From the NCBI GenBank assembly GCA_028716065.1, contig JAQUQN010000002.1, positions 6,485 to 70,484 of the forward strand: a stretch of 64,000 nucleotides of DNA, in the 5' to 3' direction. The notes below the pieces were generated by a model that was not told the origin of the DNA, ran no database searches, and saw only the letters and a list, made by a program, of their open reading frames with translations. Source of the DNA: Candidatus Omnitrophota bacterium (GTDB taxonomy: Bacteria > Omnitrophota > Gorgyraeia > 2-01-FULL-45-10). A program made the translations under genes and the position numbers. Below are positions 1 to 64,000 of this stretch, piece after piece (positions within the stretch are counted from its first letter, which is position 1; the number at the start of each line of letters is the position of its first letter).

Positions 1-1
1 C

Positions 2-721
2 GGAAAGAATTTCACTGAAATCCCCATAAACAAAAAGCACCTTTCGAAAGTCAAGATAGCCTCGGAGATCGCCTCCTGCGACAGCCTGATCGTCCTAAGC
101 CATGTCACGGCTCACATGCAGACCGGCCTGGCCGGGGCCATAAAAAACGTAGGGATGGGATGCGCCGCCAGGCGCGGTAAATATGAACAGCACTCGGGTG
201 CGGTACCAGATATAGATTTAAGTTTTTGCGTGGGCTGCGGATTGTGTTCGCAGGATTGTCCCGCTTCCTGCATTGAAATGAAAAAGGAGCGGCCCGTACT
301 TCATAAAGACTCCTGCATAGGATGCGGGGAGTGCGCGGTTGTATGCAGGACCAAGGCCATAAGTATAAAATGGAGCGAAACACTTGAAAATCTACAGGAG
401 AAGATGGTAGAATATGCCTGCGGCGTAACGAAGGCTTTGAGCGGGAGGATCGCATATATAAACTTTGTCCTGAACGTCACTAAAAACTGCGATTGCATGG
501 CCCAGGACGAACCTCGGATAGCCGATGATATAGGCATCCTGGCATCGTATGATCCCGTAAGCCTGGATAAATCGTCGGCCGACCTGCTCAACGCCTCCTG
601 TAGAGGCGATGTGCTGCGTAAAACTTATAAAGAGATAGACTGGACCTCGCAACTGCGTTATGCCGAAGAAGCCGGATTGGGCGCGATGGATTACAACCTC
701 AAGAAAGTGGAGTATGTTTAA
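2..721 (+). CDS. DUF362 domain protein with two 4Fe-4S ferredoxin-type motifs (5' end cut by window edge)
   Basis: Frame is open from nt 2 into listed ORF 116-721. It carries CVGCGLCSQDCP and CIGCGECAVVC cluster motifs and a DUF362-like core (HMQTGLAGAIKNVGMG). Confidence 0.7.
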   Translation, partial: GKNFTEIPINKKHLSKVKIASEIASCDSLIVLSHVTAHMQTGLAGAIKNVGMGCAARRGKYEQHSGAVPDIDLSFCVGCGLCSQDCPASCIEMKKERPVLHKDSCIGCGECAVVCRTKAISIKWSETLENLQEKMVEYACGVTKALSGRIAYINFVLNVTKNCDCMAQDEPRIADDIGILASYDPVSLDKSSADLLNASCRGDVLRKTYKEIDWTSQLRYAEEAGLGAMDYNLKKVEYV

Positions 722-1064
722 AGATTCGTGCTTATTCTGCAAAATAGCCAAAAAGGAGATACCCTCGCGCATAGTATTTGAAGACGACGAGGTCACCGCG
801 TTTGAAGATATAAAACCGCAGGCGCCGGTCCATATAGTAATAATCCCGAAGATGCATATCGAAAGATTATCCGATATCGACATTAAAGACGGCGCTATCA
901 TGAGCAAACTGATCCTTACGGCAAAAGATATGGCTGAGAAAAGAGGCGTCAGCGAATCCGGCTACAGAGTCGTTATAAATTGTAATAGAGACGGCGGGCA
1001 GGAGATATTTCATCTACATGCACATCTTCTTGGGGGCAGGCCCTTGGCCTGGCCGCCGGGATAA
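714..1064 (+). CDS. HIT (histidine triad) family protein
   Basis: HxHxHxx motif HLHAHLLGG. Start moved to ATG 714 (MFKDSCLFCKI) because the 660 start overlaps the upstream gene by 62 nt. Confidence 0.85.
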   Translation: MFKDSCLFCKIAKKEIPSRIVFEDDEVTAFEDIKPQAPVHIVIIPKMHIERLSDIDIKDGAIMSKLILTAKDMAEKRGVSESGYRVVINCNRDGGQEIFHLHAHLLGGRPLAWPPG

Positions 1065-1137
1065 ACCCCTCGACGCATCCCCGGCCTGAAAGGCCGGGCT
1101 ATTTGCTCGGGGTAATCCTGAGCGGCGCTTCCTTATA

Positions 1138-1162
1138 TGCGGCCTAAAGGCCGCAGTTTTGG
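1138..1162 (+). terminator. GC-rich hairpin with short U-tail after the HIT gene
   Basis: TGCGGCC-TAAA-GGCCGCA then GTTTTGG. A near-identical hairpin (CCCGGCC-TGAAA-GGCCGGG) sits at 1080-1098. Confidence 0.4.
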
Positions 1163-1195
1163 CGCCGTCGAAGGATAAAAAGGAGAAACAGTTTT

Positions 1196-1564
1196 ATGGT
1201 CCCAACAGAAAGAAGATCTTTCCCCAGAATAGCGGATAGCGGACTATCTCTCAAGCTCCATTCCGGCGATTTCGACGCGATAACGCATACGTTGAACATA
1301 AGCGCGTCCGGCATCTATTGCAAGCTTGATAAGGAGATACCTCTCATGTCGCGGGTAAATCTTGTGCTTATGCTTCCGGATAGCCCCAAAAATGAGGATG
1401 CGCCGAAAAAAATTGAAGTTAGCGGAGTCGTCGTAAGGGAGCACCCGGTCATAATAGACGGGAAGACCAAGCATTTTGATGTGGCGATATTCTTCGAAGA
1501 CTTATCGCAAAAACAGAGAGATATGATATCCGGCTATATCTCAAGGAAGATCTCTAAACGCTAA
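1196..1564 (+). CDS. PilZ domain protein (c-di-GMP receptor type)
   Basis: RxxxR motif (ERRSFPR) and D/NxSxxG motif (NISASG). Confidence 0.8.
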   Translation: MVPTERRSFPRIADSGLSLKLHSGDFDAITHTLNISASGIYCKLDKEIPLMSRVNLVLMLPDSPKNEDAPKKIEVSGVVVREHPVIIDGKTKHFDVAIFFEDLSQKQRDMISGYISRKISKR

Positions 1565-1611
1565 GCTTCTCATCATATATTTACCCCTTAACCAGAAAGA
1601 GGAAATAAAAG

Positions 1612-2100
1612 ATGTTGCTCATAATGGAGTTGTTTTTAATAGCCCTCTTGGGGATGATAGTCTTCCTTCTCATAAAGAATCAGAAGATCAATTCAAAAAA
1701 GACCGTCCCGCACGCGAAGCTTGAAGAATACTGGGATGGCAAGGAACGAAGGCGCCACTTCCGGTTCCATAAAGAACTAGTATTAGAATATAAATTACTA
1801 AAAAATCCTCATTCGAACAAAAATTGCAGGACCATAAATATATCCGAAGGAGGCCTTAAGCTATACCTTGACGATAAATTGCTCAAAGGGACCATCATGC
1901 AGATAGAGATCGAGATCCCGGAGGCCAAGCTGCATGGTGAGATAGAGGGTGAGGTCGTTTGGACCGAAGATGCCGATTCGAAAGATGGTTCGGGCAAGAG
2001 ATTTTTTTACTCCGGGATAAAATTTTTAAGAATTGAAGAGCCATTTAGGACAAAGCTCGGTAATTACATACGTTCGCTCGTATCAGGGACCAGGAGTTAA
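1612..2100 (+). CDS. Membrane-anchored PilZ domain protein
   Basis: N-terminal hydrophobic helix, then KERRRHFRF and NISEGG PilZ motifs. Confidence 0.8.
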   Translation: MLLIMELFLIALLGMIVFLLIKNQKINSKKTVPHAKLEEYWDGKERRRHFRFHKELVLEYKLLKNPHSNKNCRTINISEGGLKLYLDDKLLKGTIMQIEIEIPEAKLHGEIEGEVVWTEDADSKDGSGKRFFYSGIKFLRIEEPFRTKLGNYIRSLVSGTRS

Positions 2101-2107
2101 ATCTATC

Positions 2108-2638
2108 ATGGGGACAGCCCATATCCCGTCAAAGGTCAAGTTGTTTACGGGGCTGATCTACGGCGATGAGGAGATCCTTCAAGAAGTAAAGACGGCCCTC
2201 GAGTCAAAATTCAGGAATAGCATAGCTTACGAGAGCGCTCCGCTTGAATTTACATATACGAACTACTACAATGAAGAGATGGGAGGCAATCTCAAAAGGA
2301 GATTTATTAGCTTTAAAGACCACGTGCCCCTCGAGGATATTTATAAGAAAAAGATAGGGGCGAACAACGTTGAGAGGGCATTTTCTGAATCGGGTAGGAG
2401 AAGGGTTAATATCGACCCGGGTTATATCGACCTGGCGAAACTGGTCCTCTTTTCCACGAAGGATTATTCTCACCGCATATATCTTGCAGATGGTATATAC
2501 GCTGAGATTACCCTTATATATAAAGACAGGCATTTTAATCACATGGGATGGACTTATCCTGACTATAAAAGCAGCGCTTACCTAAAAATATTCAACGATA
2601 TTCGCAAAAATTATAAAAGAGAACTTACCGATGCCTAA
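2108..2638 (+). CDS. DUF4416-like conserved hypothetical protein
   Basis: Start taken at ATG 2108 (MGTAHIPSKVKLFTGLIY). Family assignment is from memory of DUF4416 N-termini and was not searched. Confidence 0.45.
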   Translation: MGTAHIPSKVKLFTGLIYGDEEILQEVKTALESKFRNSIAYESAPLEFTYTNYYNEEMGGNLKRRFISFKDHVPLEDIYKKKIGANNVERAFSESGRRRVNIDPGYIDLAKLVLFSTKDYSHRIYLADGIYAEITLIYKDRHFNHMGWTYPDYKSSAYLKIFNDIRKNYKRELTDA

Positions 2639-3218
2639 GATAATAATAAAACAAAAAAGCCTTATCGTAGCCATGGTTTCAAGCTTCGTAATATTGCTCG
2701 TCCTGGTATTCACGCTCCTGGGATATCTCATATATATCGAATTGAGCGGGGAAGATTTCAAAAGAACCTACGAGGAGATGCTGAGAAAAGTCAACGCCAG
2801 GGTCTATTCAGGCAACATAGACATACAAAGGTTGACGGCCAAAATAGAGAAGACGGGCCCGCTTAAGGGAAAACCTATAATAGAAGGAGAGCTGAAGAAC
2901 AAGGGGCCTAAAGAGATCAGCGACATCCTGATAAAGGTCAAATTTCTGGATAAGGATGGTGCCATCATATACGAGACAGTCTTTCATCCACAGGAACCCT
3001 CCCTGGGAACATCCGGTCTTGGCTCCGTCAGCATTCCCTATTTTTCCGGATCCAGCCGGCTTACCTTAAAAACCGGCGGGTCGTTTCCGTTCAAAAGAGT
3101 ACTCAACAATTGTCCCGGAGAGATCATGGAAACGCTGCAAGATACTTCCGGATACGCTAAGGGCGCACCCAGGTGGTCCGGCAAGCTTACGTTTGAAGTT
3201 TCTGCTATAGCCTTCTGA
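2631..3218 (+). CDS. Membrane-anchored hypothetical protein
   Basis: Long ORF with an 8-nt overlap to the upstream gene. One N-terminal TM helix (IVAMVSSFVILLVLVFTLLGYLIYI). No recognisable motif. Confidence 0.5.
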   Translation: MPKIIIKQKSLIVAMVSSFVILLVLVFTLLGYLIYIELSGEDFKRTYEEMLRKVNARVYSGNIDIQRLTAKIEKTGPLKGKPIIEGELKNKGPKEISDILIKVKFLDKDGAIIYETVFHPQEPSLGTSGLGSVSIPYFSGSSRLTLKTGGSFPFKRVLNNCPGEIMETLQDTSGYAKGAPRWSGKLTFEVSAIAF

Positions 3219-3261
3219 GTTTTTCAACAATCTTAACAAAAGAAAGGATGCGAACCGAACG

Positions 3262-4941
3262 GTGAGAAGGTTTTATGTTTTTCTAATATCGATCTTCATA
3301 ACATGCGTATTGATATTCATAGGCTCGTTCATCTATCTGGATAAACAAAGCCGCAAAACTTTTTATTATACGATAAGCCTGGAAGGTCACGATGTGGGCA
3401 CTGCAAAGATAGACAGGTATGGAACGGCGGATAAGCTGATTTATAAGTGCGCGGCCAGTGAACCGTTAGCTCCTGTATATCCCGACACCAAGTTTAAGAT
3501 GGTACTCGACAGACATTATAATTTTGAATATTACTCAAAGGAAAGAAGCGGTGCGGGCGCATACGAAAATACATATGTGGAAAACACCAGAAACGGTATA
3601 TCGTTCGTATCGAACCTTCAATCCAGTTTCATCTGCATCAGTGACATACAGGCACGAAGAGGGGCTTTCGTTTTTGAGGAAGACGCGCCCATCACATATC
3701 TGCCCATGATAGAGAACTACGATTTCAGGAAAGGGCGTTCTCAAGGGTTCAATTCGCTCGTCTTATTTTCGAACGCTCTTCCTCCAATGAAGAGATTCGT
3801 CACGTTTACCTCCGTAAGAGACGAATACGTAAAAGTTGGCTCCAGAAAGATTAAGACAGAATGCCTATTAGTAAAGATACGCAATTTTCCCCAGGCCACC
3901 ATATGGGTATCCAAACAGGATAAAAGCCTGGTCATGCTGGAGATACCGAATAAAAAGCTCAAGATCACCAGAACGTTCAAGCCACCCGTCATAAAACCGG
4001 AGGAATACGTCCTGGCAAGCGAGGAGTACATTTCGAAAGATATTGTTATAAAAGGCAAGTCCGTCCAATTGGCCGGGACGCTTGCCCTACCCAAAGGGCC
4101 TGGTCCCTTTCCCGCGATCCTTCTGGTTCCCGGCACGGCTCCCTGTGACCGTAATTATTTAGGGCTTTTCTACTCGATATCCGACTATCTGGCCAAAAAG
4201 GGATATTGCGTGCTGAGATATGACAAGCGCGGAACGGGCGAAAGCACCGGCTCCCTTGAATCATCCACCGGCAACGATGAGATAGAAGACGCCGGGAACG
4301 CCCTGGAATACCTTGCAAGCCAAAAAGAGGTGGATCCCGGCAGAATGGCCGTAATAGCATATGGCCGCGGGTCATTTTTCGCGATTAAGGCATCATCCGA
4401 AAAATCCGGTGTAAGGACGCTGGTTTTAATATCGCCTTCTTTCGATTTCGGCATAGACCTGAACAGGGATTTTGAGAAGTTGAAAGCCATGGCTGCTAAA
4501 TTCGGCTGGAGCGAAGATTACCTAAAGACGGCTCAGAGGTCTGTGACAGAAACCCTCGATAAGGTCAAAAAAACGAAACATGACTATATTTCGGTCCTAA
4601 GAAGCAGGTGTTTTGCCAAGAGGATGAGACAGGGGGCCGAATACAGGCCTTTGGAGGCCGTCAAGAAGATCGAAATTCCGGTATTGGTATTGCAGGGCAA
4701 GGCGGATTTGACAGATAAGGCCGACACAGCCTCAGTTATAGATAAGACCCTTGAGGAATCCGGCAATAAACGCCATACCCTGACCTACTTTTCATACCTT
4801 GACGCCTTTCTGGGTAAGTGGGTCAACGACGGCATCCACAAAATGCATTATGAGGGTGACGCGGCAGTGCTGGATACGATAGGGTGCTGGTTGCAGGATA
4901 ATATGGTATTATTTTCCAGCGAAGATACCGTCCAAAAATAG
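3262..4941 (+). CDS. N-terminally anchored alpha/beta-hydrolase fold protein
   Basis: GTG start and a TM helix. The C-terminal ~280 aa has hydrolase-fold hallmarks (PAILLVPG, YDKRGTGES). The nucleophile elbow AYGRGSFF is not a canonical GxSxG. Confidence 0.6.
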   Translation: MRRFYVFLISIFITCVLIFIGSFIYLDKQSRKTFYYTISLEGHDVGTAKIDRYGTADKLIYKCAASEPLAPVYPDTKFKMVLDRHYNFEYYSKERSGAGAYENTYVENTRNGISFVSNLQSSFICISDIQARRGAFVFEEDAPITYLPMIENYDFRKGRSQGFNSLVLFSNALPPMKRFVTFTSVRDEYVKVGSRKIKTECLLVKIRNFPQATIWVSKQDKSLVMLEIPNKKLKITRTFKPPVIKPEEYVLASEEYISKDIVIKGKSVQLAGTLALPKGPGPFPAILLVPGTAPCDRNYLGLFYSISDYLAKKGYCVLRYDKRGTGESTGSLESSTGNDEIEDAGNALEYLASQKEVDPGRMAVIAYGRGSFFAIKASSEKSGVRTLVLISPSFDFGIDLNRDFEKLKAMAAKFGWSEDYLKTAQRSVTETLDKVKKTKHDYISVLRSRCFAKRMRQGAEYRPLEAVKKIEIPVLVLQGKADLTDKADTASVIDKTLEESGNKRHTLTYFSYLDAFLGKWVNDGIHKMHYEGDAAVLDTIGCWLQDNMVLFSSEDTVQK

Positions 4942-4943
4942 AT

Positions 4944-4972
4944 TTGACATTAGAATTAAGATATGATATACT
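4944..4972 (+). promoter_or_regulatory. Sigma70-type promoter (TTGACA-N17-TATACT, TGn)
   Basis: Exact -35, 17-nt spacer, extended -10 TGa. About 30 nt upstream of the TIGR04073 gene. Confidence 0.6.
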
Positions 4973-5002
4973 TCATAAAAAATGGAGGGGGTGAGAAAAT
5001 AG

Positions 5003-5383
5003 ATGAACATGTTTAAAATCGGAATGATCTTTTTATTAGTATTATCAATAGGCGCAGTAGCATACGCCGATAGCGCGAACGTCACGCCCGATACCAAAGG
5101 CACGGCAACGCAGACTGGATCTAGAGGGGCTGGTATAAAAGCGGAAAGAGGGGTAAAAAATATCCTCTTCGGATGGACAGAGATACCCAAGTCTATCATA
5201 CAGGTATCAAGAGATACGAAAAACCCGATCTGGGGTATTACCGCTGGAACTTTCAAAGGTGTAGGCAAGGCATTCCCCAGAACCGTTTCGGGTATAGCCG
5301 ATGTGGCAACGTTTCCTTTAGCAGCAGGGGATTACAACAAGCCGCTCGTAAAACCTGATGAGTTAAACACCCAGGTTCAGTAA
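5003..5383 (+). CDS. Exosortase-system-associated protein, TIGR04073-like
   Basis: Signal peptide plus the family pattern RGVKNILFGWTEIPKSI...GITAGTFKGVGKAFPRTVSGIADVATFP. Confidence 0.65.
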   Translation: MNMFKIGMIFLLVLSIGAVAYADSANVTPDTKGTATQTGSRGAGIKAERGVKNILFGWTEIPKSIIQVSRDTKNPIWGITAGTFKGVGKAFPRTVSGIADVATFPLAAGDYNKPLVKPDELNTQVQ

Positions 5384-5404
5384 AGAGATTTGTGAAATAA
5401 AAAA

Positions 5405-5437
5405 AGGGCTATTTTCCAAAAATAGCCCTTTTTTTAT
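5405..5437 (+). terminator. Intrinsic terminator
   Basis: AGGGCTATTT-tccaa-AAATAGCCCT followed by TTTTTTT. Confidence 0.8.
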
Positions 5438-5458
5438 TTAGCTACATATAATAATATA

Positions 5459-5487
5459 TTGACGCAAGACCAACTATATGTTATATT
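5459..5487 (+). promoter_or_regulatory. Sigma70-type promoter (TTGACG-N17-TATATT, TGn)
   Basis: Upstream of the PilZ gene at 5512. Confidence 0.55.
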
Positions 5488-5511
5488 TCTAATGCAAATA
5501 GGGAGAGACGC

Positions 5512-5907
5512 GTGGTAAAGATAAAGAACGTCCTGGCCGAGAGAAGAAGATATATAAGGCTCCAGACCCCCATCACGATCAGTTTTGCCGTACCGGAAAC
5601 CGGTAAAGTTTACACTACATCCGTGAAAAATATATCCGCTGACGGCTTAAGGTTCGAAACACGCGATAAACACCTTAAAGAATCCAGCGAGATTGAATTT
5701 AAACTGGATATTTCGGCAGCCACCAACCCCGTTCATGCCAAGGGCAGGGTAGTATGGAAGAAAAAGTTGAGCCTTGAAGATGCGGCGCCATTTGATGTCG
5801 GCATAGAGTTCATCGAGATAGAGAACGACAATAAAAACACGTTCCTGAAGTTCCTCTGCGATCTCATATATAATATTGTAAAGGAGAAGAAGCATCCTAA
5901 TGAGTAG
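5512..5907 (+). CDS. PilZ domain protein
   Basis: GTG start. ERRRYIRL and NISADG motifs. Confidence 0.8.
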   Translation: MVKIKNVLAERRRYIRLQTPITISFAVPETGKVYTTSVKNISADGLRFETRDKHLKESSEIEFKLDISAATNPVHAKGRVVWKKKLSLEDAAPFDVGIEFIEIENDNKNTFLKFLCDLIYNIVKEKKHPNE

Positions 5908-6244
5908 TCCAAATACCCTCAAAGCCTCTCTTTTGCTGCTTACCCTGGCAATCATGCTGACAGGATGTGCCGGCATAGAGCCGCCCACTACGGACGAAGT
6001 CATGAAAGAACCTCTCGGAAAGGGCTCTCTAAGGGTCGGTATGAGCAAGGAGCAGGTCATATCGATATGGGGTAAGCCGGACGAGATACAAACAAATATG
6101 GAAGACAAGAAAAGGTGGAAGGGAACCAGAGAAGTATGGATATATCATGCGCAGCTGGCTGCGATACCGGTTGACGCCGATTATTTATCTCAGACCAAAA
6201 AACTATATTTCGATGGTAATAACCTGACAAATATCGGAGGATAG
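5900..6244 (+). CDS. Lipoprotein, BamE/SmpA-OmlA-like
   Basis: Lipobox LTGC, and a GMSKEQVISIWGKPDEI segment typical of SmpA/OmlA domains. Confidence 0.55.
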   Translation: MSSPNTLKASLLLLTLAIMLTGCAGIEPPTTDEVMKEPLGKGSLRVGMSKEQVISIWGKPDEIQTNMEDKKRWKGTREVWIYHAQLAAIPVDADYLSQTKKLYFDGNNLTNIGG

Positions 6245-6253
6245 TCGCCCAAG

Positions 6254-6601
6254 ATGTTAAGACTTATGTGCAAGTCAAAGATACATAGAGCTAAAATCAC
6301 AAAGATAGACCTTCACTATGAGGGGAGTATCGGCATAGATAAAAACCTGCTCAAGACCAGTGACATATATCCCAATGAAATCGTTCAAGTCGTAAATATT
6401 AACAATGGAGCCCGTTTTGAGACATACGCCATAGAAGAACCTTCGGGTTCCGGGACGATAGCGCTTTACGGAGCCGCCGCCCACTTAGGGAAAATAGGTG
6501 ATTTGATAATAATTTTTTCTTATGGCGTGTTAGATGATGAAAAATCAAGAAATCTTAAGATGAAAGTATTGCGGGTAGATTCCAGCAATAAACCTCTTTA
6601 A
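6254..6601 (+). CDS. panD: Aspartate 1-decarboxylase
   Basis: [16 protein letters not shown]...YEGSIGID (Gly-Ser self-cleavage site), about 115 aa. Confidence 0.9.
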
Positions 6602-6609
6602 TCCTCGCC

Positions 6610-7083
6610 ATGAATCATCTTATAATAAAGAAATTTCCGAATTCTTGCTTAAGAAAAAAAGCTGAAAAAGTTAAAAAGATAAGCTATGCAGAAAAAGAAC
6701 TACTTTCTGAGATGGCAAAGATCATGTATCTAAATGAGGGGGTGGGCCTTGCGGCGACGCAGGTGGGTATCAACTTCCAGTTGGTCGTTATAGATATTGG
6801 CCAGGGCCTAATCAAGCTCATAAATCCTGAAATAATCTCCAGAGAAGGCAAACAAACGTCTGAAGAGGGCTGTCTCAGCGTTCCTGGTACGGTGGTGAAG
6901 GTCAAGCGTGCCGAGAAGGTAAACTTAAACTTTCTTGATGAAAATGGCAACGCTTCCCGGTTACGCACCGAGGGGCTCCTGGCCCGCGTCGTACAGCACG
7001 AAATGGACCATCTTTCCGGAAAACTGATCATAGACTACCTGAATCCTATCAAAAAACTCCTAATAAAAAGAAAAAAATCTTGA
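6610..7083 (+). CDS. def: Peptide deformylase
   Basis: All three Def motifs are present: GVGLAATQVG, EGCLSVPG, QHEMDHL. Confidence 0.95.
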   Translation: MNHLIIKKFPNSCLRKKAEKVKKISYAEKELLSEMAKIMYLNEGVGLAATQVGINFQLVVIDIGQGLIKLINPEIISREGKQTSEEGCLSVPGTVVKVKRAEKVNLNFLDENGNASRLRTEGLLARVVQHEMDHLSGKLIIDYLNPIKKLLIKRKKS

Positions 7084-7108
7084 CATTTCGCTCATTATAT
7101 GGTATATT
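7080..7108 (+). promoter_or_regulatory. Sigma70-type promoter (TTGACA-N17-TATATT, TGn) for cspA with ~300-nt leader
   Basis: The -35 overlaps the def stop codon. The leader contains repeat copy A. Confidence 0.55.
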
Positions 7109-7201
7109 TAAGACATTATAAGCGAGTATTATAAGTGTCAAAAAATTTAATTAGTAGGGAATGCCATTCAAGGCTTTAAATAAGCCGCGGATGGCTTTTT
7201 T

Positions 7202-7351
7202 TATCCGCCTTCGCAATCAACGTGTAATAGGCTGGGTGCTTCGGCGGATGTCACACTGAAGCGGGTAGGCGGATACCCCCACCGCTAGATTTGCGAAGCA
7301 AATCTGGTGGGGGTAAAGAAAGGAACCACGGGCGTAAGCCCGTGGGGTTCC
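7202..7351 (+). repeat. Structured repeat element, copy A (in cspA leader)
   Basis: Has three parts. First, a TATCCGCC...GGCGGATA 8-bp clamp. Second, a 40-nt palindrome, ACCCCCACC-gct-AGATTTGC-GAA-GCAAATCT-GGTGGGGGT. Third, the hairpin GGAACCACGGGC-GTAA-GCCCGTGGGGTTCC. About 97% identical to copy B. Confidence 0.85.
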
Positions 7352-7419
7352 ATACATTCGCGGGCGTTGGCGCTGATACGCACTGCGAAGCTTCAGATGA
7401 AGGGGGGTGAACTAATTTA

Positions 7420-7623
7420 ATGGTTCAAGGAACAGTAAAATGGTTCAACGACAAAAAAGGTTACGGTTTTATCATTGCTGACACCGGTAAAGACGTTTTT
7501 GTGCATCATTCTGCCATAGAAGGCGAAGGATATAAAACTCTTAAGGAAGGCGAGAAAGTCGAATTTGAGATCGTAAAAGGCCCCAAGGGCGAACAGGCTA
7601 CTAAGGTCGTAAAAGCATCTTAA
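7420..7623 (+). CDS. Cold-shock protein (CspA family)
   Basis: 67 aa with RNP1/RNP2 motifs KGYGFI and VFVHHS. Strong RBS aaggggggtga. Confidence 0.95.
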
Positions 7624-7774
7624 TTCGTTCTAAAGCCGTATCTACCCGCAATAGAGTTCAGCATAGAGGTCATTTCTTAATACTCCCATGGCCAACGAGT
7701 GTGGTCATTCTATAAGCTGCCATAATGTATTAAGTTAGGGTGGAAATTATTCTCTTATTTTTCATGAGGCATTT

Positions 7775-8221
7775 ATGGAATTATATCGGAAATTAGAGTC
7801 CGACATGCGGAACGCATTAAAAAGCAAGGCCGCGATCGCGTTGTCGGTATTGCGCATGCTCATATCGGCGATCAAGACCTTTGAGATAGATAAAAAGATA
7901 AAAGAGGCTTCTGACACGGATATATTGCAGATAATACAAAGACAGATAAAACAACACAAAGAATCGATAGAACAGTTCAAGAAAGGCAACCGTGCCGATC
8001 TTGTGGAAAAAGAACTGGCGGAGTTAAAAATTTTAGAGGCCTATATGCCTGAGCAGCTTACAGAAGATGAGCTGACCGGCCTGATCAAAGAGGCATTGGC
8101 CCAGACCGGCGCCGTTACTAAATCCGACACGGGCAAGGTCATGAAGGTATTGATGGAAAAGGTAAGGGGCAGAGCCGACGGCAAGCTCGTAAATCAACTT
8201 GTGTCCAAACTCCTAAAATAG
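7775..8221 (+). CDS. GatB/YqeY domain protein
   Basis: 148 aa, YqeY-like (LxxDMxxALKxK...ELxILEAYMPEQL...TGKVMKVLM). Confidence 0.8.
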   Translation: MELYRKLESDMRNALKSKAAIALSVLRMLISAIKTFEIDKKIKEASDTDILQIIQRQIKQHKESIEQFKKGNRADLVEKELAELKILEAYMPEQLTEDELTGLIKEALAQTGAVTKSDTGKVMKVLMEKVRGRADGKLVNQLVSKLLK

Positions 8222-8238
8222 GTTCTAGAAAATTTACC

Positions 8239-8598
8239 ATGTCTACGATATCATACATATTGCTGGGTCTTATAACTGGCCTCTGCAGCGGTTTTTTAGG
8301 CTTAGGCGGGGGTTTCGTCCTTGTACCTGCCCTGGTATTCTTGTTCGGGCTTACGCAACACCAGGCGCAGGGAACCTCTTTGGCCGTAATGGTTCCACCC
8401 ATAACCCTATTAGCCGCGCTCAGGTATTACATGGGGGGCAACGTTAAGGTTGACATGGCCATTTTTATAGCTTTGGGGTTCGCCATAGGCGGTTTAATAG
8501 GGGCGGATATTGTTCAGCGCGTACCCGGGCCTCTGTTAAAGAAGATATTTGGTGTCGTACTTCTCTTTGTAGCCGTCAAAATGATAACCTCCAAATGA
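8239..8598 (+). CDS. Half-size (4-TM) TauE/SafE (TSUP) family membrane protein
   Basis: 119 aa with GxxGxGGG motif (GFLGLGGGFVLVP) and four hydrophobic segments. Confidence 0.6.
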   Translation: MSTISYILLGLITGLCSGFLGLGGGFVLVPALVFLFGLTQHQAQGTSLAVMVPPITLLAALRYYMGGNVKVDMAIFIALGFAIGGLIGADIVQRVPGPLLKKIFGVVLLFVAVKMITSK

Positions 8599-8619
8599 GA
8601 TTGCCGTCACAAGACTTTC

Positions 8620-8648
8620 TTGATTAATTACGCTATTTGGTGTATATT
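8620..8648 (+). promoter_or_regulatory. Sigma70-type promoter (TTGATT-N17-TATATT)
   Basis: Upstream of the gene at 8682. Confidence 0.5.
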
Positions 8649-8681
8649 AGTACCATAAATTCATGTTGAAAGGAGGAGAAG

Positions 8682-9038
8682 ATGAGGAAAATCATATGTA
8701 GCGTGGTCTCGATGTGCCTGGTATTATCTTTTATCTTTATAATGACGTCTCAGGCTGCTGAAGAAAATACTACGGGCAGAGATGCTAAAAGTTTCTGGCA
8801 GAGACTCTTCAACTATCCCGCAAAAGTTACAAACGAATCGGCCAACGTCGTAGCCGAAACGGGGAAAAGGGGCACCAGGGTAGTTACCGATGAAGTGAAG
8901 AGGGTGGGCCAGGTTACTTCCGGCGATGTGGCAAAGTCAAAAGAACTGGTCACCGAACCGATCACCGGAACAGCGGAAACGGTCGTAGATGCCGTAAAAG
9001 GAACCGCGAAAGCGCCCATAGAAGCAGCTAAGGAATAA
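8682..9038 (+). CDS. Secreted hypothetical protein
   Basis: Signal peptide ending SQAAEE. Preceded by RBS aaaggaggag and a TTGATT-N17-TATATT promoter. Confidence 0.5.
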   Translation: MRKIICSVVSMCLVLSFIFIMTSQAAEENTTGRDAKSFWQRLFNYPAKVTNESANVVAETGKRGTRVVTDEVKRVGQVTSGDVAKSKELVTEPITGTAETVVDAVKGTAKAPIEAAKE

Positions 9039-9085
9039 GAAGCTATAGTCGAGAAAATAATATTTTCAGCCTAAACAAAAGATGA

Positions 9086-9125
9086 AAAAGCCATATTTTC
9101 TTAGATGAAGATGTATGGCTTTTTC
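9086..9125 (+). terminator. Intrinsic terminator
   Basis: AAAAGCCATA...TATGGCTTTT stem with an 18-nt loop and a T-rich tail. Confidence 0.5.
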
Positions 9126-9135
9126 TGTATTATCC

Positions 9136-9654
9136 ATGAAACGTTTTTTGTTCTGCATAACGCTGATCGTCGTAACTGTCTTTGTCACCGCGTCGTTGTA
9201 TCAGCCCGTTTCCATAGCTCTGTTCAATATAAGAGAGCCCTATTTTAAGAGCCCAATCATGAACGGCTCTGGCGAGCTGACCATACGAAGTGATTCCAGG
9301 GGCGATGGCCATTACGGCGCGAAGCGAAGAAATAACAGGACGCATAGCGGTATCGATATAGCGGCGCCCGTGGGCACCCCTGTATATGCGGCCAAAAGCG
9401 GCATTGCGTTTTGCGGCAAGGTGCCTACCGGTTACGGCAAATATGTCATGATATACCATCCCGATGGTTCTCAGACGATGTATGCGCACTTATCGGATTG
9501 GGCCGTTGTCTCCACGCAAAAGATAGCACGGGGGCAAGTGGTGGGATTCGTCGGCAAGAGCGGCAATGCCGCCAATAAGCATATACAGCCGCATCTACAT
9601 TTCGAGATACGCAAGACCGGCAAGCCGCAGAATCCCATGGAACTGATGAGATAG
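9136..9654 (+). CDS. M23 family metallopeptidase
   Basis: HSGIDIAAPVGTPVYAA and HLHFEIR motifs. Start moved to ATG 9136 because the 9115 ATG lies inside the upstream terminator stem. Confidence 0.85.
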   Translation: MKRFLFCITLIVVTVFVTASLYQPVSIALFNIREPYFKSPIMNGSGELTIRSDSRGDGHYGAKRRNNRTHSGIDIAAPVGTPVYAAKSGIAFCGKVPTGYGKYVMIYHPDGSQTMYAHLSDWAVVSTQKIARGQVVGFVGKSGNAANKHIQPHLHFEIRKTGKPQNPMELMR

Positions 9655-9666
9655 GAGGACGTTATT

Positions 9667-9804
9667 ATGAAAAAGTTTATATTGGCCTGTTTATTGTTAA
9701 GCATCTTCGCGATCCTCGAAGGATGCGGCGAAACCATACAAGGCGTGGGAAAAGACGCAAACCGGATGGGTAAAGGCGTCAATACCTTTTTCTTCCGACA
9801 GTGA
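9667..9804 (+). CDS. Entericidin-like small lipoprotein (45 aa; below ORF-track cutoff)
   Basis: RBS aggagg 6 nt upstream. Sequence MKKFILACLLLSIFAILEGCGETIQGVGKDANRMGKGV has a lipobox Cys followed by the GxGxDxxxxG pattern of EcnA/B. Confidence 0.45.
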   Translation: MKKFILACLLLSIFAILEGCGETIQGVGKDANRMGKGVNTFFFRQ

Positions 9805-9827
9805 TTTAAAAGGGGATTGGAATAAAT

Positions 9828-10547
9828 ATGGCCGTACGAATTAGGGAGATCAATAACATAAATATATTGGATATCGAGGGGAACATTGATATAAATTCCT
9901 CCGATATCATAGAGATGGTCGGCTGGCTCGTCAACACCGGGAAACTTCAGATAATCCTGAATTTGGAGAACGCGGGGCTGGTCGACTATAGCGGGTTGTC
10001 GGTGCTGGCCATCGCATATAAAAACGTTGTTAACCACAAAGGTAAAATTAAGTTCGCCCATGTTTCTCTGCCTGCGATGGAGATGTTCAAGATCGTGAGG
10101 CTGGACGGCCTCTTCGAATCGTATGCAGATGTTGAAGCCGCGCTTAAGAGCTTTAGCGAAGAAGAGATCGATAAACTTGCTCTGAGGCGAAAATTTACCA
10201 GGCTTGATATCCATCTGCGTGTTAAATACAGGATTACGGATCCCCGGACAGACGAGGAACGCAAGGTCTTTGAGGGTGACGCCTTAAACATCAGCGCCGC
10301 GGGGGTATACATATATAGTTCTTCGAAATTACCCATAAATACGAAGGTGGATCTGGAATTCATGATCCCGAGCACCAATACCGCGCTGGCGGCGGATGGA
10401 AAGGTAGTCTGGCATGCGGACAAAGAGATTCAACCGCACTCGTATCCCGGAATGGGGGTGGCGTTCACTCACCTATCATCGGAAAAAGAACAAAGAATAA
10501 TCGATTTCATAGACAAGAATATCACCCACAGGGCAGAGCCTTATTAG
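9828..10547 (+). CDS. STAS domain - PilZ domain fusion protein
   Basis: N-terminal anti-sigma-antagonist-like STAS (LVDYSGLSVL). C-terminal PilZ (LRRKFTRL, NISAAG). Confidence 0.75.
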   Translation: MAVRIREINNINILDIEGNIDINSSDIIEMVGWLVNTGKLQIILNLENAGLVDYSGLSVLAIAYKNVVNHKGKIKFAHVSLPAMEMFKIVRLDGLFESYADVEAALKSFSEEEIDKLALRRKFTRLDIHLRVKYRITDPRTDEERKVFEGDALNISAAGVYIYSSSKLPINTKVDLEFMIPSTNTALAADGKVVWHADKEIQPHSYPGMGVAFTHLSSEKEQRIIDFIDKNITHRAEPY

Positions 10548-10563
10548 AGGCGAGCGGCATCTT

Positions 10564-11571
10564 ATGAAATGCAAATTTGATAAATGCAAAAATAGCTCTA
10601 TTACAAATTCCGACTTTTGCTGGAACCATCTTCATGACAAGGAGACATATAAAAAGGATCTTCTCGACCGCATCGACAGGGGCGAGGACTTGTCAGGTTA
10701 TAATCTGCAAAAGGTCTCCTTCAAAGATGCACACCTGGAGAAGGCCAATTTTTCTAAAGCCAACCTGTCTCAGTCTGACTTCTCCGGAAGCCATATATTC
10801 AATTCAATATTCGAGAACGCCGATCTGATAGGGGCGGATTTCACGGATTCCGACGTGACACACTGCGATCTGAAAGGGACTGACATCACAAAATCGCGTT
10901 TCGTGAATGCCAGGCTCTGGAACTCGAACCTATCCGATTCGAACATGACGGAATGCGACATGTCGGGGGCTGATTTCTGGAATACCAGATTATTCAATGT
11001 AAAGATATGGCACACGACCTTCGCAGCCGCCAAGTCGCTCAATCAGAGGAATTTTTCAAGCGAAAAGAAATTGATGCCGGCGCCGCGGATAAACGAGACG
11101 GGCCTATTTTCGGCGCAGGAGTCATACAGGGACCTCAAAGGCTACTTTCTCGCCGGCGGCATGTATGATGACGCCAGCTGGGCTTCGTTCAAGGAGAAGA
11201 GCCTGGAACGCCTTATCCTCCTGAAGAACAGGGACATCGCGTATTTCCCCAGCCTTCTCATGAACATCCTGTGCGGATACGGCGAGAAACCTTACCGGAT
11301 AGTACTGTCCGCGATCGTGTCGATACTTTTTTTCGCCATAATGTTCTTCACATTCAATACCGTAGAAAACCCCGCCAATCCCGGGTATTCGATGAACTGG
11401 GCCGATTATCTCTATTACAGCGCCATAACCTTTACGACGGTGGGTTATGGCGACTTCATTCCGAGGCCGATCCCCATCTTCAGGCTCCTGGCGGCATGCG
11501 AGGGCTTCATAGGCGTCTTCCTGACAGGGCTCTTCGTATTCACGCTGGCAAGAAGATACTCTGCCAGATAA
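10564..11571 (+). CDS. Pentapeptide-repeat protein fused to a 2-TM K+ channel pore
   Basis: Run of A(D/N)LxX-type repeats, then two TM helices flanking the selectivity filter TTVGYGD. Confidence 0.8.
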   Translation: MKCKFDKCKNSSITNSDFCWNHLHDKETYKKDLLDRIDRGEDLSGYNLQKVSFKDAHLEKANFSKANLSQSDFSGSHIFNSIFENADLIGADFTDSDVTHCDLKGTDITKSRFVNARLWNSNLSDSNMTECDMSGADFWNTRLFNVKIWHTTFAAAKSLNQRNFSSEKKLMPAPRINETGLFSAQESYRDLKGYFLAGGMYDDASWASFKEKSLERLILLKNRDIAYFPSLLMNILCGYGEKPYRIVLSAIVSILFFAIMFFTFNTVENPANPGYSMNWADYLYYSAITFTTVGYGDFIPRPIPIFRLLAACEGFIGVFLTGLFVFTLARRYSAR

Positions 11572-11599
11572 AACAAGTTACATAAATAGATCGGTACAA

Positions 11600-12565
11600 A
11601 TGCCTACCCGTAAAGTTGATTCTAAATTACACAAAATAAGGGACTCCGCAAAGATCTTGAAAGAGTCTCTCGAAAGATGCAGCATCTGTCCGCGCAGATG
11701 CGGCATAAACAGGATCAGAGGAGAGAGGGGTTACTGCAGGGCCGGGCTGCAACCAGCAGTATATAGCCATTCTCCTCACCATGGAGAGGAGCCGCCTCTC
11801 TCAGGGACGCGGGGCTCCGGCACCATATTCTTTACTTATTGCAACATGAAGTGCGCCTATTGTCAGAATTATTACTTCAGCCAGCTCGGGCACGGCGTGG
11901 AGATATCCATAGAAAAGCTTTCCGAGATAATGCTCGGGCTTGAAAAACACGGATGCCATAATATAAATCTCGTAAGCCCGACCCATTTCGTACCGCAGAT
12001 AGTGATGGCGCTGGAGATGGCCGTTGGCAAGGGACTGGATATACCGATCGTCTATAATAGCGGCGGATATGACCTGCCGCGGACATTACGCCTGCTTGAA
12101 GGTATTGTCGATATATACATGCCCGACATGCGGTATAGCGACGACAATACCGCAAAAAAGTATTCGGATGCGGAAGACTATGTTAAATATAACCGCGGTT
12201 CCGTGATGGAGATGCAGCGGCAGGTCGGAGATCTCTTACTCGACGAGAATGGTATCGCCGAAAAAGGGTTGATCGTCAGGCTTCTGGCGCTGCCGCAAGA
12301 GCTGTCCGGTATAAAAGAAAGTTTAAAGTTTATAAAAGACAGGGTCAGCGGAAACGCCTACCTGAGTATCATGAGCCAGTACTACCCTACATATAAGGCC
12401 TATGATTTTAAAGAGCTATCGCGCGGCGTGACGAAGGAAGAGTATAAGAATGTTGTTGACGAGGCAAAGAGATTAGGGTTAAATAATGGTTGGATACAGG
12501 AGAGGCCCCGACAGCAAGACGTTACTTTCCTGGGTACAAACATAAAACCAAAAAGGGAAATTTAA
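11600..12565 (+). CDS. Radical SAM protein (PflX / PFL-activase-like)
   Basis: CNMKCAYCQN radical-SAM cluster motif, about 320 aa. Confidence 0.8.
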   Translation: MPTRKVDSKLHKIRDSAKILKESLERCSICPRRCGINRIRGERGYCRAGLQPAVYSHSPHHGEEPPLSGTRGSGTIFFTYCNMKCAYCQNYYFSQLGHGVEISIEKLSEIMLGLEKHGCHNINLVSPTHFVPQIVMALEMAVGKGLDIPIVYNSGGYDLPRTLRLLEGIVDIYMPDMRYSDDNTAKKYSDAEDYVKYNRGSVMEMQRQVGDLLLDENGIAEKGLIVRLLALPQELSGIKESLKFIKDRVSGNAYLSIMSQYYPTYKAYDFKELSRGVTKEEYKNVVDEAKRLGLNNGWIQERPRQQDVTFLGTNIKPKREI

Positions 12566-12566
12566 G

Positions 12567-13280
12567 ATGCCTGAGAAGGAAAATAAAGGCGCTTCTTACG
12601 CCAGGCAACTGGAAGCGATCTCGAAGGTCAGCAAGACCATCACATCCGGACTATATCTGGAAGAGATCCTGAAACTCATCGTAACCGTGACGGCGGAGAT
12701 AATGAACTCAAAGATATGTTCACTGATGCTGTTAGATGAGAAGAGCAACATGCTCGTGCTCAAGGCAACGCAGTCGATGAGCGAGGTCTATAATAAGAAG
12801 TCCCCCTTGAAGGTAGGCGAGGGCATTGCGGGCAAGGTCGCGCAACAGAACAGCCCTATGGCAATATATGATATAGCCAAGGAGGCGGAATATAAAAATA
12901 AGGACATAGCAAAAAAAGAAGGATTAAAATCCCTTCTATCCGTCCCTCTGGCAGTAAAGGGCAGGGTAATAGGCGTACTCAATAATTACACTTCTCACCC
13001 TCACAAGTTCATTAAAAGCGAAGTCGAACTTCTGACCACGGTAGCAAACCAGGCTGCCATAGTGATAGAAAACGCGGCGCTGATGCTAAAAGCGAAGGTC
13101 ATGCAGGACGAACTTGAGACCAGAAAAACGGTCGAAAGGGCCAAGGGGGTACTGATGCGCACCCAGGGCCTTTCCGAAGAGGAGGCGTTCAGAAAGATAC
13201 AGAAACAGAGCATGGACATGAGAAAAACGATGCGCGAGATTGCCGAGGCCATCCTGCTTCTCGAGAAGATGAAATCCTGA
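12567..13280 (+). CDS. GAF-ANTAR RNA-binding antiterminator-type regulator (paralog 1)
   Basis: GAF-like N-terminal two-thirds (GEGIAGKV...VPLAVKGRVIGVLN). C-terminal ANTAR signature (ERAKGVLMRTQGLSEEEAFRKIQKQSMDMRKTMREIAEAI). Confidence 0.85.
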   Translation: MPEKENKGASYARQLEAISKVSKTITSGLYLEEILKLIVTVTAEIMNSKICSLMLLDEKSNMLVLKATQSMSEVYNKKSPLKVGEGIAGKVAQQNSPMAIYDIAKEAEYKNKDIAKKEGLKSLLSVPLAVKGRVIGVLNNYTSHPHKFIKSEVELLTTVANQAAIVIENAALMLKAKVMQDELETRKTVERAKGVLMRTQGLSEEEAFRKIQKQSMDMRKTMREIAEAILLLEKMKS

Positions 13281-13315
13281 CCCATGTTAGGCAATAAAAA
13301 GTTGCTACTTTATGA

Positions 13316-13343
13316 TTGACAGAATCTGAAAATATGGTATACT
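13316..13343 (+). promoter_or_regulatory. Sigma70-type promoter (TTGACA-N16-TATACT, TGn) for nadE leader
   Basis: Exact -35. Followed by two leader terminators. Confidence 0.6.
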
Positions 13344-13361
13344 TATTATGAAGAGACAAGG

Positions 13362-13398
13362 ATGTCTTTCGGCAAAGTATGCTGAAAGACATTTTTTA
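13362..13398 (+). terminator. nadE leader terminator 1
   Basis: 13-bp stem ATGTCTTTCGGCA / TGCTGAAAGACAT (one G.U), loop AAGTA, then TTTTTT. Confidence 0.75.
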
Positions 13399-13408
13399 TA
13401 GACTAGGG

Positions 13409-13448
13409 CGTCTAGATCCGATATTGCGGATATAGGCGTTTTTTGTTT
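13409..13448 (+). terminator. nadE leader terminator 2
   Basis: CGTCTA-g-ATCCG-atattg-CGGAT-a-TAGGCG (11 bp, one G.U), then TTTTTTGTTT. Ends 12 nt before the nadE ATG. Confidence 0.55.
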
Positions 13449-13460
13449 ATAGGCGGTTTT

Positions 13461-15143
13461 ATGAAGAGAAATATGCGTTTTGCGATAGCCCAGATCGATT
13501 GTTGTGTAGGCGATTTTGAAGGCAACCTTAAGAAGATGACGGCCTGCCTTCAACAAGCCAAGCAGACGGGGGTGGATATTATAGCCTTTCCGGAACTTGC
13601 TGTGACGGGCTATCCCCCTGAAGATCTCCTCCTCAAGGCCAGATTCATAGATGAAAATCTGGAGACCTTGAGAAAGTTATCCAGGTCCGTAGAAGACGTG
13701 GTGGCCGTTATAGGTTTTGTCGACAGGATAGGCTCGGATATATATAATGCGGCAGCGGTAATATATAAAGGCAAGGTGCTAGGAAAATACTATAAGATGT
13801 TCTTGCCCAATTACGGCGTATTCGATGAGCACAGGTATTTCAGGCAGGGTAAGGAACCAATAGTATTCAAGTGGGGCGATCTGGTATTCGGTGTCAATAT
13901 ATGCGAGGACATATGGCATGAGGATGGGCCCACCCGCGCCCAGGCTTCTAGAGGCGTGAAGGTCATAATAAATATCAACGCCTCGCCTTATTACAGCGGA
14001 AGGATCAGGGAAAGGGAGGAGGCCGTAAAAAGCCAGGCAATAGAGAATAAGGTCCATGTGGTTTACGCCAATCTCGTAGGAGGACAGGACGAACTGATCT
14101 TCGATGGCCAGAGCATGATAGTGGATAATAACGGAAAGATAATAAAAAAGGCCGAGGCCTTCAAGGAAGACTTGCTTATTGCTGACCTGGAGATACCGGA
14201 AAACTCTGAAAGATTGAAGGACCTTTATATTACTATCGGTGATAGCGTACCTCCAAAAGATAAGCCTGGTCTGGTCCGGAAAGAGGTAAAGCAGTTAGAC
14301 CCTGTTAGCGAGGTATATGAAGCGCTGGCCCTGGGATTGAGGGACTATGTGACCAAAAACGGTTTTAAAAAAGTGGTTCTCGGATTAAGCGGAGGGATAG
14401 ACTCGTCCCTCGTTGCCTCCATAGCAACGGATGCCATGGGCAAGGACAATGTTATCGGAATTTACATGCCTTCCCGCTACTCTTCATCCGATTCGGAAAA
14501 TGACGCCAAAAAACTGGCTGCGAATCTAGGCATACAGCTTTTGACCATAAGTATCGAGCAGATATTTAAAATATCCCTGATGTCGCTGGACCCTAAATTT
14601 TCCGGACTGGCCAAAGATTCGACCGAAGAGAACCTTCAGGCGCGTATAAGGGGAAACATCCTGATGGCACTTTCAAATAAATTCGGGTGGCTGGTATTGA
14701 CAACCGGAAATAAATCGGAGATGAGCACGGGTTATTCTACATTGTATGGCGACATGGCAGGAGGACTGGCCGTTATAAAGGATGTCCCCAAAACTTTAGT
14801 TTATAAACTGGTTAAATACAGGAATACGGTGAGCGCTGTGATACCCGAGTCGGTGATCAAAAAGGAGCCCACGGCTGAACTGAAACACGACCAAAAGGAT
14901 AGAGACACCCTGCCTCCCTACGATGTGCTGGATCCTATCCTGAAGGCATATGTGGAGGATGATAAGGGACTGAAGGAAATAGTGGCATTGGGTTTTAACA
15001 AGGATACCGTATGCAAAGTCCTGAACATGGTCGATAGAAGCGAATATAAACGCCGCCAATCGCCTCCGGGTTTGAAGATAACCCCTAGGGCGTTCGGCAG
15101 GGACAGGAGAATGCCGGTTACCTCTAGATATAAAGAATATTAA
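13461..15143 (+). CDS. nadE: Glutamine-dependent NAD+ synthetase (CN-hydrolase + NAD synthetase domains)
   Basis: N-terminal nitrilase-like domain (FPELAVTGYPPEDL, NICEDIW). C-terminal SGGIDSS PP-loop. Start chosen at ATG 13461. Confidence 0.9.
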   Translation: MKRNMRFAIAQIDCCVGDFEGNLKKMTACLQQAKQTGVDIIAFPELAVTGYPPEDLLLKARFIDENLETLRKLSRSVEDVVAVIGFVDRIGSDIYNAAAVIYKGKVLGKYYKMFLPNYGVFDEHRYFRQGKEPIVFKWGDLVFGVNICEDIWHEDGPTRAQASRGVKVIININASPYYSGRIREREEAVKSQAIENKVHVVYANLVGGQDELIFDGQSMIVDNNGKIIKKAEAFKEDLLIADLEIPENSERLKDLYITIGDSVPPKDKPGLVRKEVKQLDPVSEVYEALALGLRDYVTKNGFKKVVLGLSGGIDSSLVASIATDAMGKDNVIGIYMPSRYSSSDSENDAKKLAANLGIQLLTISIEQIFKISLMSLDPKFSGLAKDSTEENLQARIRGNILMALSNKFGWLVLTTGNKSEMSTGYSTLYGDMAGGLAVIKDVPKTLVYKLVKYRNTVSAVIPESVIKKEPTAELKHDQKDRDTLPPYDVLDPILKAYVEDDKGLKEIVALGFNKDTVCKVLNMVDRSEYKRRQSPPGLKITPRAFGRDRRMPVTSRYKEY

Positions 15144-15187
15144 ACTCCTATCGCGTTGAAGAGATAGGATACTAAAAGGTGCGATGC

Positions 15188-15231
15188 AGCCCTTTATGCG
15201 CAAAGTAGGCGTGTAAAGGGCTTTAGTTTTT
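15188..15231 (+). terminator. nadE 3' terminator
   Basis: AGCCCTTTA / TAAAGGGCT, 9 bp, 17-nt loop, tail TTAGTTTTT. Confidence 0.65.
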
Positions 15232-15240
15232 ACAAGGCTG

Positions 15241-15789
15241 GTGATAAGAATGAACTTAAATTTCGAAACGCTCGTCAATAGAATAACGCCCACGCTGAAA
15301 AGGATAACGCACCGGCTTAACGGCCATTTTACCTTTTTCGACGACGATGATCTATACCAGGAGGCCGTGACATATCTATGGCCGCTCTTCCAAAGAGGCA
15401 GACTTGGCGACAAGACGGACAGTTATATCCTACAGGGCTGTTATTTTCATCTTAAAAATTATATACGCACCTCGATGGACAAGGCCAAATTGATAAGCAT
15501 CTATAAGATAATAGATGCTGACGAAACCGAGCTTGGCGCGGTCCTGGCCGCGAAGGAGACGCCGGATCCGGAAAATCTGGAATACAAGATATTACTGAAA
15601 GAATCGGATAGGATGGGCCTGACGGAAAAGGAAAGGCGCGTTATATCATATTCATTGGAGGGACTTACTACAAGAGAGATAGGCGACCGCCTCGGTGTAT
15701 CTCACGTAATGGTGCTAAAGATAAAGGGAAAGATCAAACATAAGCTGCGTATTTTCAGAAATGAATACCGGAGAGGTTACCAAAATTAG
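15241..15789 (+). CDS. Sigma-70 family (ECF-like) RNA polymerase sigma factor
   Basis: Region-2-like DDLYQEAVTYLW. Region-4 HTH LTEKERRVISYSLEGLTTREIGDRLGVSHVMV. Confidence 0.7.
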   Translation: MIRMNLNFETLVNRITPTLKRITHRLNGHFTFFDDDDLYQEAVTYLWPLFQRGRLGDKTDSYILQGCYFHLKNYIRTSMDKAKLISIYKIIDADETELGAVLAAKETPDPENLEYKILLKESDRMGLTEKERRVISYSLEGLTTREIGDRLGVSHVMVLKIKGKIKHKLRIFRNEYRRGYQN

Positions 15790-15814
15790 GCATTTTTTAC
15801 TTGTAGAATCGTAG
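15774..15814 (+). promoter_or_regulatory. Conserved 41-nt box, copy 1 (upstream of porin-amtB-glnK)
   Basis: AGGTTACCAaAaTtAgGCATTTTTTACTTGTAgAaTcGTAG. 34/41 identical to 18917-18957. Contains a TAnAnT -10-like hexamer. Overlaps the sigma-factor stop codon. Confidence 0.6.
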
Positions 15815-15849
15815 CCTTGGCAACAAAGGCTAAAGACACATAGAAGTGT
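15812..15849 (+). promoter_or_regulatory. Tandem leader hairpins (amtB operon leader)
   Basis: TAGCCTT-GGCAACA-AAGGCTA and, 3 nt later, ACAC-ATAGAA-GTGT. The second has a hexaloop with A at position 1 and G at position 4, as in ANTAR target loops. Confidence 0.45.
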
Positions 15850-15859
15850 AAAAATGACG

Positions 15860-15896
15860 AAGGCGTTTGGAAGATAAAACGCCTTTTATTTTTTTC
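15860..15896 (+). terminator. amtB-operon leader terminator a
   Basis: AAGGCGTTT-ggaagata-AAACGCCTT then TTATTTTTTT. The 5' arm carries ACGAAGGCGTT. Confidence 0.75.
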
Positions 15897-15908
15897 ATAG
15901 TGGACAGG

Positions 15909-15956
15909 GACGTCTATTCTAATCCGAGGAGGAAAGGAGAGGCGTCTTTTGTTTTT
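15909..15956 (+). terminator. amtB-operon leader terminator b (weaker)
   Basis: GACGTCT / AGGCGTC (7 bp, one G.U), 24-nt loop, tail TTTTGTTTTT. Confidence 0.4.
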
Positions 15957-15975
15957 ATATTAAAGGAGATTTTTA

Positions 15976-17292
15976 ATGAGTCTTAATACAAAAAACATAC
16001 TTAGCGGTCTTGTGGTGTCTCTCTTTATAATCATCAGTTCCTCTACGGCGGTATTTGCGAATGAGATAGAGGAGCTAAGAAATGAGATAAAGATGATGAA
16101 GGAGAAGCTTAGCGCCATGGAGGCGAGATTGCAGCAATCCGAGGCAAGGGCCGCAGACGCCGAAAAACCAAAAACTGGACCGGAAGGGACTATTACGGAC
16201 GCCATCACCTCGATTACTAAGGAGATAGAGTTTCATGGTTTTGTAGACACTTCCTATATATTCAATACGAATACGCCTGTACCTCCCAACCCCAGGACTA
16301 ACAACCTCCGGGTATTCGATACGGACGCCAATGGATTCATGCTCAACATGGCACAATTGAGCTTTGAAAAGACCGTATCGAAAGAATCACCCCTGGGCTT
16401 CAGGGTAGACCTGGATTTCGGCCAGGACGCAAAACTCATACACTCAAACGGCCTTGGCAATCCCGGAGACGAATTCGACCTTGAGCAGGCATATGCACAG
16501 TTCTGCATCCCATTCAGCCTTCCTTTAATGGATACGTTGAGTTTCAAGTTCGGCAAATTCGTCACGTTAATGGGCGCGGAAGTCATTGAATCCGTCAATA
16601 ACTGGAATTTTTCCAGGTCGTACCTTTTCGGTTACGCGATACCGTTCACGCATACGGGCTTGAGGGCCTATTATAAACCCTTCGCGGACATACCGGTCGA
16701 ATCGTACATCGGCATAGTCAATGGATGGGATCAGGTGGACGACCTTAACCGGGCCAAGACGCTGGAAGCCCAGATAGCCGTAACACCTAACGATAAGCTA
16801 TCGTTTTCGTTGGGAGGCATGTTCGGTCCGGAGAGGGCGGATTCCAATAAGGATTTCCGGGACCTTATAGATTTCGTCATAACCTACCAGCCTCTTGATA
16901 AGTTGACTTTAAAAGCCAACTATGACTACGGGTGGGAGAGGAATGGCACGTCGGCCTTCGCCGGCTATACAGACGGCAAGGACGCATCCTGGGATGGTGT
17001 TGCCGGTTACGCCAAATATGATATTTTCGACTGGTGGTCGATCGCCGGCCGCGGTGAATTTTTCCATGACAGGAACGGCGTAAGGACAGGCGTCCTTACA
17101 AGTTCTACGATGCCCATCTCCGACCTGGCTGTCTGGGAATTCACACTTACCAATGAATTCAAGATATTTAAAAATTTCATAGCGAGATTTGAATATAGGT
17201 TCGACAAGGCAAGCGGTCAGGCCTTCACGAAAAACAAGACTACCGCTAATAATCAAAGCACTATAGCTGCTGAAGTAATAACCAAGTTTTAA
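15976..17292 (+). CDS. Outer-membrane beta-barrel porin with N-terminal coiled coil
   Basis: Signal peptide, heptad-like segment, alternating beta-strand pattern and a C-terminal Phe. Sits first in the operon with amtB-glnK. Confidence 0.6.
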   Translation: MSLNTKNILSGLVVSLFIIISSSTAVFANEIEELRNEIKMMKEKLSAMEARLQQSEARAADAEKPKTGPEGTITDAITSITKEIEFHGFVDTSYIFNTNTPVPPNPRTNNLRVFDTDANGFMLNMAQLSFEKTVSKESPLGFRVDLDFGQDAKLIHSNGLGNPGDEFDLEQAYAQFCIPFSLPLMDTLSFKFGKFVTLMGAEVIESVNNWNFSRSYLFGYAIPFTHTGLRAYYKPFADIPVESYIGIVNGWDQVDDLNRAKTLEAQIAVTPNDKLSFSLGGMFGPERADSNKDFRDLIDFVITYQPLDKLTLKANYDYGWERNGTSAFAGYTDGKDASWDGVAGYAKYDIFDWWSIAGRGEFFHDRNGVRTGVLTSSTMPISDLAVWEFTLTNEFKIFKNFIARFEYRFDKASGQAFTKNKTTANNQSTIAAEVITKF

Positions 17293-17314
17293 TATAAGGA
17301 AGGAGGAAAATGCG

Positions 17315-18550
17315 ATGATCAATTCCGGAGATACTGCGTGGATATTGATTTCGACGGCGCTCGTCATGATGATGACTGCGCCGGGTTTAGCGTTCTTTTA
17401 CGGTGGGCTGGTGCGGAGGAAAAACGTCCTCGCCACCATGATGCAGTCTTTCTTCGTACTGTGCCTGATCAGCATCCAGTGGATCTTGTGGGGCTATAGT
17501 CTTGCCTTTGGTCCCGATAAGGGCCATTTCATAGGTAGTCTCGCGTGGTTCGGTCTGAAAGGAGTGGGGATGGCGCCAAATCCTGATTACGCCGCGACCA
17601 TTCCGCATCTATTATTTATGGCATATCAGATGATGTTCGCAGTGATCACGCCCGCCCTGATAACAGGGGCTTTTGCTGAAAGAATGAAATTCTCCGCATA
17701 CGTCGTCTTTACCTTATTATGGGCAACTTTCGTATATGACCCCGTCTGCCATTGGGTATGGGGTACAGGCGGATGGTTAAAAGAGATGGGGGCCCTGGAC
17801 TTCGCAGGCGGCACAGTGGTCCATGTCTCATCAGGCATAGCTGCCCTCGTATGCGCGCTCGTATTAGGAAAACGGCGAGGATATGGCAATGAACCGATGC
17901 CTCCTCATAACTTGCCATTAACCGTCCTTGGGGCCGCGCTATTGTGGTTCGGATGGTTCGGATTTAATGCTGGTAGCGCATTAGGGGCCAACGAATTAGC
18001 CGTGACGGCTTTCATCGCTACAAATACGGCGGCTGCTGCGGCGGCACTTACATGGATGGCCATTGAATGGAACACTATCGGAAAGCCTACCATACTTGGC
18101 GGGGCTACGGGCGCTGTGGCGGGGCTTGTCGCAATAACGCCTGCCGCCGGCTTCGTCTCTCCGATATCCGCCATCTTCATAGGGATCATAGTAGGCCTGG
18201 TATGCTATACAGCTGTCGCCATCATTAAATTAAAACTTTCTTATGATGACAGTCTCGATGCTTTTGGCGTTCATGGTGTCGGCGGAGCAGTGGGTGCCCT
18301 GGTAACTGGGCTTTTCGCGCAGAAGATAATAAATCCCGGAGGGAGCAACGGGCTATTTTTCGGCAACCCTTCACAGCTAGCCACTCAAGCCATCGGTGTC
18401 ATAGCCACCATGGCATATTCGATCGCCGTAACATTCATCTTACTCAAAGTCCTTGATGCGGTCATGGGGCTGCGTGTTTCCGAAGAAGACGAGGTGGCCG
18501 GACTCGACATAACGCAACACGAGGAAAGCGCCTATACATTGTTAGACTAG
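17315..18550 (+). CDS. amtB: Ammonium transporter
   Basis: 411 aa polytopic protein with Amt signatures (DFAGGTVVHVSSG, FGVHGVGG). Confidence 0.95.
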   Translation: MINSGDTAWILISTALVMMMTAPGLAFFYGGLVRRKNVLATMMQSFFVLCLISIQWILWGYSLAFGPDKGHFIGSLAWFGLKGVGMAPNPDYAATIPHLLFMAYQMMFAVITPALITGAFAERMKFSAYVVFTLLWATFVYDPVCHWVWGTGGWLKEMGALDFAGGTVVHVSSGIAALVCALVLGKRRGYGNEPMPPHNLPLTVLGAALLWFGWFGFNAGSALGANELAVTAFIATNTAAAAAALTWMAIEWNTIGKPTILGGATGAVAGLVAITPAAGFVSPISAIFIGIIVGLVCYTAVAIIKLKLSYDDSLDAFGVHGVGGAVGALVTGLFAQKIINPGGSNGLFFGNPSQLATQAIGVIATMAYSIAVTFILLKVLDAVMGLRVSEEDEVAGLDITQHEESAYTLLD

Positions 18551-18562
18551 GAGGAGGTAGAA

Positions 18563-18904
18563 ATGAAACTGATAATCTCTATAATACAGCCGCATAGGCT
18601 TGAAAAGGTGCTGGAAGAATTGAACAAATCGGGAATCAGCCTGAGGACCGTATCCAACGTCCTGGGTTGCGGCAGGCAGAAAGGCCACACCGAGGTATAT
18701 CGCGGGAGGAAAGAGACGGGTAACCTTCTTAAAAAGGTACGCCTCGAAATTGCCGTCAATGAAGATTTCGTGGAACCTACGGTCAGGGCCATCATAAAAG
18801 GGGCAAAGACCGGAGAGATCGGAGACGGGAAGATATTTATAGCCGATCTGGCCGAATGCATAAGGATACGGACCGGGGAGAGGGGCGGCGAGGCGATAGG
18901 GTAA
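18563..18904 (+). CDS. glnK: P-II nitrogen regulatory protein
   Basis: 113 aa with T-loop [12 protein letters not shown] (Tyr51 retained) and DGKIFI. Directly downstream of amtB. Confidence 0.9.
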
Positions 18905-18916
18905 ACTTTAAAAAAT

Positions 18917-18957
18917 AGGTTACCAGAGTAACGCATTTTTTACTTGTATAGTTGTAG
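18917..18957 (+). promoter_or_regulatory. Conserved 41-nt box, copy 2 (upstream of glnA)
   Basis: AGGTTACCAgAgTaAcGCATTTTTTACTTGTAtAgTtGTAG, starting 13 nt after the glnK stop. Confidence 0.6.
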
Positions 18958-18967
18958 GGTATTAATA

Positions 18968-18983
18968 GGCACGCAGTAGTGCC
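18968..18983 (+). promoter_or_regulatory. Leader hairpin GGCAC-GCAGTA-GTGCC (glnA leader)
   Basis: 5-bp GC-rich stem with a hexaloop. Preceded by TA (TAGGCA word). Confidence 0.5.
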
Positions 18984-19010
18984 CCAAAAATAGGCAAACT
19001 TAAAGAACAG

Positions 19011-19066
19011 AGGCGTTCATTTTGGTCAGCGAGTGATTTGACCGAGTGAGCGCCTTTTTATCTTTT
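19011..19066 (+). terminator. glnA leader terminator
   Basis: 16-bp stem AGGCGTTCATTTTGGTC / GACCGAGTGAGCGCCT (three G.U, one bulge), then TTTTTATCTTTT. Ends 28 nt before the glnA ATG. Confidence 0.7.
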
Positions 19067-19094
19067 ATGCCCCACCACTAAAGGAGGAGTAAAC

Positions 19095-20603
19095 ATGAAA
19101 AAGAAGAAAGAGAAAAAACTAACAGACGTGAGGACAAAGAACCCGCTCATAAACGGCTCTTTCGATGAAAAGGCCGCCCGGGAAGTGATGAAGATGATCA
19201 AGGAGAAGAAGATACAGATCCTTGATCTTAAATTCAATGACCTGCCGGGCCTGTGGCAGCATTTCTCCATACCCGCATCGGAGCTTACGGAGATGGATGA
19301 CCTGACACGCTCTATCTGGGTGGACGGCATAGGGTTCGACGGCTCATCCATACGCGGCTTCCAGAAGATCCAGGAGTCGGACATGATCCTGATCCCTGAC
19401 CCTGCGACAGCCGTAATAGACCCTGTTTGCGAAGTGCCGACATTAAGCGTCATATGCGATATCTATGACCCGCTTACCAGAAAAGCATATACCCGAGACC
19501 CTAGATATATCGCGAAAAAGGCGGAAAAGTACCTGAAGGCATCCGGTATTGCCGACAATGTATACTTCGGGCCGGAGGCTGAGTTCTTTCTCTTCAATGA
19601 CGTCCGCTTTGACCAGACGGAAAACTCGGGATACTATTTTATAGACTCAGTCGAGGCTGACTGGAATACTGGAAAATCCGAAAATCCTAACCTGGGCTAT
19701 AAGATACGGTTCAAGGAAGGATATTTCCCAGTACCTCCGCACGACTCGCTACAGGACCTTCGCAGTAAGATGATCCTAAAGATGATAGAGGCCGGGATCC
19801 CCGTTGAAGTGCACCACCACGAAGTGGCCACAGCAGGACAATGCGAAATCGATATGAAGTTCGACACGTTGACAAAGATGGGCGATAACCTTTTGCTTTA
19901 CAAATATATCATAAAGAACATGGCCAGGAAGAACAACATGGTGGCCACGTTCATGCCCAAGCCGCTCTTTGCGGATAACGGCTCAGGCATGCACTGCCAC
20001 CAGAGCCTGTGGAAAAACGGCGTAAACCTTTTTTACGACAAGAACGGATACGCGCTCCTGAGCCAGACGGCCAAATACTACATAGGGGGGCTTTTAAAAC
20101 ACGCCAAGAGCCTCATGGCGTTCTGCGCGCCGACGACAAATTCTTACAAACGCCTGGTGCCGGGATACGAAGCGCCCGTAAACCTTGTTTACTCTGCCCG
20201 CAACCGGTCAGCGGCGGTAAGGATACCGATGTATTCCGACAGCCCCAAATCGAAAAGGATAGAGTTCAGGCCGCCCGATCCGTCCTGCAACGCCTACATA
20301 GCGTTCAGCGCAATGTTGATGGCGGGCCTTGACGGGATACAGCATAAGATCGATCCCGGCGAACCCGCAGACCAGGATCTATTCGAATTGAATGAGGAAG
20401 AACTGGCGAAGATCCCAACCGTGCCGTCATCTCTGCGCAGGGCTATAGATGCCCTGGAAGAAGACCATGACTACCTTCTCAAGGGCGGCGTCTTCACAAA
20501 AGACGTTATCGATGTATGGCTCGAATATAAACGCAAAAGAGAAATAGACACGGTGAGGATGCGCCCGCATCCATACGAGTTTTATCTATATTTTGATATT
20601 TAA
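19095..20603 (+). CDS. glnA: Glutamine synthetase type I
   Basis: GSI motifs ([32 protein letters not shown]). The adenylylation-site Tyr is replaced (DLFEL). Strong RBS aaaggagg. Confidence 0.95.
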
Positions 20604-20615
20604 TTACGAATCGCG

Positions 20616-20658
20616 GTAGGCGGCGCGGATATTTTTTAACCGGGCCTGCCTATCTTTT
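20616..20658 (+). terminator. Probable glnA 3' terminator
   Basis: TAGGCGG / CCTGCCTA stem with inner CGG/CCG pairs, tail TCTTTT. Confidence 0.45.
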
Positions 20659-20668
20659 AGGCATTGAT

Positions 20669-20854
20669 ATGGATGACAACCTACCCATTTACAGAACGAT
20701 CATAGCGCAGGTTGAAAAACCGCTCATAGAGATGGCCCTGGAGAGAACGAGCGGCAATCAGATCAGGGCCGCCGAACTGTTAGGGATCAATCGTAATACG
20801 ATCCGCACCAAGATAAAAAAACTCGGCATCGACGTCAAGAGATGGAAGGTATGA
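20669..20854 (+). CDS. Stand-alone Fis/NtrC-C-terminal-type HTH protein (61 aa)
   Basis: [26 protein letters not shown] is an HTH_8-type motif. Its stop overlaps the gltB start (ATGA). Confidence 0.65.
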
Positions 20855-23800
20855 ACAAAATGAGACACAACCACTTGCCCGAAAGACAGGGCCTCTATGA
20901 TCCGCGCTTCGAGCATGACTCATGCGGCGTCGGGTTCGTCTGTAATATAGACGGAGTGCGGTCGCACGATGCCGTTCAAAAAGGCCTTGAAGTGCTGAAA
21001 CGGCTCTCGCATCGCGGAGCGACCGGTTCGGACCCGAAAACCGGAGACGGCGCAGGCATACTACTGCAGATCCCGCATGAGTTCCTGCTCAAGGCCTGCG
21101 GGGAAGAAGGTATGGAATTACCGGACGAGGGGAGCTATGGCACCGGCATCGTTTTCCTGCCGACCGATGAGAGAGAAAGAAGGTTCTGCAAGGCCGCCTT
21201 CGCGAAAATAGCTAAGGAGGAGGGACAGGCTCTTTTAGGATGGCGCAAAGTCCCGGTAGACGATTCGGATATAGGCAGAATCGCGAGGGAGACCGAGCCG
21301 GTGATAGAACAAGTCTTCATCGCTAAAAATAGAAGGCTGAAGGATAGGCTGGCTTTCGAACGCAGACTGTATGTTATCAGAAAAGGGGTCGAGAATCTCA
21401 TAAGAACGACCGGCTTAAGGCAGAAGGCCTTCTTCTATATCACCAATATATCCAATCGTACCATGTCGTATAAAGGGCTTCTCATGCCCTATCAATTAGA
21501 AAAATTCTTCATCGATCTAAAAGATAATTCGCTAAAAAGCTCTTTATGCCTTGTTCATTCCCGGTACAGCACGAATACTTTCCCGACATGGGATCTGTCA
21601 CAGCCGTTCAGGTTCCTTGCGCATAATGGCGAGATAAACACATTGCGGGGGAACATAAATTGGATGAGGGCCAGGGAAAAATTACTGAAGAGTAATCTAT
21701 TCGGGCAGGAGATCAAAAATATCATGCCTGTAATCGTTCCGAACGGAAGCGATTCGGCGGCCATAGACAACGTGCTTGAACTTCTGGCACTATCGGGCAG
21801 GTCGCTACCCCATGCCATGGCAATGCTCATACCTTCAGCGTGGGAAGGCGATGGCCTGATGGATGATGAACTTAGAGACTTTTACAGATACCACGCCTGC
21901 ATGATGGAGCCATGGGACGGGCCTGCGGCTATCGCCTTTACGGATGGCACGAGGATAGGGGCAGTGCTGGACAGGAACGGGTTGAGGCCCGCACGCTACA
22001 TGATAACTAAAGGCGGGCTTGTAGTTATGGCATCCGAAGTGGGGGTTCTCGACATAAGACCGGAGGATATATCGGTATCGGGCAGGCTGGAACCCGGTAA
22101 GACGTTCTACATCGATACGGAACTAAAACGTGTGATCGACGATGTGGAGATCAAGAGATCTCTTTCCATGGCACAGCCTTACGGCGACTGGATTAAAAAG
22201 AAGCTGGTCTCTCTCAATGATCTGCCGGAGAGAGGCAATGAACCAAAGCATCCCGAAGATGTCATTACATCCTTAAAGGCGTTTGGTTACACGCGCGAAG
22301 ACCTCAAGACCATACTTAAACCGATGGCGGAGAAAGGTGCGGAACCGATCGGCTCCATGGGAAACGATACGCCCCATGCCGTCCTATCGGCCATGCCTCA
22401 GATACTCTTCAACTACTTCAAACAATTATTCGCCCAGGTAACAAACCCTGCCATAGATCCGATAAGGGAAGAGCTGGTAATGAGCCTGACGGCACTTGTC
22501 GGGCCCGAAAAAGGACTGCTCGATGAGACACCGGAACACTGTCACAAACTCGAGGTGGCCCGTCCCATTCTCTCGGACGGCGAGTTATCAAAAATACGCG
22601 ATATCGCTATAAACGGGTTCAGGACCAAAACCATATCCATATTATTCGACCCTCTTCGAGAAAAAAGTTTCATCGATACGATAGACCACATATGTGAAGA
22701 GTCATCCAGGGCCATAAACGAGGGTTATTCATTCATTATTTTAAGCGATAGGGGCGCGGATATTTCCAAGGCCGCTCTTCCGAGCCTTTTGGCAGTAGGC
22801 GCCGTGCATCATCACCTCGTCAGAAAATCTTCGAGAACCCAGATAGGCATAATCCTCGAGAGCGCCGAACCCAGAGAGGTTCACCATTTTGCGCTCCTTT
22901 TCGGCTATGGGGCGGACTGCATAAACCCTTACCTCGCGTATGAGGCCCTCGGCTATCTGGTAAGAGAAAAAGAACTGGAGATGGATTACGAGAAGGCTCT
23001 CGAAAATTACAGAAAGGCCCTGGAGAGCGGCATATTGAAGGTGCTCTCAAAGATGGGCATATCGACATTGCAGAGCTACCGCGGCGCTCAGATATTTGAG
23101 GCGCTCGGATTGAGCGATGCCCTCATAGAAAAATGTTTTACAGGCACCGTTTCCAGAATAGGCGGTATAGGCTTCGACACAATAGCGAAGGAGTATATCG
23201 CCAGGCACTCTCAAGTCTATCCTGTAAGCGCGGCGTCCCAACCATACCTGCCTACCGGAGGCGTATACCAGTGGAAGAGAGACGGAGAGATCCACCTCTG
23301 GAACCCTGACTCCATAGCTGCGTTGCAGGATGCCGCCAGGACCAACGATAATAAAAAGTACTCGGAATTCGCTGGATTGATAAACGACCAATCGAAAGGC
23401 CCCTGCACGTTGCGAGGGCTCTTAAAATTCAGAAAAGCCAGGCCCATCCCGATAGAGGAGGTGGAGCCCTCGAAAGAGATCGTAAAAAGATTCGCGACCG
23501 GCGCCATGAGTTTCGGTTCCATAAGCAAGAGCGCTCACGAAGCCATAGCCATAGCCATGAACATGCTCGGAGGCAGGTCAAACACCGGGGAAGGCGGAGA
23601 GGATCCGGCGCGATTCAATCCATTGCCGAACGGTGATTCTGCGAGAAGCGCCATAAAGCAGGTCGCTTCCGGCAGGTTCGGCGTTACCACCAATTATCTC
23701 GTCAATGCGGATGAACTGCAGATAAAGATAGCCCAGGGGGCAAAACCCGGAGAAGGCGGGCAGCTGCCCGGCCACAAAGTGAGCGCCATCATAGCGCGGA

Positions 23801-25389
23801 CCAGGTATACCACGCAAGGCGTCACCCTCATATCGCCGCCTCCGCACCACGACATATATTCCATCGAGGACCTTGCGCAGCTCATATTTGACCTGAAGAA
23901 CGTCAATCCTAAAGCCCGAATAAGCGTTAAGCTTGTATCGGAGATAGGGGTGGGCACGGTCGCCGCGGGTGTCGCCAAAGGTCATGCCGACATGATACTG
24001 ATCTCGGGCGGAGACGGGGGAACCGGCGCATCGCCTCTCAGTTCCATAAAACACGCGGGCCTCCCGTGGGAACTCGGCCTTTCGGAGACACATCAAACTC
24101 TGGTCCTGAACGACCTGCGCAGCAGGGTCAGGCTGCAGACGGACGGACAGATGCGCACGGGCCGCGACATCGCCATCGCCGCCTTGCTGGGAGCGGAAGA
24201 GTTTGGCTTCTCTACCGCGGTACTGATAGTCCTCGGATGTGTGATGTTGAGGCATTGCCACCTGAATAATTGTTCCGTGGGAGTCGCCACGCAGGACGCC
24301 ATCCTGCAGAATAGGTTCAGGGGAAGGCCTGAATATATAATCAACTACTTCTATTTCGTCGCGCAAGAACTGAGAGAGATAATGGCCGGGCTGGGTATTC
24401 GCCGCGTTGACGACATGATCGGCAGGACGGATCTATTGCTGGTCGATAAGACGGCCTTGACCTGGAAGACCAAAGGGCTGGATTTTTCAAGAATGCTGTA
24501 CAAGGCCGGAACGAAGAGGCCGGACACCAGATACCATGTTATGCCTCAGAAGCCTGCAATGCACGGGGAATTGGATTCAGAACTCATCAAACTCTCAAAA
24601 GATGCGATAGGCAATAGAGCACCTGTAAAACTCTCCATGGGCATAAAAAATAGCAATAGGACTGCCGGCGCCATGTTGAGCGGAGAGGTGTGCAGGGTAC
24701 ATGGGGAAGGCGGCCTGCCTGATGATACCGTATACTGCAAATTCAAGGGTGTAGCCGGCCAGAGCTTCGGCGCCTTTCTCTCCAAAGGAATAACATTTGA
24801 ACTCGAAGGCATGGCGAACGATTATGTGGGCAAGGGTATCTCCGGCGGGAAGATCATAATATATCCGGACAGGAGAGCGGGTTATGACGCCAGCAGGGGC
24901 ATCATCATCGGAAATACGACATTTTACGGCGCCATAAGCGGTGAGGCATATATAAGGGGGACCGCGGGAGAAAGGTTTTGCATAAGGAATTCGGGGCTGA
25001 ATGCCGTCGTAGAAGGCACCGGTGACCATGGATGCGAATACATGACCGGAGGAAGGGTTGTCATTCTGGGAAAAACTGGAAGGAACTTTGCCGCTGGGAT
25101 GTCTGGCGGCATCGCGTATGTTTACGATCCGAAGAGAGATTTTAAAGATAGGTGCAACATGGAGATGGTAACCCTGGAAAGCATAAATTCCGACGATGAG
25201 ATGACGATCGGCGAGCTGCTATCCAACCACCACAGGTTCACCGGCAGTACATTGGCCAGAGAGATACTGGACGACCTTAAATCCAGGTTAAAGAGCTTTA
25301 TCAAGGTCATGCCGATAGAATACAAGCGTATCCTGGAAAGCAAAGAGCTAGAGGAAGATTTGAATCTCGTAGAGGTGTCAGATGGGTGA
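20851..25389 (+). CDS. gltB: Glutamate synthase large subunit
   Basis: About 1510 aa. N-terminal Ntn Cys (HDSCGVGF), FMN domain and C-terminal GXGXG domain. Start set at the ATG of the ATGA overlap. Confidence 0.95.
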
Positions 25390-26827
25390 TCCGAGAGGAT
25401 TTTTGAAAGTAAAGCGGGAAGGCTCTCCATATAGACCCGTATGTGAACGCGTTAAGGATTACAAAGAAGTATCGGCGCCGAGAGACGACGAACGTTCCAA
25501 GGAACAGTCTTCGCGTTGCATGGATTGCGGAACGCCCTTCTGCCACTGGGCCTGCCCGGTCGGTAATTATATCCCGGAATGGAACGACGCGATGTTCCAC
25601 GGCCACTGGAAAAAGGCCATAGACCTACTGCATGCGACGAACAATTTTCCGGAGATAACGGGGCGGTTGTGCCCGGCGATGTGCGAATACGCCTGCGTAT
25701 TGGGTATAAACGACGACCCTGTTACGGTAAGAGAGAACGAACTGGCCATCATAGAGCATGGGTTTAGACAGGGCATCATAAAGGCGTCTGGGCCCGCGAA
25801 GCGCAGCGGAAAACGTATCGCCATAATAGGCTCGGGCCCTGCAGGGCTGGCCTGCGCCGACCAATTAAATAAAGCGGGACACGAGGTGACGGTCTATGAA
25901 AAAGACGACAGGGCCGGAGGAATATTACGATACGGCATACCGGACTTTAAACTGGAAAAATGGGTCCTGGACAGGCGGCTCGATATTTTAAAAAAAGAAG
26001 GCGTAAAACTCATAACCTCGGTCAATGTTGGAACCGATATCACCATTTCCGAACTGCGGAAAGGTTTTGACGCCGTCTGCCTGGCCGGAGGCAGCCGCGT
26101 TCCGAGAGACCTGAAGATCGAAGGAAGGGAATTGAAAGGTATACATTTCGCCATGGACTTCCTGGTGCAGGCGAACAGGATGGTAGCTGGAGAAAAGATA
26201 CTGGAAGATAAATTCATAGACGCTAAGGGCAAAAGGATAGTCGTAATAGGCGGAGGCGATACGGGATCTGACTGCGTCGGTGTATCGCACCGTCACGGCG
26301 CAAGCTGCGTAGTCCAGATCGAACTGTTACCTCAGCCGTCAGAATCCCGCACCGGGGAATATAACTGGCCGAAATATCCGCTTCTCCTCAAGAGATCCTC
26401 CAGCCATGAAGAAGGGGGCGAGCGCAACTGGTCGATACTCACGAAGCGGCTTATCGGAGTAGACGGACGCGTGAAAAGATTGTCCTGCGTCCGCGTCAGT
26501 TTTGACCAAAAAGACGAGCGAGGCCGTCCGCTCATGAGGGAACTACCCGGAAGCGAGTTCGAGATAGAGGCCGATCTGGTAATATTGGCTATGGGTTTTG
26601 TACACCCGGAGCACGACATCCTGCTCGATGCGCTCGGCGTAAAACTGGATCCGTACGGAAATGTGGCCACGGATGACAAGTACATGACTTCGGCCAAAGG
26701 CGTATTCTCGGCCGGCGACATGAGAAGGGGGCAATCCCTGATCGTCTGGGCCATATCGGAAGGCCGCCGCTCAGCCCACGCCATCGATAAATACCTTATG
26801 GGTTCAAGCAACCTGCCGGTAGTCTAA
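25382..26827 (+). CDS. gltD: Glutamate synthase small subunit (NADPH)
   Basis: Cys clusters (CMDCGTPFC, CPAMCEYAC) and the dinucleotide fold IAIIGSGPAGLACA. Confidence 0.95.
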   Translation: MGDPRGFLKVKREGSPYRPVCERVKDYKEVSAPRDDERSKEQSSRCMDCGTPFCHWACPVGNYIPEWNDAMFHGHWKKAIDLLHATNNFPEITGRLCPAMCEYACVLGINDDPVTVRENELAIIEHGFRQGIIKASGPAKRSGKRIAIIGSGPAGLACADQLNKAGHEVTVYEKDDRAGGILRYGIPDFKLEKWVLDRRLDILKKEGVKLITSVNVGTDITISELRKGFDAVCLAGGSRVPRDLKIEGRELKGIHFAMDFLVQANRMVAGEKILEDKFIDAKGKRIVVIGGGDTGSDCVGVSHRHGASCVVQIELLPQPSESRTGEYNWPKYPLLLKRSSSHEEGGERNWSILTKRLIGVDGRVKRLSCVRVSFDQKDERGRPLMRELPGSEFEIEADLVILAMGFVHPEHDILLDALGVKLDPYGNVATDDKYMTSAKGVFSAGDMRRGQSLIVWAISEGRRSAHAIDKYLMGSSNLPVV

Positions 26828-26852
26828 TCCCCCTTAAAACCTCCATTATTAT

Positions 26853-26881
26853 TTGCCAATATTCCAAAAGATTAGTATAAT
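26853..26881 (+). promoter_or_regulatory. Sigma70-type promoter (TTGCCA-N17-TATAAT)
   Basis: The -10 ends 10 nt before ATG 26892, so the transcript would be leaderless or nearly so. Confidence 0.5.
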
Positions 26882-26891
26882 AAAACCTGTC

Positions 26892-27773
26892 ATGATATCC
26901 TTATTAAAATTTAAGGACTGGATATTGAAATTCTTCTTAGAAGAGAACCCATCCGCCAGGGCGGCAGGTGAGCCGATAAAAGATGGCCTATCCGACAAAT
27001 TAAAAATAAGCGAAACGGAGGCGCGCATATTAAACTCGCTCATATCCGTCCTATTCAGCCCAACATTGTCTATGGGGTACACCCATCCGTTCAGAGAGAT
27101 AGATACCCGGTCTCTCGATAAACTCAAATCCTCCGGTTGTTATTCTTATATAGAAAATTTCGCCGCGAATTTCGGGCCCGGCTATTCCGAAGATGATATC
27201 TCCAAACTGCGTAAACTGGTTTCGGCTAAAGGCGCAGATCTTACAGACGAGCAGATCGGCGATCTGATCGCCCTCGAAAAGAGAAATCATCAATACAGCG
27301 ATTTCCGGAGGATCTTTTCGTCACATAATCCGCGTTCCGTAAAAGATACGATAAAGCTATTCTCGGCTGCCTTCTCTAAAGAGATCGGCTCACTGGAGAC
27401 CTATGGCGAGAGGGTCAGGCGTTTCGGCCTGCGCAAGGTCGTCATCTACAAAAAGGGGAGGAGTTTCCGGGCGGCGTTTGAGAGACTCGACAGATACGAG
27501 CTGGGCGGAGGCGAAGACCTCGGGTCGCTTCATATCGCAGACGACGAGGGAAGATACTATAACAGCATGGACAAGGTATATGACGAGATAAAGGAGATGG
27601 TCTGCCGGCTGTCATTTCTCAAGCGCCTGATATCCGAGTCAAAGATAGACTCAAAAGAGGCCCCGGCCAGGCGGCCAAACGATAATGAGCTGATCAAATT
27701 GATCATATCCTCGAGAAAAGAATCGGAAATGGAGGATTTCGAAAAAAGCCTTAAAAACGGAGGAAAGTTATGA
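26892..27773 (+). CDS. Hypothetical protein
   Basis: Long ORF with no recognisable motif. The ATG at 26892 lies 11 nt after a TTGCCA-N17-TATAAT promoter. ATGA overlap with the next gene. Confidence 0.5.
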   Translation: MISLLKFKDWILKFFLEENPSARAAGEPIKDGLSDKLKISETEARILNSLISVLFSPTLSMGYTHPFREIDTRSLDKLKSSGCYSYIENFAANFGPGYSEDDISKLRKLVSAKGADLTDEQIGDLIALEKRNHQYSDFRRIFSSHNPRSVKDTIKLFSAAFSKEIGSLETYGERVRRFGLRKVVIYKKGRSFRAAFERLDRYELGGGEDLGSLHIADDEGRYYNSMDKVYDEIKEMVCRLSFLKRLISESKIDSKEAPARRPNDNELIKLIISSRKESEMEDFEKSLKNGGKL

Positions 27774-28246
27774 GCGTATTCAATGCGGCCGAGATAATAG
27801 ACATGGGCATAGAAAAGGAAAAGAAGCGAAGGGACTTCTACGGGCTAGTAGCTGAAAAATTCACGGAAAAAGAGATGAAGGATCTCTTCACCCGCTTAAG
27901 AGATTGGGAAGATGAGCACATCAAAAAATTCAGCGAGATAAGACAGGGCGTTGAAGAGGACGATACCCATGAAACATATCCCGGGGAACTGGCGGATTAC
28001 ATGAAAGTACTGGTGGAGGACAGGCTCTATAAAGAGGCCTCGCCGTCCGAATTCGCCAAAAATGTAAAGACACCCATCGTGGCCATTCAATACGGAATGG
28101 CATTCGAAAGGGACGCGATATTGTTCTTCAGCGAGCTTCTGCCGGCCATGGGCCGGACCAACAGGGATTCCGTACAGAAGTTGATAGATGAAGAGAAGCA
28201 GCACTTGATCTATCTTTCCAAGTTAAAACAAAAATTCCAATCCTGA
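27770..28246 (+). CDS. Rubrerythrin/ferritin-like diiron-fold protein
   Basis: Four-helix pattern with paired E...ExxH motifs (WEDEHIKKF, DEEKQHLIYL). Confidence 0.6.
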   Translation: MSVFNAAEIIDMGIEKEKKRRDFYGLVAEKFTEKEMKDLFTRLRDWEDEHIKKFSEIRQGVEEDDTHETYPGELADYMKVLVEDRLYKEASPSEFAKNVKTPIVAIQYGMAFERDAILFFSELLPAMGRTNRDSVQKLIDEEKQHLIYLSKLKQKFQS

Positions 28247-28250
28247 CAGC

Positions 28251-29078
28251 ATGAAAATAAAACGGTTGGTTTTAATGCGCCAAATATCACAGACCGTTTT
28301 TTTCTTTTTATTTATCTACATCATCTGGTCGGCCACTTACCAATTAAAAGGGCCTCTGTCTCCCAGGTTAATTTTTGACGCCGATCCTCTCCTGACATTA
28401 TCCGCATCCATAGGCAGCCGCGTGATCATCCCCGGCATCTCATTGTCCCTCATCATCTTATTTATGACAGCTGTCCTCGGAAGATTCTTCTGCGGCTGGA
28501 TATGCCCCCTGGGTTCGACCATGGACCTGATCGCATCCTTTAAAAAAAGAAAGGCCGGTATTCCAGATTCGAAGAATAAAAAATTGAGAAGGCCGAAATT
28601 TTACATATTCGGCCTGATAGGCCTGTCGGCCGTGATGGGTACTCAGATAGCATGGTTGCTTGACCCGCTGGTGATCACAGAGCGTTTCCTGTCACTGACC
28701 ATCAGGTCCGCCTGCTCTTTACTGGGGAAGGGGGCTAATTTCTCGCCATACTCCATCATAACGCTTATATTCTTCGCGGTTATTTGCTCAATGGCGATAT
28801 TCTTAAGCCGTTTCTGGTGCCGGGCCATCTGCCCGTTAGGAGCGTTATATGCGGTCATGGCGCGTTTTTCCATATTAAGGCGTATTGTGGTGGAATGCAA
28901 GGATTGCGGCAACTGTAAAAGTTCGTGCAGGATGGGTGCTATAAAGGATGACGCCAGTTATGTAAAGTCAGAATGCATCCTTTGCATGGACTGTATCTAT
29001 GACTGCTCTTCCAACTCGACCAGCTTCGGCTGGGGCGATAAAAAGACCCGCAATTTTCTACTTGACAAAACACACTAA
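28251..29078 (+). CDS. Polytopic 4Fe-4S binding membrane protein (NapH/MauN-like)
   Basis: Repeated CxxxCP(L)G motifs (FCGWICPLG, FWCRAICPLG) plus two ferredoxin motifs (CKDCGNCKSSC, CILCMDCIYDC). Confidence 0.7.
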   Translation: MKIKRLVLMRQISQTVFFFLFIYIIWSATYQLKGPLSPRLIFDADPLLTLSASIGSRVIIPGISLSLIILFMTAVLGRFFCGWICPLGSTMDLIASFKKRKAGIPDSKNKKLRRPKFYIFGLIGLSAVMGTQIAWLLDPLVITERFLSLTIRSACSLLGKGANFSPYSIITLIFFAVICSMAIFLSRFWCRAICPLGALYAVMARFSILRRIVVECKDCGNCKSSCRMGAIKDDASYVKSECILCMDCIYDCSSNSTSFGWGDKKTRNFLLDKTH

Positions 29079-29090
29079 TGTTGCTATATT
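29062..29090 (+). promoter_or_regulatory. Sigma70-type promoter (TTGACA-N17-TATATT) for nfnAB-gdhA leader
   Basis: The -35 lies inside the 3' end of the upstream CDS. Followed by a leader terminator. Confidence 0.6.
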
Positions 29091-29119
29091 ATATCATCAA
29101 TATTATGTTAAAAGGGGAC

Positions 29120-29159
29120 AAAGACGTCCGCTAAAAAAAGCGGCGTCTTTTTTTATTTT
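29120..29159 (+). terminator. nfnAB-gdhA leader terminator
   Basis: AAAGACG-t-CCGC-taaaaaaa-GCGG-CGTCTTT (11 bp, one bulge), then TTTTATTTT. About 25 nt after the promoter -10. Confidence 0.75.
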
Positions 29160-29199
29160 CCAATGCATAAAAAATAGGCAACTGCCATTTCTTTAAAAA

Positions 29200-30026
29200 A
29201 TGAAGATACTGAAAAAAGAGATACTTGCCGATCACGAAGGGACGAGGCTGGTTAGGATGGAGCTCCACTCCCCGCTAATTGCCAAAAAGGCGTCAGCGGG
29301 CCAATTTGTCGTCCTCATGGCCGATGAGAAAGGCGAGAGGATACCTCTTACCATAGTTGAGGCCGACAGGGAAAAGGGGTCCATAGCCATCATCTTCCAG
29401 GAGGTGGGCCATACTACAAAACTCCTGGGAAAGATGGAAGCGGGCAAATCGCTATATTCCTTAACGGGGCCCCTGGGACATGCGACAGAGATAAGGAAAT
29501 TCGGGAAGGTTATCCTCGTGGGAGGAGGGGTCGGCATAGCAGAGATTTACCCCGTGGCAAGGGCCTTAAAAGCAAGCGGCAACCGTGTCGTGACCATACT
29601 CGGCGCCAGGACAAAAGCGTTATTAATACTGGAAAAAGAGCTCAAAGAGACATCCGATGAAATCTACATAACTACCGATGACGGATCTTACGGGTTAAAG
29701 GGTTTCACGACATCGGTACTGGAGGGCCTCCTCTCTAAAGGAAATTACGATCTCGTCTATTCAGTAGGTCCTATTCCAATGATGAAGAACTCTTCTTCAG
29801 TGACCAGGCGTTTTAATGTCAGGACGCTCGTCTCGCTGAATGCCCTGATGGTGGACGCAACGGGCATGTGCGGGTGCTGCAGGGTCGCAGTCGGGGGTAA
29901 GGTAAAGTTCAGCTGCGTTGACGGGCCGGAATTTGACGCGCACCAGGTCGACTGGGAGGAACTGGATAAGAGAAACAGGGTATACACGGACAAAGAAAAA
30001 CATATCTGCAAACTGAATAATTTAAA

Positions 30027-30030
<4 letters not shown>
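29200..30030 (+). CDS. nfnA: NfnA / SudB-type ferredoxin-NADP+ oxidoreductase subunit alpha (FAD, 2Fe-2S)
   Basis: PyrK-like fold with DATGMCGCCRV...FSCVDGPEF. Overlaps the nfnB start by 4 nt. Confidence 0.8.
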
Positions 30031-32800
<2,770 letters not shown>

Positions 32801-32823
32801 CGGAGGGCGGTAAAAAATAATAC

Positions 32824-32852
32824 TTGACAAAATAGACAAATCGTGGTATAAA
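32824..32852 (+). promoter_or_regulatory. Sigma70-type promoter (TTGACA-N17-TATAAA, TGn) for GAF-ANTAR-2 leader
   Basis: Lies 24 nt after the gdhA stop. Followed by three terminators. Confidence 0.6.
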
Positions 32853-32869
32853 TAGTTGATTAAAAATTA

Positions 32870-32886
32870 GGCACAAAGTCAGTGCC
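32870..32886 (+). promoter_or_regulatory. Leader hairpin GGCAC-AAAGTCA-GTGCC (GAF-ANTAR-2 leader)
   Basis: Same stem as 18968-18983 and a related loop (AGT-A). Preceded by TTA (TAGGCA word). Confidence 0.5.
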
Positions 32887-32902
32887 ATAATGAGAAAGGA
32901 CG

Positions 32903-32933
32903 AAGGCGTTCGAAAGAACGCCTTTCTCTTTTT
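32903..32933 (+). terminator. GAF-ANTAR-2 leader terminator 1 (may also end the gdhA transcript)
   Basis: AAGGCGTTC-GAAA-GAACGCCTT then TCTCTTTTT. The 5' arm carries ACGAAGGCGTT. Confidence 0.65.
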
Positions 32934-32973
32934 AGACAACCTTTCTCTTTCAACGCGGAAAACCTGGATAAAG

Positions 32974-33018
32974 ACGTCCGATCTGGCAGTATCATAATGC
33001 CGGAGAGGGCGTTTTTTT
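32974..33018 (+). terminator. GAF-ANTAR-2 leader terminator 2
   Basis: ACGTCCGATCTGGC / GCCGGAGAGGGCGT (12 pairs including two G.U, tandem G-A internal loop), then TTTTTTT. The 5' arm carries AAAGACGTCCG. Confidence 0.7.
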
Positions 33019-33025
33019 ATGAACG

Positions 33026-33070
33026 AAGGCGTTCTGTGCCGATAAACGGCGCATTGCGCCTTATTTTTTT
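33026..33070 (+). terminator. GAF-ANTAR-2 leader terminator 3
   Basis: Outer AAGGCG/CGCCTT plus inner TGTGCCG-ataaa-CGGCGCA, then TTATTTTTTT. The 5' arm carries ACGAAGGCGTT. Ends 10 nt before ATG 33081. Confidence 0.7.
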
Positions 33071-33080
33071 AGGTGACGCC

Positions 33081-33776
33081 ATGTCATACGAAGAACAGAT
33101 AAAGGCATTATCACGGATAAGCAGGGCCATAGCATCCGATCAATACCTGGAAGATATCCTACGCCTCATAGTCACGGTAACCGCGGAGATGATGGGTTCG
33201 AACATATGTTCGCTCATGCTGCTGGATGAGAACAGGAATGAGCTCATCATAAGGGCGACTCAAAGCGTAAGCGATGCATACAATAAAAAACCACCAGTAA
33301 AAATAGGCGAAGGCATAGCAGGCAAGGTATTCAAGGAGAAGGTGCCGGTAAAGGTCCTTGACGTGCGCAAAGATAAAAATTACATAAGCAGGAGCATAGC
33401 GAAGAAAGAAGGGCTGTGCTCGCTCCTGTGTGTACCCCTGATAGTCAAGAATAAGGCCATAGGGGTCCTAAATTGCTACACATCGAAACCCCGCGATTTC
33501 AGCGAGACGGAGACGAATATCCTGGCGACCATCGCCAATCAGGCGGCGGTAGCCATAGAGAATACGGAATTGATGGTCAGGAGCAAGGTCATACAGGAAG
33601 AGCTGGAGGTACGTAAGAAGATAGAACGCGCCAAGGGCATCATAATGAAGAGGGAGGGATTGAAAGAGGAAGAGGCCTATTTAAAACTCAGGAAATACAG
33701 TATGGATAGCCGTAAGACGATGCGCGAAATAGCGGATGCCATCATTCTTACGGAGGATTTAAGCAAGAAATTATAA
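33081..33776 (+). CDS. GAF-ANTAR RNA-binding antiterminator-type regulator (paralog 2)
   Basis: Roughly 55% identical by eye to 12567-13280. ANTAR signature ERAKGIIMKREGLKEEEAYLKLRKYSMDSRKTMREIADAI. Start at ATG 33081, downstream of the leader terminators. Confidence 0.85.
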   Translation: MSYEEQIKALSRISRAIASDQYLEDILRLIVTVTAEMMGSNICSLMLLDENRNELIIRATQSVSDAYNKKPPVKIGEGIAGKVFKEKVPVKVLDVRKDKNYISRSIAKKEGLCSLLCVPLIVKNKAIGVLNCYTSKPRDFSETETNILATIANQAAVAIENTELMVRSKVIQEELEVRKKIERAKGIIMKREGLKEEEAYLKLRKYSMDSRKTMREIADAIILTEDLSKKL

Positions 33777-33800
33777 TCAACAAAAAGAAAGGAGTCAGAC

Positions 33801-35393
33801 ATGAATTTGTTGAGGCCAAATGGTAATGATGCAACAAAGACCTTCAACAGGTCCAAAAACGTGGTGCCCGGTTCGGGCATATGTTCAAGGTGCATAGACG
33901 GATGTAAGGGTAATTGTGAAATATTCAAGTCGTCATTCAGAGGCCGTGAGGTCATCTATCCCGGCCCATTCGGCGATGTAACGGCCGGTGGAGACAAGGA
34001 TTACCCCGTGGACTATTCACACCTCAATATCCAGGGATATGCCCAGGGGGCAAAGGGCCTGCCCAACGGCACCGAAGGAAACCCGGATACGGCCACGTTT
34101 CCGGCAGTCGACGTCGGAACGGAATACGGATGGGATAAGAAGGTCAAGATGCAGCTGCCCATCTTTACGGGGGCGCTGGGTTCCACAGAAGTGGCGCGAA
34201 AGAACTGGGAGCATTTCGCTATAGGTGCGGCGATATCCGGTATAACGATAGTCTGCGGTGAGAACGTCTGCGGGATAGACCCGAAGCTTGAGCTCGACTC
34301 CAAGGGTAAGATCGTAAGCGCTCCTGACATGGACAGGCGCATAGAGACCTACAAAAAGTTCCATAACGGCTTTGGGGAGATCCTCGTGCAGATGAACGTG
34401 GAAGATACGCGGCTGGGCGTAGCCGAATATATCCGCAAGAAACATAAGCTCGACACGATAGAGCTGAAATGGGGGCAGGGCGCAAAGTGTATAGGCGGAG
34501 AGATAAAGGTCTCCAGCATTGAACGCGCCAAGGAATTGAAGAGGCGCGGATACATAGTCACTCCCGACCCGACGGTCCATGCTAATGAACAAGCATTTAA
34601 GGATGGCGCCATAAAAGAATTCGAAAGGCATTCAAGGCTCGGTTTCGTCTCGGAAGAATCTTTCATGAAAGAGGTCAAACGTCTTCGCGACCTCGGTTTC
34701 AAGAGGATTACGGTAAAGACCGGGGCATATTCCATGGTAGAGCTGGCGCAGGCCATACGGTATTCCGCGAACGCCAAGATAGATCTCTTGACCATAGACG
34801 GCGCGCCGGGCGGGACCGGGATGAGCCCGTGGCGCATGATGGAAGAGTGGGGCATACCGACATTCTACCTGCAGGCGTTGACGTACCAGTTCTGCGAGAA
34901 GCTGAGAAAAAAGAAGATAAGGGTCCCGGATATAGCCATCGCGGGAGGATTTTCGCTGGAAGACCATGTCTTTAAAGCGATAGCGATGGGCGCGCCGTAC
35001 GTGAAGGCGGTCTGCATGGGACGCGCGCTGATGATACCCGGTTTCGTGGGAAAGAACATCGGAGAATGGATAAAAGAAGGCAAACTGCCTCCGACCATAT
35101 CTGAATTCGGGACAAAACCTGAAGAGATATTCGTATGTTACGAAGAGCTGGTGGACCGGTTCGGCAAGGAGATGAAGAATATATCCCTAGGTGCCGTAGG
35201 TATTTACAGCTTCGCCCAGAGGGTCAAGGTCGGACTGCAGCAGCTCATGGCCGGCTCGAGGAACTTCAGGCTCAATACGATCTCCAGGAACGACCTCATG
35301 AGCCTGACGGAAGAGGCCGCCAAAATATCAGGCATTCCATACGTCATGGACGCGTATCGTAAAGAGGCAGAGGCGATCATCGACGGCAAATAA
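33801..35393 (+). CDS. FMN-binding glutamate-synthase-related protein (GltB domain-2 only) with N-terminal Cys cluster
   Basis: 530 aa. CSRCIDGCKGNC near the N-terminus, and a TIM-barrel FMN region (IELKWGQGAK...TIDGAPGGTG). Confidence 0.8.
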   Translation: MNLLRPNGNDATKTFNRSKNVVPGSGICSRCIDGCKGNCEIFKSSFRGREVIYPGPFGDVTAGGDKDYPVDYSHLNIQGYAQGAKGLPNGTEGNPDTATFPAVDVGTEYGWDKKVKMQLPIFTGALGSTEVARKNWEHFAIGAAISGITIVCGENVCGIDPKLELDSKGKIVSAPDMDRRIETYKKFHNGFGEILVQMNVEDTRLGVAEYIRKKHKLDTIELKWGQGAKCIGGEIKVSSIERAKELKRRGYIVTPDPTVHANEQAFKDGAIKEFERHSRLGFVSEESFMKEVKRLRDLGFKRITVKTGAYSMVELAQAIRYSANAKIDLLTIDGAPGGTGMSPWRMMEEWGIPTFYLQALTYQFCEKLRKKKIRVPDIAIAGGFSLEDHVFKAIAMGAPYVKAVCMGRALMIPGFVGKNIGEWIKEGKLPPTISEFGTKPEEIFVCYEELVDRFGKEMKNISLGAVGIYSFAQRVKVGLQQLMAGSRNFRLNTISRNDLMSLTEEAAKISGIPYVMDAYRKEAEAIIDGK

Positions 35394-35404
35394 AGGAGGT
35401 CTAT

Positions 35405-35542
35405 ATGAAAAAGAAAGGGTTGTGTTCCAACTGCTCCAATCACGGCAACTGTATCTTCTTGAAAGAGCCTCCTGTGTTGCAATGCGAGGAATATACGTTT
35501 CTACAGCCTAAGGCCGCGAAAGAGAAGAGAGCTCGCCGATAA
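35405..35542 (+). CDS. Small Cys-rich protein (45 aa; below ORF-track cutoff)
   Basis: RBS aaaggagg 6 nt upstream. Sequence MKKKGLCSNCSNHGNCIFLKEPPVLQCEEY... has a CxxCx5C...C pattern. Lies 11 nt after the GltB-like gene. Confidence 0.35.
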   Translation: MKKKGLCSNCSNHGNCIFLKEPPVLQCEEYTFLQPKAAKEKRARR

Positions 35543-35556
35543 GAGCCCGTAACGGT

Positions 35557-35584
35557 TTGACATATTAAAAAAATGTGATATACT
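35557..35584 (+). promoter_or_regulatory. Sigma70-type promoter (TTGACA-N16-TATACT, TGn) for pyrG-carA-carB(N-half)
   Basis: Exact -35 and extended -10 TGa. Confidence 0.6.
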
Positions 35585-35619
35585 GTTCGAGTAGCTCAGA
35601 GCGGATCTACTATAAAAAC

Positions 35620-37294
<1,675 letters not shown>

Positions 37295-37295
37295 C

Positions 37296-38375
37296 ATGAA
37301 AGCGATACTGGCCCTGGAAGACGGAAAAATATTTAAAGGAGATTCCTTCGGAGCGGAAGGCGAAACCTTCGGGGAGGTCGTCTTCAACACGAGCATGGCG
37401 GGCTATCAGGAGATAGTGACCGACCCCTCCTACAAGGGGCAGATCGTGACGATGACCTATCCGTTGATAGGCAATTATGGTGTCAACGCAGAGGACGCGG
37501 AATCATGCAGGCCATTTGCCGAGGCTCTCGTCGTAAAAGAATATTCCAAGGTTGCCTCAAGCTGGCGCAGCCAGAAGTCCCTCGGCGATTATCTCAAGGA
37601 GAATAAAATATTGGGCATAGAAGATATCGATACCCGACAGCTGACCCTTCATATACGAGAGGCCGGGGCGATGAAAGCAGTTCTATCCACCGTCGATTTC
37701 GATGAAGCAAATCTCGTGAGGAAGGCCAAGAAATCTCCCGGACTTATAGGCATAGACCTGGTAAAAGATGTCTCTTCACAAAAGAGACGCGTATGGAACA
37801 CGGAAGGGCGCTACAAGGTAGTTGTTTTGGACTGCGGAGTGAAATTTAATATCTTAAGAGAACTTGCCAAGCGTGACTGCGCCGTTACGGTACTACCGGC
37901 AAGCGCATCCGCTGAAGAGATATTATCACTCAAGCCAAATGGCATATTGTTATCGAATGGTCCGGGGGACCCGGCCGCTGTTCCATATGTCGTCGAGACG
38001 GCCCGGGATCTACTGGGAAAGGTTCCTATATTCGGAATATGCCTGGGCCATCAGATGCTGGGGCAGGCCTTCGGCGGCAAGACATATAAACTCAAATTCG
38101 GCCACCATGGCGGCAACCATCCCGTAAAGGACCTAAAGACAGACAAGGTGGCAATAACGGTTCAAAATCACGGTTTTTGCGTAGACATAGATACCTTGAA
38201 CAAGAAAGAGATCGAGATAACACACATAAATCTGAACGACAAAACACTGGAAGGAATGAGGCATAAGAGACTGCCTGTATTCTCCGTGCAGTTTCATCCG
38301 GAATCTTCGCCGGGCCCCCATGACTCCGAATACCTTTTTTGCAATTTTGTGGAGATGATGAAACGCCATGCCTAA
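37296..38375 (+). CDS. carA: Carbamoyl-phosphate synthase small (glutaminase) subunit, catalytically intact copy
   Basis: Canonical triad context GICLGHQ and [15 protein letters not shown]. Starts 1 nt after the pyrG stop. Confidence 0.9.
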
Positions 38376-40035
38376 GCGAAAGGACATAAAAAAGATACTG
38401 ATCATAGGCTCGGGGCCTATCGTGATAGGCCAGGCATGCGAGTTTGACTATTCCGGATCTCAGGCGTGCAAGGTCCTGAGGCAGGAAGGTTACAAAGTGA
38501 TCCTTGTAAATTCAAATCCCGCCACTATAATGACCGATCCGGAGATGGCGGATAAAACCTACATAGAACCCATAGATGTAGATACCGTCGGAAGGATAAT
38601 CGCAAAGGAGAGACCCGACGCGTTGCTTCCCACGCTAGGGGGACAGACCGCATTGAACACTGCTGTAGGACTTGCCGAGGCGGGTATATTAAAAAAATAT
38701 AAGGTGGAGACGATAGGCGCCAATATAAAAGCGATCAAGAAGGCTGAGGACAGGCGGCTCTTTAAGGAGGCGATGCAGAAGATAGGGCTTGATCTGCCGG
38801 AGAGCGGCAAGGCTTATAACATGAAAGAGGCTTTTGAAACTGCGGAGAAGATAGGGTTTCCCGTCATCATAAGACCGAGCTTTACCCTGGGAGGAAAAGG
38901 CGGGAGCGTCGCATATAATAAAGAGGATTTTAAAGAGCTTGCGAAAATAGGCATTGAATCCAGCATGATAAGCGAGATATTGATAGAGGAATCTGTTATG
39001 GGATGGAAGGAGTTCGAGCTCGAAGTCATGAGGGACGTCAAGGACAATGTAGTAATAATATGTTCTATCGAAAATCTGGATCCTATGGGGATCCACACAG
39101 GGGACAGCATAACGGTCGCGCCCGCCCAGACACTGACCGATAGAGAATACCAGAAGATGAGAGACGCCTCGATAGCATGTATAAGAGAGATAGGGGTTGA
39201 AACCGGCGGATCCAATATACAGTTTGCCGTGAACCCCAAAACGGGCAGGATGGTAGTTATAGAGATGAACCCCAGGGTATCGAGAAGTTCTGCCCTGGCC
39301 TCCAAGGCGACCGGATTTCCGATAGCCAAGATAGCTGCCAAACTGGCGGTCGGTTATACGCTGGATGAAATACCGAACGATATCACGAAGGAGACGCCTG
39401 CATGTTTTGAGCCGGCCATCGACTATTGCGTCGTCAAGATACCGAGGTTTACATTCGAAAAGTTCGCCACGGCAGACCCAACATTGACAATATCGATGAA
39501 ATCCGTGGGAGAGGCGATGGCAATTGGCAGGACTTTCAAGGAAGCGCTACAGAAAGGCCTGCGTTCACTAGAGATTAAAAAATCAGGCCTCGACACCATC
39601 ATCTTTAAGGGGCACGTCGACGATATAAACGCCGATGAGGAGACGAGGGATGAAATCTGTCAAAAGGTTATAATACCAAACTCGGAAAGGATATTTTATA
39701 TCGGCGACGCCCTGAGGGCCGGTATCGATGCCGAAAAGATATGCGAGCTTTCCGGAATAGACCCTTGGTTCATACATAATATCAAAGAAATTATAATCGC
39801 GGAAAAAGAGATCATCTCGGGAAAGGATAAGATGACCGCTGAACTGTTGGCCAAGGCAAAACGGCTGGGTTTCAGTGATATTCAGATCGCCTGCCTGACA
39901 GGCACCAAGGAGAAAGCTATACGCGCCTTAAGAAAAAAATTCGGGATAAATCCTTCCTTCAAGCTCGTCGATACCTGCGCCGCTGAGTTCAGGGCCCACA
40001 CCCCATACTATTACTCAACGTACGATCATCAATAA
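38368..40035 (+). CDS. carB: Half-size CarB: N-terminal (carboxyphosphate) ATP-grasp plus oligomerisation domain only, 555 aa
   Basis: Collinear with residues 1-555 of the full-length carB at 46593. ATP-grasp motifs are intact. Ends ...[18 protein letters not shown], exactly at the half boundary. 8-nt overlap with carA. Confidence 0.85.
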
Positions 40036-40097
40036 TTTCCATTGCATCATAACCACTTTCATTATAGAATAATCCTATAAAATCCAAGAGGTGAGAC

Positions 40098-40562
40098 GTG
40101 CCTAAAAAAATACCCATAATAGAACAGCGCCATTTCATAAGGCACCCTTTGTGCATTCCGCTGGAATATAGAATTCTCGAGAAGACTTCCGACAAAGACT
40201 CACAGCCGCAACGTTCCATGACGATAAATATAAGCCAGGGCGGATTGATGTTTTCTGCGCGCAGGGCCGTGCCGCAGAACCGTATAATCAGCGTCAAGAT
40301 GCCTTTTCAGGATAAGGTATTCAACGTGAGGGCAAAGGTCGTCCATTGCAATAAAAATTCCGATACCAAACTATACAACATCGGTGTATCTTTCTACCGG
40401 TTCACCGACGCCTTCAAAGCGAAATTGATAGAGCAGCTCTATCTGATATCGGAATATCGGGATCTGCGCAGCATACAACTCGGCAGGGACGTCTCGCTGG
40501 AACAGGCCTCTGAGGAATGGATCAAAAGATATTCGGCACGCTTCAAGCGGTTGTATTGGTAA
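40098..40562 (+). CDS. PilZ domain protein
   Basis: GTG start. QRHFIRH and NISQGG motifs. Confidence 0.8.
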   Translation: MPKKIPIIEQRHFIRHPLCIPLEYRILEKTSDKDSQPQRSMTINISQGGLMFSARRAVPQNRIISVKMPFQDKVFNVRAKVVHCNKNSDTKLYNIGVSFYRFTDAFKAKLIEQLYLISEYRDLRSIQLGRDVSLEQASEEWIKRYSARFKRLYW

Positions 40563-40615
40563 AGCATGAAAGCGAGAAAGCCGTTCATAATAGCCCTTAT
40601 CGTAGCAACCGGAAT

Positions 40616-42142
40616 ATGACAAAAAAAACTGGTTTCGATAACGAAAAATATCTGAACGAGCAGACCTCGGCCATAGTAAACAGGGTAAAAAAGTTCGACA
40701 ACAAACTGTATCTAGAGTTCGGGGGCAAGCTCTGTTTCGACTATCACGCCGCGCGCGTCCTTCCTGGATATGACTCCAACGTCAAAATACGGCTCCTGCA
40801 GCTATTGAAAGACAAGATTGATATAGTACTCTCCATATATTCGGGCGATATAGAGAAGGGCAGGGTAAGGGGCGATTTCGGTATCACCTACGACGCCGCC
40901 ACTCTCAAACTGATAGACGACCTGCGAAAATGGGGTCTCGATATCCTCGCCGTAGTCATCACCCGTTTCGCTAATCAGTCCTCGGCCATCATCTTCAAAA
41001 ACAAACTGGAACGTAGGGGTGTCAAGGTATACCTCCATTACCCCATAGACGGGTATCCTACCAATATAGACCGCGTGGTCAGCGACGATGGTTTCGGAAA
41101 GAATGAGTACATCCAGACTAAAAAACCGATAGTGGTCGTTACGGGCCCCGGGCCGAACAGCGGCAAGCTGGCAACGTGCCTTTCCCAGCTCTATCAAGAA
41201 CATAAACGCGGAATAAACGCCGGGTACGCCAAATTCGAAACATTCCCTATCTGGAACATCCCGCTCAAACACCCTGTCAACGTCGCTTATGAAGCGGCTA
41301 CCGCCGATATAATGGACTTCAATCTCGTAGATCCTTTCCATCTAAACGTATATAATGAAACGGCGATAAACTATAATCGCGACGTGGAGAGCTTTCCCAT
41401 ACTCAAGCTGATCCTCAGCAAGATATTCACTAAAAACGCGAACCTGCCGATGTATAACTCTCCTACCGATATGGGGGTAAACAAGGCCGGCTTTGGAATC
41501 ATAGATGATAGCGTGGTCCAGGAGGCCGCGAAACAGGAACTGATAAGAAGGTATTTCAGATATAACACAGAATACGTACTCGGCATAGAGAGAAAAGAGA
41601 CGGTGGATAAGGTAGCTATCCTGATGGAAGAGATGGGCGTCAAGATAACCGACCGCCTCGTAGTGGAGATCGCCAGGAAGACCGCCGAAGAAGCGGAGTC
41701 GAAAGGCAAGGGGCATGCCGGTATACATTGCGGTGCGGCCGTTCAACTCGGGGACGGGCAGCTCATAACGGGTAAAAATTCAAACCTGATGCACGCCGCC
41801 TCGAGCGTCGTCTTGAACGCCATCAAGATGCTCGCGAACATACCGGATGAGATATTACTATTATCACCGCATATAATAAACCAGATCTCGAAATTAAAAG
41901 AGGGCATTCTGAAGGCCGACCCCGAAAGCCTGGACCTCGAAGAGACGCTTATAGCGCTCTCCATAAGCGCTACCACAAACCATACCGCCGAACTTGCCAT
42001 GCAGAAGCTGGTCGCATTAAGAGGATGTGAAATGCACATGACCCACATTCCTACCCCCGGTGACGAAGTCGGTTTAAAAAGGCTGGGCGTAAACCTCACC
42101 ACGGACGGCAAATTCTCATCCCGCAACCTATTCGTAGCCTGA
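40616..42142 (+). CDS. DUF1846 (UPF0371) family protein
   Basis: Start at ATG 40616 (MTKKTGFDNEKYLNEQ), about 508 aa. Family assignment is from memory and was not searched. Confidence 0.7.
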   Translation: MTKKTGFDNEKYLNEQTSAIVNRVKKFDNKLYLEFGGKLCFDYHAARVLPGYDSNVKIRLLQLLKDKIDIVLSIYSGDIEKGRVRGDFGITYDAATLKLIDDLRKWGLDILAVVITRFANQSSAIIFKNKLERRGVKVYLHYPIDGYPTNIDRVVSDDGFGKNEYIQTKKPIVVVTGPGPNSGKLATCLSQLYQEHKRGINAGYAKFETFPIWNIPLKHPVNVAYEAATADIMDFNLVDPFHLNVYNETAINYNRDVESFPILKLILSKIFTKNANLPMYNSPTDMGVNKAGFGIIDDSVVQEAAKQELIRRYFRYNTEYVLGIERKETVDKVAILMEEMGVKITDRLVVEIARKTAEEAESKGKGHAGIHCGAAVQLGDGQLITGKNSNLMHAASSVVLNAIKMLANIPDEILLLSPHIINQISKLKEGILKADPESLDLEETLIALSISATTNHTAELAMQKLVALRGCEMHMTHIPTPGDEVGLKRLGVNLTTDGKFSSRNLFVA

Positions 42143-42160
42143 AAAAGATCTCTACATGAA

Positions 42161-42234
42161 ACCCCCACCAGATTTGCTTCGCAAATCTAGCTGTGGGGGG
42201 TATCCGCCTAACGATTTTTATGCGAAGGCGGATA
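42161..42234 (-). repeat. Structured repeat element, copy C (short, inverted; between convergent genes)
   Basis: The reverse complement carries the TATCCGCC...GGCGGATA clamp and the same palindrome. It lacks the internal ~50 nt and the GTAA hairpin. Confidence 0.8.
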
Positions 42235-42265
42235 AAAAAGACCCCGCGATTTTCGCGCGGGGTCA
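42232..42265 (-). terminator. Intrinsic terminator for the minus-strand two-component/CBM operon
   Basis: GACCCCGCG-attttcg-CGCGGGGTC. On the minus strand it is followed by TTTTTTAT. Confidence 0.7.
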
Positions 42266-42288
42266 GAAAAAACAGGTTAACGTGTCTC

Positions 42289-42894
42289 TTACTTTATGAC
42301 CTTCACATTATCGATGTAGATAGGCCCGTCATATACGGGGTTCCTGTTGGACTCAACCCTGATGGCTATCTTCCTCACGTCCTTCCTGAAGTTGTCATCC
42401 ACCACTGTCCTTTTCCAGTCTTCGCTTCCGGGCATCAAATTGGCGGATATCGTGACCCATTCACCGGGCACCAGAGGAATGGAGCGTGCCATTTCCGTAA
42501 ACTTCCAGCTCTCGCCCACGGTCAGTATCAATTTTCCCTTCAGACCGGACGGCGAATCTTGCGGTATATATACGTCGCAAGAAACCTCTTTATAAGGCGA
42601 CCAATCAAAATATTCGAAATCTTCCACTATGGCAGCGGTCCAAACCTTGCCAGGGAAGTTCGCTGTCAATTTCAGGGACTTCGTGCCGTTTTTGGCGAAA
42701 TCGGCTGAGGATGCAACGGTCTTTCCTACATAATCCTGCTGTTCCAGTGCCCATTCAGGCACTTCCCAGCCCTGAGTGTCTTTTTCGAAATTGAAGAGAA
42801 CCTTCTCTTCGCCTTCTGCGCTGGCTAACGCGGAAAATAACCCTAGAAGGGCTACCGCCACGACCATCGCCATTATCTTCTTCATAGTGATCAC
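42289..42894 (-). CDS. Secreted protein with CBM / galactose-binding-like beta-sandwich
   Basis: Signal peptide (ALASAEGE). Ends ...PIYIDNVKVIK, typical of CBM-type modules. Assignment is tentative. Confidence 0.5.
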   Translation of the reverse strand: MITMKKIMAMVVAVALLGLFSALASAEGEEKVLFNFEKDTQGWEVPEWALEQQDYVGKTVASSADFAKNGTKSLKLTANFPGKVWTAAIVEDFEYFDWSPYKEVSCDVYIPQDSPSGLKGKLILTVGESWKFTEMARSIPLVPGEWVTISANLMPGSEDWKRTVVDDNFRKDVRKIAIRVESNRNPVYDGPIYIDNVKVIK

Positions 42895-42989
42895 TCCTTT
42901 CCTGTTTTTTCATACCTATTATACATCACAATCCATTAAAAAATAATTAAAATTATATTAAAAATTTCTAATATTCCACAGGTCTTTCG

Positions 42990-44480
42990 TCATGCAGAAC
43001 CGTTCTTAAAAGATGGGAGGGAGACCGTAAAAGTAGATCCTTTCGAAACCTCGCTCTTCACATCGATCCTTCCATTATGGGTTTCGGCTATGGACCTGGC
43101 TATGCTTAAGCCGAGGCCAAATCCCGCATCGTCTGCGCGCGACTTATCAACGCAATAGAACCTGTCGAAGATGTGGCCGATCTCTTCTCTTGAAATACCA
43201 ACGCCGGTATCGCTTATCTTGACCGTGACAAGATCGCCGTTTGCAACAGCGACGATCTCTATCCTGCCGCCTGGTTCCGTATATTTAACGGCATTATCAA
43301 TGATATTAAGGAAGAGGGTCTTTAACTGATTCTCGTCTCCGTACAAGAAAAGGGGCTTATCATCCTGGCCCAATGAAATCCGTATATTTTTCAATTCGGA
43401 TAGCGTCTTTACATTCTTCATGACGTCATTGAGTAATTGGCCAAGCTCTAACCGCTTCTTTTCGGGCATCATCTGACTCGAATCGAACTTCGCCAGAAAG
43501 AGGAGGTTTTCAGCCAATTTTATTATTTTATTCACTTCCTGAAGCGCGCTCTTCAATATCGATTCATATTCACCCTGAGAACGCATCTTCTTGAGCACGA
43601 CCTCAAATTCACCTTTCAGTATGGTCAGAGGAGTCTTGAGATCATGCGACAAGTTTTCAAAAAGCTGCCTCTGAGCATTAAAAGAGCTCTCGAGGCGTCC
43701 AAGCATGCTGTTGAATGTTTCGGCAAGCTTCTGTATTTCGTCCCTGGTGTCGGGGATGGAGAGTTTCAGCTTCATGTTCTCAGCTGTAATTTGGTGTATG
43801 GTATCTATCATGCTGTCAACGGGGTGGAGCGCCACCTTCGCCAGAAAAGCGCCCATAACTCCCGTGAGCAGAACGGTCGCGGGCAGTATCAATAAGAGGG
43901 CCGCCCTAAGGCTATTGAGGGCAACATGTATGGAGGTCAGTGGACTGGCGACCTGGACTATATAGGCGACCTTCTCCTTTTCAAATATAGGCGTGGTAAA
44001 TACCCTGTACGATTCCCTGTCGGATTGATTGATATCGCCCAACGTATCGAAGCGGGTCTTCCCCTGTAGCACCGTGATAAAATTCTTTCTCGAAATGGTC
44101 GGCATATCTTTGGCTTCGATTGAAGAGGCTATCGTGGCGCCGTCGGTATCGAATACCTGGACAAATATATCCATGAGCCTCGGATCGCTCGTCTCCTTCT
44201 TGACCCAGCGTTGGGCTATCTTCGCGAAATTCACGTTGCGTCTCTTCCGGACCTCATCGGGCTTTACGCCGCTGTCTATGACTTCCAGCTTCGATGCCTC
44301 CCAGTAAGTGTCTATGGCCTGCGCTATGCCTGCCGCCTTTGACTTGAGCAGGGTATCCATGTTGCCATAGAGGCTATTATCGACATTGTGGTAAAGAGCT
44401 ATGCTGATGGCGGCCAGCGTAACCGCCAGTATGGCCATGTACAATATCGTGATCTTGAATCTTATTGATTTTAAAAACAT
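42990..44480 (-). CDS. Sensor histidine kinase (2 TM, HAMP, HisKA, HATPase)
   Basis: H-box FENLSHDLKTPLT, N-box NIIDNAVKYT, G-box GFGLGLSIA. Confidence 0.9.
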   Translation of the reverse strand: MFLKSIRFKITILYMAILAVTLAAISIALYHNVDNSLYGNMDTLLKSKAAGIAQAIDTYWEASKLEVIDSGVKPDEVRKRRNVNFAKIAQRWVKKETSDPRLMDIFVQVFDTDGATIASSIEAKDMPTISRKNFITVLQGKTRFDTLGDINQSDRESYRVFTTPIFEKEKVAYIVQVASPLTSIHVALNSLRAALLLILPATVLLTGVMGAFLAKVALHPVDSMIDTIHQITAENMKLKLSIPDTRDEIQKLAETFNSMLGRLESSFNAQRQLFENLSHDLKTPLTILKGEFEVVLKKMRSQGEYESILKSALQEVNKIIKLAENLLFLAKFDSSQMMPEKKRLELGQLLNDVMKNVKTLSELKNIRISLGQDDKPLFLYGDENQLKTLFLNIIDNAVKYTEPGGRIEIVAVANGDLVTVKISDTGVGISREEIGHIFDRFYCVDKSRADDAGFGLGLSIARSIAETHNGRIDVKSEVSKGSTFTVSLPSFKNGSA

Positions 44481-44486
44481 TGGGGC

Positions 44487-45155
44487 TCACTCTTTCAATA
44501 TGTAGCCTCTGCCGCGTATCGTATGTATCAGCTTCTTGCTAAAACCGGAATCGACCTTTTTCCTCAGATAATTTATATAGACGTCTATGACATTCGTGAA
44601 GGTGTCGAAATCTATATCCCATACGTGCTCCGATATCATCGTCCTGCTTACGACCGTGCCGGCATTCCGCATCAGGTACTCCAGAAGACTGTACTCTTTG
44701 GCGGTCAGTGATATCTCCTTGCCTGATCGCGCCACTTTATGAGTCAGAAGATCCAGCTCAAGATCCCCCACCTGCAGTTTCGTAACGGTGCCGGACTCCT
44801 TTTTCCTGAGTATGACCCTGATCCTGGCGAGCAGTTCCTCGAAAGCAAACGGCTTTGTCAGATAATCGTCGGCTCCAGTATCAAGGCCCACAACCTTGTC
44901 CTTGACCGTATCCTTTGCCGTAAGCATGATAATGGGGGAGGAGACACCTTCCTTCTTCAACTGCCCGCAGAGGCTGAGGCCGTCTATCTTGGGAAGCATG
45001 AGGTCCAGGAGTATGAGGTCGTAGTTGTTGGTCTTGGCCAGAAAATGGCCCTGTTCACCGTCATGGGCCAAATCCACGGCGTAGCCTTCTTCCTTAAGGC
45101 CCCTTTTAATAAAATCCGCTATTTTTCTCTCATCTTCAATGATAAGGATCCGCAT
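44487..45155 (-). CDS. OmpR-family response regulator
   Basis: REC domain (DLILLDLMLP, acceptor Asp) plus a winged-helix C-terminus (TIRGRGY). Confidence 0.95.
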   Translation of the reverse strand: MRILIIEDERKIADFIKRGLKEEGYAVDLAHDGEQGHFLAKTNNYDLILLDLMLPKIDGLSLCGQLKKEGVSSPIIMLTAKDTVKDKVVGLDTGADDYLTKPFAFEELLARIRVILRKKESGTVTKLQVGDLELDLLTHKVARSGKEISLTAKEYSLLEYLMRNAGTVVSRTMISEHVWDIDFDTFTNVIDVYINYLRKKVDSGFSKKLIHTIRGRGYILKE

Positions 45156-45239
45156 CTTTATCTCCCTATAGGAACCGTATTATTATACGCTTTTTTATGG
45201 AAAAATAGAATTAAAATATTAATGCTTATCTCAAAATAT

Positions 45240-45268
45240 CTTGACATATAAGATGTGATGTGTTAGAG
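45240..45268 (+). promoter_or_regulatory. Sigma70-type promoter (TTGACA-N17-TAGAGT) for carA*-carB-purF-guaA-purLQ
   Basis: Exact -35. Followed by a ~190-nt leader with a terminator. Confidence 0.55.
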
Positions 45269-45378
45269 TATTGCTCTGATAACAACCAAGAAATATATCT
45301 TATGGAAAATATGAATGTCTCTCGAAAAGGAGTTATCAAGATACAAGGTAAATAACAAGTTCGTGCAACCGAAGGTTG

Positions 45379-45418
45379 TGGCCAGGGGAGGTTTCGTCTC
45401 TCGTGGCCATTTTTTATT
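45379..45418 (+). terminator. carA*-carB-pur operon leader terminator
   Basis: TGGCCA-g-GGGAGG / TCTCTC-g-TGGCCA (12 pairs, two G.U, one G-G mismatch), loop TTTCG, then TTTTTTATT. Lies 49 nt upstream of the ATG. Confidence 0.7.
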
Positions 45419-45466
45419 GGCGGGTTATCGGAATTCCGCCGTTTAAGATCAATTGCGGAGAATGAG

Positions 45467-46606
45467 ATGAAAGCAACGTTAGTTCTGGAAAATGGCAGGT
45501 CCTTTGAGGGTGTTTCAATAGGCGCGCCGGCCGAGAGGATAGGCGAGGTCATTTTAAATACGGCGGTAGTGGGCTATCAGGAGATGATGACCGACCCGGC
45601 AAATGCCGGTAAGTTATTGGCCCTGACTTATCCTTTGATAGGTAATTACGGGGTGGCGAACAAATTTTACGAGTCTAGAAAATGCTGGGTTAACGGATTG
45701 ATCATGAAAGAATGCAGCAGGATATATTCGAACTGGCAGGCAGAGGGTTCCTTCCAGGACTTTCTGAATCATGAAGGGGTCGTCGCCTTGAGCGAAGTCG
45801 ACACGAGAACTCTGGCCGTTGAATTACGTAATCACGGAGAGATGATGGGTATCATAACGAGCGAGCCGCTCGATGGGCAGAAGGCGATAAAAAAACTGCG
45901 AGAGCATAAAAAGAAGGGCAAAAATAATTTTATAAGCAATATCTCCGTGAAGGCCATAACCGAAGTAGAGACCGGCTCCAGGGGGCCAAGGGTCGCGGTG
46001 CTTGACCTTGGCATGCTGAAGAGCTTCACCGCCCAATTGAAGAGCCTTAAATGCGGCGTGGCCCTGTTGCCCTACAACATAACGCCCAAAGAGATCCTGG
46101 CCATAAAACCGGACGGCCTCGTAATATCCAGCGGGCCGGAGGACGATGCTGCCATACCCGAGATCATCAAGACCGTGAACGGCGTGCTTGGAAAAATTCC
46201 TATATTGGGCATATCTTTAGGACATGAGCTCATCGCGCTTGCGTTGGGCGGCAAAGTGAAAAAGATGAAGCTGGGGCACCGAGGAGTAAACTATCCGGTA
46301 AAGCCGGCGGATTCGTTTAAGGGCGAGATAACGACGCAAAATCATAGCTACATCGTTGACGAGGACTCAATAAGAAGAAAGAAGGCCGTAGAAATAACCC
46401 TGAGAAATATAAACGACGGCTCCATAGAGGAGATGGAAAGCAAGAGCTTGAAGTTCATCTCGACACAATACTATCCGGTCAGCCCCGGTTTCGGGGAGGT
46501 CAACAATGTCTTCTTGCGATTTTTGAAATTGCTAAACCCTTCCGGGAGAGCGGGGATAAAAACGAAGAAAAATAAACAACTTGAGGTGAGCTATGCCAAA
46601 ACGTAA
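45467..46606 (+). CDS. carA: CarA-like subunit with the glutaminase catalytic triad lost (pseudo-glutaminase)
   Basis: Full-length CarA fold, but GICLGHQ is GISLGHE (Ser250, codon TCT 46214-46216) and QFHPE is QYYPV (Tyr336, Val338). 14-nt overlap with full-length carB. Confidence 0.85.
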
Positions 46607-49600
46607 GGATATACATAAAATACTGATGATAGGCTCCGGCCCAATAGTCATCGGCCAGGCATGCGAATTTGACTATTCCGGCTCCCAGGCATGCAAGGCG
46701 TTAAAAGAAGAGGGGTATCGCACCATACTCGTGAATTCGAACCCCGCCACCATCATGACCGATCCCAACATGGCCGACGTCACATATATAGAGCCCCTCA
46801 CGGTGGAGGCGGTTACCGAGATAATAAAAAAGGAAAGGCCTGACGCCATCCTTCCCACTCTTGGCGGCCAGACCGGACTGAACCTGGCATTCTTCCTGAT
46901 GAAGGAAGGGATATTGAAAAAATACGGAGTCGAATCGATAGGCGCAAATGTCGATGCCATCTCGCGGGCCGAAGACAGGGAGCTGTTCAAAAAGGCCATG
47001 CTCGAGATAGGCATAGATGTCCCAAAAAGCGGTATCGCCACCACTATAGAAGAGGGCATAAAGATAGGGCTCGGTATAGGGTTTCCGCTCATCTTAAGGC
47101 CGGCCTACACGCTCGGGGGCACGGGCGGATCCATAGCGTATAATAAAGAAGAGCTGGAGCTCTTCCTGGCCAAGGGCATAGAATTGAGCCCCGTGGGCCA
47201 GATCCTGGTGGAACAATCTGTCCTGGGCTGGAAAGAGATAGAATTTGAAGTTATGCGGGATTGCGTCGATAACGTCATCATGATAACATCGATGGAGAAT
47301 GTCGACCCCATGGGCGTCCATACAGGCGACAGCATCGTCGTCGCTCCATCGCAGACCCTGACCAAAGAGGAATATGCTCAGTTCGTAAACCTGTCCAAGA
47401 AGATAATAAGGAAGATAGGCATAACCGGAGGGGGCGCCAATATCCAGTTTGCGCAAAACCCCGCCAATGGCCATATAGTTATAATCGAGGTGAACCCGCG
47501 CCTCTCCAGAAGCTCTGCCCTGGCATCGAAGGCCACGGGATTTCCTATCGCGCGCGTCGCCACCAAGCTGGCTGTTGGGCTGACGCTTCCGGAGGTCCTC
47601 AATCAGATAACGGGCGGGACGAAGGCCTTTTTCGAACCGACGGTTGATTATTGCGTCTTCAAGATATGCAGGTTCACGTTTGAGAAATTTCCGCAGACTA
47701 ACAGGACGCTGAATACCTCCATGAAGGCGGTGGGAGAGGCGATGTCCATAGGGAGAAACTTCAAAGAGGCCCTCCAGAAAGGCATAAGGTCGACCGAGAT
47801 CCGAAGGTTCGGGCTGGGTTGTGACGGCCGGGACAAGATAACGGATGAAAACATCGAATCTCCCGGAGCGGATACCATACAGACCATAAAAGAGAAGATA
47901 CGCCTTCCCAACGACGACAGGCTATTCTATATAAGATACGCCCTTAAGCTGGGAATGACGGCCGAGGAGATATATGAATTGTCCAGGATCGACATGTGGT
48001 TTATCGACAACTTAAAGCAGATCGTGGAATTAGAAGAAGGCCTCAAGAACTACCGCAAGACCAGCCAGAAGGGTTCTATAAAGATCCCTCCCGCGGTACT
48101 TCTGGAGGCGAAGAAATACGGATTTTCAGATGTACAGATCGCGTTCCTTACAAAATCCAGCGAAAAAGAGGTGAGAGAATTGAGAAAGAGGCATGATATA
48201 AAACCTACTTATAAATTGGTAGATACATGCGCGGGGGAGATCAAGGCCAAACAGCCCTATTATTACTCTACCTATGAGACCGAAGACGAAAGCCGCCCGA
48301 CGAAGAACAAGAAGGTCCTGATCCTGGGTGGAGGCCCCAACAGGATCGGCCAAGGCATAGAGTTCGATTACTGCTGCTGCCACGCATCATACGCCCTGAA
48401 AGAAGAGGGGATAGAGAGCATCATGGTCAATTGTAACCCTGAAACAGTCTCCACGGATTATGATACATCCGATAAGTTATATTTTGAGCCGCTTACCGTG
48501 GAAGATGTGATGAATATAGTGGACAACGAAAAACCGATAGGGGCAATAGTACAGTTCGGAGGCCAGACGCCCCTGAATATTTCGGGCGAATTACACAAGA
48601 TGGGCCTCAATATATTAGGCACCAGCCCGGACTCAATCGATATCGCTGAGGACAGGAAACGCTTCCAGCAGATGCTGAAGAAACTTAAACTGGTCCAACC
48701 CGATAACGGAACGGCGACCTCTTTCGAGGAGGCAAAGAAGATCGCGCATACGATAGGGTATCCCGTGGTAGTAAGGCCTTCTTACGTGCTGGGTGGCAGG
48801 GCGATGGAGATAGTTTATGATGAAAAGGCCCTGTGCGATTATATGGAAAGGGCCACGGAGGCTTCGCCCGAAAAACCCATATTGATCGATAAATTCCTCG
48901 AAGACGCCATAGAGGTTGATGTCGACGCCATAGCCGACGGTAAAAGATGCGTGATAGGAGGATTCCTTGAGCATATAGAGGAGGCGGGGATCCATTCGGG
49001 CGACAGCGCGATGGTGCTCCCTCCGCATACCCTGGGCAAGGATATCATAGACACCATAAAGAAAAATACCTATGCGATGGCAAAGGAGCTGAAGGTCAAG
49101 GGCCTCATGAACGTGCAATACGCCGTAAAAAACAACATAGTCTATGTGCTGGAAGTAAACCCGAGGGCCAGCAGGACCGTTCCGTTCGTCTCTAAGGCGA
49201 TAGGCATACCCCTGGCAAAACTCGCCACGAAGATAATGCTGGGCAAGACATTGGATGAACTCGGTTTTACAAAAGAGAAAAATATAAATTTTGTCGTGGT
49301 CAAAGAATCTGTATTCCCCTTCATAAGGTTCCCTGGCGCGGACGCCATATTGGGCCCTGAAATGAAATCTACCGGTGAGGTAATGGGCATGGACTCTACA
49401 TTCGGCATGGCTTACGCTAAAAGCCAGTTAGCGGCCGGCCAGAAACTGCCTAAAAAAGGCAATGTCTTTATAAGCGTAAAAAACCAGGACAAGAGAAACA
49501 TGGTATTCGTGGCAAAGAAGCTTTCCGATCTTGGCTTTAAGATCCTGGCCACTATAGGGACCGCTGAGGCTCTGAGGAGCAATGACATAGAGGTCCGGGT

Positions 49601-49862
49601 ATTGCCAAAGCTTCATGAAGGCCGGCCCAATATCATAGATTTTATAAAGGATAATAAAGTCCATCTAATCATAAATACCCCTGCGGGAAAGGCCACGAAA
49701 GAGGACGAGTCTAAAATAAGGGCCCATGCGATCCTTTATAATGTTCCGCTCATAACCACGGTTTCGGGCGCGCAGGCATCCGTAAACGGAATAGAAAATC
49801 TGATTAAAAAACCTGAGATGTCCGTAAGGTCTCTGCAGGATTACCACAAGAAGATAAAATAG
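46593..49862 (+). CDS. carB: Carbamoyl-phosphate synthase large subunit (full length)
   Basis: 1089 aa with both ATP-grasp halves and a C-terminal MGS-like allosteric domain. Confidence 0.95.
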
Positions 49863-49880
49863 CTACGTCGGAAGGTATTT

Positions 49881-51281
49881 ATGAAAGAGTATTGCGGAGT
49901 TGTCGGTATCTTCGGCCATAAAGACGCTGCGCGGCTGGCATACCTGGCGCTCTATGCCTTGCAGCACAGGGGAGAAGAATCCGCTGGGATAGTCAGCTTC
50001 GACAGAAAAAAAGTCTATACCCATAAAGGCATGGGCCTCGTAGGCAATGTATTCAGTGAGGAAGGATTAAAAAAATTAAAGGGGCCCATGGCAATAGGCC
50101 ATGTAAGATATTCTACGACGGGCTCGAGCACCACCAAGAATATCCAGCCATTATTGATAAATCATAAAAAAGGGTTCATTGCGGTAGCCCACAACGGAAA
50201 TCTCACGAATTCCGTTGAGCTGCAAAATGAACTCGAAGATTCCGGATCGATACTTCAGACCTCGATGGACTCCGAACTGATAATCCATCTTCTGGTCAGG
50301 GACCAGAAAAATAATTATAGGGAGAAGATGATACCCATCCTGTCGAGGCTTGAAGGGGCCTACGCATTCGTCTTCATGATTAATGACACCATCTATGCCG
50401 TAAGGGATCCATACGGTTTCAGGCCCCTTTCCATAGCGAAAGCGGAAGACGCCTACGTCGTTGCCAGCGAGACCTGCGCCTTCGACATGATACGCGCCAA
50501 ATACGTGCGTGATGTGGAGCCCGGGGAAGTCGTAATGATAAACAAGGACGGCCTGACATCGCTCGGCCACATACCCGGAAAGAGACACGCCTTCTGTATA
50601 TTTGAATATATATACTTCGCGCGCCCCGACAGCAATATCTTTACGAAAAGCGTCTATCTGACGAGGAAGAACCTGGGCAGGGCCCTTGCCAGAGAGCACC
50701 CCGTCGGAGCCGATATAGTGATGCCGATACCCGACTCGGGCACATACGCCGCCCTCGGTTATGCCGAGGAATCCAAGATACCTCTTGAGATGGCTTTCGT
50801 AAGAAACCATTACATAGGAAGGACATTCATACAGCCCAGCCAATTCATAAGAGATTTCAAGGTGCGTGTAAAGCTGAATCCCGTCAGGGATGCCTTGAAA
50901 GATAAACGAATCGTCATAATCGAGGATTCTATAGTCAGGGGCACTACCTCGAGGAGCAGGGTAAGGGCGCTCAAGGAGGCAGGGGCACGCGAGATACACA
51001 TGAGGGTCAGTTGTCCGCCGTTAATATCGCCATGTTTTTACGGGATAGACTTCCCGACCAAAAAAGAGCTCATAGCCTCCAGCCATAAGATCGAAGAGAT
51101 AAGGCAGTTCATAGGGCTGGACAGCCTTGAATATTTAAGTATTGAAGGCATGCTGAATTCCATGCTTCTTCCGAAAGAGGAATTCTGCACCGCCTGTTTT
51201 TCAGGAGATTATCCGACCAGGATATGCAAGCCACCGTCAAAAAAGGCGCTCGAAAAGAGCCGCTGCATGGGGATAAAATAA
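49881..51281 (+). CDS. purF: Amidophosphoribosyltransferase
   Basis: N-terminal [11 protein letters not shown] (Ntn Cys) and PRTase motif [12 protein letters not shown]. Confidence 0.95.
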
Positions 51282-51282
51282 G

Positions 51283-52827
51283 ATGGCTACTGAAGATATT
51301 CTAATAATCGATTTCGGTTCGCAGTATAACCAGTTAATAGCCCGTAAGGTAAGGGAGCATGATGTCTTTTGCGAGATCGTGCCTCCGGACATCTCAGCGG
51401 CATCCATCAGGAAAAAAAATGTGAAGGGTATCATCCTCTCCGGAGGTCCGGCCAGCGTCTACGCGAAGAATGCGCCGTCCTGCGATAAGGAGATATTCTC
51501 GTTGGGCATACCGGTCCTCGGCATATGCTACGGCATGCAGCTCATGACGAAGCTCCTGGGCGGAAAGGTAGAGAGGACTCGCTTTCGCGAATACGGCAGA
51601 GCCGCTCTCACAGTTACAAACCGTAGGATGTTATTCAAGCATATACCTAAAAAGAGCGTCTCCTGGATGAGCCACGGCGACAAGGTGAAACGGATGCCGC
51701 AAGGTTTTACGCGGTTGGCATTGTCCAAGAACACATCCATTGCGGCCTTCGCCGATTTTCGTAGAAGGCTGTATGGCGTCCAATTCCATCCCGAAGTGGT
51801 CCATACCGAACACGGCAAGACCATCATAAAAAATTTCGTAAAAGATATCTGCCGCTGCAGCGGCGACTGGTCGATGCGCTCTTTCGTAAAAGATACCATA
51901 TCCGAGATACGAAAGGTGGTAGGCAAAAAAGAGAAGGTGGTGCTGGGGCTTTCGGGAGGCGTAGACTCCTCGGTGACGGCACTCTTGATAAATAAGGCCA
52001 TAGGCCACCGGCTCGTATGCATATTCGTGGACAACGGCCTCTTGCGTAAGAACGAGGCCGGAAGCGTTAAGGAGATATTCCAGAAGCACTTCAAGATAAA
52101 CCTGAAGTGCGTGGACGCCTCAAAATATTTTTTAAACGAACTTCGCGGCGTCCAGGACCCGGAAAAGAAGAGAAAGATAATCGGCAGGACTTTCATAAAG
52201 GTATTCGAGGAGGAGGCACACAAGGTAGGCGGCGTAAAATTCCTGGCGCAGGGCACGCTCTATCCGGACCTTATAGAATCCCGTTCGGCATTCGGCGGGC
52301 CGAGCGCGACCATAAAGACCCACCATAACGTCGGGGGACTGCCCAAAGAGATGAAACTGAAACTCATCGAACCGCTAAAATACCTATTTAAGGACGAAGT
52401 AAGAAGGGTAGGACGGGAACTCAAAATGCCGCAAGAGGTGCTCGGACGTCATCCGTTCCCGGGTCCGGGCCTGGCCGTACGGATAATAGGGGAGGTCACT
52501 AAAGCGCGCTGTGATATCCTGCGCGAAGTGGATGACAGGTTCATAAGCGCCCTGCGGAGCAACAACCTCTACGATAAGATCTGGCAGGCGTTCGCCGTGC
52601 TCTTACCGATAAAATCCGTCGGAGTCATGGGCGACGAGAGGACATACGAAAACGTGGTCGCCATACGGGCCGTCACGAGCCTTGACGGCATGACAGCCGA
52701 TTGGGCGAAGATACCCCATGAAGTGCTCGGAAAAGTATCGAACAGGATAATCAATGAGGTCAACGGTGTCAACAGAGTCGTCTATGATATAAGCTCCAAA
52801 CCTCCCTCCACCATCGAGTGGGAATAA
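51283..52827 (+). CDS. guaA: GMP synthase (glutamine-hydrolysing)
   Basis: GICYGMQ GATase, SGGVDSS PP-loop, C-terminal ...PPSTIEWE. Confidence 0.95.
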
Positions 52828-52845
52828 TCTAAAAGGAAGCTATAG

Positions 52846-55707
52846 ATGTTTTGGCGGATCGAGATAAAGGAAAAAGAAGGTCATTTCGACGCGCTGGGCG
52901 AAAGCGCCAAAAGAGATATCAATGACCTTGACCTGAGGAGCAGGGCCAGAGAAGTAAAGACCGTCCAGGTCTACCATTTGGATGGGGAACTGCAAGAACC
53001 CGACATAAAGACGATATGCGAAGACTTGCTCATAGATCCCGTAACGCAGGAATACGACTACTCCGGCAGCGCTGAGGCCGAAAGCAGATTTAAAGTTGTC
53101 GAAGTGGCCTACAACCCTGGCGTGATGGATCCCGTTGAGGAGAGCACTAAAAAGGCGATACTCGACCTGGGCATAGCGGGCATACGTTCCGTAAGAACCG
53201 CTAAGAAATATCTGATAAAAGGGGATCTAAGCGCCGACGATATCCGCCTTCTGGCCGAGAAGGTCCTCTACAATAAACTCGTGCAGCATGTCGTCAAAGA
53301 TCCTTCGGAGGTCTCAGCAGAACCGCCCACCTACTGCTTCAAACTTATCAGCGTTGATCTTATAAAGGCAGCTGACAAAAGATTAAAAAAGATATCCAGG
53401 GACGGCCAGCTCTTCCTGGACCTGGAAGAGATGCGGACGATAAAAAAGTACTTCGTGAAGCTCGGCAGGAATCCCACCGACTGTGAACTCGAAACGATCG
53501 CGCAGACCTGGTCCGAACATTGTTATCACAAAACATTCAGAGGCCTCGTCAAGTATAACGGAAAGACGATCGACAACCTGCTCAAGAATACGGTGATGAA
53601 GGTCACCAAAAAACTAAAAAAAAAGTGGTGCGTCTCTGTCTTCGAGGATAATTCGGGCGTCATCAGGTTTGACGAGAAATTCAATATCTGTTTCAAGGTA
53701 GAGACCCACAATCATCCATCCGCGCTTGAACCATACGGCGGCGCAGGGACGGGCATAGGAGGGGTCATCCGCGATCCCTTGGGGACCGGCCTTGGCGCAA
53801 AGCCTATAATAAATACCGATGTATTCTGTTTCGGTCCGCCCGATCATTCCTATAAAAAACTTCCTAAAGGGGTACTTCATCCTAAACGCATAATGAAGGG
53901 CGTCGTCGCCGGCGTGAGGGACTACGGCAACAGGATGGGCATACCTACCTCGAACGGCGCGGTCCTGTTCGACGAGAATTTTGTGGGAAATCCACTCGTC
54001 TTCTGCGGAAACGTCGGTATCATGCCCAGGAACAAATCTTTCAAAGAGGCCCATAGCGGCGACCTGATAGTGGTGGTGGGCGGCAGGACGGGAAGGGACG
54101 GGATACACGGCGCGACCTTTTCCTCCGGAGAACTTACACACGAATCGCACGGCGTCTCGGGTTCAGCGGTACAGATCGGAAACCCTATACAGGAAAAGAA
54201 GCTTGTGGATACCATACTTCAGGCCAGGGACCTCAATCTATACAGCGCTATAACGGACTGCGGAGCCGGCGGATTATCAAGCGCCGTGGGAGAGATGGGC
54301 GCAGAGCTGGGCGCCGAGGTCGAACTGGAGAAGGTGCCTTTAAAATACAAGGGCCTAAGATATGACGAGATATGGATATCCGAAGCTCAGGAACGGATGG
54401 TCCTGGCGGTGCCGCCGGAGAAGATAGACGCGCTTCAGAACGTCTTTAAAAAAGAAAATGTGGAGGCTACCGTAATAGGAAATTTTACGAAAGACAGACG
54501 GCTCAGATTATCCTATGATGGAAACCGTGTTTGCGACATAGATATGCGGTTCTTGCATAAAGGCGCTCCAAGGACGGTGCGAAAGGCCTCATGGAAGAGG
54601 CCCCGGTTCTCCGAACCCAGGATAATCCCTAAAAAAGACCTTACGGGGGAACTCTTGGGACTCCTATCCAACCCTAACATCGCGTCAAAAGAATGGATAA
54701 TCAGGCAATATGACCATGAAGTGCAGGGCGGAAGCGTGATAAAACCTCTGCAGGGCATAAACGGCGGCGGGCCGGGAGACGCTTGCGTAACGCGCCCCGT
54801 TCTCAATTCAAAAAAAGGCATCGTCTTAGGCTGCGGAATAAATCCGGATTACGGAAAGATAGACCCTTACTGGATGGCGGCAAGCGTGATAGACGAGGCC
54901 CTACGACAGATCACATCCGTAGGAGGAAAACTGGATAGGTGCGCCATATTGGACAATTTCTGCTGGGGCAATACGAATAAACCGGATAGGCTTGGCGGAC
55001 TGGTGCGGGCAGCGGAGGGGTGTCATGACATAGCCTTGGCCTACGGTGTTCCTTTCATCTCAGGAAAAGACAGCCTTAACAATGAATATTCAGCCGGAAA
55101 TAAATCCATATCTATACCTCCGACGCTGCTAATATCGGCGATCGCAATAATGGATGACGTGGCCAGGGCGGTCACGATGGACGCGAAAAAATCCGGGAAC
55201 GCGATATATATCATAGGAAAGACCCATGACGAGCTCGGAGGCTCGCAGTATTACAAGATGAAAGGTTATGTAGGCAACAACGTTCCTAAAGTAGATACCC
55301 CAACGGGAAAAAGTATCATGGAGTCCATGAATAAGGCCATGGATGCCGGATGCGTCCGGTCATGCCATGATTGCTCGGAGGGTGGAATGGCGGTAGCCCT
55401 GGCTGAAATGGCTTTTGCCGGAGGACTCGGCATGGAGATAGACCTCTCTATTCTTCCCGACTCGGCTCATGAGGACATCAAAAGAGACGATACGTTATTA
55501 TTCTCCGAAAGCAATTCAAGATTTATTGTAGAGGTCGAGAATGAAGCTAAATTCATAAAGATCATGAAGGGAAAACCGGTATTCAAACTTGGCCGCATAA
55601 ATAAAGGTAAAATTTTCAAAATATACGGCATGAGCGGAGATATTTTGATAAAGAGCGATGTGGACAGGTTAAAAGCGGCATGGCAAAGGCCGTTCAAAAA
55701 CATGTAA
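52846..55707 (+). CDS. purL: Phosphoribosylformylglycinamidine synthase PurL with fused N-terminal PurS-like domain(s)
   Basis: 953 aa. The first ~170 aa are PurS-like, followed by the PurL core (ETHNHPSALEPYGGAGTGIGGVIRD). Confidence 0.9.
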   Translation: MFWRIEIKEKEGHFDALGESAKRDINDLDLRSRAREVKTVQVYHLDGELQEPDIKTICEDLLIDPVTQEYDYSGSAEAESRFKVVEVAYNPGVMDPVEESTKKAILDLGIAGIRSVRTAKKYLIKGDLSADDIRLLAEKVLYNKLVQHVVKDPSEVSAEPPTYCFKLISVDLIKAADKRLKKISRDGQLFLDLEEMRTIKKYFVKLGRNPTDCELETIAQTWSEHCYHKTFRGLVKYNGKTIDNLLKNTVMKVTKKLKKKWCVSVFEDNSGVIRFDEKFNICFKVETHNHPSALEPYGGAGTGIGGVIRDPLGTGLGAKPIINTDVFCFGPPDHSYKKLPKGVLHPKRIMKGVVAGVRDYGNRMGIPTSNGAVLFDENFVGNPLVFCGNVGIMPRNKSFKEAHSGDLIVVVGGRTGRDGIHGATFSSGELTHESHGVSGSAVQIGNPIQEKKLVDTILQARDLNLYSAITDCGAGGLSSAVGEMGAELGAEVELEKVPLKYKGLRYDEIWISEAQERMVLAVPPEKIDALQNVFKKENVEATVIGNFTKDRRLRLSYDGNRVCDIDMRFLHKGAPRTVRKASWKRPRFSEPRIIPKKDLTGELLGLLSNPNIASKEWIIRQYDHEVQGGSVIKPLQGINGGGPGDACVTRPVLNSKKGIVLGCGINPDYGKIDPYWMAASVIDEALRQITSVGGKLDRCAILDNFCWGNTNKPDRLGGLVRAAEGCHDIALAYGVPFISGKDSLNNEYSAGNKSISIPPTLLISAIAIMDDVARAVTMDAKKSGNAIYIIGKTHDELGGSQYYKMKGYVGNNVPKVDTPTGKSIMESMNKAMDAGCVRSCHDCSEGGMAVALAEMAFAGGLGMEIDLSILPDSAHEDIKRDDTLLFSESNSRFIVEVENEAKFIKIMKGKPVFKLGRINKGKIFKIYGMSGDILIKSDVDRLKAAWQRPFKNM

Positions 55708-55708
55708 G

Positions 55709-56524
55709 ATGGGTAAAATAAAAGTCATAATAATACGGACTGCGGGTACCAATTGCGACGAGGAAACGGCATACGCATTTCAGCTGGCGGGGGCCGACGC
55801 GGCACTGGTCCATATAAACGAGGTTACGAGGGGAGAGCGGGATCTTAATGGCTACCATATTATGGCCATTCCGGGAGGATTCACATACGGCGACGACATA
55901 GCAAGCGGCAAGATACTGGCCAACGAATTCAAGTTTGAGTTAAAACACCAGATGCGTAAATTCGTGAAAGACGGCAGGCTCATAATAGGCATATGCAACG
56001 GCTTTCAGGTGCTTGTCAAATCAGGGTTCTTGCCTAATTTAAACGGCTCTTTTGAATCTATCGAGGCTACATTGACAATAAATGATTCTGCAAAGTTCGA
56101 AGATAGATGGGTATATTTAAAAAAAGGGGCAAGGGGCAAGGGACAAGGGGCAAGTAAAGACAGGTGCGTGTGGACAAAGGGGATAGGAGATATAATATAT
56201 CTGCCGGTAGCTCACGGCGAGGGAAAGTTCATGCCGGGAAACAGAGACATCATGAAAAGGCTTAAAAACGAAGGGATGATAGCCTTGGAGTATGTGGACG
56301 AAAACGGCCGAAAGAAAGGATACCCTCACAATCCAAACGGCTCAATAGATAATATCGCCGGTATATGCGATAATACCGGAAGGATATTTGGCCTGATGCC
56401 CCATCCCGAAAGACACATAACATGCTTTCAGCATCCCCGATGGACAAGAAAGAACGCGAAGAAAGAGGGAGACGGCCTGGCAATATTCAGGAATGGTGTG
56501 GCTTTCGCTAAAAAAAATTTGTAA
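55709..56524 (+). CDS. purQ: Phosphoribosylformylglycinamidine synthase glutaminase subunit
   Basis: GICNGFQ nucleophile and HGEG / HPER motifs. Contains a Gly/Lys-rich insertion, KGARGKGQGASKD. Confidence 0.9.
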   Translation: MGKIKVIIIRTAGTNCDEETAYAFQLAGADAALVHINEVTRGERDLNGYHIMAIPGGFTYGDDIASGKILANEFKFELKHQMRKFVKDGRLIIGICNGFQVLVKSGFLPNLNGSFESIEATLTINDSAKFEDRWVYLKKGARGKGQGASKDRCVWTKGIGDIIYLPVAHGEGKFMPGNRDIMKRLKNEGMIALEYVDENGRKKGYPHNPNGSIDNIAGICDNTGRIFGLMPHPERHITCFQHPRWTRKNAKKEGDGLAIFRNGVAFAKKNL

Positions 56525-56588
56525 TTTGGCTAAAATTAGTATATATTTATATAAAAGGATCGGAGTATAAAATCGCCCTATATACTTA

Positions 56589-57308
56589 ATGAGTAAAAGT
56601 ATCGAGTCATTAAGAAGGTTCCCCTCCAAGGAAGAGATATTATTCCACGACCATATTGTCGACACTTATTTCCGCAAAACCAACCGAAAAAAAAGACTTA
56701 AGATCGAAAAAAAGAAATTGGCGTCTTTTCTAATTATCGCCTTCACGGCTATCGCCGTCGTGTCGGCCCTTTTCTATATATTCAATTTTTTCAACAATAG
56801 GTATGTTAGTTTTCTGAAAGAGAAGATAACCAATTCCAGTATAGTAGAGCTCGTCAAAAACGGCACCCGCAACAATGAAGCCATCAAAAGATTAGAGTTC
56901 CGGGGATATGCGAAGTCAAGGAGCAAGTTATCCTTAGACACGATGGTGTTGAACAATCCAAAAAAATATAATTGGGCCGATGCCGCTATAGATTTCCGTT
57001 TTCCCATAGATTTTACGGATAAGACCATCTTCCTGTCGCTCAAAGGCAAGATAGGGGGCGAGAGGGTGGGCCTCGTCATAAGGGATAATCTAAACCGTTC
57101 TGCCAGGGTCTGCGATATCTACCTGGGGCGCGATTGGATAGAGAAGACCATACAGCTCGACAATGTTAAAAGAGATGTAGACCTTTCTCAGATATCTCAT
57201 ATGAGGCTTGAATGCGGCCGTATCGGAGAAGAGGCCGATAAGATGGATAAGCCCATAGATGTCACGGTATACGTAAAAGAGATTCGAATAGCAAAAAAAG
57301 GAGATTAG
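56589..57308 (+). CDS. Single-pass membrane protein with Lys/Arg-rich cytoplasmic N-terminus and CBM-like ectodomain
   Basis: N-terminal ~45 aa are basic (RKTNRKKRLKIEKKK), followed by a TM helix and a ~170-aa domain ending VYVKEIRIAKK. Ends 3 nt before the ParA-like gene. Confidence 0.5.
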   Translation: MSKSIESLRRFPSKEEILFHDHIVDTYFRKTNRKKRLKIEKKKLASFLIIAFTAIAVVSALFYIFNFFNNRYVSFLKEKITNSSIVELVKNGTRNNEAIKRLEFRGYAKSRSKLSLDTMVLNNPKKYNWADAAIDFRFPIDFTDKTIFLSLKGKIGGERVGLVIRDNLNRSARVCDIYLGRDWIEKTIQLDNVKRDVDLSQISHMRLECGRIGEEADKMDKPIDVTVYVKEIRIAKKGD

Positions 57309-57311
57309 GCT

Positions 57312-58454
57312 ATGAAAATAGTATCTGTGGCTAATCAAAAAGGCGGATGCGGAAAGACTACCACGGCCATAAACCTGGCGGGCGCCCTGGCCAAACTCGG
57401 GAAGAAGACGCTTCTCATCGACCTGGATCCGCAGGCGCACGCGTCATATGGGCTTGGAATATCGAGCCAGGCGGTAAAAAAATCGATATATAATGTCTTG
57501 ACCGATATCCCTGAGAAGAGATGCGCACTGAATGGTTGCATAGTGAACGTTTTACAGAACCTCGATCTCATTCCATCCAACATACTACTGAGCACCCTGG
57601 AACAGGAGCTGAAAGACAAGGAAGACGCCGTATCAAGGCTGAACCAGGTCCTCTCCGGAGGTAAATTGAATTATGATTACGTGATAATGGACTGCCCTCC
57701 GAGCCTGGGCTTTCTGACATTCAACGCCCTGAGGGCATCGGAGCTCATAATAGTTCCCATCGACATGAGTGCCTTTTCCCTGATGGGGGTGGGGATGCTT
57801 CTCGGAATGCTGGAACTTATAAAGGTAAAGATATTCCACGCTCCGCGCGTGAACGCGGTCGCCACTCTTTTCGATAAAAGGACCAAATATTCCCAGACGA
57901 TGCTGGAAGAGATACGGGCGTTCTTCAAGGGACAGACCCTCGATGCCGTCATAAGAAACAGCGTCGCCCTAAAAAAGGCCGTATATAAAGGGATACCTGT
58001 CACGGAGTTCGAAGCCGGATCGAACGGCGCGATGGACCACATAGCGCTGGCGCGAGAGATACTCCAGAAAGAAGGCGACCTTGAATTTGAAAAGGCCATG
58101 GAAGATACTAAGCCCGGTGCGCAGGAACCGGAAATAACTCCCGCGCAGGAAGGACCGCTACCGGCCAGGACAGAAAGTCCGATCCTGCCGGCCAGTTTCA
58201 TAGAATCTATCTTCTCTATACAGGCGCCCACCGCCAAGGATGTATATATCGTGGGTGATTTTAACAACTGGAAGATCAATGACGAGAGCAAACTATCGAA
58301 GATCAATGAGGGCAGGTGGGAGAAGCGGCTCAATCTCACGAGCGGAAAATACAGATATAAATTCGTCGTGGACGGGGAGTGGCAGCTTGACTCGAGAAAT
58401 AACGAACGCGAGATGAACCCGTTCGGCACATTTGATTCTATAATAAAACTATAG
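57312..58454 (+). CDS. ParA/MinD-family ATPase fused to a C-terminal CBM48 (AMPK-beta-type glycogen-binding) domain
   Basis: Deviant Walker A NQKGGCGKTT and DCPPSLG. A Pro/Glu-rich linker precedes the C-terminal segment VYIVGDFNNWK...GKYRYKFVVDGEWQLDSRN...FGTFDSII. Confidence 0.85.
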   Translation: MKIVSVANQKGGCGKTTTAINLAGALAKLGKKTLLIDLDPQAHASYGLGISSQAVKKSIYNVLTDIPEKRCALNGCIVNVLQNLDLIPSNILLSTLEQELKDKEDAVSRLNQVLSGGKLNYDYVIMDCPPSLGFLTFNALRASELIIVPIDMSAFSLMGVGMLLGMLELIKVKIFHAPRVNAVATLFDKRTKYSQTMLEEIRAFFKGQTLDAVIRNSVALKKAVYKGIPVTEFEAGSNGAMDHIALAREILQKEGDLEFEKAMEDTKPGAQEPEITPAQEGPLPARTESPILPASFIESIFSIQAPTAKDVYIVGDFNNWKINDESKLSKINEGRWEKRLNLTSGKYRYKFVVDGEWQLDSRNNEREMNPFGTFDSIIKL

Positions 58455-58467
58455 ATGAAAGATATTG

Positions 58468-58920
58468 ATGAGGCCTACCGCACATATCATCACATCCGGC
58501 ATAATAGGCGTCTGGGTGGGCCTCTATCTCAAATCCATGGGGTATGGCTTAATCTCCTTCTTGTCGGGCATCATCATCGATATCGACCACATATTCGACT
58601 ACTATCGTAGTCGCGGGTTTACGCATGAACTGGGCAAGATATATCATGCCTGTGTCAAAATGGACTTAAAATATGCATATCTCCTATTGCACTCCTATGA
58701 GTTTTTATTACTGCTCTGGACGGCGATAATTTTGTTTTCGCTCGGAAATTTCTGGAAGGCGATGGCCATAGGCGTAACACAGCACATCATTTTTGACCAG
58801 GTAACAAATTCTATTAACACGTTCGGATATTTTTTGACATTCAGGATGATCAAGGGGTTCGAGTCTGACAAGATATTAAAAAAGGATGATTTATGCGACA
58901 GCGGGAAGCAGAGCACCTGA
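58468..58920 (+). CDS. Small polytopic membrane protein, DUF457/YdjM-like putative metal-dependent hydrolase
   Basis: N-terminal TAHIITSG and IIDIDHIFD motifs with 3-4 TM helices. Tentative. Confidence 0.5.
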   Translation: MRPTAHIITSGIIGVWVGLYLKSMGYGLISFLSGIIIDIDHIFDYYRSRGFTHELGKIYHACVKMDLKYAYLLLHSYEFLLLLWTAIILFSLGNFWKAMAIGVTQHIIFDQVTNSINTFGYFLTFRMIKGFESDKILKKDDLCDSGKQST

Positions 58921-59558
58921 GAGGGCTCAAACAAGACTTCACTAAAGAGGATCCATGGCGGATCTTTCGCATCATGAGCGAGTTCGTGGACGGCTTCGAG
59001 ACGCTGTCTGACATAAAGAAGGCCGTGTCCATCTTCGGTTCCTCAAAGGCGAGGCCTCAAGATAAATTTTACGGCCTGGCCCAAAAATGCGCACAGGCCC
59101 TTGTAAAAAACGGATACGCAATAATAACGGGGGCCGGCTCGGGTATAATGGAGGCGGCCAATAAAGGCGCCAAGGAGGGCGGGGGAGAGTCCATCGGGCT
59201 CAACATCCTTATCCCTACCATGCAGAAACCCAACAGGTATATTACGCGCCTGCTCGAATTCAGGTACTTCTTCTGCAGAAAGGTCATGTTTGCTAAATAT
59301 AGCAAGGCCTTCGTGGTATTTCCAGGCGGATTTGGAACGATGGATGAGCTGTTCGAGGCCATGACGCTGGTGCAGACAAGAAGGGTTGAGCCATTTCCAG
59401 TAATCCTTGTCAGCCGCAACTACTGGAACGACCTGATAAGATGGATAGAGGGAACCCTATTAAAACATGGGGCAATAGAAAAAAAGGACCTGGCCATTAT
59501 CAGCGTGGCGGATACGCCGGATGAGGTCGTCTCAATAATAAAGAGATTCTATAAATAA
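58893..59558 (+). CDS. LOG family (TIGR00730) nucleotide phosphoribohydrolase
   Basis: PGGFGTMDELFE and GAGSGIMEAANKGA motifs. Confidence 0.85.
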   Translation: MRQREAEHLRGLKQDFTKEDPWRIFRIMSEFVDGFETLSDIKKAVSIFGSSKARPQDKFYGLAQKCAQALVKNGYAIITGAGSGIMEAANKGAKEGGGESIGLNILIPTMQKPNRYITRLLEFRYFFCRKVMFAKYSKAFVVFPGGFGTMDELFEAMTLVQTRRVEPFPVILVSRNYWNDLIRWIEGTLLKHGAIEKKDLAIISVADTPDEVVSIIKRFYK

Positions 59559-59573
59559 CCCGTCTTGACCATC

Positions 59574-59602
59574 TTGACAAAGACGCGCCCTGCCTGTAAA
59601 AT
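59574..59602 (+). promoter_or_regulatory. Sigma70-type promoter (TTGACA-N17-TAAAAT) for mnmG leader
   Basis: Exact -35. The ~345-nt leader contains the 3-way-junction structure and repeat copy B. Confidence 0.55.
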
Positions 59603-59629
59603 CTCATTGAAACAACCTGAAAATAAAAA

Positions 59630-59702
59630 GGATGGCAACAGCTCTCTTGTAGGTATCTAGTACCTCGAGGCCCGATAACGGGTCATTCTGCTGTTGTCAT
59701 CC
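59630..59702 (+). other. 73-nt predicted three-way-junction RNA structure in mnmG leader
   Basis: 13-bp closing stem GGATGGCAACAGC / GCTGTTGTCATCC (one G.U). It encloses hairpins AGGTA-tctag-TACCT and GGCCCG-ataa-CGGGTC. No U-tail. Downstream of promoter 59574-59602. Confidence 0.45.
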
Positions 59703-59756
59703 AAAACTAGTATACACTATTACATTATAATTGACAAGGCAAAGTGGATAGATTTC

Positions 59757-59954
59757 TATCCGCCTTCGCAATCAACGTGTAATAGGCTAGGTGCTTCGGC
59801 GGATGTCACACTGAAGCGGGTAGGCGGATACCCCCACCGTTAGATTTGCGAAGCAAATCTGGTGGGGGTTGGCAGATACCCCCACTGTTAGATTTGCGAA
59901 GCAAATCTGGTGGGGGTAAATAAAGGAACCACGGGCGTAAGCCCGTGGGGTTCT
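59757..59954 (+). repeat. Structured repeat element, copy B (in mnmG leader) with tandem duplication of the 48-nt palindromic unit
   Basis: Same order of modules as copy A with 4 substitutions. The GATACCCCCAC(C/T)GTTAGATTTGCGAAGCAAATCTGGTGGGGGT unit occurs twice back to back. Coordinates +/-1-2 nt. Confidence 0.85.
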
Positions 59955-61745
59955 ATGAATAGCGAATACGACATAATAATAATAGGCTCAGGCCATGCCG
60001 GCTGTGAAGCCAGCCTTGCTTCATCGAGGCTGGGCTGCAAGACCCTGCTCATTACTATGAGCATAGATAAGATCGGCTTCATGTCCTGTAACCCGGCCGT
60101 GGGAGGCCTGGCAAAGGGCCAGCTGGTCAAGGAGATAGACGCGCTCGGCGGCCAGATGGCCAAGGCAACCGATGTGTCGTGCATCCAACTGAGATTGTTG
60201 AACACGCGCAAAGGCCCTGCGGTAAGATCCACGAGGGCGCAGGTAGACAGGCAGATATATAAAACATACATGACCTCCATAGTAGAAACGCAGCCAAATC
60301 TCTCTGTGAAGGAAGGGCTTGTCGAGAAGATCCTTGTCGAAAACAACGTCGCCAAAGGCGTAGTGACCTCTCTGAACGAGGAATATTTCGCAAAGGCCGT
60401 GATAATAACACCCGGTACATTTTTGAACGGCCTCATACACATAGGTCTGGAACATCATGCCGGCGGCAGAATAGGGGAGAGGCACTCCGAGAGATTGGCC
60501 GCAGATCTAAGGAAGCTCGGATTTAAAATGGGGCGTCTCAAGACAGGCACATGCGCGCGGATCGACGGCCGGACGATAAATTTTGAAAAGCTCACTGCAC
60601 AATATGGCGATAAAGAAATGCCTCCATTCTCATTCCAGACGGTAAGAAGGCAGGAAAAGGAACTACCCTGCTATATAACCTACACCAATGAAAGAACCCA
60701 CGATATCATCAGGGCCAATCTAAACAGGTCCCCATTATTCACTGGTATCATAAAAGGGACCGGCGTGCGGTATTGTCCTTCGATAGAAGATAAGATATAC
60801 CGCTTCCCGCAGCGTGACAGGCATCATATATTCCTTGAGCCCGAGGGCCTTAATACCATAGAGTATTACCCGAATGGAATATCTACCAGCCTGCCCGTAG
60901 ATGTGCAGGTGAAGATGATAAACTCCATAGAGGGCCTCGAAAACGCCAGGATAACACGGCCGGGATACGGGATAGAATATGATTTCGTCGATCCTACACA
61001 ACTCTATCCCACGCTGGAGACGAAATCCATTAAAGGCCTATACATGGCCGGCCAGATCAACGGAACCACCGGCTACGAAGAGGCGGCCGCACTTGGCCTC
61101 ATGGCAGGCATAAACGCCGCATTATCGATAAAGGGTAAAAGGCCTCTCGTACTCGACCGTTCTCAAGCCTACATAGGAGTTCTCATAGATGACCTGGTTA
61201 CAAAGGGCACTGCAGAACCATACAGGATGTTCACTTCAAGGGTGGAATACCGTCTTTTACTGCGCGAGGACAACGCTGATTGGCGGCTTACGCCGATAGG
61301 CTTCGAGATAGGCCTGATAGGGGACCAGAGGCACAGGGCCGTTTTAATGAAAAGAGAGAATATCGAGAGAGAGTTGCGCAAGTTAAGAGAGCGGGGCTTT
61401 GAGAAGATCCTCAGGCGGCCGGGCGTAACATATAAAACATTAGGTTACACAGAAGCCGATCCCGCGCTTACAAGGGAAGAGATAGCTGAATTGGAGATAG
61501 AGATAAAATATGAGGGCTTTGTAAAAAGGCAGCTTAATGACATAGGGCGTTTTAAAAAGATTGAAAAGATACGGATCCCGGAAATCATGGACTACGCAAA
61601 AGTGCACGGCCTATCCTCTGAAGTAAGGGAGAAACTCTCCGGCATCAAGCCTATCAATCTGGGACAGGCATCGCGGATCTCCGGAGTCACACCTGCGGCC
61701 ATATCCATATTGATGGTATATCTGGAGAAGTACAGAAGAAGTTAG
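59955..61745 (+). CDS. mnmG: tRNA uridine 5-carboxymethylaminomethyl modification enzyme
   Basis: Start taken at MNSEYDIIIIGSGHAGCEA (FAD fold). The listed 59910 GTG start lies inside the upstream repeat element. Confidence 0.95.
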   Translation: MNSEYDIIIIGSGHAGCEASLASSRLGCKTLLITMSIDKIGFMSCNPAVGGLAKGQLVKEIDALGGQMAKATDVSCIQLRLLNTRKGPAVRSTRAQVDRQIYKTYMTSIVETQPNLSVKEGLVEKILVENNVAKGVVTSLNEEYFAKAVIITPGTFLNGLIHIGLEHHAGGRIGERHSERLAADLRKLGFKMGRLKTGTCARIDGRTINFEKLTAQYGDKEMPPFSFQTVRRQEKELPCYITYTNERTHDIIRANLNRSPLFTGIIKGTGVRYCPSIEDKIYRFPQRDRHHIFLEPEGLNTIEYYPNGISTSLPVDVQVKMINSIEGLENARITRPGYGIEYDFVDPTQLYPTLETKSIKGLYMAGQINGTTGYEEAAALGLMAGINAALSIKGKRPLVLDRSQAYIGVLIDDLVTKGTAEPYRMFTSRVEYRLLLREDNADWRLTPIGFEIGLIGDQRHRAVLMKRENIERELRKLRERGFEKILRRPGVTYKTLGYTEADPALTREEIAELEIEIKYEGFVKRQLNDIGRFKKIEKIRIPEIMDYAKVHGLSSEVREKLSGIKPINLGQASRISGVTPAAISILMVYLEKYRRS

Positions 61746-61757
61746 GGGTGTGGAGTT

Positions 61758-62669
61758 ATGGGCTTGGAGTACAATGATTATAATACCTACCTTAAAACAA
61801 AATACGGATGCAAGGTCTACAGGATCGGGATTGATGCCGGCTTCTCCTGTCCGAACCGGGACAGAGTGAAAGGTGCCGGCGGATGCATCTATTGTAACAA
61901 GGAAGGCTCGAGGGCGCCCTACGCGAATCCAAATGAGGGTGTTTCAGAACAACTCGCAACGAGAATAAATTATCTAAAAGAGAAACGGGACGCCAAAAAA
62001 TTCATAGCATATTTTCAGGCGTTCACGAACACGTACGCCCCTCCCGCCAAATTAAAAAACATTTATGACGCGGTCCTGCCTTTTGAGGAAATCGTCGGCA
62101 TCTCCATAGGGACCCGGCCTGACGCCATAGATGAAGAGAAGCTAAAAGTGATATCGTCATATAAGAATGACTACGAAGTGTGGATAGAATATGGGCTGCA
62201 ATCCATTCATGATAAGACACTAAAGGCGCTGAAGAGGGGACATGACTTTAACGCCTTTCTTACCGCCTTAAAGATGACGAAGAGATTCGATATACCCGTA
62301 TCTGTCCACGTGATTTTGGGCCTACAGAACGAAACAAAAGAGGACATGTTGGAGACGGCCCGAAAATTAAGCGATCTAAGGATTAATGGCGTGAAGATCC
62401 ATCTTCTGCATATATTGAGAGGAAGTACCCTGGAAAGATTATATATGGAAGGCAAGGTAAAAATTCTCGAACAGGATGAATACGTCGAACTCGTCTGTGA
62501 CTTTCTGGAGCATATTGATAAAAGTATAATAGTCCAGCGGCTCACGGGCGAGGGGACGCGCCAGAATCACATTGCGCCCGCCTGGGCGCTTGATAAAATT
62601 GGTACGATAACTAAAATAGAGGCTACTTTAAAAAAGAGAGGAACGAGGCAGGGGTGTAGATGCGGATAA
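61758..62669 (+). CDS. TIGR01212-family radical SAM protein
   Basis: GFSCPNRD...GGCIYC cluster context, about 300 aa. Confidence 0.85.
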   Translation: MGLEYNDYNTYLKTKYGCKVYRIGIDAGFSCPNRDRVKGAGGCIYCNKEGSRAPYANPNEGVSEQLATRINYLKEKRDAKKFIAYFQAFTNTYAPPAKLKNIYDAVLPFEEIVGISIGTRPDAIDEEKLKVISSYKNDYEVWIEYGLQSIHDKTLKALKRGHDFNAFLTALKMTKRFDIPVSVHVILGLQNETKEDMLETARKLSDLRINGVKIHLLHILRGSTLERLYMEGKVKILEQDEYVELVCDFLEHIDKSIIVQRLTGEGTRQNHIAPAWALDKIGTITKIEATLKKRGTRQGCRCG

Positions 62670-62671
62670 AA

Positions 62672-63919
62672 TCAGATCTTGTTTCCATCTTTGACGAGGC
62701 CGTTCTTCGGAATTATAACGATGCCGTCTCTTATGAAGTAGCCCTGGCCGTCAAAATTTTTTAAATTCTTCAGATTTTTTATGATAACGTTCTTCCCGAT
62801 CCTGGCATTCTTATCGACTATGGCCGTATCGATCACCGTGCCATCCCCGATACCCAGTTTTATACTGCTCTTAACCGATCCTTCCTCGTAATAATCGGCG
62901 CCCATCACTATCGCCCTATTCACTTTACAGCCGTTTCCTATCATGGTCCTGAGCCCGATTATTGAGTTCTTTATGTCGGCATCCTTTATCACGGAACCTT
63001 CCGCGATTATAGAACGTGCTATGTTGCCATCCAGGAGGCAGGCAGGGGGGAGGAAGCGGGGCCTGCTGAATATAGCACCTCCATAAAAGAAGGAGAAATG
63101 GGGCTTGTAAGCCGCCAGTTCCATGTTAGCCTCATAGAAGGACTTTATAGTACCTATATCCCGCCAGTATCCATTAAACGGGTAAGCGAATGCCTTGAAG
63201 GTCTTGATGGAGTGGGGTATGATCTCATGCCCGAAATCCACGTCATTACCCTCCAGGACATTGGTCAGGACCCGGGCATTAAAGATGTAAACGCCCATGG
63301 AAGCCATGTAAGAGCCCTGCCTCCGAAAACCCTTTATCTCCGACATCTTCTTGGGTTTTTCTTTAAAACCTATTATTCTGTTATTTTTCGATAATTTCAA
63401 GATGCCAAATTCCTTTACCTCATATTCTTTTATGGGTATTACCGAAACCGTGATGTCCGCGCCCGTCCTTCTATGATAAGAGACTATCTCCCTGTAATCC
63501 ATGTTGTAAAGATGATCTCCCGAGAGTATAAGTATCTCTTCGTTGCCCTTCAGATTTAAATGGGCCATGCTCTTCCTGACGGCATCGGCAGTCCCTTCAT
63601 ACCAATCTGTATGTTCAAGCGTCTGTTCCGCAGCCAGTATCCTGACAAAGGCCCTCGAAAAATAATCAAAGCGGTAGGTATTGTTTATATGATTATTGAG
63701 CGATTCTGAATTGAACTGGGTAAGGACGTAGATATCTTTTATGCCTGAACGGAGACAATGGCTGATGGGGATATCGATGAGGCGGTATTTTCCGCCTATG
63801 GGGACCGCGGGCTTGGAACGGTATTCTGTAAGAGGGAAGAGCCTCTTGCCCTGACCGCCGCCCAGAATGAGGGATATGGTCTTTTTCATATTCGTGCTAA
63901 GTATACCATATTTTTTCAC
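62672..63919 (-). CDS. glgC: Glucose-1-phosphate adenylyltransferase
   Basis: LILGGGQGKRLFPLTEYRSKPAVPIGGKYRLIDIP N-terminal signature and a left-handed beta-helix C-terminus. Confidence 0.9.
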   Translation of the reverse strand: MKKYGILSTNMKKTISLILGGGQGKRLFPLTEYRSKPAVPIGGKYRLIDIPISHCLRSGIKDIYVLTQFNSESLNNHINNTYRFDYFSRAFVRILAAEQTLEHTDWYEGTADAVRKSMAHLNLKGNEEILILSGDHLYNMDYREIVSYHRRTGADITVSVIPIKEYEVKEFGILKLSKNNRIIGFKEKPKKMSEIKGFRRQGSYMASMGVYIFNARVLTNVLEGNDVDFGHEIIPHSIKTFKAFAYPFNGYWRDIGTIKSFYEANMELAAYKPHFSFFYGGAIFSRPRFLPPACLLDGNIARSIIAEGSVIKDADIKNSIIGLRTMIGNGCKVNRAIVMGADYYEEGSVKSSIKLGIGDGTVIDTAIVDKNARIGKNVIIKNLKNLKNFDGQGYFIRDGIVIIPKNGLVKDGNKI

Positions 63920-63940
63920 AAAAACAAAATTTTATATTCC

Positions 63941-63969
63941 TTGACACTGCGATGTCAGGCACTTATAAT
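63941..63969 (+). promoter_or_regulatory. Sigma70-type promoter (TTGACA-N17-TATAAT) reading out of the window
   Basis: Perfect consensus hexamers. The -35 is part of the inverted repeat TGACA-N6-TGTCA. Divergent from glgC. Confidence 0.55.
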
Positions 63970-64000
63970 TGTCGTAAATATCGTAAAAAGAGAGGTCAAT

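Follow-up and report, generated by a model that had tools for sequence, protein, structure and literature searches.

Miniature elements derived from IS200/IS605 (PATE-type) are characterised by a Y1 HUH TnpA, single-stranded intermediates, asymmetric ends and subterminal hairpins, and they have neither terminal inverted repeats (TIRs) nor target-site duplications (TSDs). Full IS200/IS605 elements normally have a fixed target tetranucleotide. In the Rickettsia palindromic elements (RPEs), as in certain cyanobacterial repeats, palindromes are tolerated inside functional RNA genes. The BOX elements of pneumococci and other streptococci have distinct 5′ and 3′ modules around a variable number of tandem, self-folding internal modules of ~45-48 nt (boxA-boxB(n)-boxC); their canonical form is shorter than 200 nt and is predicted to be highly base-paired (PMC3049150). 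REPs, by the usual description, are short (20-40 bp) palindromes of high copy number, often imperfect and bulged, with frequent inverted dimers and a conserved terminal tag (GTAG or CGTC) 0-2 nt from the stem; the genome also encodes a cognate RAYT, whose gene typically has REPs on its flanks. In the GTAG superfamily of REPs, this tag is found in >90% of members, at the stem or 2 nt off, and inverted dimers are frequent (PMC3733652). In E. coli, TnpA-REP requires a bulged palindrome with a conserved motif before it (PMC8266576).

The window, that is, the whole 64-kb stretch of DNA analysed here, contains a repeat family of the form M1-M2(n)-M3, for which BOX is the nearest architectural analogue: end modules surround a variable number of tandem internal modules, with similar lengths and likewise heavy predicted pairing (PMC3049150). 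In contrast to BOX, for which TIRs and TSDs have been reported, the element has neither; its host belongs to a different phylum, and the only sequence likeness found by 19-mer comparison is a hairpin tip in Streptococcus suis repeats. The family is previously undescribed, although of a known kind, the small non-autonomous mosaic intergenic repeats (REP/BOX/MITE-like); a literature search combining Omnitrophota with repetitive extragenic palindromes returned nothing. Our preferred reading, held with slightly better than even confidence, is that of a non-coding, non-autonomous mobile DNA element of ~150-200 nt, specific to Omnitrophota and moved in trans. Next to nothing has been described of the mobile and repetitive DNA of the Omnitrophota, a phylum of uncultured bacteria. 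A composite with neither genes nor TIRs, for which both filled and empty sites are available, is a clean example of such DNA and a possible handle on the mobilising enzyme.

Anatomy of the element

The earlier note on this DNA had proposed a three-copy repeat family, and all three loci were recovered, with the 3′ limits of copies A and B now set at 7353 and 59956. The copies and their modules are as follows.

7202..7353, plus strand: copy A, full element M1-M2-M3, 152 nt, in the def-cspA spacer, right after the T-run of the cspA leader hairpin
7202..7274, plus strand: module M1 of copy A, the clamp TATCCGCC…GGCGGATA around the conserved hairpin ATCCGCC-TTCGC…GCTTC-GGCGGAT
7275..7314, plus strand: module M2 of copy A, a 40-nt bulged palindrome, A-CCCCCACC-GCT-AGATTTGC-GAA-GCAAATCT-GGTGGGGG-T
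7322..7350, plus strand: module M3 of copy A, a hairpin with a GNRA cap (GTAA) and 2 nt bulging on its 3′ side; the terminal CAT comes next, at 7351-7353
59757..59956, plus strand: copy B, full element M1-M2-M2-M3, 200 nt, with two tandem M2 units
59830..59869, plus strand: first M2 unit of copy B
59878..59917, plus strand: second M2 unit of copy B, in which one outer-stem C>T gives a G·T pair
59925..59953, plus strand: M3 hairpin of copy B, ending 1 nt short of the mnmG ATG
42156..42234, minus strand: copy C, internally deleted, with a shortened M1, M2 and the 3′ terminus GGGGGTTTCAT

The irregular hairpin of M1 spans 73 nt, with TATCCGCC/GGCGGATA as its closing stem. The general form of M2 is A-CCCCCACC-GYT-AGATTTGC-GAA-GCAAATCT-GGTGGGGG-T; three nucleotides bulge from its 5′ side, and its tip is GCGAAGC. 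Across the family, M2 measures 38-40 nt and comprises an outer stem of 7-10 bp, a 5′ bulge of 3-4 nt, an inner stem of 8 bp and a GAA loop. An A-rich linker of 7 nt leads to M3, which reads GGAACCACGGGC-GTAA-GCCCGTG-GG-GTTC and is followed by YAT. In copy B the palindrome module is present twice in tandem, 48 nt from start to start. With one of these 48-nt units taken out, A and B have the same module order and differ at 4 of 152 positions (97.4% identity), as had been proposed apart from the duplication. The substitutions correspond to positions 7234, 7285, 7318 and 7351, two of them unpaired and two paired, and do not discriminate between any of the hypotheses considered below.

Copy C had been described as short and inverted, and it does lie on the minus strand with most of M3 gone. 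Its limits have been widened to 42156-42234 (the start was previously placed at 42161) because the family 3′ terminus …GGGGGTTTCAT is kept: the 3′ end of the copy, …GGTGGGGGTTTCAT, matches the …GTGGGGTTCCAT of the full element. M2 and M3 have similar G-runs, and a deletion from one to the other would produce this end.

The 19-nt palindrome core is found four times in the 64-kb window, against 0.03 occurrences expected, and the 29-nt GNRA hairpin twice, against 0 expected. Predicted folding is far more stable than that of shuffled sequences, with -77.5 kcal/mol for copy A (z = -6.9) and -104.3 kcal/mol for copy B (z = -7.4). An nhmmer profile built from A, B and a full copy on metagenome contig L002 (see below) found no copies in the window beyond the known ones and, in the relatives, no extra or decayed copies beyond those reported here. 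Logan contigs of the same organism end ~30 nt inside the copies. These breaks were considered as a sign of additional genomic copies, a reading that was rejected since A and B alone explain them.

The termini, 5′-TATCCGCC … GGGGTTYCAT-3′, are constant in A, B, the L002 copy and the deleted copy C. Both ends have a subterminal hairpin: M1 lies at the 5′ one, and 3 nt separate M3 from the 3′ one. The two ends are not inverted repeats of each other (5′ TATCCGCCTTCG vs. 3′ …GTGGGGTTCCAT), and target-site duplications were found neither at the three window copies nor in the comparison of the filled site of L002 with its empty counterpart in L132. The 5′ flanks, TTTTTT for A and C, ATTTC for B and CTCCTC for L002, are pyrimidine-rich with no fixed 4-mer in common. 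The element thus lies just 3′ of a pyrimidine run at all four sites with a readable 5′ junction, and two of these four runs are the T-runs of terminator-like hairpins. This combination of subterminal hairpins with neither TIRs nor TSDs is that of the IS200/IS605-derived miniatures, from which the element differs in that only pyrimidine runs, and no conserved target tetra- or pentanucleotide, were seen at its flanks, and by a tandemly amplifiable internal palindrome, which is atypical of that group.

The lack of TIRs and TSDs bears on the idea of a classical MITE, i.e., a deletion derivative of an insertion sequence with a DDE transposase. A size of ~150-200 nt, strong secondary structure, intergenic location and an internally deleted derivative (copy C) would all suit such an origin, but the ends and junctions do not. 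The related proposal of immobile copies spread by segmental duplication or gene conversion fails to explain how the same termini can be present at unrelated sites in different organisms. We regard this pair of explanations as very improbable indeed.

Known families do not account for the repeat either. The Rfam comparison suggested in the earlier note was carried out, and Rfam 15 gave 0 hits over the whole window at gathering thresholds; permissive E-values, applied to the window and to the element regions, brought up only miRNA and CRISPR-repeat models (E ≥ 0.0015), which are meaningless. Copy A had no blastn match in plasmid and phage collections. A remnant of a class C group II intron was rejected: the 5′ end is TATCC and not GUGYG, the AGC/CGC triad is missing from M3, and a domain VI is absent. 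Rfam intron models likewise had no hit in the window. The likeness to group II introns is confined to the position after a T-run (A, C) and the bulged GNRA hairpin. An integron attC site, a retron, a tRNA or tmRNA and an ANTAR target were rejected on anatomy.

Genomic context and leaders

A Pfam scan covered ~50 ORFs of the window, all of which look like housekeeping genes, e.g., for nitrogen assimilation, purine and pyrimidine synthesis and PilZ proteins. The def and LOG-like proteins have their nearest relatives at 69-79% identity. Four host features frame the copies.

7080..7108, plus strand: promoter-like site TTGACA-17-TATATT, 11/12 matches, overlapping the end of def and conserved in L124
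7163..7201, plus strand: cspA leader hairpin with a T7 run, conserved host sequence that marks the insertion point of copy A
42240..42264, strand not assigned: bidirectional terminator-like hairpin, host sequence, directly 5′ of copy C (minus strand)
59574..59602, plus strand: promoter-like site, 11/12 matches, upstream of copy B

Copies A and B are in sense orientation relative to cspA and mnmG. The former lies between def and cspA, and the promoter-like site upstream would transcribe it within the cspA leader. The latter lies between a LOG-like gene and mnmG, with a promoter-like site and a conserved RNA-like block upstream. Copy C lies between convergent genes, flanked on one side by a DUF1846 gene, whose stop codon is at 42142, and on the other by the bidirectional terminator; on its own strand, it begins right after the terminator T-run.

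No genuine T-run follows any element hairpin of A or B in the sense orientation; therefore, both copies should be read through. Co-transcription with neighbouring genes, as is reported for BOX (PMC3049150), is proposed likewise for the element, and A and B should make up most of the cspA and mnmG 5′ UTRs. An intrinsic terminator was rejected as an identity of the A and B hairpins, which have no genuine sense T-run (the second M2 of L055, another Omnitrophota locus, does carry TTTTT). The lone plus-strand match of the terminator scan within an element, at 59860-59887 in copy B, was also rejected, as it arises when the two M2 units of B pair with each other in an alternative fold, and its tail is mixed (TTAGATTTGC). 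The other flag concerned only the reverse complement of M3, with the tail TTCCTTTCTT.

The two copies had been placed in long 5′ leaders. Their sense orientation downstream of strong promoter-like sites agrees with this description, but the leaders are long because of the insertions and their length is not ancestral. Similarly, the last hairpin of copy B had been placed 2-3 nt before the mnmG start: M3 does abut the ATG, with a gap of 1 nt only. The final two bases of the copy are the AT of this ATG (59955-59957), which matches the start of the 596-aa MnmG homologues, and in relatives the position before the mnmG start is occupied by A/U-rich, unstructured sequence. M3 of copy B thus probably affects translation of mnmG, plausibly its initiation, or stability of its mRNA; such an effect would be a by-product of insertion and not an evolved role. 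A putative alternative start is the in-frame GTG at 59910, which lies within the copy.

The element reshapes the 5′ UTRs of cspA and mnmG and could wrongly pass for a riboswitch-like leader. It also disrupts short-read assemblies.

Filled and empty sites

Relatives keep the genes in the order panD-def-cspA-yqeY. The window has 336 nt between def and cspA, L122 has 17 nt and L124 has 199 nt, and copy A is absent from the spacers of both relatives. L124 shares with the window the promoter and also the leader hairpin, T-run included, but has no counterpart of the 152-nt element. At the second site, the LOG-mnmG spacers of L126 and L129 share with the window a nearly invariant block of ~75 nt, whereas the 200-nt copy B is absent. 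A and B are accordingly best described as lineage-specific insertions into otherwise conserved spacers, deletion in the relatives instead of insertion here being formally possible. The relatives compared at these two sites are distant, with 69-79% identity at the protein level.

A closer comparison comes from L002, the metagenome contig found by a 22-mer scan of JGI metagenomes, which carries a full M1-M2-M3 copy. In L132, at the site orthologous to this copy, both flanks align and ~172 nt are missing; the flanking protein is 88% identical. The more distant relatives L133-L135, checked for the same copy, are also without the element.

The earlier note had suggested recent mobility or strong selection, and the filled and empty sites, at A and B in distant relatives and at L002/L132, agree with the former. 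At the level of sequence comparison they demonstrate that the element is mobile, and recent mobility accounts for the 97% identity of A and B. The family is a discrete insertion/deletion unit whose modules recombine and whose stems are maintained.

Modules in other Omnitrophota and the comparison with REPs

The 22-mer TTGCGAAGCAAATCTGGTGGGG matched two JGI metagenome contigs, with 0 matches in GTDB representative genomes and 0 in IMG/VR. The 19-mer core gave >118 loci in GTDB genomes, mostly from unrelated repeat families, and the M2 architecture was found among these matches in Omnitrophota and Planctomycetia only.

The modules are present in several combinations: M1-M2-M3 in A and L002, M1-M2-M2-M3 in B, M2-M3 in L003 and M2-M2 in L055. 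In L003, M2 and M3 come directly after an ABC-2 permease gene and supply its stop codon. In L055 two M2 units form a tandem, 68 nt from start to start, and TTTTT comes after the second; L120 has a lone M2 in antisense orientation, 25 nt upstream of a murI-like start. An M1-like hairpin is present alone in L122 and L126-L128; the one in L126 lies elsewhere in the same LOG-mnmG spacer.

Among 14 M2-type copies, an outer stem of 7-11 bp is kept, and both sides change at the three innermost pairs (CG/TA, CG/AT/GC and AT/GC/CG). Stem pairs were tabulated by script, as MAFFT placed the variable-length bulge inconsistently. In these 14 copies, it is invariably the 5′ side that carries the bulge, which is of 3-4 nt and has the sequence G-Y-T(-T) except in copy C (AGCT) and L078 (AGAT). 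Genomes that range from 41 to 63% GC have the same inner 19 nt; this identity is not evidence of conservation because most loci came from an exact 19-mer search. Comparison of A/B with L002 shows poor conservation of the M1 interior and of the stem of M3.

A further reading is that of a bona fide REP/BIME system, in which M2 would be a REP mobilised by a cognate RAYT (TnpA-REP). M2 is a short imperfect bulged palindrome of the REP size, with a semi-conserved 5′ motif (GGCGGATA), which is the kind of substrate described for E. coli TnpA-REP (PMC8266576). Like REPs, BIMEs and REPINs, it has a 5′ flanking motif and stems that covary and tolerate G·T, it takes part in mosaics, and it is extragenic and close to gene ends (PMC3733652, PMC8266576); REP mosaics have been reported in Planctomycetes (PMC3733652). 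The resemblance to GTAG-plus-hairpin REPs that the earlier note had pointed out is justified for the bulged palindrome and its semi-conserved 5′ motif, but not for the tag. GTAG is restricted to A and B; C and L003 have TTAG, L002 has GCAG, L055 has CTGC and L120 has none. Nor is GTAG immediately 5′ of the palindrome, as had been stated: it lies 7 nt from the foot of the M2 stem, unlike the tag of GTAG REPs. Paired M2 units (B, L055) are head-to-tail tandems with no inverted dimers, copy number appears low (three loci and four M2 units in 64 kb), and the unit that inserts is the entire 150-200 nt composite of three hairpins and not the palindrome alone.

The search for a cognate enzyme bears on the same question. 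A transposase had been reported as lacking from the window, and indeed none of any kind was found by Pfam in ~50 of its ORFs. The search for a RAYT or IS200-type gene proposed at the same time was extended to 192 kb of Omnitrophota DNA, and tblastn found none; the queries (IS200 TnpA and E. coli RAYT) were approximate, which makes this a weak negative. The unconserved, distant tag, the tandem units and the insertion of the composite, together with the negative searches for a RAYT in the window and the 192 kb, are the reasons for which the family is not filed with the REPs, and we consider a REP/BIME system decidedly unlikely.

Proposed mode of movement

In the reading that we prefer, that of a mobile DNA element specific to Omnitrophota, the whole M1-M2(n)-M3 composite, of the A-B(n)-C build, would insert as one unit with fixed asymmetric termini. 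Since it has no gene, it would have to be moved in trans. The asymmetric ends, the subterminal hairpins, the bulged palindrome and the lack of TIRs and TSDs would be best explained by single-strand ‘peel-and-paste’ transposition, carried out by a hairpin-recognising HUH/Y1 enzyme (an IS200/IS605 TnpA or a RAYT-like protein) encoded elsewhere. We infer from this likeness how the element may work, and not its membership of a family. The number of M2 units would most likely change by slippage or unequal recombination, and deletions between short direct repeats inside the element would give rise to derivatives such as copy C.

Several observations go against this explanation. Pfam detected no transposase in the window, and the tblastn search of 192 kb, a weak negative, detected none either. 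The family appears sparse, with three loci in 64 kb and, for the 22-mer, two JGI contigs and 0 GTDB representatives, and no fixed target tetranucleotide is evident. For A and B, deletion in the distant relatives is formally possible. The sense orientation of M2-type hairpins in structured RNAs of another Omnitrophota genome, and of ~9 of 11 loci by an informal count, leaves room for a role at the RNA level.

M2-type hairpins in structured RNAs

An Omnitrophota genome other than that of the window, Omnitrophica WOR_2 GWA2_63_20, provides a different view of M2. According to cmscan, M2-type hairpins form the inserted tips of P3 and P12 of its RNase P RNA, and another tips a stem of its cobalamin riboswitch. 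P12 holds a longer variant of M2, and all three hairpins are in the sense orientation. The tips have the same inner hairpin, a 5′ G-K-T-T bulge and a C-rich/G-rich outer stem. In these three cases from one genome, the palindrome could invade tolerant helices, in a manner comparable to RPEs, or it could have a role at the RNA level. The likeness to RPEs concerns the capping of RNase P RNA and riboswitch stems in GWA2_63_20 and not the window genome; in-frame insertions into coding sequence were not seen for the element, which distinguishes it from RPEs.

These hairpins argue for the element, or M2 at the least, as a functional RNA module: M2 would be a stem-loop that binds a protein or confers stability and that Omnitrophota insert into many of their transcripts, with the copies in the cspA and mnmG leaders being selected cis-regulatory or stability elements and not selfish DNA. 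Several features of the family are consistent with such a role: the outer stem covaries around the identical inner 19 nt, pairs compatible with G·U result from the C>T in the second M2 of B and from that at the foot of M3, and most loci are sense by the reading of their flanks (A, B, L003, L078 and L035; informally ~9/11). However, the conservation of the inner hairpin is in part an artefact of the exact 19-mer search, and the poor match of A/B with L002 in the M1 interior and the M3 stem also speaks against this reading. In addition, none of the relatives examined carries the composite in these leaders, so that cspA and mnmG can both do without it, and no candidate partner protein was found. 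Finally, the element lies in both orientations relative to flanking genes, L002 and L120 being antisense and C lying between convergent genes; a DNA-level element is therefore favoured over a sense-specific cis-regulator. On balance, a functional RNA module is unlikely, though with a real chance of being right.

A broader version of this idea, which we think quite unlikely, is that M2 is an Omnitrophota-wide, perhaps PVC-wide, module that acts at the RNA level and is not just selfish DNA. The form in question is a hairpin with a C-rich 5′ arm, a G-Y-T-T bulge, the tip AGAUUUGC-GAA-GCAAAUCU and a G-rich 3′ arm. It may be a recognition site for an RNA-binding or processing protein; alternatively, it may be a ‘hairpin-capping’ element that settles in the apical loops of helices already in place. 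The presence of an M2-type hairpin in the RNase P RNA and the riboswitch of another Omnitrophota genome is the one aspect of the family that could yield novelty; if true, either variant would explain these caps together with the sites in mRNA leaders and at 3′ ends.

The M2 core in other genomes

The core of the element's bulged palindrome (M2; 40 nt, with a GCGAAGC tip and a bulge on the 5' side) is the 19-mer AGATTTGCGAAGCAAATCT. In the GTDB representative genomes, exact matches to this 19-mer number more than 118 loci, versus about 4 expected by chance. At these loci, the 19-mer mostly forms the tip of longer hairpins within multi-copy repeats. A large repeat family of Streptococcus suis, which probably corresponds to the BOX-type repeats of that species, is among the carriers. 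The others include Oscillospiraceae, Lachnospiraceae, Lysobacter/Pseudoxanthomonas, an Elusimicrobia MAG (three loci), and Paenibacillus arenilitoris, in which the 19-mer lies in a tandem array.

M2-like hairpins are also found in structured RNAs. In Omnitrophica WOR_2 bacterium GWA2_63_20, they cap P3 and P12 of the RNase P RNA and a stem of the cobalamin riboswitch, with the tip and the 5' bulge as in M2:

Locus L101, 549-1011: RNase P RNA, hairpins at 963-981 and about 780-830
Locus L121, 1497-1644: cobalamin riboswitch, hairpin at 1543-1561

Conserved structures upstream of cspA and mnmG

The spacers upstream of cspA and mnmG, which carry the full copies of the element (A and B), contain further features:

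7163-7201: hairpin, then T7, in the cspA leader, where copy A is inserted
59574-59602: promoter-like site accompanying the block below
59638-59710: three-way-junction block (about 75 nt) in the spacer that separates mnmG from the LOG-like gene

The cspA leader hairpin, a possible attenuator or terminator within the cold-shock leader, is kept together with the promoter-like site upstream of it in an Omnitrophota relative (L124). The mnmG block folds as a 13-bp closing stem (GGATGGCAACAGC/GCTGTTGTCATCC) with two hairpins, and is near-invariant in two other relatives, L126 and L129 (75-79% protein identity); its flanking sequence is divergent. It has no match in Rfam and shows no covariation among the three sequences. 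It is a candidate for a conserved element, either a small RNA or part of the leader.

In L129, TTTATCCGCCTCG (at about 5213-5226) precedes the ATG of mnmG by some 25 nt. Its position is that of the start of copy B in the window (TTCTATCCGCCTTCG), and the remainder of the element is absent from this relative. It could be left over from an old insertion, or the 9-mer could match by chance.

Other repeats and genes of the window

Two pairs of short non-coding motifs, which may be shared regulatory sites, are located in the nitrogen-metabolism cluster, as are two regulator genes:

15774-15814 and 18917-18957: AGGTTACCA…GCATTTTTTACTTGTAG, upstream of porin and glnA genes
29059-29088 and 32821-32850: TACTTGACAAAA…TATA, promoter-like
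12567-13280 and 32997-33776: GAF-ANTAR regulator genes

The repeats detected as D3-D5 are paralogous carA/carB (carbamoyl-phosphate synthase) sets, at 37296-40035 and 45467-49862. Finally, the gene at 57312-58454 encodes a fusion, kept in relatives, of a ParA/MinD-type ATPase with an AMPK1_CBM/CBM48 glycogen-binding domain.

Follow-up and report, generated by a model that had tools for sequence, protein, structure and literature searches.

The window described here is a 64-kb stretch (64,000 nucleotides) of the genome of an uncultured Omnitrophota bacterium. It carries a nitrogen cluster in which nadE, a BBP2 porin gene, amtB, glnK, glnA, gltBD, nfnAB-like genes and gdhA were identified. The cluster also contains a sigma factor gene and the genes of two proteins of about 230 residues that the preliminary description of this DNA had recognized as GAF-ANTAR proteins, an assignment confirmed by Pfam for both reading frames.

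12567..13280, + strand, GAF-ANTAR-1 (237 aa; Pfam GAF_2 E 1.9e-21, ANTAR E 3.5e-22)
13461..15143, + strand, nadE, glutamine-dependent NAD synthetase (Pfam NAD_synthase, CN_hydrolase)
15250..15789, + strand, sig4, divergent ECF-like sigma-70 family sigma factor (179 aa; TIGR02937, Pfam Sigma70_r4)
15976..18904, + strand, porin (BBP2)-amtB-glnK operon (domain identification)
19095..26827, + strand, glnA, Fis-type HTH mini-ORF (20669-20854), gltB, gltD
29200..32800, + strand, nfnA-like, nfnB/gltD-like, gdhA (31460-32800)
33081..33776, + strand, GAF-ANTAR-2 (231 aa; Pfam GAF_2 E 7.4e-24, ANTAR E 7e-20), candidate for autoregulation

The start of GAF-ANTAR-1 overlaps the stop codon of a radical-SAM gene upstream. 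The nadE reading frame opens at TTG 13443; judged from the sequence, ATG 13461 is the likely start.

The two GAF-ANTAR proteins are 58% identical over 226 residues. The AF2 model of GAF-ANTAR-1 (pLDDT 85) consists of a GAF domain (residues 30-148), a single 51-residue helix (150-200) and an ANTAR bundle. The best sequence and structure matches of the GAF domains are the PtsP GAF (3trc, 3ci6; NF008283, E 5e-20), which binds glutamine (PMC4848567), and NifA. Structural matches further include the Lcd1-cAMP and PDE GAFs.

The product of sig4 matches TIGR02937 over its full length (E 7e-11) with 42.0 bits, 0.9 bit short of the NCBIfam cutoff of 42.9. The profile matches FliA regions 2 and 4, the top Foldseek matches are ECF sigmas, and NCBI names the protein a sigma-70 family sigma factor. 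As had been stated earlier, neither an NtrC-type regulator nor a sigma54 promoter is apparent in the window: its sole response regulator is of the OmpR type, and TGGCAC-N5-TTGCW with up to two mismatches has 13 matches in the 64 kb compared to 21 expected. The window contains no ANTAR gene besides the two described. The genome outside it may encode further ANTAR proteins, or NtrC and sigma54. The earlier idea that the two proteins stand in for NtrBC/sigma54 goes beyond what a single 64-kb stretch can show.

Nine leader terminators had been claimed in five nitrogen-related units. All nine fold into stable hairpins with a U run after each, and have minimum free energies of -14.9 to -29.2 kcal/mol, and a promoter-like element lies upstream of each.

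13316..13343, + strand, sigma70-type promoter of the nadE leader (TTGACA-16-TGgTATACT; 11/12 positions match, extended -10)
13358..13396, + strand, nadE leader terminator 1 (-21.1 kcal/mol, U run after the stem)
13405..13442, + strand, nadE leader terminator 2 (-17 to -18.6 kcal/mol)
15775..15805, + strand, alternative promoter GGTTACCA-N16-ACTTGTA of porin-amtB-glnK (conserved non-sigma70 box)
15859..15886, + strand, porin leader terminator 1 (from folding)
15903..15953, + strand, porin leader terminator 2 (-20.8 kcal/mol)
18918..18948, + strand, alternative promoter GGTTACCA-N16-ACTTGTA of glnA (conserved non-sigma70 box)
19009..19057, + strand, glnA leader terminator (-27 to -29 kcal/mol)
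29062..29090, + strand, sigma70-type promoter of nfnAB-gdhA (TTGACA-type)
29120..29150, + strand, nfnA leader terminator (from folding)
32824..32852, + strand, sigma70-type promoter of GAF-ANTAR-2 (TTGACA-17-TGgTATAAA; read from the sequence)
32898..32929, + strand, GAF-ANTAR-2 leader terminator 1 (from folding)
32970..33016, + strand, GAF-ANTAR-2 leader terminator 2 (from folding)
33026..33062, + strand, GAF-ANTAR-2 leader terminator 3 (from folding)

Every one of the nine stems contains G.U pairs (1-7 per stem). These had been thought to make the stems specific to the + strand; for eight of the nine, the + strand folds more stably than its reverse complement.

An ANTAR-type hexaloop hairpin of 4 bp, RRAC[NNAGRC]GTYY, is found at or just before the 5' arm of every leader terminator, and position 4 of its loop (G4) is G in each case. 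Such terminator-borne sites are called P2, and a second hexaloop upstream of them P1. Including one before pyrG, outside the range covered earlier, there are ten hexaloop-in-terminator sites in the window.

13354..13367, + strand, AGAC[AAGGAT]GTCT, nadE terminator 1, 5' arm (13.2 bits)
13400..13413, + strand, AGAC[TAGGGC]GTCT, nadE terminator 2, 5' arm (18.5 bits)
15188..15222, + strand, terminator between nadE and the sigma gene, lacking a P2-type site (apical loop AAAGTA(G))
15836..15849, + strand, P1 ACAC[ATAGAA]GTGT, porin leader (its start precedes that of P2 by 19 nt; linker of 5 nt)
15855..15868, + strand, P2 TGAC[GAAGGC]GTTT, porin terminator 1 (17.4 bits)
15902..15915, + strand, GGAC[AGGGAC]GTCT, porin terminator 2 (14 bits)
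18968..18983, + strand, P1 GGCAC[GCAGTA]GTGCC, glnA leader
19005..19018, + strand, P2 GAAC[AGAGGC]GTTC, glnA leader (24.4 bits)
29116..29129, + strand, GGAC[AAAGAC]GTCC, nfnA leader (20.9 bits)
32870..32886, + strand, P1-like GGCAC[AAAGTCA]GTGCC, GAF-ANTAR-2 leader (7-nt loop, G at position 4)
32898..32911, + strand, GGAC[GAAGGC]GTTC, GAF-ANTAR-2 terminator 1 (19.8 bits)
32966..32979, + strand, GGAT[AAAGAC]GTCC, GAF-ANTAR-2 terminator 2
33021..33034, + strand, GAAC[GAAGGC]GTTC, GAF-ANTAR-2 terminator 3 (24.7 bits, top window match)
35557-35584, + strand, pyrG leader promoter
35616..35661, + strand, pyrG leader (hairpin 35620-35661, 42 nt, weak U tract)
35616-35629, + strand, AAAC[AATGGC]GTTT, 5' arm of the pyrG leader hairpin (21.7 bits; not part of the covariance-model training set)

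The pattern RAYRRRGRCGTY has seven matches in the window, each of them on the + strand and within one of these leaders, compared to 1.1 expected; seven were reached in none of 100 shuffles. A covariance-model scan of the 64 kb placed nine of its ten best matches on the + strand in nitrogen-gene leaders. The preliminary description had failed to find the hexaloop site and considered a non-canonical target; judged from the motif, the RNA target appears instead to be essentially canonical, with a dual hexaloop in the porin, glnA and GAF-ANTAR-2 leaders and a single one in the other leaders of the window. According to folding, P2 alone has +1.2 to -4.0 kcal/mol compared to -13.5 to -30.5 for the terminators, and enforcing P2 costs the terminator 7-13 basal pairs.

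The site of Geobacter GnfR is GGC[AANGGC]GCC (PMC2995071), the loop of which is nearly the same as that of the Omnitrophota sites. EutV makes a single base-specific contact, which is with G4 (PMC8934654). Both GAF-ANTAR proteins have conserved equivalents of EutV R142, K143, K149, E160, Y164 and M172; these are R186, K187, K193, E204, F208 and M216 in GAF-ANTAR-1, and the Y164 position is Tyr in GAF-ANTAR-2.

The window was compared with 43 related Omnitrophota loci; because these are phylogenetically non-independent, the counts that follow are higher than the number of independent events. On the gene (+) strand there are 69 instances of the core motif with a terminator, compared to 9 on the other strand; covariance-model matches number 111 and 10, respectively. 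Seventy-nine of 88 matches are intergenic, and they precede nadE, the sigma gene, porin/amtB, glnA/glnN, fis-gltB and GAF-ANTAR. Sites and terminators are kept at orthologous leaders in the 43 loci. Eight genomes have the glnA/glnN leader terminator, in which 3 pairs are compensatory, and at least 8 have the ortholog of the glnA P2 site (19005..19018).

Covariation in orthologous leaders, which the preliminary description had suggested looking for, is seen in the two variable stem pairs of the hexaloop hairpin. Pair 2/13 is G-C in 28 cases, A-U in 27 and G.U in 7. Paired cells make up 91.9% compared to 40-44% in slid controls, and there are 40 compensatory cells compared to 10.7 in shuffles, a number reached in none of 500. 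The invariance of the inner AC/GT pairs is in part due to their use as the search anchor.

These data bear on the idea that the GGCGTT/GACGTC repeats are a terminator 'dialect' of the lineage, arising from duplicated cassettes or sequence preference, and bind no protein, control being exerted at promoters alone by the ECF-like sigma factor, the Fis-type protein or PII. Part of the hexaloop conservation could indeed serve the terminator, because hexaloop nucleotides also pair within its stem, and the alternative-sigma promoter is a regulatory route already at hand. In most sites, however, position 2, which covaries with position 13 inside the terminator, is not part of the terminator stem, and the covariation is therefore not explained by the terminator alone. 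G4 is present in 47 of 51 unanchored hairpins. P1 hexaloops with G4, outside any terminator, are found within 16-60 nt upstream in 44 of 69 cases compared to 15 of 69 control windows. The motif is absent from other terminators of the window (at 15188 after nadE, at 45380 in the carA leader, and at 5406 and 7163), and unless antitermination occurs, tandem terminators behind strong promoters would be pointless. This explanation is therefore considered very improbable. Loci L008, L009 and L043 keep the 15188..15222 terminator, and A and G again occupy positions 1 and 4 of its apical loop there.

The locus is likely to represent a regulon of ammonium and glutamine metabolism that is controlled by ANTAR-type transcription attenuation. 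The central proposal of the preliminary description, that ANTAR antiterminators gate the leaders of the nitrogen regulon, is supported at the level of sequence by the sites, their covariation and conservation, the G4-contact residues and the GAF resemblance. Antitermination is probably not the only control, for sig4 and its likely promoters had been overlooked. The box GTTACCA-N16-ACTTGTA has 36 occurrences across the loci, all of them on the + strand and with the same spacing. Of the 20 loci with the sigma gene, 18 contain the box, compared to 1 of the 24 without (Fisher p = 3e-9). L003 and L007 have neither gene nor box, and sigma70-type promoters take the place of the box in their glnA leaders. 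This co-occurrence, together with adjacency, suggests that sig4 and the box form the second tier of a two-tier circuit. Since both are found in the cluster, control is probably by sigma factor plus antitermination.

The attenuators could be real and yet obey another controller, such as another ANTAR protein (e.g. a REC-ANTAR protein encoded elsewhere), a different RNA-binding protein or NusA/NusG effects, the GAF-ANTAR proteins having their targets elsewhere. The visible part of the genome is 64 kb, and no GAF-ANTAR protein is known to have been characterized (PMC3369931). Furthermore, the motif does not tell which ANTAR protein acts, because ANTAR domains that differ in architecture have very similar RNA targets (PMC7496416). 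Such a controller is nevertheless unlikely: a GAF-ANTAR gene lies immediately 5' of the first motif-bearing leader in most loci, three sites are in the leader of GAF-ANTAR-2 itself, both proteins keep all G4-contact residues, and the window has no further ANTAR gene.

Most likely, then, the GAF-ANTAR pair, probably with a dedicated sigma factor, switches nitrogen assimilation on by antitermination. Folding shows that the one to three intrinsic terminators of each unit form spontaneously, so that transcription would stop by default. By analogy with EutV and GnfR, the first 14 nt at or just before the terminator 5' arm could instead fold into the weak hexaloop hairpin. An active GAF-ANTAR dimer would bind the flipped-out G4 and thereby grip this P2 hairpin; the terminator would lose the 7-13 basal pairs that adjoin the U tract, and RNA polymerase would read through. 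Where P1 is present, the protein may be recruited there first, then passed on to P2 and the site of the next terminator.

The PtsP/NifA-like GAF domain presumably senses nitrogen status, with glutamine and/or 2-oxoglutarate as the most likely ligand, and would signal through the 51-residue helix to the ANTAR bundle; the ON state probably corresponds to low glutamine or high 2-oxoglutarate. Many ligands are bound by GAF domains, as the Lcd1-cAMP and PDE matches illustrate, and c-di-GMP modulates NasT (PMC10783516); the signal might thus be a cyclic nucleotide, redox state or haem. The proteins might also act mainly on translation or mRNA stability like mycobacterial ANTAR RNAs, actinobacterial ANTAR control of translation having been reported (bioRxiv 10.1101/660928). 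The chance of either is slim, given that the closest GAF matches are PtsP and NifA-type, that the regulon consists solely of enzymes and transporters of ammonium, glutamine and glutamate, and that the hairpins overlap terminators rather than ribosome-binding sites.

GAF-ANTAR-1 is probably co-expressed with the housekeeping-type genes upstream, whereas GAF-ANTAR-2, behind three ANTAR-gated terminators, would provide positive feedback. The co-occurrence data suggest that nadE and the sigma gene are likewise ANTAR-gated and that sig4 probably drives the alternative promoters of porin-amtB-glnK and glnA, which are gated again. The sigma tier and the ANTAR gating would constitute a coherent feed-forward loop.

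Regulons of this kind are already known from Geobacter GnfR and predicted in Desulfotomaculum. New in the proposed Omnitrophota regulon would be the GAF one-component sensor, the many single-hexaloop sites and the sigma tier. Unlike the classical motif, in which A1 is conserved, A is at loop position 1 in only about half of the sites. Lengthening the P1-P2 linker of EutV by 20 nt abolishes antitermination in vitro (PMC8934654), whereas many Omnitrophota sites have no P1, and antitermination by a single hexaloop is therefore a candidate mode. A gene with a Glu_synthase domain (33801-35393) lies 3' of GAF-ANTAR-2, and the pairing is kept in L012.

The two GAF-ANTAR paralogs named in the preliminary description are both assigned by Pfam and are 58% identical. 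They lie within a nitrogen cluster whose + strand genes have the following Pfam assignments.

11600-12565, + strand, radical SAM gene
12567-13280, + strand, GAF-ANTAR-1
13461-15143, + strand, nadE
15250-15789, + strand, small sigma-like gene
15976-18904, + strand, BBP2 porin, amtB and glnK
19095-20603, + strand, glnA
20669-20854, + strand, Fis-type HTH ORF of 61 aa
20842-26827, + strand, gltB and gltD
between gltD and the nfnA-like gene, + strand, three small redox or unknown genes
29200-32800, + strand, nfnA-like gene, nfnB-like gene and gdhA
33081-33776, + strand, GAF-ANTAR-2
33801-35393, + strand, Glu_synthase-domain gene

The ANTAR domains (PF03861) of the two proteins score above the curated cutoff of 27.3 (78.4 bits, E = 3.5e-22, and 71 bits, E = 7e-20) and align with those of Rv1626, NasR, EutV and AmiR in PDB matches. 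In the AF2 model (pLDDT 85), an uninterrupted helix of 51 residues follows the GAF domain and leads into the ANTAR three-helix bundle (helices H150-200, H204-218 and H222-236). In the EutV-RNA structure the flipped-out G4, the base at hexaloop position 4, makes the only base-specific contact; Y164 stacks with it, R142, K149 and E160 hold it in place, and M172 is essential (PMC8934654). The EutV G4-contact positions R142, K143, K149, E160, Y164 and M172 correspond to R186, K187, K193, E204, F208 and M216 in GAF-ANTAR-1; in GAF-ANTAR-2 the equivalent of Y164 is a Tyr. Across 26 family members these positions vary little or not at all.

Both by sequence and by fold, the top matches of the GAF domain are to that of PtsP/EI-Ntr (3trc, 3ci6; TM 0.82 for 3trc), and its profile matches include NF008283 (PtsP, E = 5e-20) and TIGR01817 (NifA, E = 1e-15). 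The output domains are different: a PEP phosphotransferase in PtsP (EI-Ntr) and an AAA+ sigma54 activator in NifA, but ANTAR in the window proteins. The GAF domain of NifA binds 2-oxoglutarate. That of EI-Ntr binds glutamine (PMC4848567). Because the targets all have ammonium, glutamine or glutamate functions, the signal is most likely glutamine and/or 2-oxoglutarate, and low glutamine or high 2-oxoglutarate would probably represent the ON state. According to the 2012 paper that defined the ANTAR motif, no GAF-ANTAR protein had been characterized (PMC3369931), and literature searches found no functional study of later date.

All nine leader terminators claimed in the preliminary description fold as predicted, with MFE values of -14.9 to -29.2 kcal/mol, and a U run follows each hairpin. 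Their stems contain 1-7 G.U pairs each, which had been taken to make them specific to the + strand; the + fold is indeed more stable than its reverse complement in eight of the nine. The claim that they lie downstream of a promoter or a conserved box also stands, a promoter-like element being found before each terminator. Strong sigma70 consensus promoters are positioned 5' of nadE, nfnA and GAF-ANTAR-2, and a conserved box other than the sigma70 consensus is positioned 5' of the porin gene and glnA.

The classical ANTAR site had not been found by eye, and the RNA target had been thought to be perhaps non-canonical. This has to be corrected, as the 5' arm of every terminator starts with a hexaloop hairpin (P2). 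The 14-nt element that opens each arm, RRAC[NNNGRC]GTYY, consists of a 4-bp stem and a hexaloop with G at loop position 4. The P2 elements are as follows.

13354, + strand, nadE P2, AGAC[AAGGAT]GTCT
13400, + strand, nadE second P2, AGAC[TAGGGC]GTCT
15855, + strand, porin P2, TGAC[GAAGGC]GTTT
15902, + strand, porin second P2, GGAC[AGGGAC]GTCT
19005, + strand, glnA P2, GAAC[AGAGGC]GTTC
29116, + strand, nfnA P2, GGAC[AAAGAC]GTCC
32898, + strand, GAF-ANTAR-2 first P2, GGAC[GAAGGC]GTTC
32966, + strand, GAF-ANTAR-2 second P2, GGAT[AAAGAC]GTCC
33021, + strand, GAF-ANTAR-2 third P2, GAAC[GAAGGC]GTTC

The loops fall into two classes, GGC-GTT and GAC-GTC. The pattern RAYRRRGRCGTY has 7 matches in the 64 kb compared to 1.1 expected, all of them on the + strand and at leader terminators. 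Three leaders contain a second hairpin, P1, upstream of P2; nadE, nfnA, pyrG and every second or third terminator of the window leaders lack P1.

15836, + strand, porin P1, ACAC[ATAGAA]GTGT, 5-nt linker to P2
18968, + strand, glnA P1, GGCAC[GCAGTA]GTGCC, 22-nt linker to P2
32870, + strand, GAF-ANTAR-2 P1, GGCAC[AAAGTCA]GTGCC, 7-nt loop

P2 and the intrinsic terminator are mutually exclusive at every site in the window: when P2 is enforced, it takes the 7-13 basal terminator pairs beside the U tract, leaving the apical hairpin alone. The terminators have energies of -13.5 to -30.5 kcal/mol, compared to +1.2 to -4.0 kcal/mol for the P2 hairpin by itself. Since the fold energies make P2 weak and the terminators strong, termination is the predicted default and read-through would require a factor that stabilizes P2. 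Such P2-stabilized read-through against default termination is the ANTAR mechanism, and hexaloops with G4 combined with a P2 lying over the terminator form the architecture defined for EutV, NasR and AmiR (PMC3369931). Rfam returned no family at gathering thresholds in the whole window, and a permissive search of 12.5-34 kb gave two chance-level matches only; the hexaloop motif thus lies outside the existing Rfam models.

The leader of pyrG (CTP synthase; 35557-35672), which is beyond the range covered by the preliminary description, has a sigma70 promoter and, at 35616, the hexaloop AAAC[AATGGC]GTTT. The hexaloop belongs to the 5' arm of a hairpin that spans 42 nt and whose U tract (UAUCAUUU) is weak. 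On account of this promoter and hexaloop, pyrG-carA-carB may be members of the same regulon. The 4-bp stem with a hexaloop, as well as G4, is present at all ten window sites, and A1 (A at loop position 1) at six. The leader of the second carA (45240-45415) combines a sigma70 promoter with an ORF of 17 codons (MENMNVSRKGVIKIQGK) and, at 45380-45408, a strong terminator whose stem includes CCAGGGGAGG, which recalls PyrR sites. It is without the ANTAR motif and is therefore a different attenuator, which serves as an internal negative control.

GAF-ANTAR-1 is 100% identical to an NCBI entry from a Candidatus Omnitrophota metagenome-assembled genome, and thousands of homologs with 75-80% identity are present in NCBI, in the same phylum. 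A scan of one genome per species yielded 43 loci that encode GAF-ANTAR-1 relatives, nearly all from Omnitrophota. The synteny is kept, comprising radical SAM, GAF-ANTAR, nadE and/or the sigma gene, porin, amtB, glnK, glutamine synthetase and gltB. The core AC-NNNGNN-GT with a downstream terminator is found 69 times on the gene strand and 9 times on the other (96 and 15 with a looser site criterion), and 79 of 88 sites are intergenic, although these counts span related genomes and do not represent independent events. Among 4-bp hexaloop hairpins at terminator 5' arms of the gene strand, AC..GT is the commonest class (51/425), and it is not among the top hexaloop classes on the opposite strand. 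G occupies loop position 4 in 47 of these 51 hairpins, which were found without requiring it.

In the comparison of leader hairpins in relatives that the preliminary description had proposed, both stem pairs left free by the search covary. The inner AC/GT pairs are fixed by the search anchor, and the covariation counts use the two other pairs, numbered along the 14-nt element. Pair 2/13 is G-C in 28 sites, A-U in 27, G.U in 7 and unpaired in 6; pair 1/14 is paired in 52/69, compared to only 41-45% for notional pairs directly flanking the stem. Overall, 91.9% of cells are paired in 68 distinct sites, compared to 40-44% with slid partners, and there are 40 compensatory cells versus 10.7 in shuffles, a value reached by none of 500 shuffles. 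The terminator does not explain this covariation because stem positions 1-2 are mostly outside the terminator helix. The glnA/glnN leader terminator is itself conserved in 8 genomes, with 3 compensatory pairs in an alignment of 8 trimmed sequences.

The loop consensus across loci is N-N-A-G-R-C. Loop position 1 is variable (A 35, T 18, G 16; n = 69). An upstream G4 hexaloop is found 16-60 nt away at 44 of the 69 sites, compared to 15/69 in control windows, and most upstream P1 hairpins have the form (G/A)CAC[..G..]GTG(C/T) and start 17-38 nt 5' of P2. The typical leader of the relatives runs from the promoter through P1, a 3-8 nt linker, P2/terminator 1 and P2'/terminator 2 to the ribosome-binding site.

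The sites were used to build a covariance model, with which the window was searched without filters. Nine of the ten best matches of this model are + strand leader sites of nitrogen genes, and a tenth site, absent from the training set, was found in the pyrG leader. In the 43 loci the model has 111 matches on the + strand versus 10 on the - strand. The window match at 62692 and the minus-strand matches at 50441 and 44841 are inside ORFs, lack leader context and are probably due to chance.

The 179-aa ORF at 15250-15789 is, as judged from sequence and predicted fold, a divergent sigma-70 family protein. It matches TIGR02937 (sigma70-ECF) over profile positions 3-162 of 165 with E = 7e-11, narrowly missing the curated cutoff (42.0 bits versus 42.9). 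Of the Pfam sigma regions, region 4 (Sigma70_r4) passes the threshold and region 2 goes undetected, and the family profile of the protein matches FliA regions 2 and 4. The AF2 model has a pLDDT of 71.8 and a disordered linker; the top 20 Foldseek matches are all sigma factors, mostly ECF, and the matches include SigH, SigL, sigmaE and SigW. NCBI names the product a sigma factor, with about 1,300 homologs. The protein resembles ECF (group 4) sigma factors in its two-domain sigma2 plus sigma4 organization, its length of about 180 aa and a candidate promoter with two boxes at fixed spacing. Unlike typical ECF genes, it has no anti-sigma gene in sight.

The promoter in question, GTTACCA-N16-ACTTGTA (the sigma box), is positioned 5' of porin-amtB-glnK (15775-15805) and of glnA (18918-18948), and differs from the usual ECF AAC/CGT pattern. 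The possibility that its second half, GCATTTTTTACTTGTA, is a -24/-12 promoter was rejected on spacing, and GCATTTTTTACTTGTA was reread as the -10-side half of the sigma box. Across the loci there are 36 copies, on the gene strand only and with constant spacing, which sit 5' of porin/amtB, glnA/glnN and fis-gltB leaders. The box is present in 18/20 loci with the sigma gene and in 1/24 without it (Fisher p = 3e-9); for loci with at least 5 kb downstream, the ratios are 13/1 and 1/11, respectively. Two related loci, L003 and L007, have neither the sigma gene nor the box, and their glnA leaders have sigma70-type promoters instead. From this co-occurrence of gene and box, the sigma protein is a candidate for directing RNA polymerase to GTTACCA-N16-ACTTGTA.

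In the relatives the sigma gene is mostly situated behind a sigma70 promoter, a dual hexaloop and two terminators, and in the window it is 3' of nadE, itself gated by two terminators. Its expression is seemingly gated by ANTAR terminators rather than by autoregulation. Co-occurrence and adjacency, which are the whole basis here, make a coherent feed-forward loop the likely form of the circuit: GAF-ANTAR would permit synthesis of the sigma protein, and the sigma-dependent transcripts would again require GAF-ANTAR to pass their own terminators.

A further terminator, between nadE and the sigma gene (15188-15222), is conserved in the clade (~12675-12715 in locus L008, ~5190-5230 in L009 and ~12490-12530 in L043). 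In all four genomes its apical loop starts with A and has G as the fourth base (AAAGTA, ATAGAA, ACAGAC and AAGGAT), so that an ANTAR-like loop is found atop the terminator rather than in competition with it. The glnN leaders of five other loci, L014 (~16730-16745), L017, L020, L023 and L033, have an extended -10 promoter (TGTGGTAGAAT-like) 3' of the attenuator, which suggests a basal promoter bypassing the regulated one. The hexamer TAGGCA is not enriched (36 versus 28.5). The box AAAWTAGGYW, a pattern picked post hoc, has 8 copies compared to 1.4 expected; five are in nitrogen leaders (15783, 18912, 18987, 29171 and 32864), and they show no consistent placement with respect to promoter, P1, P2 and terminator.

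Several ANTAR systems invite comparison. In Geobacter sulfurreducens, antitermination by GnfK/GnfR was shown genetically and by RNA binding (PMC2995071). There too, leader terminators are found 5' of nitrogen genes (glnK, amtB and nif), and the GnfR site at the terminator 5' edge, CAGGCAANGGCGCC or GGC[AANGGC]GCC, has a hexaloop almost identical to the NNAGRC loops described above (PMC2995071). GnfR, however, is a response regulator phosphorylated by a histidine kinase and operates under a sigma54/GnfM tier (PMC2995071). The window proteins have a one-component GAF input, with GAF rather than a receiver as the N-terminal domain, and no adjacent kinase; the window has a single kinase/regulator pair, which is of the OmpR type and lies on the other strand at a distance of 10 kb. 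The preliminary description had seen no convincing -24/-12 promoter and no NtrC-type regulator in the window. The consensus scan agrees, as it gave 13 sigma54-type matches versus 21 expected, which is below chance and led to rejection of sigma54 promoters, and there is no NtrC-type protein among the genes of the 64 kb, the only response regulator being the OmpR-type one. The upper tier here is apparently an ECF-like sigma factor instead of sigma54/GnfM.

The EutV/EutW system of Enterococcus faecalis has the same G4 hexaloops with P2 overlapping the terminator 5' arm (PMC3369931, PMC8934654); several terminators per regulon and the G4-contact residues kept in both window proteins are further points of likeness. 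EutV differs in its REC input and its control of ethanolamine genes. EutV targets keep A1, whereas about half of the Omnitrophota sites have it, and many of the latter are without P1 or have it 50-56 nt away. Klebsiella NasR (NIT-ANTAR) is likewise a one-component protein with a ligand-binding domain fused to ANTAR, and controls a leader terminator of nitrogen-assimilation genes, but its NIT domain senses nitrate/nitrite and serves a single operon (PMC7496416), compared to a GAF sensor and at least six predicted units in the window. ANTAR nitrogen regulons were predicted in Desulfotomaculum acetoxidans (13 target sites in six units), D. reducens and Pelobacter (Ramesh et al. 2012; PMC3369931). 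These also have many target RNAs and units for PII, ammonium transport and glutamine/glutamate synthesis, but they belong to other phyla and were found with a dual-hairpin model; the available text names no cognate proteins for them, and no associated sigma tier was described.

As ANTAR nitrogen regulons are established in Geobacter and predicted in Desulfotomaculum and Pelobacter, this kind of regulon is already known. New with respect to the known ANTAR regulons are the one-component GAF input, loops without a conserved A1, the many single-hexaloop terminators, tandem arrays, the predicted self-amplification of one paralog and a probable ECF-like sigma tier replacing sigma54. Omnitrophota are an uncultured phylum of mostly ultra-small bacteria. 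Taken as a whole, the cluster might represent a novel nitrogen circuit of this phylum, a composite reading that is put forward tentatively and with the odds somewhat against it. GAF-ANTAR would sense glutamine/2-oxoglutarate directly and act by antitermination, often with a single hexaloop; it would form a feed-forward arrangement with an ANTAR-gated, ECF-like sigma factor acting on GTTACCA-N16-ACTTGTA; and one paralog would amplify itself via three terminators. The data suggest that nitrogen assimilation in an uncultured phylum would be controlled by an alternative sigma factor and attenuation, with NtrBC/sigma54 elements not visible in the window.

If the circuit is real, the widespread GAF-ANTAR architecture would gain its first function and ligand class, and single-hexaloop antitermination during transcription its first natural example. 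The cluster offers a concrete pairing of a GAF-ANTAR protein with an RNA site, a likely class of ligand and a set of target genes. The EutV-RNA work redefined the minimal ANTAR site as a single hexaloop (PMC8934654), and the dozens of natural single-hexaloop/terminator overlaps bear on the ability of one hexaloop to support antitermination. The RNA model and the promoter box are directly usable for annotating Omnitrophota genomes and metatranscriptomes.

Some other features of the region deserve mention. Throughout the clade (11600-12567 in the window and 13 related loci), GAF-ANTAR-1 is immediately preceded by a radical-SAM gene of unknown function, whose stop codon in the window overlaps the start of GAF-ANTAR-1. 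The Fis-type HTH_8 mini-ORF (20669-20854, 61 aa) overlaps the start of gltB and resembles the C-terminal domain of NtrC without the AAA+ part. In relatives this ORF has 127-151 aa, with an N-terminal extension that has no Pfam hit (19087-19518 in L014 and 16740-17123 in L020), and its own sigma-box promoter, P1, P2 and terminator.

Directly 3' of the nitrogen cluster, about 20 kb (35681-55707) contain mostly glutamine amidotransferase genes (pyrG, carA/carB twice, purF, guaA and purL), a run broken up by DUF1846 and a divergent OmpR-type two-component pair. The interval from the Glu_synthase-domain gene to the pyrG promoter contains a small Cys-rich ORF of about 45 aa (MKKKGLCSNCSNHGNCIFLKEPPVLQCEEY...; 35405-35542). 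Two near-identical copies of a GC-rich hairpin, (G)GAACCCCACGGGCTTACGCCCGTGGTTC(C), are separated by 52 kb (7322-7351 and, on the - strand, 59926-59953) and could represent a repeated terminator or a REP-like element. In the related locus L019, a gene at 4520-6373 encodes an amino-acid permease with a PII domain fused to its C terminus (617 aa), and is preceded by a sigma-box promoter and two ANTAR-type terminators.

Follow-up and report, generated by a model that had tools for sequence, protein, structure and literature searches.

The window analysed here, a stretch of 64,000 nucleotides from a Candidatus Omnitrophota bacterium, carries nadE, encoding the glutamine-dependent NAD+ synthetase, downstream of a gene encoding a protein with a GAF and an ANTAR domain (GAF-ANTAR-1). 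The interval between the two genes contains the promoter and 5′ leader of nadE, and this leader is a conserved cis-regulatory leader. The features of the locus are:

12567 to 13280, + strand: GAF-ANTAR-1 gene, 237 aa, its start overlapping the end of the upstream radical-SAM gene
13316 to 13343, + strand: promoter of the σ70 type with an extended −10 (TTGACA-N16-TGgTATACT), predicted start at ~13350
13352 to 13369, + strand: Pa, small hairpin AAGAGAC-AAGGAU-GUCUUU, candidate antiterminator of T1
13362 to 13398, + strand: T1, intrinsic terminator hairpin with U-run, stem of 13 bp (13362-74/13380-92)
13399 to 13414, + strand: Pb, small hairpin UAGAC-UAGGGC-GUCUA, candidate antiterminator of T2 (P2-type)
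13408 to 13448, + strand: T2, composite intrinsic terminator, outer stem 13408-14/13433-39, inner hairpin 13416-31, tail U5-G-U3
13451 to 13456, + strand: Shine-Dalgarno-like AGGCGG, 4 nt before the nadE ATG, read from the sequence
13461 to 15143, + strand: nadE, glutamine-dependent NAD+ synthetase, 560 aa, with Pfam CN_hydrolase and NAD_synthase domains

GAF-ANTAR-1 matched the Pfam families ANTAR (3.5e-22) and GAF_2 (1.9e-21), and NadE scored 739 bits against NCBIfam NF010588, which has a cutoff of 479. The nadE ATG at 13461 is in frame with an open reading frame spanning 13443-15143, the N-terminus that it specifies (MKRNMRFAIAQ) aligns with the starts of relatives, and in relatives AGGTG occupies the Shine-Dalgarno position of nadE. 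Genes on the + strand 3′ of nadE encode an ECF-like sigma factor, a porin, Amt, PII (18563-18904), GlnA and GltB/GltD-like proteins, together with GDH, a second GAF-ANTAR protein, a Glu-synthase-domain protein, PyrG and CarAB. The second GAF-ANTAR protein (ANTAR-2, at ~33081-33776) is 58% identical to GAF-ANTAR-1. The GAF domains of PtsP (EI-Ntr) and NifA respond to glutamine and 2-oxoglutarate, and these domains (for PtsP, PDB 3trc and 3ci6) were the best matches of both GAF domains encoded in the window. The same locus is carried by a Logan contig, and an identical ANTAR protein is labelled as a Candidatus Omnitrophota MAG in the source names.

An earlier note on this DNA, made by reading the sequence, had placed a TTGACA-N16-TATACT promoter and the start of a leader 36 nt after the GAF-ANTAR-1 stop codon, and both placements held. 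The −35 box TTGACA (13316-13321) begins 36 nt after the stop codon (13278-13280) and is followed by a 16-nt spacer and the −10 box TATACT (13338-13343); the two boxes agree with consensus at 11 of 12 positions, and the −10 box is extended by TG at 13335-13336. A promoter of the form TTGAC(A/C)-N16/17-TGnTA(T/A)A(C/A/T/G)T was kept in all 14 Omnitrophota leaders recovered in a metagenome scan, and eight further leaders had a comparable but more degenerate promoter (e.g. TTGACT, TAAGAT). The 121-nt leader folds with an energy of −45.5 kcal/mol (z = −7.3), a stability reached by none of 200 dinucleotide shuffles. A simple terminator scan listed neither T1 nor T2; RNAalifold, run unguided on the homologous leaders, returned both as the consensus structure, and the leader is conserved in related loci, 22 of which carry it, and the two hairpins noted earlier are real.

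T1 had been described as a perfect 13-bp terminator with six U. The stem does comprise 13 bp with no mismatch; twelve of the pairs are Watson-Crick and one is G13371-U13383, and the tail after the full stem has five U followed by A, six being reached only by counting U13392 as tail. The loop is AAGUA (5 nt), or the 7-nt AAAGUAU (13374-13380) when the A-U closing pair is open. With an energy of −17.9 kcal/mol, T1 has the stable G+C-containing hairpin and U-run of an intrinsic terminator. Across 17 leaders the stem is 10-13 bp long, 94.7% of the cells are paired, the U-run is retained in every leader, and two pairs show CG-to-UA compensatory changes, giving a covariation score above all 500 shuffles and all slid controls. 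The tip loop has A at position 1 in 15 of the 17, a variable position 2 and G at position 4 in all 17. As the earlier note had suspected, this tip resembles upstream hairpins elsewhere in the window: the A1/G4 loop '(A)AAGU' is shared with the P1 hairpins of the glnA leader (GGCAC-GCAGUA-GUGCC) and the ANTAR-2 leader (GGCAC-AAAGUCA-GUGCC).

The second, composite terminator that the same note had seen before nadE is likewise present. The outer stem of T2 pairs GCGUCUA with UAGGCGU and includes two G-U pairs, the U5GU3 tail lies at 13440-13448, and the energy of −15.7 kcal/mol together with this tail again gives the features of an intrinsic terminator. In the 15 leaders with T2 in the alignment, 94.7% of the cells are paired and five pairs show a compensatory change; the measures as observed were reached by 0 to 16 of 500 shuffles. 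T2 ends only ~12 nt before the nadE start. Five leaders without T1 have an A1/G4 loop at the T2 tip, although these numbers are small.

The description of a two-terminator leader was therefore correct as to the terminators and overlooked the small hairpins that overlap them, Pa and Pb, which give the leader its likely mechanism. In ANTAR targets, as a rule, two hairpins with stems of at least 3 bp carry hexaloops that begin with A and have G as their fourth base, and the second hairpin overlaps a terminator (Ramesh 2012, PMC3369931). The nucleotides of the overlap belong to the 3′ side of the hexaloop hairpin and to the 5′ side of the terminator (Ramesh 2012, PMC3369931; Walshe 2022, PMC8934654). 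The first hairpin is the recruitment site and the second the antitermination hairpin, with binding being successive, and the minimal target has been reduced to a single hexaloop (Walshe 2022, PMC8934654). In the nadE leader, both Pa/T1 and Pb/T2 consist of a stem-loop of at least 3 bp overlapping the 5′ side of a terminator, an overlap conserved in 17 leaders for Pa/T1 and 15 for Pb/T2, and G is found at loop position 4 in Pa, the T1 tip and Pb. The ANTAR-domain protein expected in a genome with such a target is encoded twice within the window, by the two GAF-ANTAR genes.

The core stem of Pa pairs AGAC with GUCU (13354-57 with 13364-67), giving a core of 13354-13367 that can be extended to 13352-13369, and its 3′ arm doubles as the 5′ base of T1, the two structures overlapping from 13362. 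The AGAC/GUCU stem is unchanged in 17/17 leaders and therefore provides no covariation, for or against. In all 17 its loop begins with a purine (10 A, 7 G) and has G at position 4; position 2 is A in 16, and the loop is 6 nt long in 16. Two observations bear on what maintains this hairpin. The T1 3′ partner of the shared GUCU strand varies (A/G, C/U) and the upstream AGAC of Pa is fixed (17/17), which argues that AGAC is under tighter constraint. Furthermore, in most leaders the T1 stem does not include the Pa loop, whose conservation is therefore unexplained by terminator pairing. RNAalifold paired part of the loop with the U-run, which could explain the conservation of A2 in part; G-U pairing would leave the invariant G4 unexplained. 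Pa alone has an energy of −4.9 kcal/mol, and Pa with a shortened T1 tip −10.0 kcal/mol versus −17.9 for T1. With Pa beginning 2-4 nt past the predicted transcription start, this first site (site A) has no separate upstream P1.

Pb overlaps the 5′ arm of T2 with its loop and 3′ arm, from 13408. In the 15-leader alignment its hexaloop has U at position 1 in 14, a variable position 2 and G at position 4 in all 15; positions 5-6 (GC), being part of the T2 5′ arm, are conserved as well, and the other variable loop positions of Pa, the T1 tip and Pb vary freely. All 15 loops of the first set are 6 nt long, and one later sequence has a loop of 7 nt. A single compensatory change was seen in the 15 sequences, GC to AU in the window itself, where the variant GUCU is matched by A in the Pb and T2 partner strands alike; shuffles often reached the Pb scores. 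The energy of Pb with the inner T2 hairpin is −10.0 kcal/mol versus −15.7 for T2. T1 and Pb are separated by a linker of 6 nt in the window, 12-15 nt in relatives and ~150 nt in one leader (L104), which has a ~130-nt insertion between them. Since the stems of Pa and Pb give almost no covariation, their assignment as antiterminators draws on conservation and analogy. In a tandem ANTAR-2 leader (L130), a terminator tip, GC-AAAGUCU-GC, lies just 5′ of the next small hairpin, an arrangement like that of T1 and Pb.

The leader is one of several arrangements found between GAF-ANTAR-1 and nadE in related bacteria. ANTAR-1 loci were taken from a metagenome scan with ortholog alignment (80 of ~335) and from nine exact-protein look-ups, and among the matches listed, GAF-ANTAR-1 was followed by nadE in all 42 orthologs with enough flanking sequence, within a conserved block of radical-SAM, GAF-ANTAR-1, NadE and ECF-like sigma factor genes. 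In a separate genome-contig scan with NadE the best match reached 66% identity, so that nothing closely related to the window was recovered; its loci served as a diverse control and included L001, L002 and L076. In 20 of the 42 orthologs nadE follows after a gap of 0-45 nt, has no leader and is fused with GAF-ANTAR-1 into one operon; the other 22 have a leader of 121-416 nt homologous to that of the window, 21 of them distinct (L108 duplicates L102). The distinct leaders divide into three architectures:

Pa/T1 and Pb/T2, both modules: 15 leaders
Pb/T2 only: 5 leaders (L088, L091, L096, L105, L162)
Pa/T1 only: 1 leader (L164)

Each module can thus stand alone, as judged from the single locus with only Pa/T1 and the five with only Pb/T2. 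In L164 there is no terminator before nadE except T1, indicating that T1 is a real leader terminator. The 20 relatives in which a leaderless nadE is fused to the ANTAR-1 operon indicate that the predicted attenuation is an option of some lineages and not a fixed feature.

Similar modules recur in front of other genes. A loose scan of the window for terminators and antiterminators was too noisy, with 49 and 148 'terminators' on the two strands, and a stricter composite motif was used: a stem of at least 4 bp and a hexaloop NNNG(G/A)C overlapping a terminator with a U-run. Related loci totalling 0.39 Mb contained 45 copies of this motif on the + (coding) strand and a single copy on the − strand, compared to ten occurrences, both strands together, in 0.82 Mb of unrelated NadE loci, three of them in one Nitrospira locus. 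The genes 3′ of the motif encode NadE, the porin, Amt-PII, ANTAR-2, the Glu-synthase-like protein, GDH, DUF1846 and the ECF-like sigma factor. A1/G4 loops at terminator tips were considered as a general rule for ANTAR modules and rejected, the tips of the 45 modules being variable. Within the window, the motif or a close variant is found at the following positions:

13352-13369 and 13399-13414: nadE leader, two copies
15178 to 15231, + strand: module between nadE and the ECF-like sigma gene, hairpin GGUGC-GAUGCA-GCCC(U) overlapping terminator T3
~15859: porin/amt
19005: glnA
29116: 5′ of a DHODB-FeS/GltD-like pair
32898 and 33021: ANTAR-2 leader
35615: pyrG-carAB

T3 (15188-15222), which was picked up in the terminator scan, has the tip loop AAAGUAG and a U-run, and homologous nadE-sigma intergenic regions have a G4 hexaloop (GAUGAC, AAAGAA, AAAGAC) before the same CCCUUUAU terminator arm. 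The assignment of 15178-15231 as a module is weaker because its small stem has an internal mismatch. In other leaders of the same genomes, loop position 1 is mostly A. The tandem copies of the motif in the ANTAR-2 leader imply that ANTAR-2 would be autoregulated; a module 5′ of the radical-SAM/ANTAR-1 operon, which would point to ANTAR-1 autoregulation, was looked for and none was found. The link to ANTAR proteins and nitrogen that the earlier note had drawn is supported by the comparative data, namely the invariable order of GAF-ANTAR-1 and nadE in the 42 orthologs and the motifs 5′ of glnA, amt-PII, ANTAR-2 and further genes of nitrogen metabolism. Most likely, NAD synthesis is part of an RNA-level nitrogen regulon in the bacterium represented by the window.

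The association of the motif with nadE extends beyond Omnitrophota, where it has recurred independently. Among 76 diverse GTDB NadE loci, the motif lay directly 5′ of nadE in three, from Latescibacterota, Syntrophorhabdaceae and Nitrospira MAGs, and in none on the reverse-strand control. In the Latescibacterota and Syntrophorhabdaceae MAGs a GAF-ANTAR gene is directly 5′ of nadE. The Nitrospira nadE leader is a textbook dual hexaloop, GGGGAC-AACGGA-GUCUCC followed by GGAC-AAUGAC-GUCC and a terminator. RNA-level control of NAD synthesis had been put forward as a new layer of regulation, which was overstated, as the nadE-ANTAR link has a bioinformatic precedent: a single entry in supplementary Table S2 of Ramesh 2012 (PMC3369931) records an ANTAR RNA match 5′ of an 'uncharacterized NAD+ synthetase' in Desulfotomaculum carboxydivorans. 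A whole-word literature search on ANTAR and nadE returned no paper treating the link.

We propose that the nadE leader probably attenuates transcription in two stages and in a protein-dependent manner, as an ANTAR-type system. Transcription would start at ~13350 from the extended −10 promoter, and the leader would then offer two successive choices: at site A between Pa (AGAC-AAGGAU-GUCU) with a shortened T1 tip and the full 13-bp T1, and at site B between Pb (UAGAC-UAGGGC-GUCUA) and the composite T2. Termination would be the default outcome at both sites because the terminators are ~6-8 kcal/mol more stable. An active, dimeric GAF-ANTAR protein would most likely bind the G4 loops of Pa, the T1 tip and Pb, and by keeping the small hairpins closed would prevent completion of T1 and T2, leading to read-through into nadE. 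The T1 tip occupies the position expected of the site B recruitment hairpin (P1), and T1 may accordingly have a double role as stage-one terminator and stage-two loading site. The acting protein could be ANTAR-1, whose gene is immediately upstream of and strictly syntenic with nadE, or its paralog ANTAR-2, which has the motif in its own leader. The signal would probably be nitrogen status (glutamine and/or 2-oxoglutarate), perceived through the GAF domain, a plausible signal given that this domain is matched best by its counterparts in PtsP and NifA. Co-regulation of nadE with glnA, amt-glnK, the glutamate-synthase-like genes, ANTAR-2 and pyrG-carAB would follow. We infer the protein binding, the acting ANTAR protein, the ligand and the direction of regulation from sequence features.

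A more specific form of this mechanism is possible, although we regard it as doubtful. In place of the textbook order of P1, linker, P2 and terminator, the ANTAR site of this lineage may be a clamp made of the 5′ hexaloop hairpin and the apical A1/G4 loop of the terminator, with the two stages forming a relay and the whole, together with a GAF domain related to those of PtsP and NifA, serving as a one-protein, RNA-level nitrogen sensor. Binding would split the 13-bp T1 into two short protein-held hairpins (Pa and the T1 tip), and the T1 tip would pass the protein on to Pb. If so, the glutamine-consuming amidotransferases (NadE, PyrG, CarAB and GltB-like) would be co-ordinated with GlnA and Amt, and GAF-ANTAR-1 would form a constant functional pair with NadE.

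Alternatively, T1 may be no true terminator but mainly a pause and recruitment hairpin, the P1 of a single canonical site composed of the T1 tip, the linker and Pb, in which case only T2 would attenuate. The A1/G4 loop at the T1 tip, as in the P1 hairpins of the glnA and ANTAR-2 leaders, the linker of 6-15 nt, near the 5-12 nt of the Enterococcus faecalis eut leaders, and the Nitrospira nadE leader, which also has a short P1 followed by a U-run, are in keeping with this arrangement. Nevertheless, it seems unlikely for a hairpin of 10-13 bp and −17.9 kcal/mol that has a conserved U-run and its own overlapping hexaloop hairpin, that is the sole terminator in L164 and that is set apart from Pb by ~130 nt of inserted sequence in L104.

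More improbable is that T1 and T2 are unregulated, blocking read-through from the radical-SAM/ANTAR-1 operon and leaking a constant low level of nadE transcript, with the small hairpins being accidental. T1 and T2 are strong and conventional terminators would look no different from them, the Pa and Pb stems lack covariation, and nadE is simply co-transcribed with ANTAR-1 in 20 relatives. However, the conserved promoter lies upstream, not downstream, of T1 and T2, and T2 is only ~12 nt from the nadE start, so that constitutive terminators would throttle nadE's own promoter to no purpose; moreover, accident fails to account for the invariant G4 loops, the invariant AGAC and the 45-to-1 strand bias of the motif before nitrogen genes.

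Control of a non-ANTAR kind, by an NAD+ or glutamine riboswitch, another RNA-binding protein (PyrR) or a leader peptide beginning at ATG 13348, is very improbable: NadE makes NAD+ from glutamine, which would make ligand feedback logical, an ATG is present 3′ of the −10 box in 10 of 14 leaders and there is a weak PyrR-site match, but the leader consists of simple hairpins with no conserved multi-helix junction, Rfam gave no match at the gathering threshold in the whole 64-kb window and nothing usable in the leader at E ≤ 10, neither an NAD+ nor a glutamine riboswitch, and the PyrR site, the sole relevant match in the leader at E ≤ 10, scored 20 bits against a gathering score of 54. The leader peptide of 17 codons was itself rejected, its ATG being 4 nt past the −10 box, lacking a Shine-Dalgarno sequence and missing in 4 of 14 leaders, with neither the lengths nor the stop positions of the reading frames conserved.

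If the nadE leader is an ANTAR-type attenuator, nadE would recur in the nitrogen regulons of ANTAR proteins across four or five phyla at least, and in the uncultivated Omnitrophota transcription attenuation would govern much of the metabolism of nitrogen and of the glutamine amidotransferases. The leader offers a concrete, mutation-ready candidate RNA target for GAF-ANTAR proteins, and its natural variants (T1 and T2, T2 only, T1 only, no leader) would be a ready series for asking how many hairpins an ANTAR dimer needs. GAF-ANTAR has been described as a common architecture without a characterised example (Ramesh 2012, PMC3369931), and a 2025 review names GAF as a domain type only.

Of the known systems, the eut leaders of E. 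faecalis, which are controlled by EutV, share with the nadE leader a six-base-loop hairpin with G4 whose 3′ side overlaps an intrinsic terminator, a second A1/G4 loop upstream (6-15 nt here), an ANTAR protein encoded nearby, tandem elements and use across a regulon. The linker is 5-12 nt in the eut leaders compared to 6-15 nt between T1 and Pb, or ~150 nt in L104. The eut regulator is a REC-ANTAR response regulator whereas the putative regulator in the window is a GAF-ANTAR protein. The canonical A at loop position 1 is replaced by U in Pb and is A or G in Pa, and, unlike in the eut leaders, the 'P1' of site B has a 7-nt loop and doubles as a full terminator, and site A lacks a P1 of its own.

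The regulons listed in Table S2 of Ramesh 2012 (Desulfotomaculum, Pelobacter, Geobacter and others) were predicted by covariance search and, as here, have motifs 5′ of genes for glutamine synthetase, glutamate synthase, the ammonium transporter/PII and an ANTAR protein. The system described here differs in its phylum, Omnitrophota (with the Nitrospira, Latescibacterota and Syntrophorhabdaceae examples), its GAF sensor, the strict synteny of ANTAR and nadE genes, the tandem two-terminator leader and the extension to pyrG-carAB. NasR/nasF and AmiR/amiE also combine a single-protein fusion of sensor and ANTAR domain, an A1/G4 hexaloop 5′ of a leader terminator and nitrogen-related targets, but have other sensors (NIT, or the partner AmiC), one terminator per leader and other target genes. 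Finally, glutamine-dependent NadE of Azospirillum is reportedly under PII-dependent control at the protein level; this control also ties NAD+ synthesis to nitrogen status, but acts on the enzyme, not on the transcript as the nadE leader would.

Further ANTAR-type modules, each consisting of a hexaloop hairpin with G at loop position 4 (G4) and an overlapping intrinsic terminator, were found in the window at the following positions.

15859-15895, module upstream of porin-amt-PII
19005-19062, module upstream of glnA
29116-29157, module upstream of the DHODB-FeS/GltD-like pair
32898-32935 and 33021-33070, tandem pair of modules upstream of ANTAR-2, the second GAF-ANTAR gene
35615-35665, module upstream of pyrG-carAB, with only a weak U-tail

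Several of the genes downstream of these modules encode glutamine amidotransferases.

The nadE, ANTAR-2 and pyrG leaders showed TTGACA-N16/17-TGnTATACT promoters, whereas in both the porin/amt (15790-15815) and glnA (18935-18960) leaders the hairpins are preceded by a different element, GCATTTTTTACTTGTA(K)A(R)T, whose spacing does not match the σ54 consensus. Elsewhere in the window, a short ORF of ~60 aa (20668-20850) lies immediately upstream of the gltB start, which it overlaps, and by eye its predicted product looks like a Fis/NtrC-type helix-turn-helix.

The block containing nadE, comprising a radical-SAM gene, GAF-ANTAR-1, NadE and an ECF-like sigma factor (11600-15789), is conserved in Omnitrophota relatives (L082-L117 and L162-L170). 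Geobacter radical-SAM genes are among the predicted ANTAR targets in Table S2 of Ramesh 2012 (PMC3369931).

The gap between nadE and the ECF-like sigma gene contains, within 15178-15231, a G4 hexaloop hairpin with an internal mismatch and, after it, a terminator whose tip loop is AAAGUAG. This layout is kept in relatives, some of which have an upstream GCUGNN hexaloop hairpin. In the nadE leader of L104 (~1830-1930), T1, the first leader terminator, is separated from Pb, one of the small hexaloop hairpins overlapping the leader terminators, by an insertion of ~130 nt. The insertion contains repeated CTTCGACARGCTCAG units and may represent a small mobile element or repeat. In some relatives (L162, 2217-2290; L168, 2217-2480), a separate large hairpin or long structured insert follows the ANTAR-1 stop and precedes the nadE promoter; it probably serves as terminator for the operon upstream.

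Outside the Omnitrophota, the nadE leader of Nitrospira sp. NOB03 (L076, 5880-5975) carries a canonical dual hexaloop hairpin with A at loop position 1 and G at position 4, together with a terminator. No GAF-ANTAR gene was found within 6 kb of this leader, and two further copies of the motif lie ~3.4 kb downstream of it. As with T1 of the Omnitrophota leader, a U6 run comes directly after the first Nitrospira hairpin.

Follow-up and report, generated by a model that had tools for sequence, protein, structure and literature searches.

In operon theory and comparative genomics, bacterial genes are usually seen to cluster by pathway or by protein complex. The uber-operon concept, reportedly put forward by Lathe, Snel and Bork in 2000, is said to cover coherent genes that stay neighbours while their order and operon boundaries change.

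With regard to regulation, ANTAR regulons of nitrogen genes are already known (PMC3369931). In the target RNA of ANTAR proteins, positions A1 and G4 of the hexaloop are conserved, the base G4 is contacted specifically, and one hexaloop suffices as a minimal site (PMC8934654). In Geobacter sulfurreducens, GnfR binds CAGGCAANGGCGCC, i.e. GGC[AANGGC]GCC, which overlaps terminators (Ueki and Lovley 2010, PMC2995071). There was no characterised GAF-ANTAR protein as of Ramesh et al. 2012 (PMC3369931), and we found none characterised after 2012 in the literature that we examined.

The window analysed here is a 64-kb stretch of a Candidatus Omnitrophota genome, and it was compared with at most 21.6 kb per relative. 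Its 12.5-56.5 kb part is a glutamine/ammonia gene cluster, the listed glutamine and nitrogen genes of which all lie on one strand (Table 1). We propose, with a probability of about 0.7, that it represents a lineage-wide "nitrogen-donor" neighbourhood of the Omnitrophota (an uber-operon), a large part of which is one riboregulon.

Similarly to the EutV, NasR and AmiR regulons, this locus combines an ANTAR-domain regulator with a hexaloop hairpin (A1, G4) that excludes an intrinsic terminator. It differs from them in sensing through the GAF domain of a one-component protein, and in that most units show one conserved hexaloop hairpin, the loop and 3' arm of which make up the 5' arm of the terminator. 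In the bioinformatic regulons of Ramesh et al., as here, several attenuators per genome precede Amt/PII, GS, GOGAT and AsnB genes, and the gene of the regulator is likewise preceded by attenuators. However, NAD synthase, CTP synthase and carbamoyl-phosphate synthase, which are targets here, are absent from the target lists of that survey (PMC3369931), and the units regulated here are gathered in one chromosomal neighbourhood. The GnfK/GnfR system shares with our locus an ANTAR protein and a leader site that overlaps terminators, with an identical hexaloop consensus, the binding of the hairpin by GAF-ANTAR being predicted here; its response to nitrogen status would also have a counterpart here. 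Unlike our proteins, GnfR acts as a phosphorylated response regulator of the REC-ANTAR type in a sigma-54 cascade and in nif control, whereas the two GAF-ANTAR proteins have no REC domain, the window has no nif genes, its hairpin stems are RRAC/GTYY, and its targets are assimilation and amidotransferase genes. A cascade of the GnfK/GnfR type does not fit the locus, as neither ANTAR protein has a REC domain and the regulator in the sole two-component pair of the cluster is of the DNA-binding, OmpR type. As in an uber-operon, a coherent gene set stays together across many genomes despite its changed order, but the theme here is a shared co-substrate (glutamine amide or ammonia) used across pathways, and not one pathway or complex. 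Knowing that ANTAR antitermination of nitrogen genes is established, we therefore regard our finding as an extension of that principle and not as a new mechanism.

Results

Gene content of the cluster

The first-pass annotation had described glutamine and ammonia genes of several pathways within 43 kb of one strand, and matches to NCBIfam and Pfam profiles bore these identities out (scores in bits, with the curated cut-off where given). PurF, GltB, PyrG, GuaA, PurQ, CarA1 and NadE all retain their catalytic residues. The class I motifs GxCxGxQ and HPE occur in PyrG, GuaA, PurQ and CarA1, whereas PurF and GltB have the Ntn cysteine behind a short propeptide. The genes carB-purF-guaA-purSL-purQ (46593-56524) are separated by intergenic gaps of at most 18 nt. 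From the purine, pyrimidine and NAD pathways the window holds only the amidotransferase or ammonia-using steps, and both flanks (1-12.5 kb and 56.6-64 kb) consist of unrelated genes. Neither glmS nor asnB, hisH, trpG/pabA or gatA occurs within the 64-kb window. The chance that at least six other amidotransferase loci fall within 43 kb of one is 2e-3 to 2e-7, assuming 12-16 independent amidotransferase loci and a genome of 0.86-3.2 Mb (sizes from PMC10066038).

Several unrelated ORFs also occur inside the cluster. Nearly the whole window is one-stranded, with a GC skew that is positive throughout; its base composition is even, and it has no tRNA genes.

Table 1. Positions of genes, leader elements and promoter-like sites in the window, with profile matches or remarks.
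Feature	Position	Strand	Match or remark
GAF-ANTAR protein 1	12567-13280	+	ANTAR PF03861 3.5e-22, 78.4 bits; GAF_2 1.9e-21
Sigma-70-like promoter, nadE leader	13316-13343	+	TTGACA-16-TGnTATACT, 11/12 matches
Attenuator nadE-A	13352-13399	+	AGAGAC[AAGGAT]GTCTTT overlapping terminator; -21.1 kcal/mol, z -7.1
Attenuator nadE-B	13399-13446	+	TAGAC[TAGGGC]GTCTA and terminator
nadE, glutamine-dependent NAD+ synthase	13461-15143	+	NF010588 738.8 bits, cut-off 479; CN-hydrolase glutaminase domain
Sigma-70 region 4/LuxR-type small regulator	15241-15789	+	Precedes porin-amtB
Attenuator amtB-A	15855-15896	+	TGAC[GAAGGC]GTTT, stem of just 3 bp, and terminator
Attenuator amtB-B	15902-15958	+	GGAC[AGGGAC]GTCT and terminator
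BBP2 porin, amtB and glnK	15976-18904	+	PF07642 2.3e-82; TIGR00836 504 bits; PII models
amtB	17315-18550	+	
PII/glnK	18563-18904	+	
Attenuator glnA	19005-19064	+	GAAC[AGAGGC]GTTC and terminator; -29.2 kcal/mol, z -5.4
glnA, type I glutamine synthetase	19095-20603	+	TIGR00653 676 bits
Fis-type HTH_8 protein, 61 aa	20669-20854	+	PF02954 8.7e-17; directly 5' of gltB
gltB (glutamate synthase)	20842-25389	+	NF008730 1778 bits
gltD (glutamate synthase)	25382-26827	+	TIGR01317 671 bits
Promoter-like site, nfnA leader	29062-29090	+	
Attenuator nfnA	29116-29160	+	GGAC[AAAGAC]GTCC and terminator
NfnA-like and NfnB/GltA-like	29200-31448	+	NF004862 376.7 bits; TIGR01316 521.6 bits
gdhA, NADP-glutamate dehydrogenase	31460-32800	+	NF006929 781.9 bits
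Upstream hairpin, possible recruitment hairpin	32870-32886	+	GGCAC[AAAGTCA]GTGCC
Three tandem attenuators 5' of GAF-ANTAR 2	32898-33071	+	GGAC[GAAGGC]GTTC, GGAT[AAAGAC]GTCC, GAAC[GAAGGC]GTTC
GAF-ANTAR protein 2	33081-33776	+	ANTAR 7e-20, 71 bits; GAF_2 7.4e-24; start revised from 32997
GltB-FMN-domain-like gene	33801-35393	+	PF01645 5.4e-19; anchor of the conserved neighbourhood
Promoter-like site, pyrG leader	35557-35584	+	
Attenuator pyrG	35615-35669	+	AAAAC[AATGGC]GTTTT and terminator; -30.5 kcal/mol, z -8.7
pyrG	35681-37294	+	
carA (carA1)	37296-38375	+	Triad intact
First "carB", N-terminal half only	38368-40035	+	Profile positions 1-542 of 1058; residues 1-555
DUF1846/UPF0371 protein	40517-42142	+	Recurrent carB neighbour in relatives
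Two-component pair	42990-45155	-	Regulator OmpR-type, DNA-binding
Promoter-like site, carA* operon leader	45241-45269	+	
Leader terminator of carA* operon	45378-45415	+	Not ANTAR-type; conserved in L083
carA* (CarA2), CarA paralogue	45467-46606	+	Cys-His-Glu triad missing
carB, full length	46593-49862	+	
purF	49881-51281	+	
guaA	51283-52827	+	
PurS-PurL fusion	52846-55707	+	
purQ	55709-56524	+	

The two carA/carB sets

Both of the carA/carB loci noted earlier exist, but neither is a canonical pair, i.e. a CarA with its triad and a CarB with two ATP-grasp halves. The first set associates the intact CarA1 with a half CarB, and the second the triad-less CarA* with a complete CarB. In place of the canonical CarA motifs GICLGHQ and QFHPE, CarA* has GISLGHE and QYYP-V. 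Because its Cys-His-Glu triad is missing (serine for cysteine, and neither the histidine nor the glutamate), CarA* is unable to hydrolyse glutamine and was ruled out as a glutamine amidotransferase. This loss is common to the whole CarA* clade (at least 45 environmental sequences). It resembles a carbamoyl-phosphate-synthase-like precedent in which the glutaminase-like part is kept but dead, with the same replacement of the catalytic cysteine by serine; unlike in that precedent, CarA* is a separate bacterial subunit, and the histidine and glutamate of the triad are also gone. Judged from its sequence, the likeness of CarA* to this precedent would imply no N-acetylglutamate dependence.

Leader attenuators

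The window has ten leader attenuators of one design, a short hexaloop hairpin with the loop consensus A-A-N-G-G-C, in which the loop and the 3' arm serve in all units as the 5' arm of an intrinsic terminator. All ten fold by default into the terminator (z -3.7 to -8.7). They precede nadE, porin-amtB-glnK, glnA, nfnAB-gdhA, ANTAR2-gltB-FMN-like and pyrG-carA-carBN, and the pyrG attenuator has orthologues in four relatives (L003, L014, L037, L066). The amtB and glnA leaders also share a box of about 35 nt upstream. In the glnA-fis-gltB spacer of the window there is only a small terminator, without a clear antiterminator hairpin.

Several lines of evidence characterise the motif. First, our composite detector found seven attenuators in the window, all on the + strand and in leaders, as compared with about 0.75 in shuffles. 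Second, with a detector that picks terminators regardless of the upstream arm (116 cases), a stem of at least 4 bp occurred in the hexaloop register in 77% of cases and in shifted registers in 0-3%. Third, 84.1% of the cells of our alignment A1 are paired versus 37-50% in slid controls, its stem pairs switch between GC and AU, and its covariation score (0.392 versus 0.276 ± 0.016) was reached in none of 500 shuffles. Fourth, over 724 kb of Omnitrophota loci a strict detector gave 81 hits on the + strand versus 2 on the - strand, as compared with one (+) and none (-) in 342 kb of loci from other phyla, and none (+) and a single spurious one (-) in 471 kb of carA* loci; neither of the two latter sets has an ANTAR gene. 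The commonest loop class is AANGGC (30 of 89), and 61 of the 89 loops begin with A and 22 with G. G4 is imposed by these detectors, and its conservation is supported indirectly by an unconstrained scan, in which 6-nt loops alone were in excess on the + strand and G4 was enriched. The motif matched no Rfam family, even at E<=1.

In relatives, the genes found 3' of the motif are ANTAR2, GltB-FMN-like, amtB, sigma-like, fis-gltB, nfnA, gdhA, glnA, pyrG and carB, the ANTAR gene being the commonest one directly 3' of it (29 cases). The sigma-70 region 4/LuxR-type gene has an attenuator at its head in relatives too. Attenuator-headed units include fis-gltBD-gltBfmn-carA-carB-pyrG (L010) and ANTAR-gltBfmn-carA-carB (L015). 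A second, upstream hexaloop hairpin occurs in 43 of 88 units, versus 34 expected. Another hairpin, (G)GCAC-AAAGTNN-GTGC(C), was counted 23 times on the + strand versus 3 on the - strand; it lies 3-25 nt 5' of the first attenuator in ANTAR2 and fis leaders of about ten species.

The carA* operon leader has no hexaloop hairpin and no match in Rfam. The coordinated expression proposed in the first-pass annotation is supported in part. Co-regulation of nitrogen assimilation, nadE and pyrG-carA is well supported, the evidence being the ANTAR-type attenuators that these units appear, from their sequences, to have in common; it is not supported for carA*-carB-purF-guaA-purL-purQ, the leader terminator of which is of a different type. 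Many purF, guaA, purL and carB genes of relatives likewise have their own leaders without the motif, and therefore the riboregulon accounts for only part of the co-location. As purF, guaA, purLQ, glmS and hisHF are often without an attenuator, the co-location extends past the riboregulon.

The GAF-ANTAR proteins

Both GAF-ANTAR proteins exceed the cut-off of the Pfam ANTAR model (PF03861, 27.3 bits), and a receiver (REC) domain is absent from both. The GAF domain of GAF-ANTAR 1 matches PtsP and NifA models. By sequence, the PDB relatives of GAF-ANTAR 2 are the PtsP GAF domain, Nlh1, EutV, Rv1626 and NasR, and AmiR was also matched. In sequence, the locus presents three hallmarks of an ANTAR system, i.e. 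the ANTAR domain, the hexaloop hairpin with A1 and G4, and the mutual exclusion of this hairpin and an intrinsic terminator. GAF-ANTAR 1 is a candidate one-component RNA-binding antiterminator.

Conservation of the neighbourhood

In about 50 further Omnitrophota species, the GltB-FMN-like gene has the same gene set around it in varying order, and the GltB-FMN-like protein is 73-86% identical in 80 genomes. For the neighbourhood of this gene, we compared 36 Omnitrophota-type loci, each 10 kb or longer, with 17 loci from other phyla. Nitrogen-assimilation genes were present in 32 of the 36 versus 2 of the 17, and a nucleotide or cofactor amidotransferase or CPS gene in 18 versus 3. Extra members in relatives are glmS (L007, L015), hisH-hisF (L035, L039, L056) and asnB (L050, L048); the remaining annotated neighbours are unrelated genes, with no other steps of the pathways. 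The clustering, conserved across the Omnitrophota with its order shuffled, follows the co-substrate and not the pathway, as had been suggested: only amidotransferase or ammonia steps are present, and relatives add only hisHF, glmS and asnB. A gene set that stays adjacent across many genomes while its order changes is what the term uber-operon denotes.

The Fis-type HTH_8 gene is kept before gltB, with tblastn matches in 14 of the fetched loci. The recurrent neighbours of no assigned role are the GltB-FMN-like enzyme, DUF1846/UPF0371, a Cys-rich micro-protein, the triad-less CarA and the half-size CarB. The mnmG gene adjoins the cluster here and in L029, L035, L050, L051 and L068.

The arrangement is not unique to one assembly. 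An independent Logan contig (L001) reproduces the HK-RR-carA*-carB junction at 100% identity, L066 and L003 the gltB-FMN-like, pyrG, carA, carB-N and DUF1846 junctions, and L082 carA*-carB-purF-guaA; together, L066, L003, L002, L031, L010 and L082 reproduce most of the other junctions of the window.

Discussion

We propose that the makers and importers of glutamine and ammonia (GS, GOGAT, the GltB-FMN-like enzyme, NfnAB-GDH, AmtB and PII) are kept beside the spenders of glutamine amide or ammonia, which would be NadE, PyrG, CarAB, PurF, GuaA and PurLQ, joined in relatives by GlmS, HisHF or AsnB. Each unit of the riboregulon would consist of a promoter followed by one to three leader attenuators, the default fold of which would be the intrinsic terminator (OFF), whereas an alternative hexaloop hairpin of 4-6 bp, RRAC-[A A N G G/A C]-GTYY, would sequester the 5' arm of the terminator (ON). 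GAF-ANTAR 1 and 2 are the likely factors that bind and stabilise this hairpin when the ligand state of their GAF domain is right. We infer a glutamine-status signal, since the nearest relatives of the GAF domains are those found in PtsP and in NifA-like proteins; a metabolite that reflects nitrogen status, for instance 2-oxoglutarate or glutamine, is the probable GAF ligand. Lying behind three attenuators, GAF-ANTAR 2 would amplify its own expression. The GDH and GS-GOGAT genes lie behind the same type of switch, so that the sign of control is ambiguous. We infer likewise the protein-RNA binding, the direction of the response and the selection that would hold the attenuator-free purine amidotransferases in place.

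The co-location might have no regulatory meaning, being an inherited synteny or the outcome of housekeeping genes joining into long co-directional arrays as a small genome took shape, perhaps close to the origin of replication, with leader hairpins that are ordinary insulating terminators. The almost complete one-strandedness of the window, its constantly positive GC skew, the mnmG gene beside the cluster here and in the five relatives, the reduced genomes of the Omnitrophota (PMC10066038) and the several amidotransferase genes without the motif would all fit. We nevertheless consider it unlikely, from the following observations. First, membership is kept despite the reshuffled order, and lineages recruit glmS, hisHF or asnB. 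Second, each pathway is represented by its amidotransferase steps only, and the flanks are unrelated. Third, the upstream arm of the hairpin lies outside the terminator, and yet it shows one pairing register and covariation.

Knowing that the binding of GAF-ANTAR to the hairpin is predicted, real attenuators could also be operated by another RNA-binding protein, a small ligand-binding RNA, or translation or NTP sensing. The classical dual-hexaloop architecture is not general here; PII, Fis-type HTH and sigma-like/LuxR-like proteins are also conserved in the cluster, and the 35-nt box common to the amtB and glnA leaders is a further point in favour of another operator. This is improbable in our view: a hairpin of 14-18 nt, unmatched in Rfam, is too small for a ligand pocket, its loop follows the A1/G4 rule of ANTAR targets and has the same consensus as the GnfR loop, the frequent position of the ANTAR gene directly 3' of the motif fits autoregulation, and the motif is nearly absent from the loci that lack an ANTAR gene.

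Physical selection, through co-translational assembly or a "glutamine metabolon" in which the amidotransferases of a very small cell receive their glutamine or ammonia from GS, AmtB or GOGAT, would account for a co-location wider than the riboregulon, with its attenuator-free purF, guaA, purLQ, glmS and hisHF, and for an ammonia-type CPS (CarA*) in the same array; it is compatible with the riboregulon and not exclusive of it, and as the explanation of the cluster it seems quite improbable. A chimeric contig is hardly credible: the window is probably metagenome-assembled, and in an exact-match index a single short contig carried an identical protein, but the independent contig L001 and the relatives reproduce most junctions, and the window is even in base composition and lacks tRNA genes.

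Returning to the nitrogen-donor neighbourhood, we tentatively extend it to substrate-supply control, a reading that we place somewhat below even odds. The Omnitrophota would have gathered the glutamine or ammonia steps of six syntheses (purine, pyrimidine, NAD, histidine, hexosamine and asparagine) beside GS, GOGAT, GDH and AmtB, and a large part of them would answer to a GAF-ANTAR riboregulator of nitrogen status, and not to end products.

Together, these data describe a clustering, and in part a regulation, that tracks a shared co-substrate consistently in an uncultivated phylum of very small cells. They yield an RNA motif absent from Rfam and two candidate one-component GAF-ANTAR regulators, and they make the roles of the recurrent neighbours guessable from context. 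They predict that the synthesis of CTP, NAD and carbamoyl phosphate responds to nitrogen status. If the substrate-supply reading is true, the Omnitrophota would possess a substrate-centred regulatory architecture not described for bacteria.

A gene neighbourhood centred on glutamine and ammonia

Scanning all six-frame open reading frames against NCBIfam and Pfam bore out the gene list of the first-pass annotation, which had described a supercluster of glutamine amidotransferase genes lying beside those of GS/GOGAT, AmtB and PII. The cluster is an almost unbroken plus-strand array, the features of which are listed in the table. The catalytic nucleophile is kept in PurF, GltB, PyrG, GuaA, PurQ, CarA1 (the first CarA) and NadE. 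The theme of the cluster bears no relation to either annotated flank, i.e., the upstream 12.5 kb (PilZ proteins, HIT, PanD, Def, YqeY, an M23 peptidase and a radical-SAM protein) and the downstream 7.5 kb (a ParA-like ATPase, LOG, mnmG, a tRNA radical-SAM enzyme and glgC). The glmS, asnB, hisH, trpG/pabA and gatA genes are absent from the 64-kb window.

Features of the window and its flanks (NCBIfam/Pfam: gene call by scanning against these collections)
Feature	Position	Strand	Basis or remark
PilZ proteins	1196-1564, 1612-2100, 5512-5907, 9828-10547		
GAF-ANTAR protein 1	12567-13280	+	NCBIfam/Pfam
nadE, with CN-hydrolase glutaminase domain	13461-15143	+	NCBIfam/Pfam
sigma-70-region-4/LuxR-like protein	15241-15789	+	NCBIfam/Pfam
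TACCA box upstream of porin-amtB	15778-15815		
BBP2 porin, amtB, PII	15976-18904	+	NCBIfam/Pfam
TACCA box upstream of glnA	18921-18958		
glnA, type I	19095-20603	+	NCBIfam/Pfam
Fis-type HTH_8 protein, 61 aa, stand-alone	20669-20854	+	NCBIfam/Pfam
gltB and gltD	20842-26827	+	NCBIfam/Pfam
3 small ORFs, redox or unknown	between gltD and NfnA/NfnB-like genes	+	
NfnA/NfnB-like genes and NADP-gdhA	29200-32800	+	NCBIfam/Pfam
GAF-ANTAR protein 2 (ANTAR2)	33081-33776	+	NCBIfam/Pfam
GltB-FMN-domain-like protein, 530 aa (X)	33801-35393	+	NCBIfam/Pfam
Cys-rich micro-ORF, 45 aa	35405-35542	+	directly after X
pyrG, carA, N-terminal half of carB (carBN)	35681-40035	+	NCBIfam/Pfam
PilZ protein	40098-40562		after carBN
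DUF1846/UPF0371, then unknown ORF	40517-42142 (DUF1846)		after carBN
Inverted copy related to 48-nt repeat	42165-42192		after DUF1846
Histidine kinase and OmpR-type regulator	42990-45155	-	NCBIfam/Pfam
Leader terminator of carA* operon	45378-45415		
carA*, carB, purF, guaA, purS-purL, purQ	45467-56524 (carA*, 45467-46606)	+	gaps of at most 18 nt
ParA/MinD-type ATPase with AMPK1_CBM/CBM48 domain	57312-58454		
48-nt tandem repeat	59811-59906		88% identity
glgC	62672-63919	-	

The following lines of evidence argue that this clustering is real and selective. First, if a genome of 0.86-3.2 Mb (size range from PMC10066038) is taken to carry 12-16 independent amidotransferase loci, the probability of finding at least six further loci within 43 kb of one of them is 2e-3 to 2e-7. 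Second, and more telling than this estimate, the pathways are represented only in part: only PurF, PurSLQ and GuaA for purines, only carbamoyl-phosphate synthase (CPS) and PyrG for pyrimidines, and only NadE for NAD. Third, a mis-join of the contig is countered by the recurrence of the junctions in independent assemblies (the relatives' loci L001, with 100% identity, L066, L003, L002, L031, L010 and L082), by the even base composition of the window and by the lack of tRNA genes across its whole length; an exact-match search with carA* returned a single contig of 3.3 kb. Altogether, the supercluster is confirmed, with corrections concerning carA* and the first carB.

Other features were noticed in the window. 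The five PilZ proteins encoded in 64 kb, one of them fused to a STAS domain and another lying inside the nitrogen cluster, suggest a heavy use of c-di-GMP signalling. The ParA/MinD-type ATPase fused to a glycogen-binding domain, with glgC nearby, may position glycogen granules. The 48-nt tandem repeat, which contains CCCCCAC..TTAGATTTGCGAAGCAAATCT, and its related inverted copy look like a small repeated palindromic element.

Conserved membership and shuffled order in relatives

The best matches to the GltB-FMN-like protein in a genome-collection scan were from Candidatus Omnitrophota (86% identity). Using its gene (X) as anchor, we compared all window proteins with 80 fetched loci by tblastn, and found, in Omnitrophota, the same genes around X in many different orders, such as gltB-gltD-X-carA-carB-purF-pyrG (L005), amtB-glnK-fis-gltB-gltD-X-carA-carB-pyrG-glnA-nadE (L010), ANTAR-X-carA-carB-purS-purQ-purL-purF-glmS (L015), ANTAR-gdhA-X-carB-guaA-purL-hisH-hisF-purF (L035) and X-(nadE)-carB-guaA-purQ-purL-hisH (L039 and L056). 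The neighbourhood is thus conserved across Omnitrophota loci, in the pattern of an uber-operon, where membership is kept and order is not. Among loci of at least 10 kb, nitrogen-assimilation genes occur in 32 of 36 of the Omnitrophota type versus 2 of 17 from other phyla, and a nucleotide/cofactor amidotransferase or CPS gene in 18/36 versus 3/17. Some species add glmS, hisH-hisF, asnB, a type III-like GS, an aspartate aminotransferase, a NuoE/NuoF/HoxU-like module before X, or a PurF-like protein lacking the N-terminal Cys. No other pathway step was met among the relatives' annotated neighbours, the remainder of which are unrelated (beta-CASP RNase, DusB, Na/Pi transporter, PhoU, IleRS, AroA, FeoB).

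The PurF-like proteins (GATase_7 and PRTase-like part; L019, 8351-9778; L050, 4255-5664) begin with SGVFGV instead of the catalytic CG, adjoin DUF1846 or a GAF-ANTAR gene, and are a further amidotransferase homologue that may have lost glutamine use. The GltB-FMN-like protein itself, 73-86% identical across Omnitrophota, Dehalococcoidia, Desulfobacterota and MAGs labelled archaeal, and with no relative in a PDB sequence search, may form glutamate in a reaction that depends on ammonia and is linked to NADH or ferredoxin. Directly 3' of its gene, many species (e.g., L002, L004, L007, L035, L037 and L066) carry the Cys-rich micro-ORF (about 45-55 aa; KGLCxxC...C.F...FP....CEEF), which has no match in Pfam. 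The Fis-type HTH_8 gene is conserved immediately before gltB in many Omnitrophota loci, often headed by an attenuator.

Hexaloop attenuators in the leaders

An intergenic scan revealed sigma-70-like promoters before nadE, nfnA, pyrG and carA*, and a TTGACA/TATAAA pair, read by eye and unscored, stands before ANTAR2; the leaders following these promoters contain strong intrinsic terminators. Ten terminators in the window share one design: a stem of 4-6 bp closes a hexaloop (RRAC-[A A N G G/A C]-GTYY as consensus), and the hairpin's loop and 3' arm double as the 5' arm of the terminator. These attenuators occur in the leaders of nadE (two; U-tracts at 13393 and 13440), porin-amtB (two; 15886 and 15949), glnA (one; 19055), nfnA (one; 29150), ANTAR2 (three; 32925, 33014 and 33062) and pyrG (one; 35660), and the default fold is the terminator in all ten units (-15 to -30.5 kcal/mol; z -3.7 to -8.7).

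The hairpin is supported by three tests. In the window, a composite detector returned seven instances, every one in a plus-strand leader, as compared with about 0.75 in shuffled sequence. When we selected, blind to the hairpin, every G[AG][CT]GT[CT] opening a terminator 5' arm (n=116, plus strand), 77% of the cases had a stem of 4 bp or more in the hexaloop register versus 0-3% at register shifts of 1-4 nt. In the gapless alignment A1, 84.1% of the cells are paired, as against 37-50% with slid partners, and the covariation score is 0.392 versus 0.276 ± 0.016 (0/500 shuffles reach 0.392), two stem pairs alternating between GC, AU and GU (53, 29 and 9 cases; 31, 42 and 29 cases). A strict detector found 81 plus-strand and 2 minus-strand matches in the Omnitrophota loci (724 kb in total), as against 1 and 0 in loci from other phyla (342 kb); in the window the counts are 8 and 0.

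Rfam returned no family at gathering thresholds for the whole window, and none at E≤1 over 12.5-36 kb, which rules out glutamine, PyrR-type or purine riboswitches. A search for a general upstream hexaloop hairpin (P1) gave none that was significant, and the second hairpin of classical ANTAR targets seems not to be a general feature here; in about 10 species, a conserved (G)GCAC-AAAGTNN-GTGC(C) hairpin stands ahead of the first attenuator in the ANTAR2 and fis leaders. Upstream of the porin-amtB and glnA leaders lies a common box, TACCA-N8-GCATTTTTTACTTGTA, a similar one preceding amtB in L034 (about 3410-3450). It does not have the spacing of a sigma-54 promoter, and may be a promoter or operator for a second, DNA-level nitrogen control.

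Among relatives, the motif is directly followed by ANTAR2 (29 cases), the anchor X (8), the sigma-like and porin-like genes (5 each), amtB, fis-gltB and pyrG (4 each), nfnA (3), gltB, gdhA and glnA (2 each) and carB (1). The tight units headed by attenuators include fis-gltB-gltD-X-carA-carB-pyrG (L010), ANTAR-X-carA-carB (L015), ANTAR-X-pyrG (L024), pyrG-carA-carBN-DUF1846 (L003, L066), carB-DUF1846 (L045) and NuoEF-HoxU-X-guaA (L051). Hence, one switch type is common to nitrogen assimilation, NAD synthase and CTP synthase and, in several species, to CPS and GMP synthase. GDH and GS-GOGAT both stand under this type of switch, so that the response could run in either direction.

The GAF-ANTAR proteins as candidate regulators

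Both GAF-ANTAR proteins score well over the Pfam cut-off for ANTAR. Their GAF domains are nearest by sequence to those of PtsP (EI-Ntr), NifA-like activators and NifA itself. Because GAF domains of these types bind glutamine and/or 2-oxoglutarate, we propose, from this likeness, that the ligand is a nitrogen-status metabolite. The GAF-ANTAR 1 gene follows a radical-SAM gene without a leader, and the GAF-ANTAR 2 gene has three attenuators upstream. A reasonable reading is that the former would be the basal sensor and the latter a self-amplifying copy.

ANTAR proteins are known to act on hexaloop hairpins that compete with a terminator and carry A as the first and G as the fourth base of the loop; the base-specific contact is G4 and the minimal site is one hexaloop (PMC3369931, PMC8934654). 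Here, position 1 is A in 61/89 loops. In Geobacter, the ANTAR regulator GnfR recognises CAGGCAANGGCGCC at terminators (PMC2995071), and AANGGC, the loop of its site GGC[AANGGC]GCC, is also the commonest loop class here (30/89). Attenuation by ANTAR proteins is an established mode of control for nitrogen genes: the targets given by Ramesh et al. (PMC3369931) include Amt/PII, GS, GOGAT and AsnB, with 13 attenuators over six transcription units in Desulfotomaculum acetoxidans, and GAF-ANTAR proteins were noted there as uncharacterised.

Two unusual carbamoyl-phosphate synthase gene sets

The two carA/carB sets that had been reported stand in part: carA1 is intact and the second carB full-length, but the first carB stops at residue 555 (carboxyphosphate and oligomerisation domains only) and CarA*, counted until now among the amidotransferases, is not one. 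It has lost the entire Cys-His-Glu triad, reading GISLGHE and QYYP-V where CarA1 has GICLGHQ and QFHPE. A metagenome scan yielded 45 CarA* relatives (51-62% identity), in all of which the Cys is replaced by Ser or Ala and the His is missing, a recurrence that speaks against single-genome decay; carB (73-84% identity) follows each carA* relative where the contig reaches far enough. In human CPS1, it is this same Cys-to-Ser replacement that prevents the use of glutamine (PMC4655335). From this precedent and the triad loss, the CarA*-CarB enzyme is most likely ammonia-dependent. The clade comprises at least 45 environmental CarA homologues (L082-L126, beside the window gene), and points to an ammonia-dependent CPS that would be widespread in bacteria, as a counterpart of CPS I in animals. 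A PyrK-like gene follows carA*-carB in many of the loci.

The half-size carB (residues 1-555) is conserved in L003, L009 and L066 (75-79% identity), and in L047 the same carA is accompanied by a carB split into N and C parts, then by a second, full-length carB. DUF1846/UPF0371 (solved structures 7f00 and 3bh1; only 'UPF0371' entries in a PDB sequence search) repeatedly adjoins carB, carBN or carA* (L003, L004, L009, L019, L045, L083, L084), which hints at a role tied to carbamoyl phosphate.

Co-location extends beyond demonstrable co-regulation

A promoter-like site and a leader terminator (U-tract at 45409) precede the carA*-carB-purF-guaA-purL-purQ operon; the terminator is conserved in L083 but lacks the RRAC/GTYY hexaloop hairpin. 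In 471 kb of the 45 related metagenome loci, the strict detector found no ANTAR-type motif before carA* on the plus strand, and one spurious match on the minus strand. Rfam gave only noise at E≤10 for this leader. A PyrR-like site, GGCCAGGGGAGG, compared with CCAGAGAGG, which we take to be the PyrR consensus, was dropped, as it has no Rfam support and its sequence is the terminator arm itself. Conserved blocks (GATGTC, ATACAA, GGCCAG.GG ... TCGTCTCTC.TGGC and a U-tract; 45300-45466 versus 1050-1217 in L083) are kept although the two CarA* proteins are only 59% identical, which implies an attenuation mechanism.

In relatives, many purF, guaA, purL and carB genes likewise have their own motif-less leaders, and the glnA-fis-gltB spacer of the window holds only a small terminator. 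Together with the carA* leader, these data indicate that co-location is wider than demonstrable co-regulation. The first-pass annotation proposed coordinated, glutamine-status-driven expression. The coordination finds support in the attenuator type shared by the nitrogen-assimilation and NAD/CTP synthase units, but not in the carA*-purQ operon, and glutamine status is a putative signal. Read-through along the array of co-directional genes may add to the co-location, as may physical coupling within so small a cell.

We found no published description of the clustering of different amidotransferase genes, or of ANTAR, in Omnitrophota ('ANTAR' queries mostly matched 'Antarctic'). As compared with the survey of Ramesh et al. 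and the Omnitrophota literature searched, what is new is a conserved neighbourhood centred on a co-substrate and crossing six pathways, together with the reach of an ANTAR-type switch to genes of NAD, CTP and carbamoyl-phosphate synthesis, and its compact geometry, in which one strand is shared by the hexaloop hairpin and the terminator.
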